Shown: positions 1-41,043 of the stretch, piece after piece
Numbering within the stretch: the first letter of the stretch is position 1
How the letters are laid out: every line of letters begins with the position of its first letter
IMG/VR virus record: IMGVR_UViG_3300037419_002305
Span: 1 to 41,043 of that record
Source: a virus
Taxonomy: Duplodnaviria > Caudoviricetes
Reading direction: 5' to 3' (one strand)
Length of the DNA stretch: 41,043 nucleotides
Program-made: the position numbers and the translations under genes
Notes under the pieces: model-generated
What the model saw: only the letters and a program-made list of their open reading frames with translations
What the model was told of the DNA's origin: nothing
Database searches by the model: none

Positions 1-115
1 TAAAGGCTTTATCCGTAATGCCGGCACCAATATCAACGATGGCCGGGCGCAGTCTTTCCGGTTGATCTGTTCGGCAGACACCGACCTCACCCCTTTAATT
101 GACACACATGGCTAA
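1..115 (+). CDS. 3' end of an upstream (probably tail/structural) gene, truncated by window start
   Basis: Open frame from base 2 (KGFIRNAGTNINDG...TPLIDTHG*) ends TAA 113-115 and overlaps the next ATG at 108. Confidence 0.6.
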   Translation, partial: KGFIRNAGTNINDGRAQSFRLICSADTDLTPLIDTHG

Positions 116-1034
116 TATACTTTACTTTCCCAAACTAAACCCGGTCCGCTTCTTTCTGCCTGACCCATCCCAAACCTACCATTCCCGGCATTTGGACGAC
201 TTTGAATTTTTTGATTCCATCCTGCCCTGGCAGGAGCAGAGGGATTACTACCAGCCGTGGGAGAGCGCCGATCTAATTAAACTGTATTTAGAAGCGGATT
301 TCGGGCCGCATAATGTAAACATCCTGGATTTGGAGGGTAGTGTAGTGACTACCGTTTCCTTTCAGCAGATTAAGCAAGACGAGGACAACCCCGACCTGTA
401 TATCTATAGGTTGGACCTTGACCTTTCGGCCCTGTCCCACGGCGGCTACCGCTTGCAGTTAGCCAGCGGAATCGACGAGCCATTAATTTTACAAAGTAAT
501 GTGCTTTCCATTTGCGAAATTCAGGAGAATACCTTAGTTTTGGATTACCGGAATAGTCAGTACCACGAAGGAATATTCTGGGACACACCTTACTATCCCT
601 CTTTACGCATTGAAGGGGGTATCTTCTTTAAAGCTCCCGCCTCCAAGGATTTTTCTTACGAAGACCAGCCTTTAGATGAAACGCTGTTATCGTCCATCCC
701 GTATCGGCTTTTTGAGCTGATCATCGGCGATAGCTTTGGTGTACCGCCGTACATGATCGATCTGGTAAATCGGATTTTATCCTGCGATGATGTGCTGATT
801 GATGGCAGGGCGTACACCAAATCAGAAGGGGCCCGGTTTGAAGCCATAGAGCAGGAGGGGCTACCGACCAAAGCATGGAAGATTGAAATGCGCGAATCGG
901 TGAACCGTCCTTCTCAGGTTTTCCAAAACCAAGAACCCCAAAACGCACGGCTTACCGTGATGATCACCGCCGATTCAAAAGGCTTTGGCAAAGACACCGG
1001 AGGAACTACGTATGACATTAACGATGTGCAATGA
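108..1034 (+). CDS. putative virion structural/tail protein
   Basis: Long ORF, ATG 108 coupled to upstream stop; position before fibre genes; no family motif recognised. Confidence 0.55.
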   Translation: MANILYFPKLNPVRFFLPDPSQTYHSRHLDDFEFFDSILPWQEQRDYYQPWESADLIKLYLEADFGPHNVNILDLEGSVVTTVSFQQIKQDEDNPDLYIYRLDLDLSALSHGGYRLQLASGIDEPLILQSNVLSICEIQENTLVLDYRNSQYHEGIFWDTPYYPSLRIEGGIFFKAPASKDFSYEDQPLDETLLSSIPYRLFELIIGDSFGVPPYMIDLVNRILSCDDVLIDGRAYTKSEGARFEAIEQEGLPTKAWKIEMRESVNRPSQVFQNQEPQNARLTVMITADSKGFGKDTGGTTYDINDVQ

Positions 1035-1054
1035 TGCACACAAAACGTAGTTAA

Positions 1055-2446
1055 ATGGGATTTATCGGTCTTACCTTGGATTCGTCCGGCTATTCAGGCT
1101 ATCTGATAGCGGTTATTTATAAGGGCTCTTCTCCTTTGGTGGAAGTGGACCGCTCACCGGCCTTCCCTTTCCCGGTCGCAACAGTGCATGACTTTATCAA
1201 TTTATCCGATGAAGTCTATGTAGTCAAGCTCTTTCAGTCCAGCAATGGGGTAGCCCTGACCACACTCATTAGAACCTGGGATATTGACGCGGGTAAAGGG
1301 GGTAAAATCTCTTTTCAGAAGTTCCAGTACCAAACCGACCGGGGTAATTCAGAAGTCGGCGTATGGGCCGACCCCGTAACCGGCGACACCCAGATCAATG
1401 ATACAAGGCTATTAGGCGCCGCCCAAACGGATGTTACTTTTGCGACCGAAGGCAAAGGAGAGCGGCTGTATGCGGATTGGGAACTGCTTCCCACAGGAGG
1501 GATTAAGCTCTTAAACCCCGATGAAACCTTTGATAACGGGCAGGCCATTTTTGTGACCCTGACCGCTACCCAGGCAGGAGCGAGCGGCACCCCGGCGCCT
1601 TCAACTTCGGAGTTTTCTACCGTTATCGATGTAAGCGCAGATACTACGTTTGACACCGCGCATAAAAACTGTTTGCTCAATTGCACGGGCGCAGCGGCGG
1701 TGACGACCTACACCCTTTCTTCTCTGGCTACCATGCCCGATTGCAAGCTGGCTTTCTCCACCCACTCGATGACGGGTAACTACCTGACCATTCAGTTTGC
1801 AGGCTCGGACACCGTGAAGTTTTGGGGCGGGGACAAAGGTCAAATCCATCTTGCCAAAGGAAGAGAAATTACCCTTTTGTTTAAGTCGGGGACGGCTTAT
1901 ATTTTGCCCGGCTCCAATCATGGCTATGACCGTAGGGGCCAACGCCAACTGGTAGACGCTGTAGGGCTGAACCAGCTACTCGCAGACGGGCAAACCGAAT
2001 ACCAGATTGCGGAATGGCCGGGAATAGTCGAATGGATTCAATCGCTGCCCGCCCACATGATTATTACCTCTTACCTGTCATGGACACCCACTTATGGGAT
2101 TCACAAATTCTATTATAACGAATCATTGGGCGTGTTTCGCCTGCCCGATGACCGGGGAATGTTCTACCGGGCACTGAACGGGTTTACCGGCGGAACAGAC
2201 CCGGACCGCTACGCTACCAACGGCGCTATCGGGGGCACGAACTCCAACACACCCGGAACCTATCAGGCTGATGAAGTAAAGCAGCATAGCCATGATTATC
2301 AGTTGGCCACCGGCACTGCCAGCGGCGGCACACTGGTATACGGGCGGGGCGGCACACCCTTGAGTGCCAAAGGCTCCACAGACGCTTATGGAGGCTCAGA
2401 AACCAGGGGTAAAAACGTTGGCCAATTGGCCGTTATGAACATTTAA
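1055..2446 (+). CDS. tail fibre protein with C-terminal tail-collar-like region
   Basis: C-terminal FRLPDDRGMFYR...GTYQADEVKQHSH...SETRGKNV pattern typical of collar/fibre tips; Gly/Thr-rich. Confidence 0.8.
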   Translation: MGFIGLTLDSSGYSGYLIAVIYKGSSPLVEVDRSPAFPFPVATVHDFINLSDEVYVVKLFQSSNGVALTTLIRTWDIDAGKGGKISFQKFQYQTDRGNSEVGVWADPVTGDTQINDTRLLGAAQTDVTFATEGKGERLYADWELLPTGGIKLLNPDETFDNGQAIFVTLTATQAGASGTPAPSTSEFSTVIDVSADTTFDTAHKNCLLNCTGAAAVTTYTLSSLATMPDCKLAFSTHSMTGNYLTIQFAGSDTVKFWGGDKGQIHLAKGREITLLFKSGTAYILPGSNHGYDRRGQRQLVDAVGLNQLLADGQTEYQIAEWPGIVEWIQSLPAHMIITSYLSWTPTYGIHKFYYNESLGVFRLPDDRGMFYRALNGFTGGTDPDRYATNGAIGGTNSNTPGTYQADEVKQHSHDYQLATGTASGGTLVYGRGGTPLSAKGSTDAYGGSETRGKNVGQLAVMNI

Positions 2447-2449
2447 GCT

Positions 2450-3811
2450 ATGAAACGATTCCTCATATTCATCTTAGTATTGGTCAGTCTGAACGCCTTT
2501 TCGCAAGGCGGGATACAAAAAGTGAACGGCTACGGGTTTCACTACAATAGGCACTATGCCGACACCTTGCAGGGGCTACCCCGTGACACCTTTGCCGTGC
2601 CTGCGGCGTTAAAAACGCTGGCGTGGATTGCGGCTAAAAACGAACTGCTCTACTTTTGGTCTTCTTCCTTAAACAAATGGATTCAGGCTGGCGGTGGCAG
2701 TGGCGGTGGGGTATACAGCGCCGGGCTATTTTTAAGCCTTTCCGCTAATAGGTTTGCTTTTGATACCACGGCTTTTAAAACCTGGCTGCGTACGGATTCG
2801 ATCTACGTGGTGACGCCCTTAAAAGTAAAGGCAGGAGCGGTCATGGACACCCTGTATCAAAACGTGGTGTCCAGTACGGATTCTGGTTATGTTACCCCTG
2901 TGATGAAAGGAAAGTGGGACACCGCTTATTTAAAACAACCCATTTCCGGGTCGTATGCTTCGGGCACCATAACCGTCACGGTAAAAGATGGCAGTACGTG
3001 GACCATTCCCGGCCTTCCAACAGGGGGCGGGGGCAGTGGGGTTTCGGAGTTTAGAAACCTAACGGACGTTAACCTGTCCGCTACCTATGGCTCTTTGCCC
3101 GATAGCAGGGTAGCGATCTATGATTCAGCAACCCAAAAATGGAAGGATCAGGCAGCGGCCCGCTTTAACCTGACATCTCCTGTATTGGATTCCTCTATTG
3201 TGATCTATGATTCCGTAAACCGAGAGTGGGTCAACGCCCCCTATCCCGTAGGTACAGGTGGCAGTGGCAGCACCCCCACACTGCTACAGGTCTTAACGGC
3301 GGGCAATATCGGCAAGGGCCGGATTGACCTTACCACCGGCAGCGGGTTTTCTTCCACCGGCGATGTGGCGTATCTCGCTTTGGGTAACGCTTCTTCGGGC
3401 CCACCGGAATACCACATTAAAGTGGTGCCGTGGGGGGATTTGTTTTTAGGGGCTTCCGGTGGGTCTACCGGCGGGGTTATCGTCTCACCCGATGGCTCCC
3501 TTACCTTAAATAGCGGCGTTTCCTATCGCACCGACAGCAAGACTGCCAATTACACGGCCACCGCTACAGACTACACGATTTTAACCGATGCTACCGCAGG
3601 GGCTATTACGATTTCCCTACCCGATGCTTCTTCGCTATCGGGTAAGACCTACATCATTAAAAAAACGGATGGTTCCTCAAATGCAGTAACGATTGACCCC
3701 AATGGTTCGCAAACCATTGACGGGGTTACGACCTACACGTTATCCACCCAGTATAAATACGTCACCGTTCAAGCCTACGGCGGCAGCTGGCTAATCATAG
3801 GCAATAACTAA
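2450..3811 (+). CDS. tail-fibre-like protein with N-terminal signal peptide
   Basis: MKRFLIFILVLVSLNAFS|Q leader; Gly-rich linkers; C-terminal TANYTAT...YIIKKTD...TIDG...W domain resembling fibre C-termini. Confidence 0.65.
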   Translation: MKRFLIFILVLVSLNAFSQGGIQKVNGYGFHYNRHYADTLQGLPRDTFAVPAALKTLAWIAAKNELLYFWSSSLNKWIQAGGGSGGGVYSAGLFLSLSANRFAFDTTAFKTWLRTDSIYVVTPLKVKAGAVMDTLYQNVVSSTDSGYVTPVMKGKWDTAYLKQPISGSYASGTITVTVKDGSTWTIPGLPTGGGGSGVSEFRNLTDVNLSATYGSLPDSRVAIYDSATQKWKDQAAARFNLTSPVLDSSIVIYDSVNREWVNAPYPVGTGGSGSTPTLLQVLTAGNIGKGRIDLTTGSGFSSTGDVAYLALGNASSGPPEYHIKVVPWGDLFLGASGGSTGGVIVSPDGSLTLNSGVSYRTDSKTANYTATATDYTILTDATAGAITISLPDASSLSGKTYIIKKTDGSSNAVTIDPNGSQTIDGVTTYTLSTQYKYVTVQAYGGSWLIIGNN

Positions 3812-4518
3812 TGAAATACGCAGCCACCATATTACTTCTTTTGATTGCCTTAGTGAGTCAATCTCAAAGTGTACCGACCTTCTTTGGTTATTACAAGGAA
3901 AACACGGCGTACACGGTGTTAAGGGAATGGCGCCTCAATTTCGGCAACGAATACTTAGGCGAGATTATAACGGGTTGGGACAACCTTCGGATGGGACAAG
4001 GCGAAGCAGCCAGCACTCCCTTTGCCGCTTCCTACGGGAATTTACTCACCACTACCGGCGCGAATTCTACTCTGAGCGTGACAAGAACCAACGCCTGGCT
4101 GGGCGGCTATGGCGGGGCTCCGGTGTCCTCGGATGGCTACCCCCATTCCACAGCTATTCTCGCGGACGCCATTGTTGAAATGGCGTGGGTGTTTGGCGCT
4201 ACCGGCACCATACGCATCAGCGGGTTAAGCCCCAACCGCTTCTATCAGGTGCACCTTTTAGCCAACCACGACACCTATAGAAACACGGTAGCCACCTATC
4301 AGATTAACGGCGACTCGCAAACCAAAAACATTGCAGGGAATTATGGGGTAAGTGGGGATGACCCTTACACTTCGTCTACACTCCTTCACTTTCAAAACGT
4401 GCAAACGAACGCCCAAGGCTATTTTGATTTAGTGTGTACGTGGGTTTCGGGAAGTTTTGGAATAGAGGCCACCGTTAACGCATTAATCATTGAGGAAACC
4501 AATATCGCTAAACCATGA
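3811..4518 (+). CDS. signal-peptide protein, beta-rich, possibly carbohydrate-binding
   Basis: MKYAATILLLLIALVSQS|Q leader; TAATG coupling to the previous gene; ISGLSPNRFYQV beta-sandwich-like motif. Confidence 0.55.
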   Translation: MKYAATILLLLIALVSQSQSVPTFFGYYKENTAYTVLREWRLNFGNEYLGEIITGWDNLRMGQGEAASTPFAASYGNLLTTTGANSTLSVTRTNAWLGGYGGAPVSSDGYPHSTAILADAIVEMAWVFGATGTIRISGLSPNRFYQVHLLANHDTYRNTVATYQINGDSQTKNIAGNYGVSGDDPYTSSTLLHFQNVQTNAQGYFDLVCTWVSGSFGIEATVNALIIEETNIAKP

Positions 4519-6197
4519 GATTTTTTGCCACCATCATATTATCCACCTTTTTCACCTTCGCTCAAGGGCAGTTTAATAACTATGCCAATAATGCGGCGAA
4601 TGTGCCTACCTATTCGGGTCAGTACCGCTATGGCATGAACCCCGGCTACTATTACTACGTCAATTCACAGGGGGCGGAAATTTCTAATTGGAGGACTCAG
4701 CACATCATTGATTTGGGGGTCGGCTATAATGGGGCACTTGGAGTGGGGGCACACAGTTTTCGCATGAAGATTACGGATGAATTTCTGTATTACTTTGGCG
4801 ACAGTTCCTTACTGTCGGATTTCCAACATTTGCAAACTGTAGGATGCCAAGAAATTACAGCCTTTATAGGAGAACCTTCGCCGCTTAACCGTTGGGATAC
4901 GGCTTTCTATTCGGGCTTTGATGCTACGACCAAAACCTTTCGCGGACTTTATGAACCGGTGTGGTTGGATTACTCAGAACAGGTAATCAATCCAGACAAT
5001 ACGTTTGCCGCCTATTTATTTAAAATCGTTAAAATCTATGGCCCTTATGTCAAGTTCTGGGAAATTGTCAACGAACCGGATTTTACCTATGGGGCCGGCG
5101 GCTGGCTGGGTGACATTGATCCCCCGGCAGCGGGCTCGTGGTTTGACCATGATCCCACGCCGGAGGACTTAGTGAACCTTCGCGTGCCCATTGAGTACTA
5201 TATCCGGATGCTGCGCATCTCTTGGGAAGTGATTAAGCACCTCTATCCCTCCTCCTATATCTGTACCGGGGGCATTGGCAACCGCTCCTTCCTGGCGGCG
5301 CTACTGCGCAATACCGATAACCCGGTAGATGGGTCGGTGAACGCTCAGTACCCCCTTAAAGGCGGGGCGTATTTTGATTGTTTATCCTTTCATACCTATC
5401 CGGAATTTTCACGCCTCTTAAAACACTGGGATAACACTATTGGAGGTAACGTCTACGAACGGCACTCGGACCGCGCTGTAGAAGGGCATCTACTCTTTAA
5501 GCACAATTTCGATTCCATTCTAAAAGTGAACGGCTATAACGGGATCACCTATCCCAAAAAAGTATTCATTGTTACCGAAACGGGTATGTCCAGAGTCATG
5601 GATAACGACAATGTAGGGGGTGTGGACATTCAGCGCAACTACCTGATGAAATGTCACGTGAAAACACAAATGGATGGGCAGATCAAACAAACCTATTGGT
5701 ATCAGACCGGCGATGGATTAGATAGTACCTACCATTGGGACGCTTTTGGCCTGTTCAAATACTTCGGGGCTTCGATGCCCTACACGGCGACCCCTTCGAA
5801 TCAGGGGTGGGGGATGAAAACCGAATCTGCTTTACTGTATGGAAAAACCTATGATGGGGTGCAGACCGCAGCCCTTTCACTTCCCATAACCATTGACGGG
5901 GGAGCTTTCAGGGATGCGGCGGGCAATTATACTTATGTGCTGTGGGCTAAAACAACGACCGACCTTTCAGAGAGTACTTCAGCTACGTACTCGTTTCCCA
6001 CTGGAACGGATTCTTTGATTCGCTATGAGTGGGATTGGTCTCAGACCGGGATAACGACAACGATTAGTCCTAACTCGGTTTCTTTAACGGCTATACCCAG
6101 CTTCTTCACCGGCCAGGTCACGGTACCCAACCCGCCACCGGTAAGCAGCGGCACTACTAAAAACCAGTTTCAATTACCCATAAAACTCAAACAATAA
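4515..6197 (+). CDS. clan GH-A glycoside hydrolase (GH5/GH39-like) with signal peptide
   Basis: WEIVNEP acid/base motif, FDCLSFHTY, VTETG nucleophile motif; leader MRFFATIILSTFFTFAQG|Q. Confidence 0.8.
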   Translation: MRFFATIILSTFFTFAQGQFNNYANNAANVPTYSGQYRYGMNPGYYYYVNSQGAEISNWRTQHIIDLGVGYNGALGVGAHSFRMKITDEFLYYFGDSSLLSDFQHLQTVGCQEITAFIGEPSPLNRWDTAFYSGFDATTKTFRGLYEPVWLDYSEQVINPDNTFAAYLFKIVKIYGPYVKFWEIVNEPDFTYGAGGWLGDIDPPAAGSWFDHDPTPEDLVNLRVPIEYYIRMLRISWEVIKHLYPSSYICTGGIGNRSFLAALLRNTDNPVDGSVNAQYPLKGGAYFDCLSFHTYPEFSRLLKHWDNTIGGNVYERHSDRAVEGHLLFKHNFDSILKVNGYNGITYPKKVFIVTETGMSRVMDNDNVGGVDIQRNYLMKCHVKTQMDGQIKQTYWYQTGDGLDSTYHWDAFGLFKYFGASMPYTATPSNQGWGMKTESALLYGKTYDGVQTAALSLPITIDGGAFRDAAGNYTYVLWAKTTTDLSESTSATYSFPTGTDSLIRYEWDWSQTGITTTISPNSVSLTAIPSFFTGQVTVPNPPPVSSGTTKNQFQLPIKLKQ

Positions 6198-6202
6198 ACA
6201 AA

Positions 6203-7054
6203 ATGGCAACATTCGACATTTCCAAATCAGGCAGTGCAATTACCATCAATAACGTTACCGATGAAATACCCGGTAAATACACCCTTTCGGTAGATAGCCT
6301 AAATGAAATCCTAATCATTAAAGCCGAAGACGGGACTACCAAAGTAGAAATCCATGTATCTACCGATACGGTAAATATTAACGGGGATGCTTTTTCCGGC
6401 ACAGCAGCGGAACTAAAAGCTCAACTGTTAACGGACATCTTCGCTTCTTCCGGCGGCTCTGCGCCAAAAACATGGACGTTCTTACTTTCAGACGGTCATG
6501 TAACGATTAACGGGATAGAACCTTCGGGCCGTACCGTCAGAATAATGACCGATGTTTTTTCGAACAAGGTAATCATTCAAATCGACGGGAGTTCCTATGA
6601 AATCTCCCTGCCGTACGACAGCGTTACCATCAACGGCACTCCCTTTTCGGGCACCATAGGTGAACTGCAAACAGCACTGACAGACGATATTTTTTCAGGC
6701 TGGGTTTTGGATAGCGGGCCGGCCCCCTATAACAAATACGTAGCCATCCTGACCCAAACGGGAACAAGTGTCCCTACTGTTACCGAGCTGGAAAATACCA
6801 TCGGGGTGCTGGTGCTTTCAAGAGCCACCGCAGGACAATACAATTTAACCAAGACGGGCGCATTCCCGGCGGGGCGCACCTTTATCCATACCACGTGCAG
6901 CGTAACAGGAGCCGGTTTTGTGGTGGGGGCAGACCGATTCGATGAGGATAATATAGCTATTGTGGTATTTGATGAGACATTCAGCAGTGTGGACGTGGGC
7001 GGGTTCAGTACAGGAGCCATCTACGTAGAGATCCGGGTTTATCCGGCAGCGTAA
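6203..7054 (+). CDS. putative structural/fibre-associated protein with internal duplication
   Basis: Two repeats (INGDAFSGTAAELKAQLLTDIF / INGTPFSGTIGELQTALTDDIF); C-terminal YVAILTQTGT...LENTIG domain. Confidence 0.55.
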   Translation: MATFDISKSGSAITINNVTDEIPGKYTLSVDSLNEILIIKAEDGTTKVEIHVSTDTVNINGDAFSGTAAELKAQLLTDIFASSGGSAPKTWTFLLSDGHVTINGIEPSGRTVRIMTDVFSNKVIIQIDGSSYEISLPYDSVTINGTPFSGTIGELQTALTDDIFSGWVLDSGPAPYNKYVAILTQTGTSVPTVTELENTIGVLVLSRATAGQYNLTKTGAFPAGRTFIHTTCSVTGAGFVVGADRFDEDNIAIVVFDETFSSVDVGGFSTGAIYVEIRVYPAA

Positions 7055-7152
7055 AACTAAATCTAAAGAGGCGTGCCCTGCTCTTTATGGGTGGGGCCCT
7101 CCTTTCAACTAAAAAAAGGGTGCCTCTGGGTAAGCACCCCTTACAAATAAAA

Positions 7153-7341
7153 ATGGAAAAGCCGCAACTACAAACCTTCGTCTCCATCCTTACGGCAGGC
7201 CTTTCGTGGATTTCGCTGCAGAATATGCAGGTCTTGGCCGCCATTGTAGCCTCCATTGTAGCGGCCCTGTCGGGGACGCTGGCGGGGGTGAATTGGTGGT
7301 ACTCGATACAGGAAAAGCGTAAAAACTTAAAATCAAAATGA
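7153..7341 (+). CDS. holin-like membrane protein
   Basis: ATG 7153 after A-rich stretch; hydrophobic segments; basic C-terminus; start of lysis cluster. Confidence 0.5.
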   Translation: MEKPQLQTFVSILTAGLSWISLQNMQVLAAIVASIVAALSGTLAGVNWWYSIQEKRKNLKSK

Positions 7342-7562
7342 AAAAGATTCTGGAAACCTTTTCGAAAACCGAAGTAAGAAACATCATTGCCCTGACCTAT
7401 ATCCTGTTGTGTCTGGGGTATATCTACATCCTGGCCTTTGTGAAAGTACCCCCGGAGAATAAAGACTTGGTCAACGTCTTGGGGGGTAGTGTGATCGGGG
7501 GGCTGGGGTTAATCCTTGCCTACTTCTTTGGCTCTTCCAAGGGCGATAGTAAAACACCTTAA
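7338..7562 (+). CDS. putative holin (2 TM)
   Basis: Two hydrophobic helices, ends YFFGSSK; lysis context. Confidence 0.65.
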   Translation: MKKILETFSKTEVRNIIALTYILLCLGYIYILAFVKVPPENKDLVNVLGGSVIGGLGLILAYFFGSSKGDSKTP

Positions 7563-7563
7563 T

Positions 7564-8160
7564 ATGAAAAAAGACAAATACCGCTACGACCACCTGTGGA
7601 TATGGTTTGTATTTCTTCTGTTGTTAGGCGTACTGCTTATGGTCGGCTGCGCTTCTTCAAAAGTAAAAAGCAGTAGTTATCAAAAACTGGATAGTACGCA
7701 CCTAAAAGCAGAAAGAACCGATAGTACAGGGGTCAAAGAGTCCACACAGATAAAAAAAGCAGATACGCAGGAAGACAATACCATCGTGATTGACTTTGGC
7801 GATACGGGGATTTATCATCCTCATCCCGATTCCGGCTTTCAGGATAGGGGGATTTACGTCAGCCCTTCAGAGTACTTCTCCCTGTCCAGTACAGGCGAAA
7901 TCCGGGCCTCAAAAGTGCCTCAAAGGGTTATCATTAAAAACCTTCGACAAGTGAGTACAAGCGATTCTATAGCCTTAAAAGACATGGCAAATGAGAACCA
8001 TTCGAAGATTGAAGTCTCGGAGGTACAAAAAGAGGAAAAGAAAGTAGAGAAAGCGAAGTATGCCTTTAATCTTCTTTGGCTTCTGTGGCTGCTTTTGATT
8101 CCTGTAGGGGCGTGGGTGTGGAAGAACCGGAGTAAGATTATGGCGTTTTATCCTTTTTAA
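7564..8160 (+). CDS. lipoprotein, putative unimolecular spanin
   Basis: Lipobox LMVG-C after a hydrophobic leader plus C-terminal TM (LLWLLWLLLIPVGAWVW); follows holins. Confidence 0.6.
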   Translation: MKKDKYRYDHLWIWFVFLLLLGVLLMVGCASSKVKSSSYQKLDSTHLKAERTDSTGVKESTQIKKADTQEDNTIVIDFGDTGIYHPHPDSGFQDRGIYVSPSEYFSLSSTGEIRASKVPQRVIIKNLRQVSTSDSIALKDMANENHSKIEVSEVQKEEKKVEKAKYAFNLLWLLWLLLIPVGAWVWKNRSKIMAFYPF

Positions 8161-8195
8161 CCATGGATTTATGTCCAATATCCATGGTCTTTTTT
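8160..8195 (+). terminator. intrinsic terminator
   Basis: Stem accatggat/atccatggt followed by a T6 tract. Confidence 0.65.
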
Positions 8196-8207
8196 CAACG
8201 CATAAAT

Positions 8208-8280
8208 GATGATGAACCCAGCTTTGGAATATCTATTGAGCTTTTCTTGCGTCGCACACTTCAACACCTTGTTCATTATG
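8208..8280 (-). repeat. dispersed cassette-end repeat, left-type copy 1
   Basis: gatgatg-aacccagc...cta...ttgcgtcgcacac; reverse-complement core GTGTGCGACGCAAG. Confidence 0.8.
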
Positions 8281-8336
8281 GAGCCATGTTCCCGGTTCGT
8301 GAACAGCAATATAAAATGAACTAAACTCAAACAAAA

Positions 8337-8534
8337 ATGTATATACCGCCCACAGGAAATAAAATCTGTTTTGCCCCTTGCCCGGAGGGAGTTCCTTGCG
8401 AGTGTAGGGCCAGAATATTAGTTGACATAATGAAGTGCGATGAACAATTGGGTCTATACGATTTGCCCAGTAGCGATCAGAACCTTGAAGAGAGTGACAC
8501 AACGGAAGATGCTAGTAGCAGTGTAGCTGGATAA
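8337..8534 (+). CDS. small Cys-rich hypothetical protein (cassette cargo)
   Basis: A-rich start; C-terminus SDQNLEESDTTED encoded by the repeat. Confidence 0.5.
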   Translation: MYIPPTGNKICFAPCPEGVPCECRARILVDIMKCDEQLGLYDLPSSDQNLEESDTTEDASSSVAG

Positions 8535-8535
8535 C
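8471..8535 (+). repeat. dispersed cassette-end repeat, right-type copy 2
   Basis: tagcgatcagaac...gagagtgacacaac...tagtag...gctggataac. Confidence 0.85.
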
Positions 8536-8627
8536 AAATCATTGTGGCAGGCCGCCACTCCTATGAACCACCAACCCGCACCCTGAAGAAATTTTTTAAT
8601 CCGTACTCCTATATTAAATCTAATACT

Positions 8628-8921
8628 ATGGGAGACACTATTCAATTAGGGCGGGCGCAGATGGACGTACTGCTGCTCACCGCAGAGGGGCTAACCTCAA
8701 AACAGATTGCCCAAAAAAAGGGCATCAGCCAAAAGACCGTAGAAGCCGAAAAGTACACGGTTTTAAAAAAGTTTGGGGCCAAAAGCATGGTGCAGGCCGT
8801 GATCCTGGCCTTTAAAATGGGGATGATCGAACACCCCGAAGCCTTCACCAAAATGCCGAAAACCAAGAGCATTAAATACCTAAAAGACGGCAAGATCGCT
8901 CGAAAAACAATCATCATTTAA
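8628..8921 (+). CDS. LuxR/GerE-type HTH regulator
   Basis: VLLLTAEGLTSKQIAQKKGISQKTVE...KKFGAKS pattern; ATG 8628. Confidence 0.8.
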   Translation: MGDTIQLGRAQMDVLLLTAEGLTSKQIAQKKGISQKTVEAEKYTVLKKFGAKSMVQAVILAFKMGMIEHPEAFTKMPKTKSIKYLKDGKIARKTIII

Positions 8922-8932
8922 AATCTGACCCT

Positions 8933-9499
8933 ATGGCAAACTTCTTAGATGCGTACAAAGTAGTAATGGGCAACGAAGGCGGGTATGCGAACGATTCGCA
9001 GGACAGCGGGGGCGAAACCTACAAAGGAATTTCCCGCAACAACTTCCCCGACTGGCGCGGCTGGAAGATCGTAGATCGCTACAAAGGCAAATGGAACTTT
9101 TCAGCCCTGCTTTCCCAAGACATGGATTTGGAAGCCGCAGTACAGGAATTCTACAAAGCAGCGTTTTGGGACGCCCTGTCTTTGGACTATGTAAAAGACT
9201 ACCGACTGGCCCTTGAACTATTTGATACGGCGGTGAATTGCGGGGTAAAGACTTCCGGCCGCTTTGCCCAAATAGCCCTCAATGTGCTAAACAACAACCA
9301 AAAACTATACTTAGACATTGAAGAAGACGGCATTATTGGCCCTCAAACCCTTCGGCTGATAAACAACCACACCAAACCCGCGGCGCTCTTAAAAGTGCTC
9401 AATGTGCTTCAGGGGGCACGGTATATAGAGATTTCCAAAAGCAACCACACACAAGAGAAATTCATGAATGCCTGGCTGTCCAGGGTATCGCTCAACTAA
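8933..9499 (+). CDS. endolysin, GH108 lysozyme with peptidoglycan-binding domain
   Basis: EGGYAND..D.GGET.KGI motif; FDTAVNCG; DGIIGPQT; C-terminal F..AW..R. Confidence 0.9.
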   Translation: MANFLDAYKVVMGNEGGYANDSQDSGGETYKGISRNNFPDWRGWKIVDRYKGKWNFSALLSQDMDLEAAVQEFYKAAFWDALSLDYVKDYRLALELFDTAVNCGVKTSGRFAQIALNVLNNNQKLYLDIEEDGIIGPQTLRLINNHTKPAALLKVLNVLQGARYIEISKSNHTQEKFMNAWLSRVSLN

Positions 9500-9509
9500 C
9501 TAAATCCTT

Positions 9510-10508
9510 ATGAGTTTAAAAACCCAAACCGCTAAACAGTATCGTGCCCGTTACCCTGAGAAGCCTACACTTGCACTAGCCCGCATTCTTTACCAAGAAA
9601 ACCGCCTGCTGTTTAAAGACGTGGAAGCCGCCCGTTCCATCCTTCGTTATATCGAAGGGAAGGCAGGGGCGCTGAGAAGAAAATCCGTCAAAGATAGCGA
9701 GTTTTTGCGCTCCGACCCGCGCCCTTACAACCCCTATAACCTGCCCGAAAGCCACCAACAGGAACGCACCCCCTATAAACTGCCCACGGCGTGTAATAAC
9801 GTGCTGTTGATTTCCGATCTGCACATTCCCTACCATGACATTCACGCTATCACCATCGCTTTGGATTATGGCAAAAAACATAAAGTCAACACCATTTTTA
9901 TCAACGGTGATTTGATCGATAACCACCAGGTCAGCCGCTTTGAACGGGATCCTAAAAAACGAAGCGTGAAGCAGGAGTTCGATGCCACCAAAGAGTTTTT
10001 ACGGGTGCTTAGAAAAACCTTCCCTAAAGCATCTATTTACTGGCTCAAAGGCAACCACTGCATAAGGTGGGAAAAGTTTCTTTTGCAAAAGGCCTCGGAA
10101 ATCTGGGACGATGACTATTTCCATTTAGAACAACGCCTGCGCCTCTCGGAAGAAAGGGTTACGCTGCTGGATGACAAGACCCTGGTTAAGATCGGTAAGC
10201 TTTCGGTGACCCACGGCCACCTGATATTTAAGGGAGTTTTTACCCCGGTCAACCCTTCCCGGGGAGCGTTTTTAAGGGCCAAGCAAAGCGTGCTGGTGGG
10301 GCATTTGCACCGGGCTTCCCACCACCCGGAAATCACGATGGACGGGGACACGATCTCGTGCTGGTCGGTGGGTTGCCTGGCAGAATTAAAACCCGATTAT
10401 TCGCCTTTGGTTAGTAACTGCCAGCATGGTTTTGCCCATATCATAGTGGAGCCGAACGGGGATTACCAGGTTAAAAATTATCAGATCATCCGGGGTAAAA
10501 TCTACTAA
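9510..10508 (+). CDS. calcineurin-like metallophosphoesterase
   Basis: SDLH, NGDLID, GNH, HGH, GHLH motifs in canonical order. Confidence 0.88.
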   Translation: MSLKTQTAKQYRARYPEKPTLALARILYQENRLLFKDVEAARSILRYIEGKAGALRRKSVKDSEFLRSDPRPYNPYNLPESHQQERTPYKLPTACNNVLLISDLHIPYHDIHAITIALDYGKKHKVNTIFINGDLIDNHQVSRFERDPKKRSVKQEFDATKEFLRVLRKTFPKASIYWLKGNHCIRWEKFLLQKASEIWDDDYFHLEQRLRLSEERVTLLDDKTLVKIGKLSVTHGHLIFKGVFTPVNPSRGAFLRAKQSVLVGHLHRASHHPEITMDGDTISCWSVGCLAELKPDYSPLVSNCQHGFAHIIVEPNGDYQVKNYQIIRGKIY

Positions 10509-10509
10509 C

Positions 10510-10710
10510 ATGAATATCCTTACAAAAATCGAAGAACTCTATGAAGAGGGAACCCGATCCAAAGAAGAACGAAGAAAACCCTTCCCGGGGCTACCCAACT
10601 ATTTTGAAGCCGTGTACCCGGAAGATTATAGAAGAACTGATGGGAAAAAAGTTGAGGCTGGAAAGGGATCTACAGGAAGTGACAAGGGAACTGAGACGGA
10701 TAATCTATGA
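10510..10710 (+). CDS. hypothetical protein
   Basis: ORF directly after the phosphoesterase; ends at a repeat copy. Confidence 0.4.
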   Translation: MNILTKIEELYEEGTRSKEERRKPFPGLPNYFEAVYPEDYRRTDGKKVEAGKGSTGSDKGTETDNL

Positions 10711-10780
10711 ATTATGAGCCAGGAGTCCACCGATCTATTAAGCCCAGTTGCGTCGCACTCGTGTACGCCTTGTAATTCTA
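10710..10780 (-). repeat. dispersed cassette-end repeat, left-type copy 3 (no partner seen)
   Basis: attatg-agccagg...cta...gttgcgtcgcactc...gtaattcta. Confidence 0.85.
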
Positions 10781-10850
10781 TTGAGCAATAAGGCTCAAAC
10801 AGTTCTTTGACATATTGGAAGGAATGTTGCAAAAAAAAGTTGTAAAAATA

Positions 10851-10882
10851 TTTGGTGTAACTAAAAAGTTACACTATCTTTG
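10851..10882 (+). promoter_or_regulatory. Bacteroidota sigma-A promoter with palindromic operator as spacer
   Basis: TTTG-N20-TATCTTTG; the spacer is gtgtaact-aaaa-agttacac. Confidence 0.8.
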
Positions 10883-10892
10883 ATGTATTAAA

Positions 10893-11141
10893 ATGAACAA
10901 GATGGCAACTCAAACATTTCCACAATTAGGTGATACACTTAAAGTAAGACTATTTACCTATAAGTCACGTCGCCATTACGGCGGCAGGGATGTGACCACA
11001 TTCCCACATATATGCAATGCTAAGTTTTTGTATCAGCAAACGCAATGGTCATTTGTAGTTGAACTTCTTGAACCATGTGCGGCATTCCCGGCAGGACACA
11101 AGATTGCAGTTATAGAAAAGGATTTTAATATTACAGAATGA
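10893..11141 (+). CDS. hypothetical protein
   Basis: First ORF after the promoter; lower-GC region. Confidence 0.6.
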   Translation: MNKMATQTFPQLGDTLKVRLFTYKSRRHYGGRDVTTFPHICNAKFLYQQTQWSFVVELLEPCAAFPAGHKIAVIEKDFNITE

Positions 11142-11317
11142 TTTGGAATTACATAAAGGCAGATAGCTTTTTTCGGGACTATCTGCCTCAAATCAAAAGC
11201 TATAAGCATAAAATAAGGGGCAAGAACGGCAGGGGTAATCCTGTTGATTTTTCACCAGAAGAAAGGAAGGAAATAAAACGAGCATTACGGAAATTAATGA
11301 AGGACATAGGCAGCTAA
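11138..11317 (+). CDS. small basic DNA-binding protein (DUF5053-like), not in ORF track
   Basis: 59 aa, ATGA overlap; KIRGKNGRGNPVDFSPEERKEIKRAL resembles the DUF5053 C-terminal pattern as recalled. Confidence 0.55.
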   Translation: MIWNYIKADSFFRDYLPQIKSYKHKIRGKNGRGNPVDFSPEERKEIKRALRKLMKDIGS

Positions 11318-11365
11318 ATAACCCCCCTATCTTCATACATAGTTTTTCATAGGATAAAACAACCC

Positions 11366-11602
11366 ATGACTATGACAGAAAGAAAGCAACTGAAAAAGCA
11401 GCTATCCAAGCTAAAGGCCTATAAAAGGAATTTGCCCCGGCTGATTGACTGTTCTACAGTGTACGGGGATGAAGTTTTTACCCAAAAGGATTATGCCTTA
11501 GTTGATGAACGGATAAAAGACATAGAAAACAAAATCGCAGCCATCGATGAAAACAAAGAACCTGCCTCAAAAGCCTATGACCATGTAGGCTGCGCTAAAT
11601 AA
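11366..11602 (+). CDS. hypothetical protein
   Basis: ORF with A-rich start. Confidence 0.55.
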   Translation: MTMTERKQLKKQLSKLKAYKRNLPRLIDCSTVYGDEVFTQKDYALVDERIKDIENKIAAIDENKEPASKAYDHVGCAK

Positions 11603-11611
11603 ATAAAAGTT

Positions 11612-11785
11612 ATGGACAACGAAGTATATGAAGCCATCTGCAAGCTGTTAGAAGGCTTTGGTTTTGAAAAATGCATTAACGGCGATATGTATAGGCGTTC
11701 TACCGGATGTCGGTTTGATTTTGAGTGCCTATCTTCCTATCCATCGGTAGTGGATTTTCAACTGGAATGGCATTACGCTAAATAA
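11612..11785 (+). CDS. hypothetical protein (57 aa), not in ORF track
   Basis: MDNEVYEAICK...EWHYAK*, A-rich start. Confidence 0.5.
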   Translation: MDNEVYEAICKLLEGFGFEKCINGDMYRRSTGCRFDFECLSSYPSVVDFQLEWHYAK

Positions 11786-11838
11786 AGAACCTTCGCCCCC
11801 TTGGTTTTTCATAGGATATTGGACCCTGGGAAAAAGGA

Positions 11839-11863
11839 CCGCTAACAAAATAGCGGCTTTTTT
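11839..11863 (+). terminator. intrinsic terminator
   Basis: ccgcta-acaaaa-tagcgg then T6. Confidence 0.7.
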
Positions 11864-11918
11864 ATTCAGAAACCCCAACGTTAACAAAAGGCCGATCCTG
11901 TTGCAAATCCCTTTGCTT

Positions 11919-12154
11919 GTCCGTACCTAATCCGTAAAAATTGAAACACATTCATTTTATAGCTGAAAATCAATTGATTAAAATAAAAAAAGTGTCCTGG
12001 TTCGGGACAAAGCGGCCTGTTTTGGCAAATATAAGCCCAGAGCGGGTTTTGCTAAATTAAAGCGCAAGTGCAGGTCTGGCTTAAGTTTCACCGGATGGGA
12101 TTGATTGGGGCAGATTGAGGCAAAATGACTATTTTAGTCCGTAAATAGTCCGTT
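11919..12154. other. putative attP region
   Basis: Tandem RTCCGTW repeats at 11-bp spacing on both sides (11919/11930; 12137/12148); IHF-consensus aatcaattgatta 11968-11980; tgtcc-N7-ggaca 11993-12009; adjacent to integrase. Confidence 0.65.
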
Positions 12155-12162
12155 TTTCTATT

Positions 12163-13401
12163 ATGCCATCCTTTATTTTAGACCGCCCATCCTGTAAAGA
12201 AGCTACCTATATCATGCTGCACCTACGTTGCGCAGACGGTGTGTTTCGTCGCTCGATCAAAGAAAAAATCCACCCGACCCGCTGGGACTTCCAAACCCAA
12301 CGCCCGGTGATCTGGGATAAAAAAGACAAGCTGCAGGCCGCTCAACTCATTAAGGTCAATAAGATCTTTGAAGGGTTTACCGATTTAAAACTGTCGGCCA
12401 CCCTGTCGGGAGAACCCCTTACTAAACAAAGGGCCGAAGAAACCTTAAACCGCCTTTTGGGTGTCCCGGAAAAGACCGCTGTTAGCTTTGAGGAAGGCTC
12501 CCAAGTCATTTTAGAGGAAATGCGCTCTGGTGCGCTTCTGACTCCCAAAGGAAAACGCTACGCCGAGTGGTCCATCAAGCAACACAACCTGACCCGCAAC
12601 AACCTGTTAAAGTTTCAGAAGGCCAAACGGGTCTCTATAGAATTTAAGGACGTAACCATTCTTACCTATTATAAATTCATTGAGTATTGCAATGAGCAGA
12701 ATTGGGCCTTAAACTCAGTGGGCACGTATATCAAAAACTGGCGGCAGTTCCTAATGAGGGGCCACGAAAAAGGCTGGCATAAAAACCAGATCCACGAACA
12801 CAAAGACTTTAAAATCCTTTCAGAAGAAACCTACGACATTTATTTAACCCAACAGGAGCTTAAAAAAATAATCAAGGCCAAGCACTCCGGGGAAAGACAG
12901 ATAGCCAGGGATTGGTTTTTGATCGGCTGTTATACCGCACTGCGCATCTCGGATTTAAAGGTTTTAGACGAGCGTAAAGTTTTCGGGGATTTTTTGGTGC
13001 TGACAACGGAAAAAACAGATGAACGGGTAGAAATTCCCGTACACCCCACGGTGAAAAGCATTATCCAACGCTACAAAGGGTTTCCTCCGGCTATGTCGGA
13101 CGTAGACATTAACCGGGAAATCAAAGAAGTGGCAAAACAGGCCGGCATTAAAGAAAAGGTGCTGTACTCTGTAACCGAAGGCGGGGTACGAAAGGATTAC
13201 TGGCTGGAAAAGTGGCAGATGGTCTCGCTGCATACCGCCCGCCGTACCATGATTACCAATGCCCGGCTGATGCAAATGCCCGATTCCGTGGTCATGAAGC
13301 TGGCCGGCATCCGCTCCATTAAGACCCTGCTGCGCTACGACAAGCTCTCCCAAAGCCAGGCGGCCCACATAGCGGCGGCCCATTCGTTTTTCAAGGGGTA
13401 A
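12163..13401 (+). CDS. int: tyrosine integrase
   Basis: TALRISD, K, HTARRT and C-terminal Y (LLRYDK); arm-binding and SAM-like N-terminal regions; 412 aa. Confidence 0.95.
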   Translation: MPSFILDRPSCKEATYIMLHLRCADGVFRRSIKEKIHPTRWDFQTQRPVIWDKKDKLQAAQLIKVNKIFEGFTDLKLSATLSGEPLTKQRAEETLNRLLGVPEKTAVSFEEGSQVILEEMRSGALLTPKGKRYAEWSIKQHNLTRNNLLKFQKAKRVSIEFKDVTILTYYKFIEYCNEQNWALNSVGTYIKNWRQFLMRGHEKGWHKNQIHEHKDFKILSEETYDIYLTQQELKKIIKAKHSGERQIARDWFLIGCYTALRISDLKVLDERKVFGDFLVLTTEKTDERVEIPVHPTVKSIIQRYKGFPPAMSDVDINREIKEVAKQAGIKEKVLYSVTEGGVRKDYWLEKWQMVSLHTARRTMITNARLMQMPDSVVMKLAGIRSIKTLLRYDKLSQSQAAHIAAAHSFFKG

Positions 13402-13518
13402 GGACATGACTATAATGGTAATTACCTATGATCTAAAAAAATAATTTTAGCAGGACAACTTACTATAATCAATTTTCGTCTATATTGCTTATGTAAAATA
13501 TTCGTACTAACAACGTAC

Positions 13519-13670
13519 TTGCTTCATCTCGAATCGGCAGTTCCAGACACCCGAAGCAGTGCATTGGATGTCCATGTCTTAATAGGCGTGGCTCCATCCT
13601 TTGCTTCGGGTGGGTTCTGCCGAACCTGAGATGAAGTAAAGGCTCTGGTAGCTGCGCCTATTTATTTATC
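13519..13670 (+). promoter_or_regulatory. long structured RNA element with alternative pairing
   Basis: Five stacked helices 13519-13639; 13583-13593 can also pair with 13650-13660, which precedes a T-rich tract. Confidence 0.6.
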
Positions 13671-13898
13671 GCCTGCCCCCCTAACCAGACTTTTCAAACA
13701 ATTTTATTAACCGACAAACTAACGATCATGCAAAATGTGAGAAACTTTTTTTATGCTAAAATTTGTAGCAATCCCTTCAATGTAGTAGTTTCACCCTCCA
13801 CAATTTTTTAAAGCACGATTAATACCTGAGTACTATGAGAATTTGTTCTTTGTGTGAGAAATCCAAAACCGGCTGCAGCTACATGAAAGCTTCCCCCT

Positions 13899-14372
13899 CT
13901 ACCCGCGCGATTTGCTGTGAGAAGTACGCAAGGGCTTTAGCCCTGCTTCAAGCGCCTCAGAAACCTGCTGAACAGCCTCTTTTTGCCCTTCAAGAATCCG
14001 CTGGGCCAACAGCTCCATATCTGTCTTCATTTGGGCTAAATTAGCCTCCAGCCGCCTTGTGGCCGCTTCCTTTTCCTTAAGAAGCTGTTCCAAAAGTTCA
14101 TTACTTCTGCGCAGCTGCGCGATGTAGAGTTTTTCAAAATCCTGTTCCCCACCGGGGTCAGGATTTTGTGTTTTGTAGACCTCTGTATATTTTTTGTAGA
14201 CCTCCGGTGGCACGTTGCGCTGACCCTTACGAACCAGGCTTAAGGCATTTTCGTGCCAGTGGAGTTTGTCGGCAACCACCTTATAGGAGGGTTCAAGCCC
14301 GCCTTCAACAAGCTCTGTCACCTCTTTTGCAAATTCTTTGCTGCGTTGGTTTTGTTCAAAAGTCTTTGACAT
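13899..14372 (-). CDS. cI-like repressor (HTH plus coiled coil)
   Basis: SYKVVADKLHWHENALSLVRKGQRNVP XRE-like HTH; only credible minus-strand gene; divergent from cro-like gene. Confidence 0.75.
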   Translation of the reverse strand: MSKTFEQNQRSKEFAKEVTELVEGGLEPSYKVVADKLHWHENALSLVRKGQRNVPPEVYKKYTEVYKTQNPDPGGEQDFEKLYIAQLRRSNELLEQLLKEKEAATRRLEANLAQMKTDMELLAQRILEGQKEAVQQVSEALEAGLKPLRTSHSKSRG

Positions 14373-14425
14373 TCAACGAGTAAGTTAACAACCAAAAAAT
14401 ATTTTTAAGAAAATGTAGATTTTTG

Positions 14426-14456
14426 TTTGTTTTTTGAAATTAGTTGTATAGATTTG
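14426..14456 (+). promoter_or_regulatory. early rightward promoter
   Basis: TTTG-N19-TAGATTTG upstream of cro-like gene. Confidence 0.7.
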
Positions 14457-14475
14457 TATAGACAAACGAACAGAA

Positions 14476-14718
14476 ATGAAGCAGCCCCCTAATTTAAAAA
14501 AACAATGTGCCGACCAGCTCAAACGGATGTCGGACAGCGTGTCTTTTCAAGACAAGGAGGACGCCGCTAAGCAGTTGGGCGTTCATCTTAATACGGTCAA
14601 CAACTATATACAAGGCTCAATAGGAAACGTGGACAAGGCACTGGAATTAATTGAATTTCTCACGGAAAGAATTATCCAAAAAACCAATCGGCTCAAACAG
14701 GTGACAACAGCCGCCTAA
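14476..14718 (+). CDS. Cro-like HTH protein
   Basis: DAAKQLGVHLNTVNNYIQG HTH; divergent from repressor. Confidence 0.75.
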   Translation: MKQPPNLKKQCADQLKRMSDSVSFQDKEDAAKQLGVHLNTVNNYIQGSIGNVDKALELIEFLTERIIQKTNRLKQVTTAA

Positions 14719-14743
14719 TAAATATAATAAAAAATTATTTCAA

Positions 14744-15004
14744 ATGGACCTGGAGTTGAAACGAGAGCTGGACCGGATTAATCAAAAACTGACCACCCTT
14801 TTGCAGGAGCGAAGGCCAAAGCCTTGCTGGGTCCGGGCCAAGATCATTATGCAGCTCACCGGCTGGAATGGAGAGGAAATGCGCCAGGCCAGGGAAAACG
14901 GTTACATCCAATATAAAGAGGAAAACGGACTGTGGTATGATTTGGAATCCCTGCCCAAGGTATTGATTCGGAATCTTAAACCCCTTGAAGTCGTTCAGTC
15001 TTAA
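14744..15004 (+). CDS. excisionase-like/winged-helix DNA-binding protein
   Basis: WV...IMQLTGW....MRQARENG.I......WY pattern; position after cro. Confidence 0.5.
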   Translation: MDLELKRELDRINQKLTTLLQERRPKPCWVRAKIIMQLTGWNGEEMRQARENGYIQYKEENGLWYDLESLPKVLIRNLKPLEVVQS

Positions 15005-15101
15005 AAGGCGCCTAACACCCTTTTTTAAACGAAAAAACCCTGTGTCACATCCGCCAAGATCGAAACAGGGTTTCATTAGACAACAATTAAAATATTGTTC
15101 T

Positions 15102-15572
15102 ATGGGACAAAATTATTCAACTGCCACCAAACCACAAAATTCTTTCATGCCACCGACTCTACGGATTCAAACCACCGTTCAGGTATTTGACGTGGTTGAA
15201 CTGGATGTTCATCTTCCTTACTACTGCAAAACCGATGAAGTGTATTATAGGGTCGTGACACCCACCCATGCGCTGCGTGTCACCGTAAATAATGACTTCA
15301 GTACGCTTATGATTTGCAATCCCGAATACGAGCATACCAAACAGGAAATTGCTAAAGCACCCGCCTGTACAGAACATGAATTTTACCAGGCCTTTTTAAA
15401 AGCCTATAACAATATCCAAAAGGTAGCGGTGATGAATTGGGAGCCGAAAGAGGGGTCAGAAGCTACTCAGGAAGAAGACCCCAACATCTACCATGAGACT
15501 ATAACCGAAGAAAGGTTATTTGATGAACCATTTGCTAACGAACTGTACGAAAGAGAGGAGGGCTTGTCATGA
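15102..15572 (+). CDS. hypothetical protein
   Basis: ATG 15102 preferred over 14985; coupled to next gene. Confidence 0.55.
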   Translation: MGQNYSTATKPQNSFMPPTLRIQTTVQVFDVVELDVHLPYYCKTDEVYYRVVTPTHALRVTVNNDFSTLMICNPEYEHTKQEIAKAPACTEHEFYQAFLKAYNNIQKVAVMNWEPKEGSEATQEEDPNIYHETITEERLFDEPFANELYEREEGLS

Positions 15573-15853
15573 ACACACAACACACCCCCGCACCTTGGAA
15601 AGTCAATGAAGAGTTGGACAGTTATGTTATTTCAGATTGTTCAGAAGAGGGGCTTTTTATTTCAAGAGTTTGGAAACATTGGCATAACTCAGAAGCTAAT
15701 GCCCGGCTTATAGCCGCTGCACCGGAACTTTTGGAGGCTTTGGAAAACCTCATGGAGTGGTGCGCATGGAATGTAAACGTAGCACACTTTCCAGAATATG
15801 ATATTGCTTTTAAAGTCATCGCAAAAGCCACCGGCAAAAAGGAGGGTATATGA
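15569..15853 (+). CDS. conserved phage hypothetical protein
   Basis: HTPAPW...ANARLIAAAPELLEAL motif common in phage early regions. Confidence 0.75.
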   Translation: MNTQHTPAPWKVNEELDSYVISDCSEEGLFISRVWKHWHNSEANARLIAAAPELLEALENLMEWCAWNVNVAHFPEYDIAFKVIAKATGKKEGI

Positions 15854-16107
15854 ACACACTAACCAGCGAAAGCAAGCCCACCCTGATTGAAAGGTTCTTA
15901 AAGTATGAACTCTCCTATAAACAGATGTGCGTAGGAACGGTGCTGTTCTTTACTGTGCTAGTCCTGTTTTATGCCGCCTGTATGGTGTGGGGCATTCACC
16001 AGATCATAAACTATTTCAACGAAACGGCCAAAACCTCCGGGCCTATAGTAGTCCTGTGGAGTGCCAGCAGAATTAAAAAAGTATTCAAAACTAAAAAAGG
16101 TCAGTAA
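15850..16107 (+). CDS. membrane protein
   Basis: One long hydrophobic helix; ATGA coupling. Confidence 0.55.
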   Translation: MNTLTSESKPTLIERFLKYELSYKQMCVGTVLFFTVLVLFYAACMVWGIHQIINYFNETAKTSGPIVVLWSASRIKKVFKTKKGQ

Positions 16108-16111
16108 AGCT

Positions 16112-16495
16112 ATGAACATCAAAGATTATCTGCACTTGTATTTTAAATGTTGGGGCTTAGTAAGTGATTCCAAAAGTGAGATGTATGAAAACGGAGAATG
16201 GGTGCTAAGCTGTGGCGTACATGAAGCCGCAATGCTTGATGAGTTAAAATTCACCCCCATCCTGCGACCATTAAGTGATATAACAGAGGATGAGCTAATG
16301 GCTATCGGAGTTAAGCCTAAAAGAGAATGGCACGAGCCTACATTACAAGAATCAAAAAAATGGATAGTAGACAATCAGTATCTAGAGATATACTCAGCTA
16401 AAGAAGTTGCTTACCTGCTCTCCAAACACTTTGACCTTTTTGGCCTGATCGACGCTGGTCTTGCCATAGATAAAACAAAGGAGGCTGTTAAATGA
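16112..16495 (+). CDS. conserved phage hypothetical protein
   Basis: PILRPLSD...YLLSKHFDLFGLIDAGLAID motif. Confidence 0.7.
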   Translation: MNIKDYLHLYFKCWGLVSDSKSEMYENGEWVLSCGVHEAAMLDELKFTPILRPLSDITEDELMAIGVKPKREWHEPTLQESKKWIVDNQYLEIYSAKEVAYLLSKHFDLFGLIDAGLAIDKTKEAVK

Positions 16496-16623
16496 TCCCT
16501 GCCATATCCTATATGAACTGTGTACGGCAATTCGCCCTGGCTAACGGTTACAAATTCTTTACCCTAAAGGAAATGAAACGGGCCATCGCCGCCTATGAGA
16601 TTTATGGAGCCCTAAGAAACTAA
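16492..16623 (+). CDS. small hypothetical protein (43 aa), not in ORF track
   Basis: MIPAISYMNC...YGALRN*; ATG 16492 abuts the end of the previous ORF. Confidence 0.4.
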   Translation: MIPAISYMNCVRQFALANGYKFFTLKEMKRAIAAYEIYGALRN

Positions 16624-16670
16624 GAGAGCTAACCTAAGCACCCATTGTTAAACGACTAAATCACCTTGTT

Positions 16671-16901
16671 ATGAAAATGCTACTCTATTGCTGTGCCCTG
16701 CTGCTCCTGCTTACGAGCTGTACGACCAGCCGCTGCTATCCATCCAAACATTCGAGGGACTACGCCGTTTCGGACATTAAAACGCTTTACCAGGTCACCT
16801 ATACCTACAGGTGGGGTGCCAGGCGTATGCAAAAAACCGTATTGATGGAGTGTCTGCCACCGGAGCTTTCAGGGTACGTAAACCAAAAGGAGGGCAAATG
16901 A
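16671..16901 (+). CDS. small lipoprotein
   Basis: Hydrophobic leader with LTS-C lipobox. Confidence 0.6.
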   Translation: MKMLLYCCALLLLLTSCTTSRCYPSKHSRDYAVSDIKTLYQVTYTYRWGARRMQKTVLMECLPPELSGYVNQKEGK

Positions 16902-17172
16902 TATGGATAGTCGTAGCCTTACTGCTGGTGTGGATCTGGACTCCGGAGAAAGGGGGGCGCAAAAAAAGCAGTATCAAAAAGAGCAACGCCTCTTTGCGCT
17001 TCTTAAGCAAATCCCCCCAGAGACAATATTTAGAGACTATGTCCGAACCTCCCTCACCAGGGCCAGGTTTGGACAACTGATCTCAGAGTTAAAGGACCAG
17101 GCACGGGATGCCCCCGTAAGCCTAACGGAGGCGATTGGTGCAGAAGCGGTCGGGCTTTTAAACGAATTATAA
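16898..17172 (+). CDS. membrane-anchored hypothetical protein split over two frames (16898-17080 and 16903-17172)
   Basis: ATGA-coupled start gives a TM helix; the -1 frame continues after G6/A7 runs. Confidence 0.35.
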
Positions 17173-17360
17173 ACGCTCTTTCAACGAATTATTGAAAAAC
17201 CAGGCCACCATCCTTAACCCCACATGGAAATTATTTTAAAATGAATCGAAGGAAAGGATTTGGACAAAAAACGGTTTTTTCTAACAGTAGCAAGCAATCG
17301 TTAGCCGGCCTGTTGATCGCAGCGGGCCTCTTTTAAAAACAAAAGTTCTTTGAAACATAC

Positions 17361-17754
17361 TTAAAACCTGCTCAGAGTAATCAGACAGTAGATGATAATG
17401 CTTATGAGGCTGACGGGAGCAAAGCTGACCACTTCCCCGCTGTAAAGCCTAATGGGGTAAGTCTACAGCTATGACCAGTAGCGTTGTCGGATGAAAGAGA
17501 TAGAGCAAGTAGCGGCCTTTATCGATGCACACCCTTGCGTGATGGGTAGGCGACTGGCTGAGATAATATCAACAAGCGGTAACGAAAGCTCTATTCCCCT
17601 TTGGTCATGGGACAGGTTTTAAATTTTTGCCGGTAGCACCGTTGTAGGCTTTAATGTCAACGGACAACCGCTCTTTTTCATCCATAAGGAAAGCCTTTAA
17701 TAATTCTCTAGTTCAGGGGCTTTACAGAGTGGAGGCAGTAAAAAAGAAGCGGTT
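17361..17754 (+). ncRNA. candidate structured non-coding RNA(s)
   Basis: Closing stems ttaaaacctg/caggttttaa (17361-17622) and aaccgct-cttttt/aaaaagaagcggtt (17666-17754); internal helices; no ORF in the track. Confidence 0.55.
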
Positions 17755-17862
17755 TAAAACTTACTAAAAACGCACTTGGTTTAATTCTTAGGCCGAGTCA
17801 GGATTTCAAAACGGGGTGGATGTCTATTCGCCCCCATCGGTTTAATTCATATCAGTATGGAC

Positions 17863-17894
17863 GGCCCTTGTCCCTCTACTTGGGCCTCTTTTTT
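17863..17894 (+). terminator. terminator-like hairpin
   Basis: ggccc...gggcc followed by tctttttt. Confidence 0.5.
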
Positions 17895-17927
17895 AAAACA
17901 ACTAATGAACTCTAAAATAAACACGCT

Positions 17928-18065
17928 ATGAAAGCTTTGGACCCTACAGAACACCTGGATATAGAAGTAAGAGAAAGTGGCTTTGAAGATATCGGCTTTG
18001 ATGAGTGGGAGAAAGATGTTATACCAACGGATGCAGAAGGTATTGAGGATGAAGAGATGATGTAG
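17928..18065 (+). CDS. highly acidic 45-aa protein, not in ORF track
   Basis: MKALDPTEHLDIEVRESGFEDIGFDEWEKDVIPTDAEGIEDEEMM*; 17 D/E. Confidence 0.55.
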   Translation: MKALDPTEHLDIEVRESGFEDIGFDEWEKDVIPTDAEGIEDEEMM

Positions 18066-18126
18066 CCAGCAGCAGTGCTACTAGCATCGCCTGTTGTGTC
18101 ACTCCCTTGTGCGTTCAGTAATTCTA
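18056..18126 (-). repeat. dispersed cassette-end repeat, left-type copy 4
   Basis: gatgatg-tagccagc...ctactag...gttgtgtcactccc...gtaattcta. Confidence 0.88.
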
Positions 18127-18148
18127 TTAAACAAATAAAACCAACAAC

Positions 18149-18718
18149 ATGAACCAGCTTTTTTCAGACAGCGAAACCTTTCAGAAAGAAAGGCCAACTA
18201 AACCCAGCGAAGTGCAAAAGGTAAAGTTTTACAATGACATGGCACAAGAGGTAATTGATAACGGATGGTCGAGTGATAGCGTGTCAGATATAGCAAACGA
18301 TTTGGAAGAACTATATCCTTTTTACGGTAACGGGTACGACTTGGCAAAGAATCTAGAGAAGGGGTATAGAAACCAAGCCAGTTATGATATTGACCCTTCT
18401 TTCTGTGAATGGCTTGACAACCTCGATTATGAGTATAGAAGATTGGTAGAAGAAAATGTACGCACATGGGTAAAGGCGCACAACCCGCAACCAAAATATA
18501 AGGTTGGAGAGTCGGTTGTATTGAGCAAAAACCTAAACCGTGAAATGAACGCCGGTCAAACTTTTTATATCACAGGACTTCAGCCAGAAGAAGCCAACTA
18601 TTTGGTCTGGAAGGATAAAAAACACAATGGAGGGTGTGTCATTGCTTACGAAAGGTTAGAAGATGCTGTGCTGATTAGCGATCAGAACCCTGCAGTGAGT
18701 GACACAACGAAAGCCTAA
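18149..18718 (+). CDS. hypothetical protein (cassette cargo)
   Basis: 189 aa; ends SDQNPAVSDTTKA inside the repeat. Confidence 0.7.
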   Translation: MNQLFSDSETFQKERPTKPSEVQKVKFYNDMAQEVIDNGWSSDSVSDIANDLEELYPFYGNGYDLAKNLEKGYRNQASYDIDPSFCEWLDNLDYEYRRLVEENVRTWVKAHNPQPKYKVGESVVLSKNLNREMNAGQTFYITGLQPEEANYLVWKDKKHNGGCVIAYERLEDAVLISDQNPAVSDTTKA

Positions 18719-18740
18719 TAGTAGTACAACCGCTAAGTAC
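18676..18740 (+). repeat. dispersed cassette-end repeat, right-type copy 5
   Basis: tagcgatcagaac...gtgagtgacacaac...atagtag...gctaagtac. Confidence 0.88.
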
Positions 18741-18763
18741 AAAAAAGTTCTTTTAAATAAAAA

Positions 18764-18837
18764 AAGTGAGTGGCCGAATCTGTAGGCACATGAGGACGTA
18801 TCATGGATGAAAGGAGTTCCTGGCCTTTCCTCACTTT
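18764..18837 (+). ncRNA. degenerate tRNA-like cloverleaf
   Basis: Acceptor aagtgag/ctcactt, D-arm gcc/ggc, catga-N7-tcatg, gaaagg/cctttc; lacks U33, canonical T loop and CCA. Confidence 0.55.
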
Positions 18838-18868
18838 TTCACTCTTAACCAATTAAAACCTAAAAGCT

Positions 18869-19078
18869 ATGTCACGTTGGAGCGAACAAATCTTACATCA
18901 GGCAGAAATCGACGCCGAATTTGACAGGGGCCAAAGCTGTGCCCGTCTTCGTAAAAGGATAGAAAATGATATGTGGAGGTATCACGAAGAACTTGAACAG
19001 CAGGAGGAAGAAACCCCCATTTTCCGCCTTCAGGACGGAACCTTAATCGACGGTGAACAAACTTTAAAAACAGCGTAA
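18869..19078 (+). CDS. hypothetical protein
   Basis: A-rich start; TAATG coupling to bet. Confidence 0.6.
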   Translation: MSRWSEQILHQAEIDAEFDRGQSCARLRKRIENDMWRYHEELEQQEEETPIFRLQDGTLIDGEQTLKTA

Positions 19079-19899
19079 TGAATAATCAATTAATCAAAGC
19101 ATCGGAATACACGCCCGACCAAATAGCCCTAATAAAGTCACAGATTGCCCCTAAAGCCAACAAAGACGAACTGGCGTATTTCATGCAACAGTGCCTTAGA
19201 ACGCAATTAGACCCCTTTTCCAAGCAGATTTACGCCATCCATCGGTGGAACTCACAGCAGGGTAAAGAGGTCATGTCGATACAGGTATCCATCGACGGTT
19301 TTCGGGTCATTGCCCAACGCAGCGAACTGTATGCCGGTCAGGGCGAACCCGAATACCTGGAAAAGGACAATAAGCTGGATTGCTGCAAGGTACGGGTCTA
19401 TAAGTTTTCTCCTAAAGGGGAACGCTATGAAGCGGCGGTAGGGGTGGCCTACTGGAATGAGTACGTACAAACCACAAAGGATGGTAAACCCTCCGGCCTG
19501 TGGGCTAAAATGCCTCATGTGATGCTGGCAAAGGTGGCCGAAGCGGTGGCGCTGCGTAAAGCCTTCCCCCACGATTTAAGCGGCCTGTATACTTCTGAAG
19601 AAATGCAACAGGCAGATACTCCAACGGTGGAAACCAACTATACGGAAATAAAAGAAGAGCTAAAGGAAGAAATAGACAATTCAGACAGGGCGTTGCTTTT
19701 TGTTCTACTTAGTAGCTCAACGCTGACGGAAGGCACAGAGGAATATAGAAAAGCCTGGAACTGGATTGACACTTGCCCCAACTATAAGAAGTACGAAAAG
19801 ATAAAAGCCCGTTTGGAAGAATTGCAACCCTCTATCCATGAGATTCAAAATCCTTCCCAAAAGGACATAAACCAACATTTAAAAGCTGTTCAATCCTAA
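19078..19899 (+). CDS. bet: Bet/RecT-family single-strand annealing protein
   Basis: LDPFSKQIY, SIDGFRVIA, W.KMP.VML.K.AE..ALRKAFP..LSGLY..EEM. Confidence 0.9.
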   Translation: MNNQLIKASEYTPDQIALIKSQIAPKANKDELAYFMQQCLRTQLDPFSKQIYAIHRWNSQQGKEVMSIQVSIDGFRVIAQRSELYAGQGEPEYLEKDNKLDCCKVRVYKFSPKGERYEAAVGVAYWNEYVQTTKDGKPSGLWAKMPHVMLAKVAEAVALRKAFPHDLSGLYTSEEMQQADTPTVETNYTEIKEELKEEIDNSDRALLFVLLSSSTLTEGTEEYRKAWNWIDTCPNYKKYEKIKARLEELQPSIHEIQNPSQKDINQHLKAVQS

Positions 19900-19903
19900 A
19901 GCC

Positions 19904-20104
19904 ATGATAGCTGTAAACACACCCGACCAGGCAGAGATCAACGCCCACTTGTGCAGTGAGTTAAAAAGGCTCAGGGAAGAAAACATTCTTTTAAAAGGGG
20001 AATTAATTGGCACTTTGGAAGGCATTCTACTCTATGAAGATAAACTACCCCTCTCGGTAGTGGAGCTAAAAAAACAACGCTTACAGGAGTTAAAAGCAAA
20101 GTGA
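19904..20104 (+). CDS. hypothetical coiled-coil protein
   Basis: ORF in operon. Confidence 0.5.
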   Translation: MIAVNTPDQAEINAHLCSELKRLREENILLKGELIGTLEGILLYEDKLPLSVVELKKQRLQELKAK

Positions 20105-20556
20105 TGAAAACCGTGATCAAACATAGCGGCTGGTTCAAATCAGGCAAACTGCACCTGTCCAACAGGGCAAGGTTTGAAGGGGAATGTAAAGCCTTTCCCG
20201 ATTGTGATGTGGAGGTGATCGTAAAAAAGAAGGGAAAGGCTTCCTCCCAATCAAGACGGTATTATTTCGGGGTCATTGTCCGGGAAATCACCGATGAACT
20301 AAGGCGGCTGGGTAACAAGGTAGACGAAGAGTTGGTACACGAACTCTTAAAGCTGGAGTGCAATAAACAATACCTACGAAATGAAGACGGCGTAGTGATT
20401 GGAGAAGTGGGAGGTACGACCACCGACCACAACCCCGAAGAGCGCAGCGAATTTTTAGAGGCCTGTATCCAGTATGCAGCGGAAAAATTAGGGCTGGCTA
20501 TTTCACCGCCCAACACCCAAGCCAGTTTGTTTAACGAAAAAAATAAAGCAGCATGA
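20101..20556 (+). CDS. NinB/Orf-like recombination protein
   Basis: S.Q.RRYYFGVI...VHELLK...TT....E.SEFLE pattern; near bet. Confidence 0.6.
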   Translation: MMKTVIKHSGWFKSGKLHLSNRARFEGECKAFPDCDVEVIVKKKGKASSQSRRYYFGVIVREITDELRRLGNKVDEELVHELLKLECNKQYLRNEDGVVIGEVGGTTTDHNPEERSEFLEACIQYAAEKLGLAISPPNTQASLFNEKNKAA

Positions 20557-20984
20557 ACAGAGAAATAAAATTCAGGATTTGGAACCGGGATGCAGAACAA
20601 TGGTATGAACCCGTATTTGAAGCATATAAGGGGCTGTTGTTTGAACTACTCTTAACTACATCCGGTGAGTTATGCGAAAGAAGTATGCAAGGCTTTACGC
20701 ATGAATCCAGGTTCCCTGGTAAGTATGTTATTCAGCAGTACACCGGCTTAAAGGATAAGAACGGAAAAGAAATCTACGAGGGGGATATACTTAGCGTTGA
20801 TGTAGAAACAGAGACCGAAAAAATGACTATGCAAGACGATTACCTGTTGGCAGTTGTTAAGTGGAACCATGCAGGATTTTGGGCTTCTGTTGAAACCGAT
20901 GAGGGGGAAGCTCTGACCGAAATAGACCATGACACTATTGTTATCGGCAATATCTATGAAAACCCTGAACTGCTTGCTGAATAG
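20553..20984 (+). CDS. yopX: YopX family protein
   Basis: REIKFRIW, QYTGLKDKNGKEIYEGDI, VIGNIYENPELL. Confidence 0.92.
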   Translation: MNREIKFRIWNRDAEQWYEPVFEAYKGLLFELLLTTSGELCERSMQGFTHESRFPGKYVIQQYTGLKDKNGKEIYEGDILSVDVETETEKMTMQDDYLLAVVKWNHAGFWASVETDEGEALTEIDHDTIVIGNIYENPELLAE

Positions 20985-21046
20985 CGATCCAGCCGATGCA
21001 GTGTGCGACGCAACGAAAGCCCCATAGTCATTCCAAAGCTCAGTAC
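20982..21046 (+). repeat. dispersed cassette-end repeat, right-type copy 6 (no partner seen)
   Basis: tagcgatcc...gtgtgcgacgcaac...atagtca...gctcagtac; its TAG is the YopX stop. Confidence 0.85.
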
Positions 21047-21077
21047 CCAAAAAACTACACACACAAAATAAAATCTT

Positions 21078-21371
21078 ATGGAACGTCTCTTTAACTCCTC
21101 TCAACTACTGGAAGCCTTTACCCTGGCCCTGTCTATTGCAGGGAGACCGGGAACCTTAGTCTCGGTAAACCTCCATAGGGGGGAGTTGGAAATCGAAGTC
21201 ACCACCCCGCAGGAACACTACTCCTTTAAGTTATTGGGAAAGGAAGAATACCAAGTGAGGAACGAAAGTGAACTACGTATCCTTCGGGAGTTAAAACAGG
21301 AGTTGGAGAGCGTGGCTGTCATGGTTTCCAAAGGCCAGAAGGAGCCTCTTTTTTTTGGCTCAGCCGGTTAA
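21078..21371 (+). CDS. hypothetical protein
   Basis: A-rich start. Confidence 0.55.
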   Translation: MERLFNSSQLLEAFTLALSIAGRPGTLVSVNLHRGELEIEVTTPQEHYSFKLLGKEEYQVRNESELRILRELKQELESVAVMVSKGQKEPLFFGSAG

Positions 21372-21429
21372 GATTTTTATAAAAAATGTAGAAATAAAAG
21401 AAAAAACCTAACTAAAAAATTTTCCTAAC

Positions 21430-23640
21430 GTGGACTATCAGGACTTTTTAAGAACGAAAGTAAAAGCGCACCAGGCATCAGGATTTGACGCAGAGGAAGC
21501 CGGATTGAACCAAAACCTATTTCCCTTTCAAAAATATATTGTACGCACCGCCCTGAAAGCGGGCCGCTATGCCATCTTTGCCGATTGCGGGCTGGGTAAA
21601 ACCCTGATGCAACTGGAATGGGCGCACCAGGTTGTAAATCATACCGGGAAATCTGTTTTAATCTTAGCGCCTTTAGCCGTATCAGGTCAAACCATCCAGG
21701 AAGGAAAGAAGTTTGGAATCGAGGTTTTAAAATACGAACACTGCCTGGATAATCTACAGGACGAAGGAATCTTTATTACCAACTACGAACAATTAGACAA
21801 TATTGATTGCAGCATTTTCGGCGGCGTAGTCTTGGATGAATCGTCCATCCTAAAAAACTTTGAAGGGGCATTAAGAAATCAGATCATTGACAAATTCCAA
21901 AACACACCCTACAAGCTGGCCTGTACCGCCACACCTTCCCCTAACGACCCGATGGAATTGGGAAACCATGCAGAGTTTTTAAACGTCATGTCCCGCTCGG
22001 AAATGCTCTCCATGTACTTTGTCCATGATGGGGGCGAAACGTCCAAATGGAGGCTAAAGGGCCATTCTACGGATCGTTTCTGGCAGTTTGTGGCTTCCTG
22101 GGCTGTTATGGTTTCCCGGCCTTCTGATTTAGGCTACTGTAATGAGGGTTACTGCCTGCCGGAATTAAACTACCTGGAACATCAGATCGTAACCGAAAAA
22201 CGCAATAACGGGCTTTTATTTAACGATGTGGCTATTTCGGCCACCAACTTCAACCAGGAACTACGGCAAACCAGGGAGCATAGGCTAAACAAGGTGGTTG
22301 AAATCGTTCGTCAAACCGAAGGGCAAATCCTTATCTGGATCAAACAAAACGAGGAAGGCGAGTATTTAAAAAAGCTGATCCCTGAAGCCATCGAGGTAAA
22401 AGGATCGGACAGTCCCGAATACAAGGAAAAACACCTTTTGGGGTTTGCCAATAATGAATTTCGGGTACTCATCACAAAGGCCAAGATTGCCCAATTTGGC
22501 CTGAACTATCAAAACTGCCACAATCAAATCTTCGCCTCCCTTGACTTCTCCTTTGAAGCCCTCTATCAATCCATCCGCAGGTCGTACCGTTTCGGCCAGA
22601 CAAAGCCGGTAAACATTCACTTAATCACTACGGACACCATGCAAAACGTCCGGCAGTCCATTCGGCAAAAACAAGCCGGGTTTGAAGAAATGCAAAATCA
22701 AATGCAGCGCAATATGAACAACTGTTTTGAACGGGAAGTAAGCAGCGCCCTCTACGAGCGGGGCCACCAGGTAAAGATGGAAAACTACTGGATCATGCGG
22801 GGGGACTGTGTGCAGCGTATCCAGGAAATCAAATCCGAATCCGTGGGCCTGTCGGTATTCTCCCCACCCTTTGCGGAACTCTATACCTACTCGGATCACC
22901 TGGAGGATATGGGCAATTCCAAAGATTACTCGGAGTTTTTGACGGCCTTTAATTTTTTGGTCAGTGAACTGTACCGGATCATGTGGAGTGGCCGCAATGT
23001 CGTGGTGCATTGCATGGATCTTCCCATCCAAAAGGGAAAGGAAGGATTTATAGGACTGAGGGATTTTTCGGGCATGATCCGGGAAGCCTTTGAGGGCGTG
23101 GGCTTTATTTATCATTCCAGGGTAACGATTTGGAAAGACCCGGTAGTGGAAATGCAGCGCACCAAAGCCTTGGGCCTTTTGCACAAGCAAGTAAAAAAAG
23201 ATGCCGCCATGTCCAGGGTAGGACTGCCTGACTATCTGATGGTCTTTCGTAAGCCCGGCGAACACCTGCACCCCGTTCACTGCAATATCCCGGTGGATTT
23301 GTGGCAAAAATACGCTTCGCCGGTATGGTACGACATTAACTATTCCAACACCCTAAACGGTAGGGAAGGCCGCAGTGAAAGGGATGAAAAGCACATCTGC
23401 CCTTTACAACTCGAAACCATTGAACGGGCCATCCATCTGTGGAGCAACGAAGGGGACGCTGTTTTTACCCCGTTTATGGGAATTGGCTCAGAGGTATTCC
23501 AGGCCATCAAAATGAAGCGTTTTGGGATTGGAGTGGAGCTAAAGGAGTCCTATTACAAGGTAGCGGTAAAGAACTGCAAAGCAGCCACGGAATCCAATAA
23601 GCAGATTTTATTAACGGACATTTTTAAACAGGCCGTATGA
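21430..23640 (+). CDS. SNF2-like helicase fused to N4C/N6A DNA methyltransferase
   Basis: GLGKT, LDESS, TATP, Q..RR.YRFGQ; then SPPF and PFMGIGS in beta-class order. Confidence 0.9.
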   Translation: MDYQDFLRTKVKAHQASGFDAEEAGLNQNLFPFQKYIVRTALKAGRYAIFADCGLGKTLMQLEWAHQVVNHTGKSVLILAPLAVSGQTIQEGKKFGIEVLKYEHCLDNLQDEGIFITNYEQLDNIDCSIFGGVVLDESSILKNFEGALRNQIIDKFQNTPYKLACTATPSPNDPMELGNHAEFLNVMSRSEMLSMYFVHDGGETSKWRLKGHSTDRFWQFVASWAVMVSRPSDLGYCNEGYCLPELNYLEHQIVTEKRNNGLLFNDVAISATNFNQELRQTREHRLNKVVEIVRQTEGQILIWIKQNEEGEYLKKLIPEAIEVKGSDSPEYKEKHLLGFANNEFRVLITKAKIAQFGLNYQNCHNQIFASLDFSFEALYQSIRRSYRFGQTKPVNIHLITTDTMQNVRQSIRQKQAGFEEMQNQMQRNMNNCFEREVSSALYERGHQVKMENYWIMRGDCVQRIQEIKSESVGLSVFSPPFAELYTYSDHLEDMGNSKDYSEFLTAFNFLVSELYRIMWSGRNVVVHCMDLPIQKGKEGFIGLRDFSGMIREAFEGVGFIYHSRVTIWKDPVVEMQRTKALGLLHKQVKKDAAMSRVGLPDYLMVFRKPGEHLHPVHCNIPVDLWQKYASPVWYDINYSNTLNGREGRSERDEKHICPLQLETIERAIHLWSNEGDAVFTPFMGIGSEVFQAIKMKRFGIGVELKESYYKVAVKNCKAATESNKQILLTDIFKQAV

Positions 23641-24005
23641 GTAAGAACTGCCCTTCCTGGTGCCCCTTTAAAAACGGGTATTGCAGAAACCACTTAGGCT
23701 ACTCAGTACCCAAAGCAAAGGAAATTAACAAGGTATCGGATAAAAAAAAGGAACTGGACAAAGAGTACCAAAAGGTACGAAAGGCCTTTTTAGCTGACCA
23801 TCCCTTCTGCATGGCAAAGCTGGAAGGCTGCAAGGGGAAAGCCAGCCAGGTACACCACATGCGGGGCAAGGTGGGGAGTGAGGATTACTTAAATAAAAAG
23901 TTCTTTTTGGCGGTATGTCCGGTGTGTCACGAAATCATTGAGCGCAACCCCGCCTTTGCCCGGCAGAATGGCTTTAGTGTTTCACGCCTAAATAAAAGTA
24001 TATGA
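23637..24005 (+). CDS. HNH-like endonuclease
   Basis: C.....C......VHH...LAVCPVCH pattern. Confidence 0.65.
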   Translation: MSKNCPSWCPFKNGYCRNHLGYSVPKAKEINKVSDKKKELDKEYQKVRKAFLADHPFCMAKLEGCKGKASQVHHMRGKVGSEDYLNKKFFLAVCPVCHEIIERNPAFARQNGFSVSRLNKSI

Positions 24006-24295
24006 CCCTTAATCTTTCAGAACCGAAGTATTACTATAAGGATGGTTTCTACTGGATGGTAACAGAGTCTTCTTTAGTCCAGTTTACCGACTGCTTTTTT
24101 AATGAATGGAAGATAGGAACAGAGCTGTACTACTATAAAAGAAGGGAGTTAAGCCAGTTAAAGCCTATTAATTATTCTTTGGGGGAGGAGGTGAAACAAA
24201 AATTAGTGCGTAGGATTATGGCCCCGGCTAATAGCCCTGATTTGGCTTTGGTTGCGTCGCACTCGTTAACTGCAACAAGTCTACTCGACAAATAA
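24002..24295 (+). CDS. hypothetical protein reading through a repeat copy
   Basis: ATGA coupling; C-terminal LVASHS derives from the repeat. Confidence 0.5.
   Translation: MTLNLSEPKYYYKDGFYWMVTESSLVQFTDCFFNEWKIGTELYYYKRRELSQLKPINYSLGEEVKQKLVRRIMAPANSPDLALVASHSLTATSLLDK
24214..24283 (-). repeat. dispersed cassette-end repeat, left-type copy 7 (diverged)
   Basis: gattatg-gccccggc...ggttgcgtcgcactcg...tcta. Confidence 0.75.
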
Positions 24296-24310
24296 AAAAA
24301 CCACTCTAAA

Positions 24311-24544
24311 ATGAAATACGTAGTAAGAACAATTGTACTTCCCTTTATTGCCACCGCCGCCTTTGTCGGCGCCTTAAGGTTATGGCTGGTACTGTGTAAA
24401 AACTTTATGCTCTACGGGGGAGAGATCGTAACCTTCACTAAGAACCATTCCCCCACCACGATTGTGGATCTGCTCAACTTTTTAAAAGATAAGCTGAGTA
24501 GCGATCAGAACGTACAAGGGAGTGACACAACCGGGGCTTCATAG
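24311..24544 (+). CDS. small membrane protein (cassette cargo)
   Basis: Hydrophobic N-terminus; ends SDQNVQGSDTTGAS in the repeat. Confidence 0.6.
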   Translation: MKYVVRTIVLPFIATAAFVGALRLWLVLCKNFMLYGGEIVTFTKNHSPTTIVDLLNFLKDKLSSDQNVQGSDTTGAS

Positions 24545-24563
24545 TAATTCAAAAGCTGATAAC
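24499..24563 (+). repeat. dispersed cassette-end repeat, right-type copy 8
   Basis: tagcgatcagaacgtacaagggagtgacacaac...atagta...gctgataac. Confidence 0.88.
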
Positions 24564-24670
24564 CCAAAAATAAACCCACCTAAGAAGAAAAGGAAAATAA
24601 AAGCAAAAAACGAACTATGAAAAAAGGTATCAAATATCGTAAAATAAAGTGGCTAGAATCCTTGCTGAAA

Positions 24671-24832
24671 CAGCATTTTGTTCGTATCTTGTATTCAACC
24701 ACGAACACTATACAAAATGCTGTATTCCACAAGCAATTTAGATTTATTTATATTAGTGCCGCCGGAGGGTCTAAACGTCAGCATTGGTGTTCGTGGTTGT
24801 TCATCATGTTTGATGCCTCCGGTTTTCTTTTT
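24671..24832 (+). promoter_or_regulatory. structured leader/attenuator upstream of replication genes
   Basis: caaccacgaacact/ggtgttcgtggttg stem; ccggagg/cctccgg followed by ttttcttttt. Confidence 0.6.
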
Positions 24833-24858
24833 CCCTCACTTCTCAAAACAACCACATT

Positions 24859-25545
24859 ATGAGATCCTCATTTATCCTGCACATTGACAGCCTTTGCATC
24901 CTGGATAAGATGACCGATGAACAGGCCGGAAGGTTCATTAAGGCAATTTATCAGTACCAAAAAAACAAAGAACTGCCTGGTTTAGAACCTCTGCTTGAAA
25001 TGGCAATTACGCCATTTATCAATCAATTCATGCGTGACGAATTTAAGTACCATGAAACCTCTGAAGAACGAAAATTAGCCGGTTCTAAGGGTGGTAAAAA
25101 GCGTGCAGAAAATGCAAAAAAACGTAGCCAACGATCAGGAAGTCAATCAGATGCAAGCAAATCAAGCAAATGCTTGAATTCCAAGCAAAACCAAGCAAAC
25201 GAAGCAAATCAAGCAGATAGTGATAGTGATAGTGATAGTGATAGTGTTAATGATAGTAAGAGAGGAAAGAAAAGAAATATACATCCAACGGTTGAAGATG
25301 TGATTGCTTATTTCAAGGAAAAGGGGTACAGCGAAGCGGGAGCAAGAAAAGCGCATGAATATTATGAGTTGAACGATTGGCATGATAGCGAAGGAAAGCC
25401 GGTGATTGCATGGAAACAAAAGATGTTCAACAACTGGCTAAAAGATGAATACAAGGTTACAGGAGCAGTAGTTAAGATGAATGGCATGAACGAGCAATTA
25501 AAAAAGGCTGCCAACTGGCAACCAACGGAGGAAGATAAATGGTAA
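24859..25545 (+). CDS. replication initiator (DUF6291-like N-terminus)
   Basis: SFILH.D...MTDEQAGRFIKAI.Y; AG.KGG; DS repeats; C-terminal PTVEDV..YF...YY...W. Confidence 0.75.
   Translation: MRSSFILHIDSLCILDKMTDEQAGRFIKAIYQYQKNKELPGLEPLLEMAITPFINQFMRDEFKYHETSEERKLAGSKGGKKRAENAKKRSQRSGSQSDASKSSKCLNSKQNQANEANQADSDSDSDSDSVNDSKRGKKRNIHPTVEDVIAYFKEKGYSEAGARKAHEYYELNDWHDSEGKPVIAWKQKMFNNWLKDEYKVTGAVVKMNGMNEQLKKAANWQPTEEDKW
25154..25245 (+). repeat. iteron-like repeats, candidate replication origin
   Basis: Five (c/g)aagcaaa units plus one caagca, then (gatagt)x5, inside the initiator gene. Confidence 0.6.
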
Positions 25546-27389
25546 CGATATTTAAAAACATCTTTGACCCCCAGCCTTACTACACGTCCATTGACAAGGC
25601 GCTGGAACGGATCAAAACCGGCAAAAGCCAGTTTAAGATTCAGGAAATCCGTTCCACCATTGACAAGGAAAAGGCCGATACCCTAAAGCGGCAACTGCCC
25701 AGCGTCTGCTTTTCGGGCAAGTTTACCCGCCGTACCGACGACGGCCTTTTGGAGCATTCCGGTTTTATCGTGCTGGACTTTGATAACGTGGATGCGATCG
25801 ATGAAAAGATGGCTGAAATATGTGAGCATCCCTTTGTGTACGCAGCCTGGATCTCACCAAGAGCCAATGGCATCAAAGCCCTTTGCCGGATTGCAGACGG
25901 CAATAAGCACCGCGAACACTTTGAAGCCCTGCGTGACCTATTCCCCGATGCCGACAAGTCAGGCGTGAACGAAAGCCGGGTGTGTTACGAAAGCTGGGAT
26001 GAAAATATCTACCTGAACAAAAAAGCCGAACCGTTCACCAAGATTAAAACGGTGGAACGAATTGAGGTTAAGGAGAGTATCCGGGAAGATCGGGAAGTAT
26101 TCACCCGCCTTTTAAAATGGCTGTCCAACCGCAATGATGCCTTTGTGACCGGGGAACGCAACCTGTTTATTTTCAAATTGGCCTCCGCCTCCTGTCGGTT
26201 TGGGATTCACGAAGAAACCGCCATTAGCTTGATCCTAAGCGAATACCCCGCCTCTAATGACTTTACCGGCAAGGAATGCACCAAAGCGATCCAGTCCGCT
26301 TACCGGGCCAACAAAGCCAAATACGCTACGGCCACCTTTGATAGGGATGTATTGGTCGAAAAAACCACCCGCAAGGAAGTAGAGATTGACCTAAGCATCT
26401 ATGATGAATCGGTAAAGCCCAAAGATGTGATATATGGGGCCGATGTGAAAAGTGCCGCTATGAACATCCACAAAAAAGGCTATCCCTTTGTAGCCCCCAT
26501 TGGTGTTCCGGCGTTGGATGAACTCTTTAAACTCAAAAAAGGAGAAATCACCCTGCTTACCGGAATAGGCAACTATGGTAAGAGTACATTTTTCAAATGG
26601 TATCAGCTAATGAGGGTGATTAAGTTTGGCGAAAAGTTTGCCAGCTTCTCACCGGAAGACAACCCCGCTGAAGAATACTACCATGATTTTGTTGAGATGC
26701 TTTTGGGGTGTGACTGTACCCCGCAAAACCCCAACAATCCAAGCGATGAAATCTATTCCAACGCCTTTGATTTTGTAAGCAAGCATATTTTCTACGTGTA
26801 CCCTAAAGAACTGACCCCCACGCCCGACTACATCAAAGAACGCTTTTTGGAGTTGGTGATAAAAGAAAAAATAAACGGGGTAGCGGTGGATCCGTTTAAC
26901 CAAATGACCAACGATTACGGCAAGGTCGGGGGCAGAAGCGATAAGTACCTGGAAACCGTTTTAAGTGATTTTTCCCGCTTTGCACAGGCCAACAGTTTGT
27001 ACCTGCCCATCGTTGCCCACCCGCATAAGTTAAGCAAGCAGCAAGATGGTAACTATCCTTGCCCCGATGTGTTTGATATTGCCGATGGTGCCATGTGGAA
27101 TAACAAGATGGATAACATTATTGTTTACCACCGCCCCTTTATGCAGACGCAGCCGGAAAACCCAACCGTTGAATTTCATTCCAAAAAAATCAGAAGGCAA
27201 AAGACCGTAGGTAAAAAAGGCTACACCCTTTTTGAGTACAAGCGAAGGACAAGGCGCTATGAATTTGATGACATTGATTACATGGCAAAGCTGATAAAAG
27301 ACAAGGGATTGAGTTTTAAAAAAGAACAGTCCATGATTCCGTACAGAAACGAATACCTGGAATCTCTTAACGGAGTAAACCCATTCTAA
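25539..27389 (+). CDS. primase-helicase (BT4734/VirE-N-like, PriCT, SF4 helicase)
   Basis: LP.VCFSG.F...LDFD...SP..NG.K; GERN..IF..A; Walker A GIGNYGKS; VDPFN; VAHP; DIADGA.W.NK.D. Confidence 0.85.
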   Translation: MVTIFKNIFDPQPYYTSIDKALERIKTGKSQFKIQEIRSTIDKEKADTLKRQLPSVCFSGKFTRRTDDGLLEHSGFIVLDFDNVDAIDEKMAEICEHPFVYAAWISPRANGIKALCRIADGNKHREHFEALRDLFPDADKSGVNESRVCYESWDENIYLNKKAEPFTKIKTVERIEVKESIREDREVFTRLLKWLSNRNDAFVTGERNLFIFKLASASCRFGIHEETAISLILSEYPASNDFTGKECTKAIQSAYRANKAKYATATFDRDVLVEKTTRKEVEIDLSIYDESVKPKDVIYGADVKSAAMNIHKKGYPFVAPIGVPALDELFKLKKGEITLLTGIGNYGKSTFFKWYQLMRVIKFGEKFASFSPEDNPAEEYYHDFVEMLLGCDCTPQNPNNPSDEIYSNAFDFVSKHIFYVYPKELTPTPDYIKERFLELVIKEKINGVAVDPFNQMTNDYGKVGGRSDKYLETVLSDFSRFAQANSLYLPIVAHPHKLSKQQDGNYPCPDVFDIADGAMWNNKMDNIIVYHRPFMQTQPENPTVEFHSKKIRRQKTVGKKGYTLFEYKRRTRRYEFDDIDYMAKLIKDKGLSFKKEQSMIPYRNEYLESLNGVNPF

Positions 27390-27400
27390 AAATAATTGGT

Positions 27401-27643
27401 ATGCATCTAACCGAAGTATATACCTTGGAGTACAGCGTCCTTCAGCACTGCTACCACATAGACACCCTGGATAAAACCCTGAAGAACAACCTAAGCGCCG
27501 TAGATAGGGAGTTAAACAACGGCTACTTAATCATAGGCATATTTAAAAACTATGAAGCCGCCTATGACTTCATGCAGTACCACCGACAGCACAGAAGGTT
27601 AAGCCAGTATAGGGTGAATGGAAACGGAGAAATCGGTTATTAA
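27401..27643 (+). CDS. hypothetical protein
   Basis: ORF in operon. Confidence 0.55.
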   Translation: MHLTEVYTLEYSVLQHCYHIDTLDKTLKNNLSAVDRELNNGYLIIGIFKNYEAAYDFMQYHRQHRRLSQYRVNGNGEIGY

Positions 27644-27655
27644 AAAACTAAAGCT

Positions 27656-27970
27656 ATGACCCCAAATCAAATCCTACAAGTCGTCTGTAATCACTTTGGT
27701 GTAAGTAGGGAAGACTTAAAAAGGCGCTGCCGTAAACAGCAGTACATCAAACCACGATTTACCGCCTGTTACCTTTTGTACCGATACACGGATTTGAACT
27801 ATCGGCAAATTATGGAACTACTGTACCCTTACCTCAACCCAGGCAATAATCATGACGTACCCATTTATGCCGTAAAAGTGGTTGAACACTGCCTTGTAAC
27901 CCAAACATGGATTTATGAGCAGGTGCAGGAGCTTGAAGAAATAATTCAACCAATGAAAAAAGCCAGCTAA
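27656..27970 (+). CDS. DnaA C-terminal-like HTH protein
   Basis: ILQVVCNHFGVS..DL...R......PR..A.YL...YT.L....I. Confidence 0.75.
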   Translation: MTPNQILQVVCNHFGVSREDLKRRCRKQQYIKPRFTACYLLYRYTDLNYRQIMELLYPYLNPGNNHDVPIYAVKVVEHCLVTQTWIYEQVQELEEIIQPMKKAS

Positions 27971-28248
27971 TGATAATCGAAATCTATTTAAACCAAAAGC
28001 TAATCGGGGAGCACCAAGTGCCCGCTTACAATCTTCCTAATTGGTCAGGGGATTCGTGGGAGCAGAACTGTGAGCGCCGGGAGCGGATCATTCAAAAGGA
28101 ACTCGAATCAATCAAAGAGGAGCTAAAGCCGCTTATGAAAAGCTACCTGTTCAAAGAATCGGTGCAGCTCTCCTTTGCCCTTTGTTTTGAATCGAAGATG
28201 AATAAGGCGGGATTTGTAGCAAAGGAAAACCTATTAAAAGCCAGCTAA
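27970..28248 (+). CDS. hypothetical protein
   Basis: TAATG coupling. Confidence 0.55.
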   Translation: MIIEIYLNQKLIGEHQVPAYNLPNWSGDSWEQNCERRERIIQKELESIKEELKPLMKSYLFKESVQLSFALCFESKMNKAGFVAKENLLKAS

Positions 28249-28251
28249 CCT

Positions 28252-28638
28252 ATGAAACTAACCGACCTGGAAAAACTAAAACAAAAAGGGCTGATTCGAG
28301 GCTTTGAACAGACCGGGAAAGCGGAAAATCGCAATAAGTACGGGGCCAAAAAAACGCAAGTGGACGGCGTAGTGTTTGACAGCCAACGGGAGGCGAATAG
28401 GTATATCCAGCTTCGCTACCTGTTGACTTTAGGGGAGATAAGAGAGTTGAACTTACAGGTCGCCTTTGAACTCAATGAGGGCGGCACCCACTCTCTTAGG
28501 TATGTAGCGGATTTTACCTACTACACCAAAGACGGGGAATACGTAGTGGAAGATTCCAAAGGATTTCGCACCAAGGAGTACCGCAAAAAACGAAAGCTAA
28601 TGAAGGAAGTTTTAGGAATTGAGGTTCGGGAGGTGTAG
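28252..28638 (+). CDS. DUF1064 family PD-(D/E)XK nuclease
   Basis: NKYGAKKT.VDG..FDS..EA.RY, YVADF.Y, VVEDSKG. Confidence 0.88.
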   Translation: MKLTDLEKLKQKGLIRGFEQTGKAENRNKYGAKKTQVDGVVFDSQREANRYIQLRYLLTLGEIRELNLQVAFELNEGGTHSLRYVADFTYYTKDGEYVVEDSKGFRTKEYRKKRKLMKEVLGIEVREV

Positions 28639-28753
28639 GATTATGGCAGGAGTGCCCGAATTCGCTAATACGTGGCGGCAAATTTCGCCTCAAATTAAAA
28701 AATAGGGTTAGACCACACACGTAGACCCAAAAACGCTTAAAAACGAAAAATAT

Positions 28754-29191
28754 ATGAAACTAACAACTACTGAATTAATCGGTATACTGGAACAAAAGCC
28801 AGTCTTAGCCCATGAAATGGAAATTAAAGAAGTATTCGCCCTGCTTGGCTTTAAGTTAAAAGAATACTACAAAGCGGCTTTAAGTGCCTTTCAATCTTAC
28901 GAAGTGCATTATCGAAGAACGTATCTGGTAAAGGTGCAGGTGGATGATAGCCGGTGCTTGTCCCTGTCCAATGAGTATATAGACTTTGGCGAGGGTTGCC
29001 ACGGTGTAAGTTATGGTGGAGTGGGTACAGTTAAGGAACTGCTGCAAACGGTCATTTTGATGGCGCAGCAACTACGCAGTGATTACCGGGGCGTGGCCTA
29101 TTTCAATGAAGAAGAAAGCGAATATACCGAATCGGAATACCGGGAACTAATTGAAACGTTGAACGAAAAGCTGTTTGAAGAAGCTCAATAG
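28754..29191 (+). CDS. hypothetical protein
   Basis: Stop codon is the TAG of a repeat copy. Confidence 0.65.
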   Translation: MKLTTTELIGILEQKPVLAHEMEIKEVFALLGFKLKEYYKAALSAFQSYEVHYRRTYLVKVQVDDSRCLSLSNEYIDFGEGCHGVSYGGVGTVKELLQTVILMAQQLRSDYRGVAYFNEEESEYTESEYRELIETLNEKLFEEAQ

Positions 29192-29254
29192 CGATCCAAA
29201 AGTACAAGTGTGCGACGCAAGGGACGCTTCATAGTAGCACCCAAGGCTCAGTAC
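29189..29254 (+). repeat. dispersed cassette-end repeat, right-type copy 9 (no partner seen)
   Basis: tagcgatcc...caagtgtgcgacgcaag...atagtag...gctcagtac. Confidence 0.85.
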
Positions 29255-29290
29255 CCAAATAATTAACCTAAAAAAATATAAGTATACGTT

Positions 29291-29752
29291 ATGACCAAAG
29301 AACAAATCCAACAGATAGAAGAAGGGAACCGACTAATCGCCGCCTTCATGGAAGTAGCGCCTGAAATTGAATATTGTGTGGGCAGCAAAGAAAAGGATTC
29401 GATTTGCTACAGTCCCAAATTATGCTACTTCGACACCCCTTACAGGCAGGAGATTGAATGTGAGCGGTTTCTAAGAGAACAGGCCACAAAATACCCCAAC
29501 GGATGGGTAACGAAAGAAGGTTATACGACCATAAAATTTGAGTGGTTCCCACGGTATGATAAGGATTGGAATGCACTTATTCCAGCCTGCCATAAATGGG
29601 ACAATCTAAATGAATTTTTAGGCAATCCAGAATACGAGCAAAGGTGTGACGAGTTAGACCGGATGGCCTCCCTTTATGAAATTGAACCCTTATGGACAGT
29701 ATTGGTAGAAAATATAAAATGGTTGAACCAACAAACTCAAAACAATGGATAA
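29291..29752 (+). CDS. conserved phage hypothetical protein
   Basis: N.LIA.FM...Y..DWN.L.P...I.W.N pattern. Confidence 0.65.
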   Translation: MTKEQIQQIEEGNRLIAAFMEVAPEIEYCVGSKEKDSICYSPKLCYFDTPYRQEIECERFLREQATKYPNGWVTKEGYTTIKFEWFPRYDKDWNALIPACHKWDNLNEFLGNPEYEQRCDELDRMASLYEIEPLWTVLVENIKWLNQQTQNNG

Positions 29753-30053
29753 GAAAACAACCGATATAAACGAACAGCCTGCACGGGTTTTCTCAATTAA
29801 ACATAAGAAATCTGGCTGCCTGCACAAGACCGTCACTTTGGACATGGAAAGCCGTCAGGTAATCTGCGACCAGTGCGAGCGGATGATCGACCCTTTTGAT
29901 TTTTTATTCAGTAATGCCGTGGAAGAAAGCTCCGCCCTTGCCTGTTTTATGCACCTTCTAAGGGAAAAACAAAAATTGGAAGCCGAAGTCTCGCGTCTTA
30001 AAAAGCAAAAAGTATTTCTCACCTCTCAAAAAAGCAAGCACAATGGACACTAA
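29745..30053 (+). CDS. hypothetical protein with Zn-ribbon (CxxC) and coiled coil
   Basis: CLH...VICDQCERMIDPFD. Confidence 0.65.
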   Translation: MDKKTTDINEQPARVFSIKHKKSGCLHKTVTLDMESRQVICDQCERMIDPFDFLFSNAVEESSALACFMHLLREKQKLEAEVSRLKKQKVFLTSQKSKHNGH

Positions 30054-30690
30054 AGCAATCCAACAGTTAGCCGAACAACTGGCTAAGGAACAATTTCCCG
30101 ATGATACCTGGGGACGAAAGGTATGGTCTGACGGGTTTGAGGCCGGAGCCGCCGCTGCCTCCCCCGTCAAAAATGTAGAAGTTGACAAAGAAAAGAAGAA
30201 ATGGTCATTCGAATCCAAGATAGAACCCGTAGCTGATACAGGCGACTATGATAGTTATGTTCGCTTTACCAATGGTTATGAATGTCTACAAACGGATGGA
30301 TATAACCTTACAGACGATCAATGTAAGCAATTCTGTGAGCTATTGAATTTAATGCCGGATTTATGGTCGCATCGTTTGGATGCAACCGAATGGGAATTAT
30401 CGCAATTAAAACAACAGTTAGCCGCTAAGGAGGAAGCCCCGGCCCCGCAAGCTATCCCCTCCGCAGGAGTTAAAGAGAAACTTGTAAACTATGGGGAAAA
30501 GAGAAATGTAGTTGTTGAAAGCGCAGACAAAGATGTAATTATTTGTATAGATAAATCAACAAATGAAGGCTTTATCCTTATGTATCATGGTCTGAAAGTT
30601 CTGCCAAAAGCGGGGGATAAAGGAACAATCGTTTTTGAGCGGGACAATAGGAAAGGACACTGGCAGTATTATTCAAAAACATCAAAATAA
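30043..30690 (+). CDS. mosaic hypothetical protein
   Basis: Segments joined by the EEAPAPQAIP linker. Confidence 0.6.
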   Translation: MDTKAIQQLAEQLAKEQFPDDTWGRKVWSDGFEAGAAAASPVKNVEVDKEKKKWSFESKIEPVADTGDYDSYVRFTNGYECLQTDGYNLTDDQCKQFCELLNLMPDLWSHRLDATEWELSQLKQQLAAKEEAPAPQAIPSAGVKEKLVNYGEKRNVVVESADKDVIICIDKSTNEGFILMYHGLKVLPKAGDKGTIVFERDNRKGHWQYYSKTSK

Positions 30691-30696
30691 ACCAAT

Positions 30697-31548
30697 ATGT
30701 TACAACCTAAAGATCGTGCGGAATATAACAGACAGCAAAAGCTAAAGGAGGCACCTTGCTACCGGGTAATTGCAGATTATCCCGATAACAAAGATTTCCC
30801 TGTCGGCAAAATCGTAACATTTAGACGGTGGAACAACAGTACCATTTATTGGGAACACGTTGTAAAAGATTGTCAGGGAGAAAGAAGTTGGCTATCTGGT
30901 TGGTTTGACCAATACCCCCACATTTTCCAGAAAATCAATGAGGAAGCCCCGCAAGCTATCCCCCAAACCGATGTGGAAGGCTACGATAAGGACGTAGAAA
31001 AAAGGCTACTCTCTATGATGGAGGAAAAGCCGCAAAGGTTACTGATGTACTTCTTATCCATCGTAGGCAGGGAGATTGTCAAAATCAATGCAACTGATTT
31101 AGAGTTAAGTCAGCACATGGATATTGAGGGCAGTCGGTATAAGGTAAAAGCCGAATGTTCAATTGAACCATTAGCCAGCCTAAGAGGAAAAGAGGAGGGG
31201 GAGCTACAACCCTGTTGCGCCAATTCCTGCGATGGATTTAAGTGCGAAAGCGGAAGTGTTCACTTAATTGATAACCCAAACAAAGAAGAAAGGGATTATG
31301 TAGCCAGCGACAACAATTCTAATGGAACTGCGGTTGCGTCGCACACTGCATCGTCCGGTAATTCTATGGAGCAATACTTAAAGCGGCGAATAAAGGAATT
31401 AAACGAGGCTGATGCCAAATTCTGCCATGACCGTTGGGATAACCCGGCAGCGGATTCTTTTTTAAAAATGCTTTCGAGAGAAGAAAGCAACAAGGTCACA
31501 TTTGCCCGGCAGGAATTAGAAACAGTTTTAAAAATGCTTAATCAATAA
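30697..31548 (+). CDS. mosaic hypothetical protein, probable fusion through a repeat copy
   Basis: EEAPQAIP linker; repeat in frame at 31294-31366; in-frame ATG at 31366. Confidence 0.6.
   Translation: MLQPKDRAEYNRQQKLKEAPCYRVIADYPDNKDFPVGKIVTFRRWNNSTIYWEHVVKDCQGERSWLSGWFDQYPHIFQKINEEAPQAIPQTDVEGYDKDVEKRLLSMMEEKPQRLLMYFLSIVGREIVKINATDLELSQHMDIEGSRYKVKAECSIEPLASLRGKEEGELQPCCANSCDGFKCESGSVHLIDNPNKEERDYVASDNNSNGTAVASHTASSGNSMEQYLKRRIKELNEADAKFCHDRWDNPAADSFLKMLSREESNKVTFARQELETVLKMLNQ
31294..31366 (-). repeat. dispersed cassette-end repeat, left-type copy 10
   Basis: gattatg-tagccagc...cta...ggttgcgtcgcacac...gtaattcta. Confidence 0.85.
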
Positions 31549-31568
31549 TAAAATAAAACAGTCCATAA

Positions 31569-31844
31569 ATGAGCAAACAATACCAATACGTAAAAGTGGC
31601 CGTGGATCGCCGGGATTACTTAGGCGAAAAGTATTTCCGCTTCAATTTCAATGAAGATACCGTTGTGCAGGTGTGTATGAATCCCGGCTCCATTACCCGA
31701 CGGGGGAAATCAAATATCATCGGTGTATATGTGATTTCCAAAATGACCTTATTGGCAAATTACTTAGGGATGTCGTATGTAGAGCAATGCACCAAAGAGG
31801 AATTTGATAGCAAGTTTAATGAGGTTGTAAACTTTTTAAAATAG
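31569..31844 (+). CDS. hypothetical protein
   Basis: A-rich start. Confidence 0.6.
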   Translation: MSKQYQYVKVAVDRRDYLGEKYFRFNFNEDTVVQVCMNPGSITRRGKSNIIGVYVISKMTLLANYLGMSYVEQCTKEEFDSKFNEVVNFLK

Positions 31845-31868
31845 TCACCAATAAAAATCAAAATAAAC

Positions 31869-32141
31869 ATGGGAGATTTCAGAATCATCATTGATGCCGT
31901 TGGCGGTCACGGTCAAGACCGGAAAAAGAAAGACGGCGAGACAGTAAACTTTGCAGAAGGTGGTGCCTCAGCCCCCGAAGTCATTGCAAAGGCTTTGGTT
32001 TCTGCTCTATTGGGGTCGGGCTGTTCCGTTCAATCAGCCAAAGTAATTCACTGGCCGGCAGATAATTACCCTGAAAGCCGGGATGCTGAAAAGCAGATTG
32101 TAGACGACCTATTAACCGGTAAAAGAAAAGGGAATTTCTAA
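31869..32141 (+). CDS. hypothetical protein
   Basis: A-rich start; MGDFRI.I.AVGGHG. Confidence 0.65.
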   Translation: MGDFRIIIDAVGGHGQDRKKKDGETVNFAEGGASAPEVIAKALVSALLGSGCSVQSAKVIHWPADNYPESRDAEKQIVDDLLTGKRKGNF

Positions 32142-32314
32142 TGCAGACAACCTATCCTATCGGGGGCTATGCCCCCGGTAATTACCAAAACAAATGCTGC
32201 ACTTGTGGGGAACTCTTTATTGGTGATAAAAGAGCCGTACAGTGTGAACCCTGCGCGACTAAGATGATAAGCGATAAGGACGTACAAGAGAGTGACACAA
32301 CGAAAGCCCCATAG
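32141..32314 (+). CDS. small Zn-binding protein (57 aa), not in ORF track
   Basis: GYAPGNY...CCTC...F.GDKRA..C..CA; TAATG coupling; ends SDKDVQESDTTKAP in the repeat. Confidence 0.7.
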   Translation: MQTTYPIGGYAPGNYQNKCCTCGELFIGDKRAVQCEPCATKMISDKDVQESDTTKAP

Positions 32315-32333
32315 TAGCAGTGCAGCCGGTAAC
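32269..32333 (+). repeat. dispersed cassette-end repeat, right-type copy 11
   Basis: aagcgataaggacgtacaagagagtgacacaac...atagtag...gccggtaac. Confidence 0.85.
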
Positions 32334-32362
32334 CCAATTAAAAACCTAAAATAAAAAGAGCA

Positions 32363-32605
32363 ATGGAACCCTTAGAAAAGTCAATCAATCAAACCGACCA
32401 GGCAATTAACATGGTCAAACAAACCATAGAGATCGCCAATAGGTTAAAGGCAGAAAAAGAAGCGTTAAGGGCCGAGAACACCCGACTAAGGGAGGCGCTG
32501 CAATTTATTGCCAAAGATGATGATTGGCAGATATATGACGCCGTAGATGCCGACTTTAAGCTAATGAGAGAAATGGTTAAAGCCACCCTAAAATCAACCC
32601 TTTAA
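32363..32605 (+). CDS. hypothetical coiled-coil protein
   Basis: LRAENTRLREAL. Confidence 0.6.
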   Translation: MEPLEKSINQTDQAINMVKQTIEIANRLKAEKEALRAENTRLREALQFIAKDDDWQIYDAVDADFKLMREMVKATLKSTL

Positions 32606-32622
32606 ACTAAACTAAAAAGCAT

Positions 32623-32844
32623 ATGACTCAGGAAAAAACATGGCTCATTATCAACTTCTATCATGGCAATGCAATGATAGAAGCCACTTTAAATTATAAA
32701 ACAAAGGACTACTACCTAACCCACGGAAGCAACGACCGAAACGTAACCTTCGGCAACAATGGGGATGATATTCAATCCTCCCTTGACAGGGTCAAATGCG
32801 TGACCGCCGCCCTGAAATTCATTAAAGAGGAATTATTTGCTTAA
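32623..32844 (+). CDS. hypothetical protein
   Basis: A-rich start. Confidence 0.6.
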   Translation: MTQEKTWLIINFYHGNAMIEATLNYKTKDYYLTHGSNDRNVTFGNNGDDIQSSLDRVKCVTAALKFIKEELFA

Positions 32845-32877
32845 GTACCGAACCTATTAAACTAAAAAAACAAGTAT

Positions 32878-33156
32878 ATGGAAATAACAATTAGGAAGAA
32901 GCTCTGGCTTGCCTACCAGGACGTTTACTTAGATGAAAACACGAGAATCTCTTATGGATGGCATTTTTTAGAATTAGGTAACAGCTACCACCTCCAACGA
33001 AAAATCAACGGCAAATGGAGAAAGGTAGCCTGGACTTATTTTGGCGGAACTGTGGAAAGTATTTACGGCTATTTGCTTCAAAGAGAAAAAAAACACCAAA
33101 AACCAACATCAGCCTATAAAGGTCTGTCGATTAGAATTACCGAACGCCCCAAGTGA
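32878..33156 (+). CDS. hypothetical protein
   Basis: A-rich start; ends in a repeat copy. Confidence 0.55.
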   Translation: MEITIRKKLWLAYQDVYLDENTRISYGWHFLELGNSYHLQRKINGKWRKVAWTYFGGTVESIYGYLLQREKKHQKPTSAYKGLSIRITERPK

Positions 33157-33198
33157 GTGACACAACAGACGCTTAATAGAATTACCGAACCCTGATAC
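33132..33198 (+). repeat. dispersed cassette-end repeat, hybrid copy 12
   Basis: tagaattaccgaac...gtgagtgacacaac...tagaattaccgaac-cctgatac. Confidence 0.8.
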
Positions 33199-33267
33199 CA
33201 AAACAATACCTAACCAATTCGTAAGAACCGCTTATTAGAAAACAATCAAAAACAATTCTTTACAGCT

Positions 33268-33573
33268 ATGAACCAGCAGACCACCGACTATGAACAGACT
33301 TTAGGCCATCTTTTATCCTGCCAGACCCAAAACGACCCGGACAAGTGGAGAAAACCCGCCCTAAGCACCTTAGAAGACTTAGACCCCTTGGACAAAAACA
33401 TCCTTCGCCACGTATCCTTAGGACTACCCTATAAGCAGATCGCCCAAAAGGTGTACCTCTCCGTTCCCGGCATCAAGTACCGCATCCGGGACTTAAAAGA
33501 AAAGACCGGCTGCCGAAACCTATCAGAGCTGGTCACCTACTTTAAGGACACCCTGGATACGCTCGCCGCCTGA
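33268..33573 (+). CDS. LuxR/GerE-type HTH regulator
   Basis: ILRHVSLGLPYKQIAQKVYLS...IKYRI..LKEKTGC.N..ELV. Confidence 0.8.
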   Translation: MNQQTTDYEQTLGHLLSCQTQNDPDKWRKPALSTLEDLDPLDKNILRHVSLGLPYKQIAQKVYLSVPGIKYRIRDLKEKTGCRNLSELVTYFKDTLDTLAA

Positions 33574-33812
33574 AAAAAAGTCTATCCCTGAACTATACCG
33601 CCTTAGCTTTCACACCCCTAGAGGGCAGGGTAACTTTATACTCACAAACCACCAAAGAAAAGCGCCTGTACTCCAGAAGGGTGCAGCCGTAAACATAAAT
33701 GACCACCTACTACCTCCATGCAGCTACAGCAGTATGCCCCGTTCTCTTTTGCGGGGCATGGTCATCTGCACCCCTTATCCCTTCACGTCAAAATAACGCT
33801 AATTAACGCTAT

Positions 33813-34100
33813 ATGGCCAGAGGTAAACCATTTGATGCGGAACGGGCTAAAAAAGCAAGGGCGAGCGCCAAACCAAGAGGTAAGAATAAGAAAACATTAC
33901 TCATAGATTCTTTTGCCAAATCCATCTGTGACGGTGGCATGGAAAAGTTTCAGCAGGAATTAGATAAACTGGAAGGCAAAGAGTATATCAATGCCTTCCT
34001 ACAGCTCTTTGAATACGTAAAGCCAAAATTATCCCGCATGGAAATGAAGGCCGATGTAAAAGCCACAGTTAAAAAAGTGGGGTATGGAAAGGAGGTGTAA
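33813..34100 (+). CDS. terS: terminase small subunit (putative)
   Basis: Small basic ORF (PRGKNKKT...YVKPKLS) immediately before terL. Confidence 0.65.
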   Translation: MARGKPFDAERAKKARASAKPRGKNKKTLLIDSFAKSICDGGMEKFQQELDKLEGKEYINAFLQLFEYVKPKLSRMEMKADVKATVKKVGYGKEV

Positions 34101-35573
34101 ATGTACTATGACTTCAGCCCCTACCTGTTTAACCCGCTTTACTGGCACTTGCTCCCCCTGCTACGGGATGAGAAGATAAGGTATATCTATTTGGAGGGGG
34201 GATCATCAGCCGCCAAAACCTATACGGTCTGCCAGGCGTTGAGTGTGGATATGTACGAACACGAATACTCCACGATGGCCTTTCGGCGCTTTCAGATCAA
34301 TATTCCAGATTCGGTGTATGCCTCCTTTAAGGCCGCGATCAAAGGGCTTCAGATGGATGATTATTACACGCCCCAGCAGTTTTTGATAAAGGGGGAAGAC
34401 GATAAGGCCCGGATTCGCTTTCGTGGGCTGGACGACGAGGAAAATATTAAGGGGATTGAAGATTTCCAGGTGGTGTATAACAACGAGTGGAGCCAGTTCA
34501 CCGAGGAGCATTGGAGCCAGCAGCGTAAAAGGCTTAGGGGAAAGCCCAACCAGAAGTTTATCTGTGACTGGAACCCGATCTCGTCCAAGTTGTGGCAGTA
34601 CGAAAACTGGCTGGATCAGGACCAGTGGACGGACCTGCCCCTGCACATCGAAGGAAAGAAGTACAGCCAGCTAAACCCGGAATTCTCTTTTAAGCGGATC
34701 AACAAAAAAGGCAATTCCGTATGGCTCAAAGTCACCTTCCGGGATAATTATTGGATCGTGGGGCATCCTAACGGGAAGTATGGGTTTAGGGATCAGCATA
34801 CTTTGGATGACTTCGAGCATGACCGCATCCATAAGCCCAACCTGTACCGGGTCTATGCCAACGGGGAAAGGGGTATTCTAAGGACCGGCGGGGAATTCTG
34901 GAAGCAGTTTGATGAAACCAGGCACGTTCGACCGCTCAAGGTAGAAAAGACCACCCTGCACATCTCCCTGGATGAAAACGTGATGCCTTATGTAACGATT
35001 GGGTGCTGGCAGTACTTAAAAGAGAAAAAAGAGTTTCGACAGGTGCATGAGATACCGTGTAAGCAACCCTCGAACAACGCCCCCAAAGCAGCCGGTGAGC
35101 TGGTGAAGTGGCTTAGGCAGGTGGATTACCAGGATGTGGTGTATATCTATGGCGACCCGTCGAGCAGCAAGCGCAGCACCATTGACCCGAACAACAGTTC
35201 TTTTTATGACAAGTTCATTGAAGTACTTAGAACGGCAGGCTTTCAGGTTGTGAACAGGGTAGCCCGCTCCGCCCCCGAAGTGGCCCTTAGTGCCGCCTTT
35301 ATCAACGAGATCTATGAAAACAACCTATATGGTTATTCTATTGTGATAGCGGATCATTGCCGGGTAAGCATAGACGACTACTGCACGGTGAAGGAAGACC
35401 GAGACGGGACCATGCTAAAGCTAAAAGTTAAGGATCCGGTGACGGAGCAGACCTATGAACCCAACGGGCACTATTCAGACCAAAAGCGGTACTTCCTGAT
35501 CAAGATGTTGGAAGTAGAATTCAACCAGTATAAATCCAGGGGCAAAAAACTGCCCATTTCCGTACCCAGATAA
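34101..35573 (+). CDS. terL: terminase large subunit (PBSX-like)
   Basis: GGSSAAKT, F.GLDD.E.IKG, NP coupling motif, nuclease region YGDPS and H..D..RY. Confidence 0.88.
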   Translation: MYYDFSPYLFNPLYWHLLPLLRDEKIRYIYLEGGSSAAKTYTVCQALSVDMYEHEYSTMAFRRFQINIPDSVYASFKAAIKGLQMDDYYTPQQFLIKGEDDKARIRFRGLDDEENIKGIEDFQVVYNNEWSQFTEEHWSQQRKRLRGKPNQKFICDWNPISSKLWQYENWLDQDQWTDLPLHIEGKKYSQLNPEFSFKRINKKGNSVWLKVTFRDNYWIVGHPNGKYGFRDQHTLDDFEHDRIHKPNLYRVYANGERGILRTGGEFWKQFDETRHVRPLKVEKTTLHISLDENVMPYVTIGCWQYLKEKKEFRQVHEIPCKQPSNNAPKAAGELVKWLRQVDYQDVVYIYGDPSSSKRSTIDPNNSSFYDKFIEVLRTAGFQVVNRVARSAPEVALSAAFINEIYENNLYGYSIVIADHCRVSIDDYCTVKEDRDGTMLKLKVKDPVTEQTYEPNGHYSDQKRYFLIKMLEVEFNQYKSRGKKLPISVPR

Positions 35574-35585
35574 AACGAAAAAACC

Positions 35586-37322
35586 ATGATCTTAGATAAC
35601 AACCAAATAAAACATATTATCCTTGATAACCCTGGCAAAGCCCTGGTCTCAAAAGGCGTAGCCTACAATAAGACTATGCGCCTGCACCTTTACGGCGATG
35701 GTCTGGACAGGGAAATGACCAAAATAGAAGGCTACGAGGCCGAGGACCTCCAAAAGCTAAGGGCCAGGTATGCCAAGAGCAATAAAGATTTGTTTGCCCG
35801 CCTAGGGCGACCCATAGACAAAGTTTTCTCTGCCCGTGGAGGGTCTACCTATTTTAATCTCCCCGACGCACAGGATAAGCAGGCCCGCGCCCTGAGCTTA
35901 AACGTTAGAAACGGCTTTTCCATCCGCAAGTGGGTGGAGATGTTTTGGAAGGCCCACCTGTTGGACGACCCCTTTGGGCTGGTGTTTTTGGAAATCCTGC
36001 CCGAAAGGGAAGCCCGGCTGGCAAGGCAGCAGGGGGGTAGCGCCGTCTACCCTACGTATAAATCGATTACCTCCGTTTACGACTACCTGCCCAAAGGCTC
36101 CGGGCTGGAATACGTGTGTTTTAAGGTCGAAAAAGACGAAAAGCTCCGGGCGGGCCTCGATGAAAAACGGCAAATCTTTCGCCTGGTAGACGACGCCCAG
36201 GATTACTTTGTGGAACTCAAAGGCGAAGAGGTTACGATCCTTTCAGACCATACCATCCCGAATTATTTTGGCGAAGTGCCCGCCCTGATTAACTCTGATA
36301 TCATCAGCCCCGAAGCAGAGGACCAGTTCCAATCCTTCTACCATGAAGTCATGGAACTAGCCAACCATTTCCTATTAAAAGGCTCCATCAAGATCACCCA
36401 TGAATTCCTCCACGGCTATCCCAAATATTGGGAATATGCCGACGGGTGTACGGACTGCGGGGGCACCAAGTATAAGGACGGGCACCTCTGCCCCTCCTGT
36501 AAGGGGACGGGTAAAAAGCTTATGCTGAAGGTCTCGGACGCCAAGCTCTTGGAATACCCCGACAAGGACACGCCCATCGTAGCCCCGGATGTAGCGGGGT
36601 ACGTGTCCCCGGATAAAACCTACTACGAGATCGCCACCAATGACCTGCAGCTCTTGGAAGAACTGATGAACGTCACGCTGTGGGGGGCGCAGACCAAAGT
36701 CCAAACGCAAGGCATGGCGACCAATCAAAGCGGGGATACCAAGACCGCCACCGAAGTAATGAACGATATCAAGCCACAGGCTGACCGGCTGAACCTCATC
36801 TCGGAAATGGCTGAAAAGCGGCACAAGTTCATCTTGGATGCCGTGGTCAAAATCAATTTGTCCCTTCCCTTCTACCCCGGCGCTTCGGTCAATTATGGAA
36901 GACGGTATATGATCGAAGGGCCGGATGAGATCTGGCTGAAGTATTCGGACGCACGAATTAAAGGGGCGGCCATCTCGGTACTGGATGACCTTTTGGTGGA
37001 ATACTATGAAGCGAAGTTTTTTTCCGATCCCATAAAATTAGCCATCCAGACCAAACTGATGAAGGTAGAACCCTTTGTGCATTTGACGGCCCAACAGGTG
37101 GACCTGCTTACCTCTGTCACGGCAGAAGACAAGGCAGCCAAAGTGTATTTCGGCGAATGGCTCTCAGGGGTCAACGAGGCGATGGTCTTAAGTATGTCAC
37201 CGGAACTATTGAGGGAGAACCTTATAGCCTATGCCACTCAGAAGGCGCAGGCGGTACAACAGGCCAATGATGACCGGATGGCAAAGGAGGCAGCACTTAA
37301 ACAACCTAAAATAGCAGCATGA
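35586..37322 (+). CDS. portal protein (putative) with Zn-finger insertion
   Basis: 578 aa directly after terL; KTATE motif; CTDCGGTK/CPSCKGTG insert. Confidence 0.75.
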   Translation: MILDNNQIKHIILDNPGKALVSKGVAYNKTMRLHLYGDGLDREMTKIEGYEAEDLQKLRARYAKSNKDLFARLGRPIDKVFSARGGSTYFNLPDAQDKQARALSLNVRNGFSIRKWVEMFWKAHLLDDPFGLVFLEILPEREARLARQQGGSAVYPTYKSITSVYDYLPKGSGLEYVCFKVEKDEKLRAGLDEKRQIFRLVDDAQDYFVELKGEEVTILSDHTIPNYFGEVPALINSDIISPEAEDQFQSFYHEVMELANHFLLKGSIKITHEFLHGYPKYWEYADGCTDCGGTKYKDGHLCPSCKGTGKKLMLKVSDAKLLEYPDKDTPIVAPDVAGYVSPDKTYYEIATNDLQLLEELMNVTLWGAQTKVQTQGMATNQSGDTKTATEVMNDIKPQADRLNLISEMAEKRHKFILDAVVKINLSLPFYPGASVNYGRRYMIEGPDEIWLKYSDARIKGAAISVLDDLLVEYYEAKFFSDPIKLAIQTKLMKVEPFVHLTAQQVDLLTSVTAEDKAAKVYFGEWLSGVNEAMVLSMSPELLRENLIAYATQKAQAVQQANDDRMAKEAALKQPKIAA

Positions 37323-37507
37323 TAATAGAAGCCCGGTGCAACGCAAACGATAACCCCAAACCCATAGCAGCGGTTTTTATCAGTAAGTACATGATAAGGA
37401 AGTATGGCGTGGATGAGGCTATTAAACGGTCTTTACAGAAGTGCCATAATGTGTATAAGATGAACCCTGATTTTTCAGTGGGCGGTAAACTAAAACCAAA
37501 AAAGTAA
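37319..37507 (+). CDS. hypothetical protein
   Basis: ATGA coupling to portal. Confidence 0.45.
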   Translation: MIIEARCNANDNPKPIAAVFISKYMIRKYGVDEAIKRSLQKCHNVYKMNPDFSVGGKLKPKK

Positions 37508-37751
37508 TGTTCCCTGTAATCCTCTTGTTTATCATCATCGGCCTTGTGCTAAGGATATATGAAGGAAGAAAAGCCCCATACTGACCCTGATGAGAAGATC
37601 GACGAGGCTTTAAAGAAGCTCTCCTATGAGAGTTTGCAGCTGTGGCTGGAACAGCAGAAGAAAAACCAGTCCAACCCCCTTAGAAGCGGCATGGACGAAA
37701 AAACAGAAGGCATACCCTAATCAAACCATTTTATAACATAAACAGTTATTA

Positions 37752-38057
37752 ATGAAAAAGAAAAGACAGATTGGATTTTTAGGAGCAACGGCCATTGCTG
37801 TGGCATCTACCTTAGGAGGGGCGCAACAAGTCAACGCTCTACCATCAACTGGAGCCAACGTTATACAACAGCAATCCAAAAAAGATGCTGTCCCTGTAGA
37901 GAAAAAGCAGGTAAGAGCGGAAAGCGAAAAGAACCGTTTTGGCGGTTTTTCAGGCAACCAGAACCCGTATAAACATATTCGCAAGGCGGGCAGAAACCAG
38001 CGCCAATTACGCAAGCATTTGCGGCAAAATCCGCATCAAAGAAGTAAGTATAATTAA
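37752..38057 (+). CDS. basic protein with N-terminal signal-like segment
   Basis: MKKKRQIGFLGATAIAVASTLGGA|QQ; Arg/Lys-rich C-terminus. Confidence 0.55.
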   Translation: MKKKRQIGFLGATAIAVASTLGGAQQVNALPSTGANVIQQQSKKDAVPVEKKQVRAESEKNRFGGFSGNQNPYKHIRKAGRNQRQLRKHLRQNPHQRSKYN

Positions 38058-38129
38058 CGCAGGGGCAGGGCTGCACTGCTTTTTAACTCAAGCAACAGCC
38101 TCCCTGTTTAACATATAACCAACTACAAT

Positions 38130-38321
38130 ATGTACAATCTCATCGCAGCAACAGAAGAACAAATCTTTCAAAGAAAGCAGTCATTAAAATACCAGAGACA
38201 GGAATTAGAGATGAAGCAACAGGCAATCCATAAGGAAGAACAAGAATTGTTTGCCCTTGAACAAGAACTGAAATTCTTACAAGAGAATCAAAGCAAACTG
38301 TATCAAAATAGTCACTCCTAA
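38130..38321 (+). CDS. small coiled-coil protein
   Basis: Q/E/K-rich heptads. Confidence 0.5.
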   Translation: MYNLIAATEEQIFQRKQSLKYQRQELEMKQQAIHKEEQELFALEQELKFLQENQSKLYQNSHS

Positions 38322-38349
38322 ATCGTAAACCAACTAAAACAAAATAAAC

Positions 38350-38640
38350 ATGGCAAAAGAAACAAAAAAAGCAATCGTCAGTGCAGCCTTAGAAGCAACT
38401 GAAACTGACAATCTGGAACAGCAAATCAATGAAGTTCCCGAAGTAGTAGAAGAAAACCCATTCGCAAAAAAGCACTACCAGGAATGGCGGGTAGAGATCA
38501 AAGACAAAAAAGCAGAAAAGCTAAAGGTGCTCCGCCCCCGTGTTCTAATCACCGATGAACAAGCCGCCATCTTAAACCAAGGCGTACTGGAAGGACCGCA
38601 AAACACCTACGCCTCCATGTATTATAAAGCTGAAAATTAA
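38350..38640 (+). CDS. hypothetical head-module protein
   Basis: A-rich start; precedes scaffold. Confidence 0.6.
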   Translation: MAKETKKAIVSAALEATETDNLEQQINEVPEVVEENPFAKKHYQEWRVEIKDKKAEKLKVLRPRVLITDEQAAILNQGVLEGPQNTYASMYYKAEN

Positions 38641-38643
38641 TTT

Positions 38644-39462
38644 ATGCTCAAACAAGAAACCATCCAGAAAATAGAGCAGTTGCTCAAAATCAAAGGACTC
38701 GCCGAAGCCATCCAATCAGAAGGCGAAGCCGACCTGTCCATCTCAGAAGACTTAACCGTCTACTCCGAAGAAGAAGTCAAAACCTTAAAATCCAACTCCT
38801 ACAAGGAAGGCAAAAGAGCCGGCGTGGAAATGGAGGTGGACGACCTGAAAAAAGAACTGGGACTGGACTTCCAGGGTAAGACGGTCAAAGGACTGGTAGA
38901 AGCCTCCCAAAAAAAGGCGCTCACGGACGCCAAAGTAGAACCGGAAAAGAAAGTGCAGGAGCTATCGGAAAAGATATCCACGCTGCAAAAAACCGTACAG
39001 GAGCAGGAAAAGGCCATCCAGGCAAAAGACCAGGAGGTCACCGGGGTAAAGATCAACGGGGAGCTGTATAAGCACATCCCGCAGTTTGGTGAGGGCGCCC
39101 CCGCCCTGGCAGCCGACGAGGTCATTACATTGATGAAAGCCAACGGCTATGAGTTTCGATTGGAAGAGGGTCGGCTGGTGCCCTATAAAAACGGCCAGCC
39201 GCTCCAGGACAAGACCGCCAACCCCCTCGAAGCTAAAGACGTGGTGACCGGCTTTTTGCAGGAAAAAAAATTAATCATCCCCGATGCCCCACCCGTAAGT
39301 GGTCGGGGTGGGGGCGACCGCAAGCCACCCGCGAGGGCTGGAAGGCTGTCGGAGCTGAAAAAGACCTTTTCCGAGCAGGGCAAGAGCCTACAAGGCGAAG
39401 AGTTTTATAAGGCCGTGGACCAAGCCTTAAAGGACAACCCGGAATTCGATATGAATTCGTAG
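38644..39462 (+). CDS. capsid scaffolding protein (putative)
   Basis: Coiled coil, SGRGGG linker and short C-terminal helix; upstream of capsid gene. Confidence 0.7.
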   Translation: MLKQETIQKIEQLLKIKGLAEAIQSEGEADLSISEDLTVYSEEEVKTLKSNSYKEGKRAGVEMEVDDLKKELGLDFQGKTVKGLVEASQKKALTDAKVEPEKKVQELSEKISTLQKTVQEQEKAIQAKDQEVTGVKINGELYKHIPQFGEGAPALAADEVITLMKANGYEFRLEEGRLVPYKNGQPLQDKTANPLEAKDVVTGFLQEKKLIIPDAPPVSGRGGGDRKPPARAGRLSELKKTFSEQGKSLQGEEFYKAVDQALKDNPEFDMNS

Positions 39463-39471
39463 TTATTAAAG

Positions 39472-39499
39472 GTTTAGTATAAAGTTTAGTATACTAAAC
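39472..39499. promoter_or_regulatory. operator-like repeat/palindrome
   Basis: gtttagtata twice in direct orientation; perfect 16-bp palindrome gtttagtatactaaac 39484-39499. Confidence 0.6.
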
Positions 39500-39550
39500 C
39501 TATTTTATTTGTAATCAAAATCGAATTTAGCGGTATTAAATCATAATACT

Positions 39551-39865
39551 ATGTTCGATATGACTACAGCACCTGCAATACCTCAAAATGGCTGGATTGT
39601 ACTACCGGCAGACCAAATATTTCAAATGATTGATACGATTATTACTAAACGATTATCTCAAAAGCATGAAGAGGATCTACAGAATAAAGAACTTTCAAAA
39701 AAAGAAACAGCAAAACTTCTAAAGGTTTCCGAAGCAACAATTGACAATTGGAGTGATGAAGGAATACTGACTAAGCACCACCGGGGAAGGATTTGTTATT
39801 TCATCTATTCTGAGGTTATACAATCAAAAACTGCTCTCAAAAAATACCAAAGAAGAAGTAGTTAG
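39551..39865 (+). CDS. excisionase-like HTH (HTH_17) protein
   Basis: LSKKETAKLLKVSEATIDNWSDEGIL....GR..YF..SEV. Confidence 0.85.
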   Translation: MFDMTTAPAIPQNGWIVLPADQIFQMIDTIITKRLSQKHEEDLQNKELSKKETAKLLKVSEATIDNWSDEGILTKHHRGRICYFIYSEVIQSKTALKKYQRRSS

Positions 39866-39889
39866 TAACAAATATCATCCGTATGCTTC

Positions 39890-39915
39890 GCCCCTTGTTT
39901 TTACAGGGGGCTTTT
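39890..39915 (+). terminator. intrinsic terminator
   Basis: gccccttgt-tttt-acagggggc then tttt. Confidence 0.7.
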
Positions 39916-40094
39916 CTATCCCCCAACTATACTTTTTTAAAGTACAGGCAACGAAACTTCTTTATAGTTTTACAATCATAGTTTGCCCAAGACACCGGGC
40001 AACAGAATTTAGACAGGAGGCAAGATAGCGCCTCACAGATATTTCCCTCAAGATGCTGAGGTCTTAACACTCTCTTTCAAAAGACCTTTTTACA

Positions 40095-41043
40095 ATGGCA
40101 AATTTTGACGTATCCAATCTGCTCACCGCCCAGCAGATCCTAAAAGATAAGTATGCCGGTGCGGAGCTTCGCATGAAGCCGATCACGGCCTTTGACCTGC
40201 TTACAAAAAACGATGAATTTATCGTAGGGGTGGAAACACTCAAAACCCGTGACGACCGCCCTACCGAACTACACTACATTACCCGTACCAAAAGAACGTC
40301 CGGCTCTGCCCGTGCCTATAACCACACCGGCACCATCGACGATACCGCCAAGGTAACGCCCACCTGGACGACCAAATCTGACAAGTTCGCCATCTCCCTA
40401 AAGCTGTTGGACAAATCCCTGTTTGACTTCAACCAGGTACTGGCTAACAAGTTTGCCCAGGCCTGCATGAACGTGCTGGAGGACAAGGAAACCGAAGCCC
40501 TGGCCTATTTGATGGCAGGACGGGCCACCCAGCAGCCGACCATTACCGGCATTGGTACGTTCAACGCTACGAACGACGCCGTGGAAATTTCAGCCGCCAA
40601 CGCGACTTCCTTTATTCAAAGGGTAGGGGCAGTGATGGCTAAAAACTATTTCTCTAAAAACGAGATTGACGTAGTGGTGGATTCCATCTTAAATATCGCC
40701 ATCGAACAGCAAATGGCCCAGGGCGCGGGTAACTCCACGAACAACGCCTTCAACCAATGGCAGGGTAAGACCATCGTGCATTCGGTGGAACTCACGGACA
40801 GTGACTACGCTAGCGGATGTGCCTTAGTATTCCCTAAAGGCCAGGTATCGGCTCTGAACTGGATTCCCAAGCAAAACCGTACCGGCTGGGGGGATTACAA
40901 CTCCTACGTAGGCGGTTATGGTACCTTCTCCTTTATGGGCTACCAGTTTGCCGTACACGGCTACGCCCAAAGGGCGGATACCTCTGCCTCTAACGGTGAT
41001 GTGCAGGACGTGCAAATGGAGTTTGAAGTTTCCCTGGATTCTT
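40095..41043 (+). CDS. major capsid protein (putative), truncated by window end, not in ORF track
   Basis: Frame MANFDVSNLLTAQQILKDKY... appears open to the window end; follows scaffold. Confidence 0.75.
   Translation, partial: MANFDVSNLLTAQQILKDKYAGAELRMKPITAFDLLTKNDEFIVGVETLKTRDDRPTELHYITRTKRTSGSARAYNHTGTIDDTAKVTPTWTTKSDKFAISLKLLDKSLFDFNQVLANKFAQACMNVLEDKETEALAYLMAGRATQQPTITGIGTFNATNDAVEISAANATSFIQRVGAVMAKNYFSKNEIDVVVDSILNIAIEQQMAQGAGNSTNNAFNQWQGKTIVHSVELTDSDYASGCALVFPKGQVSALNWIPKQNRTGWGDYNSYVGGYGTFSFMGYQFAVHGYAQRADTSASNGDVQDVQMEFEVSLDS

Follow-up and report, generated by a model that had tools for sequence, protein, structure and literature searches.

The DNA considered here, termed the window, is a stretch of 41,043 nt from IMGVR_UViG_3300037419_002305, a virus of the Caudoviricetes, of which the pieces from positions 8,208 to 33,198 are shown. 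The core GWGYGACRCAAS has 12 exact matches in the window, five on the minus and seven on the plus strand. None of 100 shuffles reached 13 matches (chance mean 1.26); the thirteenth match, which carries one mismatch and lies at 12243 within the integrase gene, was discarded as not being an element. A profile HMM (E<=5) applied to the window returned the same 12 copies, spanning 8.2-33.2 kb, and none beyond, so that both searches agree with the number, strands and positions of the copies in the initial annotation. The motif ATKATG-N2/3-CCRG is present in all five minus copies and GTAATTCTA in three of them, while TAGCGATC occurs in five of the seven plus copies. The four inverted pairs described earlier were likewise confirmed; all face inward and enclose 180, 537, 203 and 890 bp, respectively, that hold small ORFs. 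Each of the seven plus copies supplies the stop codon of the preceding gene, and two minus copies overlap called ORFs, i.e. the copy at 24214 (ORF 24002-24295) and the copy at 31294 (ORF 30697-31548).

Pair 1 (8208-8535) is composed of a left member with B core (8208..8284, minus strand), a right member with A core (8465..8535, plus strand) and a 65-aa cargo ORF (8337..8534, plus strand) without PHROG or Pfam match that runs through the right element. The pair is missing from two phage relatives, with imprecise boundaries. At the site of the solo B-core element 10710..10786 (minus strand), two relatives harbor a complete left-cargo-right slot with the same outer flanks and unrelated cargo. A tyrosine integrase of 412 aa (12163..13401, plus strand), which matches PHROG 216 and PF13102, is regarded as context only. 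Pair 2 combines two A-core elements, 18056..18132 (minus strand) and 18670..18740 (plus strand), around a 189-aa ORF (18149..18718, plus strand; PHROG 17597) with remote homologues in other phages that lack the element. Its left member adjoins other cargo in relatives, and contig joints lead from 18108 to 20539 and from 18110 to 24274. Further downstream lie a RecT/Bet-like single-strand annealing protein (19078..19899, plus strand; PHROG 2780, PF03837), a NinB-like protein (20101-20556, profile matches) and a YopX gene (20553-20984), whose stop codon comes from the solo B-core element 20976..21046 (plus strand). Three distinct upstream neighbours of this element were found across the compared phages.

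Pair 3 comprises a B-core left member (24214..24289, minus strand), an A-core right member (24493..24563, plus strand) and a 77-aa cargo ORF (24311..24544, plus strand) that matches neither PHROG nor Pfam and for which a search of viral contigs found no relatives. The left member is associated with three distinct cargoes across the compared phages; the right member is missing in one relative, where the A-tract next to it is still there. A Holliday-junction resolvase (28252-28638, profile matches) is followed by the solo B-core element 29183..29254 (plus strand), whose outer flank joins other upstream genes in relatives, one of which retains box1 only. In pair 4, the B-core left member (31294..31372, minus strand) is located in frame within ORF 30697-31548, and the A-core right member occupies 32263..32333 (plus strand), again with three distinct upstream neighbours across the compared phages. 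The cargo (31373..32262, plus strand) consists of the end of ORF 30697-31548 and ORFs 31569-31844, 31869-32141 and 32141-32314; a contig joint from 31843 to 29181 was recovered in three of four runs.

Left and right copies can be aligned over their whole length and constitute one family of about 75-85 bp with the order box1, spacer, GTACAAG, core (subtype A or B), box2, spacer, box3 and A-tract. The boxes recur at steps of about 20-24 bp. In the 7-bp core palindrome, a single pair, the sole covarying one, covaries perfectly (239 of 241 copies). Conservation peaks about 40 bp inside the element, and the outer terminus with its terminal columns is variable. The modules are near linkage equilibrium, i.e. 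copies are patchworks. Inner motifs and modules occur in free combination, so that left and right are not the distinct sequence families that had been proposed. Two kinds of end exist in a weak sense, because close pairs combine an A with a B core more often than expected (23 of 40 versus 14.3; p 0.007); other pair classes show no excess. The initial annotation could not place the repeat in a described family, and an Rfam search (E<=1) matched none. The element, which may bear some resemblance to Tn916 arm sites, Chi, DNA-uptake sequences and ERIC-type ends, is apparently a DNA family of about 75 bases without earlier description.

Several functional assignments were considered and dropped. 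Folding of 120 of 217 copies as DNA gave no support for a single-strand hairpin, the mean z values being +0.24 on one strand and +0.25 on the other. Promoter-like and terminator-like sequences between 17.5 and 33.5 kb were as frequent as expected (23 versus 24.6 and 21 versus 21.4, respectively), and a Bacteroidota -7 box, searched in 460 copies, had no dominant position (largest pile 8). A fixed orientation relative to neighbouring genes was not found, nor was a GC contrast between the two flanks (p 0.15), and core-less 'empty' box sites amounted to one of 68.

The repeat had been taken for dedicated cassette ends, a view that finds no support in bacterial genomes, where the repeat chiefly occupies intergenic positions of the chromosome, including those between housekeeping genes. 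It was detected in 81 of 151 Chitinophagaceae genomes with up to 1,427 copies and equal forward and reverse counts; a reversed control pattern gave no matches over the Chitinophagaceae genomes. Phylum-wide, seven of 201 genomes contain it. The top density is about one copy per 3.5 kb, and copy number varies 100-fold within one genus, with 1,408 copies in G001 against 11 and 39 in its congeners G020 and G151, respectively. Cultured carriers include Foetidibacter luteolus and Lacibacter luteus. The absence of matches from 70 of the 151 family genomes, the lack of a fixed orientation and the missing promoter or terminator excess argue against a needed host role. Many host copies sit at collinear junctions within operons, and the same slots are occupied by unrelated repeat families in congeners. 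Collections of isolate phages and plasmids contained just one and two short chance matches, respectively, a protein-based search among metagenome contigs found nothing, no RNA carrier was listed, and among 80 viral loci with a metallophosphoesterase three, all close relatives, carry the element. In 22 low-copy genomes (30 loci), the neighbours of copies were ordinary genes. An apparent replichore bias in G097 proved to be an artefact of the listing.

The non-random pairing suggested by the phage extends to host chromosomes. A 400-kb sample of host DNA, selected irrespective of the element, contained 88 inverted and 29 direct neighbours (88/117; p 4e-8), and 22 of its 27 pairs less than 1 kb apart face inward. 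Direct neighbours within 1 kb were found in none of 39 cases in one set and one of 29 in the 400-kb sample. Paired copies are no more alike to each other than to other copies. In G001, one pair brackets a gene missing at that site in three congeners, a second pair surrounds a gene that is inverted, and a 9-kb insertion lies within an outer pair. Presence/absence cases among congeners always involve a replaced block of roughly 100-300 bp or more and never a clean insertion, at 87-94% identity, where layered events may mask clean ends. A target duplication was not seen by eye in 33 doublets. Orthologous copies differ by patches of 10-30 bp altered in place, the outer two-thirds included, and between L316 and L460 such a patch changes an A core into a B core. 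A hand tally of host synteny counted 14 of 26 broken junctions with the element versus seven of 25 others (p 0.089).

Among related phages, the alternative cargo that had been anticipated was indeed found, with different genes between the same outer flanks. Replacement affects the inner neighbour and often also the adjoining third of the element, and the outer neighbour is retained. Nine of 31 outer-flank groups are linked to two or three different inner flanks, compared with none of 43 inner-flank groups with different outer flanks, although only two of the 43 inner flanks were observed twice; part of this difference is to be expected, given that the same backbone sites are met repeatedly and the same cargo seldom. 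In junction comparisons, the outer flank alone was kept ten times, the inner alone once and both once. The host trio L440/L441/L442 displays the same polarity, i.e. outer flank kept and inner flank switched. Of 12 block ends inside elements, 11 lie between positions -6 and 29, counted from the inner end, and the location of switch points varies between this end and the core, with several at the start of GTACAAG. In swapped pairs, the identity of box2 to box3 is well above background, that of the inner third less so. Core type is consistent within seven of nine outer-flank groups, and in two comparisons the outer junction lies exactly at the A-tract.

The initial annotation implied that gene gain and loss in related phages would have breakpoints at the repeats. 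A special role of this kind found no support, as breaks are no more frequent at element junctions (11 of 12) than at the remaining gene junctions (30 of 37; p 0.66), a test that is nearly saturated because the five phage relatives are very mosaic. Similarly, block ends showed no excess at element junctions (12 of 47 junction-located ends versus 22% expected; p 0.35). Contig joints reveal a shuffling pattern between copies, in contigs that are unable to reveal rare circles, and most compared sequences are metagenome assemblies, in which repeats can produce chimeras. No clean-removal joint appeared among the 15 of 84 joints displayed for one set or the two, both displayed, of another, and the relatives compared contained no precise empty site. 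Together with the missing target duplication, this speaks against the earlier idea that a pair inserts and excises as a unit; judged from the sequences, pairs would rather act as slots with swapped cargo than as whole jumping units.

Which enzymes could be responsible? The claim that the window encodes no dedicated recombinase needs qualification: four recombination proteins are encoded according to PHROG and Pfam, namely the tyrosine integrase, RecT, the NinB-like protein and the Holliday-junction resolvase; none of them could be linked to the repeat. RecT (19078-19899) may be a candidate for exchange between diverged copies. More broadly, no integrase, RAYT or transposase linked to the repeat was found. 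The element does not consistently bracket integrases at 30 loci of 24 genomes, which represent the best 30 of about 190 matches, mostly XerC/D, and each of the 24 genomes, element-bearing or not, encodes tyrosine recombinases. A Pfam scan of 116 host neighbours contained no mobiliser genes, and neither these nor 951 ORFs clustered from 80 host loci included an autonomous partner with the same ends. RAYT as the enzyme for the element has a weak association in its favour: of the 81 genomes with the element 42 encode RAYT, compared with 25 of the 70 without it (p 0.05), and seven of 15 genomes with at least 100 copies lack a match to the RAYT query. RAYT loci bear their own hairpin repeats; the element lies less than 100 bp from the RAYT gene start in L386, L387 and L394 and brackets L385 at a distance.

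The element is best read as a polar, non-coding, non-hairpin, non-autonomous host repeat. We give about an even chance to the view that it provides portable homology, in which inward pairs work as slots for swapping accessory genes by recombination between copies. Such recombination is the likely reason for the differing inner neighbours of relatives. Exchange could be guided by the roughly 20 bp most common to the copies and be carried out by RecT/NinB in the phage and by host recombination in chromosomes. Inverted pairs would persist because recombination between their members leaves the cargo undeleted, and mixed A/B pairs because pairing between the two cores is weaker. New copies may be made in trans by some host enzyme, usually arriving with tens to hundreds of flanking bases. 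Plain homologous recombination leaves the inward facing of close pairs and the origin of new copies unexplained.

A possible but less probable alternative is a dedicated cassette-exchange system, in which a host enzyme of the tyrosine recombinase or HUH type binds boxes and core and makes its cut within the inner third. The two core types would not be interchangeable, so that cargo between an inverted A/B pair could be replaced but neither lost nor inverted, and phages would borrow the system. The strong polarity in phages and the host trio, the restriction of the A/B excess to close inward pairs and the 100-fold copy-number difference inside one genus fit this proposal, as do the regular box steps and the covarying core pair, both expected of protein sites, and the switches at GTACAAG with matching core types. 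However, switch points vary and patches change in the outer two-thirds as well, and both the inconsistent bracketing of integrases in the loci inspected and the lack of a mobiliser among the scanned neighbours, with RAYT weakly associated, count against it. Symmetric core-junction products were absent from five copy-rich genomes (no left-left; three right-right places versus five in the control), so that a symmetric crossover at the core palindrome was rejected. A genome-wide exchange system of a novel type in the Chitinophagaceae, with a host enzyme that recognises A/B, makes a hairpin-free inner cut and swaps the cargo of inverted pairs, and from which temperate phages import sites as plug-in slots for their accessory genes, is rather doubtful. 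If true, it would operate at as many as about 1,400 sites in one chromosome and parallel, in nature, the engineered recombinase-mediated cassette exchange.

It is unlikely that the element is a passive marker or protein-binding site, e.g. of a nucleoid or regulatory protein, that is kept or tolerated in permissive intergenic space, with phage genes swapped otherwise at background rate. This would account for the unremarkable breakage at element junctions, for collinear operon copies and unrelated repeats in the same slots, and for the distant homologues of one cargo gene without the element. Yet, it leaves in-element switch points, one-sided flank retention and inward pairing unexplained, and the lack of fixed gene orientation and of a promoter or terminator excess, as well as the 70 genomes without match, speak against it. 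The model of the initial annotation, in which left-cargo-right forms a non-autonomous transposon of the MITE or mobile insertion cassette type and a transposase supplied in trans cuts and pastes its outer ends, is improbable: common inward doublets, often A/B, the bracketed G001 segments, the absence of pair 1 from two relatives and the outer junctions at the A-tract are set against missing target duplications, a variable outer terminus with conservation peaking inward, replaced blocks instead of clean insertions, no clean-removal joint among those shown and partners that are not specially alike.

To our knowledge, known high-copy bacterial repeats are either hairpins (REP, attC) or carriers of transposon ends (MITEs). 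The element is neither, yet dense, 100-fold variable and arranged in polar pairs, which points to copying not covered by described mechanisms. In integrons, small genes end inside attC, which provides their stop codon, and attI has one fixed and one variable side. The element likewise supplies stop codons and has one fixed and one variable flank, but it lacks a single-strand hairpin, forms inverted rather than direct arrays, and no integron integrase was found near it in the loci searched. MITEs and mobile insertion cassettes are non-autonomous, with inverted ends around replaceable cargo. These traits are shared by the element, which differs in its many solo copies and in lacking a target duplication, conserved terminal bases and a precise empty site. 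The pdif sites alternate in orientation, and their modules depend on XerC/XerD. In the available account from Acinetobacter, pdif measures 28 bp, with a 6-bp centre between two 11-bp arms, and pairs of such sites flank accessory modules including toxin-antitoxin genes, similarly within one bacterial group (PMC6449649). In contrast to the sites portrayed there, the element measures 75-85 bp, has no such dyad by column profile and covariation, reaches 1,400 chromosomal copies and shows variable switch points.

REPINs or REP-BIMEs with their RAYT (TnpA-REP) are portrayed in the accessible parts of the literature as short, extragenic, high-copy, non-autonomous repeats in inverted doublets (PMC3116915, PMC6006769, PMC3733652). 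As far as these accounts extend, the element shares extragenic high copy number, over-represented inverted doublets, patchy copy number between relatives and mosaic copies. Unlike REPINs, individual copies of it show no folding (mean z +0.24), its spacers range from 5 bp to kilobases and bear genes, partners are not specially alike, and the local RAYTs are accompanied by separate hairpin repeats and correlate weakly with the element. The PeSL cassettes of T4-type phages, in the portion of the description at hand, are also dispersed repeats of accessory regions; recombination between PeSL copies shuffles small genes, as it may do here, and yields mini-circles (PMC2839356). Relative to that description, the element has no promoter or stem-loop, derives from the host chromosome and forms inverted pairs that exchange cargo.

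The phage case would be a concrete, testable instance of short common linkers driving modular gene exchange, with linkers derived from the host. Modular exchange via short shared linkers is in itself an old idea. If a dedicated enzyme exists, it could serve as a new recombination tool and would imply a gene-flow route between host chromosomes and phages in the Chitinophagaceae, an abundant soil and freshwater family.

Comparison with relatives furthermore uncovered a probable scar at 32839..32862 (no strand assigned), overlooked in the first inspection of this DNA, that consists of a box1-like 9-mer, six bases and an inverted box1. A genome-wide scan for paired box1 scars was at chance level, so that it is the comparison of relatives alone that points to a scar. 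It coincides with the left edge of ORF 32878-33156, which is missing in one relative. The last copy, a solo A-core element at 33126..33198 (plus strand), contains a perfect 14-bp internal direct repeat.

Exact matches to the core motif number 12 in the window (1.26 expected by chance), five on the minus and seven on the plus strand as the initial annotation had counted, and a profile built from 218 copies from the window, viruses and bacteria recovers the same 12 and none besides at E≤5. The repeat observation is real. The copies span 8.2 to 33.2 kb (0.48 per kb) of a complete 41-kb virus record, which is read as a temperate phage because it encodes an integrase, RecT, a NinB-like protein, a resolvase, lysis genes, a terminase and a portal. 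Present, too, are the end motifs and the four inward-facing pairs described before (8208–8535, 18056–18740, 24214–24563 and 31294–32333), and each of the seven plus copies contains the stop codon of the gene that precedes it. Just outside the first pair, a probable terminator made up of a short inverted repeat and a subsequent T-run (8163–8195) falls in a part missing from two relatives. Positions 21430–23640 encode a 736-aa fusion of helicase-like and DNA methyltransferase-like parts (PHROG 16, 67).

All copies share one layout on the core strand: box1 (GCTNAATAG-like), 10–11 variable bases, GTACAAG, the core (consensus WGYGACRCAAS), box2 (GCTNAATAG-like, as box1), 10–12 variable bases, box3 and an A-tract. 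The supposedly distinct left and right ends are one element in opposite orientations with box1 towards the cargo; of the motif differences reported between them, the tail part holds in these phages, while the inner motifs occur in both orientations. The core exists as allele A (AGTGACACAA) or B (TGCGACGCAA). Covariation at its central base pair holds for 239 of the 241 copies examined, and a covariation test on this set detected no other covarying stem. When 120 of the 217 copies were folded as DNA, mean z was +0.24 and +0.25; the element thus has no hairpin. Rfam, searched for a regulatory RNA that would speak against cassettes, held no match at E≤1. The modules of the element are near linkage equilibrium (189 copies).

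A strict element pattern matched 30 viral entries and, in the genome collection, about 2,200 stretches, with Bacteroidota, mostly Chitinophagaceae, named in 78 of the 80 titles listed among the latter. In a sample of this family, 81 of 151 genomes carry the element in 1 to 1,427 copies (median 13; at least 100 copies in 15 genomes), equally on both strands and with a control pattern count of 0. A phylum-wide sample yielded 7 positive genomes out of 201, six of them also in the family sample. Copy number spans 11 to 1,408 within a genus. Chromosomal copies are intergenic, many between housekeeping genes and within operons, and have no fixed orientation relative to genes. Among viral loci sharing another window gene, only 3 of 80 contain the element. 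Given this distribution, the element is a host repeat that colonised the phage group of the window.

Inverted pairing, anticipated by the initial annotation, is enriched in 400 kb of three host genomes taken from around a ribosomal gene rather than chosen for the element: of the 117 pairs of neighbours there, 88 have opposite orientations (p 4e-8). Box1 faces inward in 22 of the 27 pairs below 1 kb, and alternation persists without close doublets (49 vs 24). Loci chosen for the element, overlapping ones included, give the same picture. Of 40 close inward pairs, 23 combine an A with a B core, against an expectation of 14.3 (p 0.007 for this class, one of six that were tested); the remaining classes follow expectation. 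In the window, B/A is the combination in three of the four pairs. Pair members resemble each other no more than they resemble other copies.

Across 45 distinct phage copies whose flanks are complete (nine rows of a variant-core site being left out), 9 of 31 outer-flank groups have two to three different inner flanks, and none of 43 inner-flank groups has different outer flanks. In 15 swapped pairs, identity is 0.70–0.80 from box2 to box3 (background 0.30–0.52) and 0.57–0.82 in the inner third (background 0.43–0.75), so incoming cargo often comes with a box1 of its own. Two relatives hold unrelated cargo at the 10710 site between the same two outer flanks. Contig joints linking copies to cargo of other sites point to movement of cargo between sites, although 15 of 84 joints are listed and other organisms can be the source of such joints in public contigs: the 18056 copy is joined to cargo of the 24214 site in 4/4 runs (short side only 22–28 bases) and to the leader of the YopX gene (20553–20984) in one run, and ORF 31569–31844 to the 29183 copy in 3/4 runs (side 59). 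Distant homologues of cargo 18149–18718 lie in other phages between attC-like sites, as judged by eye (L416:2060–2950), and beside a different small palindrome (L415:2500–2750); this is one accessory gene family in differing cassette contexts.

Block ends fall inside elements in 12 of 65 cases vs a 4.8% share of DNA (p 5e-5). Measured against the share of gene junctions there is no excess (12/47 vs 22%, p 0.35), nor is there one in junction breakage between phages (11/12 comparisons for the element vs 30/37 for others, p 0.66), and breakpoint rate thus argues against a special role of the element. What stays significant is the side of breakage: only the outer flank is kept in 10 comparisons and only the inner in 1 (p 0.012), or 7 vs 1 by site, as the comparisons are not independent.

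In an orthologous trio of host copies, outer flank and core are kept and the inner third is swapped together with the inner neighbour, so that the exchange pattern is possible without phage; in an orthologous pair, the core switched from A to B in place. Compared with three congeners (about 76% identity), the copy-rich genome G001 has one gene inverted, one gene in addition and a 9-kb insertion that is nested, all three bracketed by inward pairs, but many of its copies sit at collinear junctions (junctions broken with vs without an element: 14/26 vs 7/25, p 0.089, hand tally). Of 63 G001 copies, 17 have a flush inner flank (26–186 bp) and 9 a flush outer flank (25–72 bp) in common with another copy, which suggests that copying takes flanks along.

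The likeliest reading of these observations, with about an even chance of being correct, is a non-autonomous host repeat that would be copied by some function acting in trans and serve as portable homology. Recombination between copies would swap inner neighbours as well as patches of sequence, and pairs in inverted orientation could turn into stable slots. Phage RecT is a plausible agent of this exchange, since Red-type proteins reportedly recombine diverged sequences (PMC2327257). A dedicated enzyme exchanging A/B cassettes would better account for the polarity and the A/B excess, yet we regard it as less likely. Screens of RAYT, integrase and neighbour genes did not reveal a spreading enzyme. 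RAYT genes carry their own hairpin repeats and associate weakly with the element (42/81 positive vs 25/70 negative genomes, p 0.05), integrase loci are not consistently bracketed (best 30 of about 190 matches), Pfam indicated no mobiliser among 116 of 200 short host neighbours, and symmetric core junctions do not exceed the control in five copy-rich genomes. A purely passive role of the element fits the data more poorly and is improbable. Whole-unit transposition, likewise a poorer fit, is about equally improbable: none of 33 doublets read by eye shows a target duplication, and no clean-removal joint was found for the first pair. The empty sites sought for the proposed cassettes did not emerge either, as every listed case of presence in one and absence in another of three genomes 87–94% identical involves the replacement of a block that extends beyond the element in both directions.

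As far as the consulted portions of the sources extend, the element resembles REPINs and BIMEs in its population behaviour but departs from them on a defining test (PMC6006769, PMC3116915, PMC3733652); the same holds for its behaviour in phage with regard to PeSL (PMC2839356) and pdif sites (PMC6449649). Atypical repeats beside Bacteroidetes RAYTs, treated in PMC6006769, could bear on its novelty. Literature searched mostly outside subscription journals and supplements contained no description of the element, and the only text match to the two core strings is an unrelated plant paper.

Other repeats share its surroundings. In the 87–94% identical genomes, further families occupy element slots. 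One intergenic slot behind a terminator (L298–L300 vs L056:8040–10100) holds a different family per congener, namely GTAG-tagged hairpin doublets, heptamer arms, or the element with a cargo gene. Some G001 copies lie within imperfect 30-bp inverted arms starting TTATACT (L086:7659, L103:12742, L103:17478, L116:16068 and others), many with the outer arm only; possibly, the element inserted into a second, MITE-like family. Conversely, small repeats, mostly palindromes, sit inside the core at or near its GTGA/GCGA stretch in several genomes (L387:2081–2300, L463:2916–2965, L089:1359–1428, L096:18716–18860). RAYT and IS200-like genes (L387, L388, L390, L169) frequently show tandem duplication of the 3' end or the whole gene, own repeats included. 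In 6 of 12 copy-rich genomes (L356, L363, L368, L371, L372, L376) the element adjoins the CxxCxxCC gene that neighbours a gene for a Xer-type recombinase, and two of these genomes bracket the CxxCxxCC gene alike; this reflects either a long-standing insertion or a hot spot. Finally, two same-strand copies lie 2.1 kb apart in L282 and L294 (G147:C19:84311–89431), each with accessory genes resembling toxin-antitoxin pairs before it and the start of a presumably urocanate hydratase-like gene after it, the first of these starts being a truncated duplicate.
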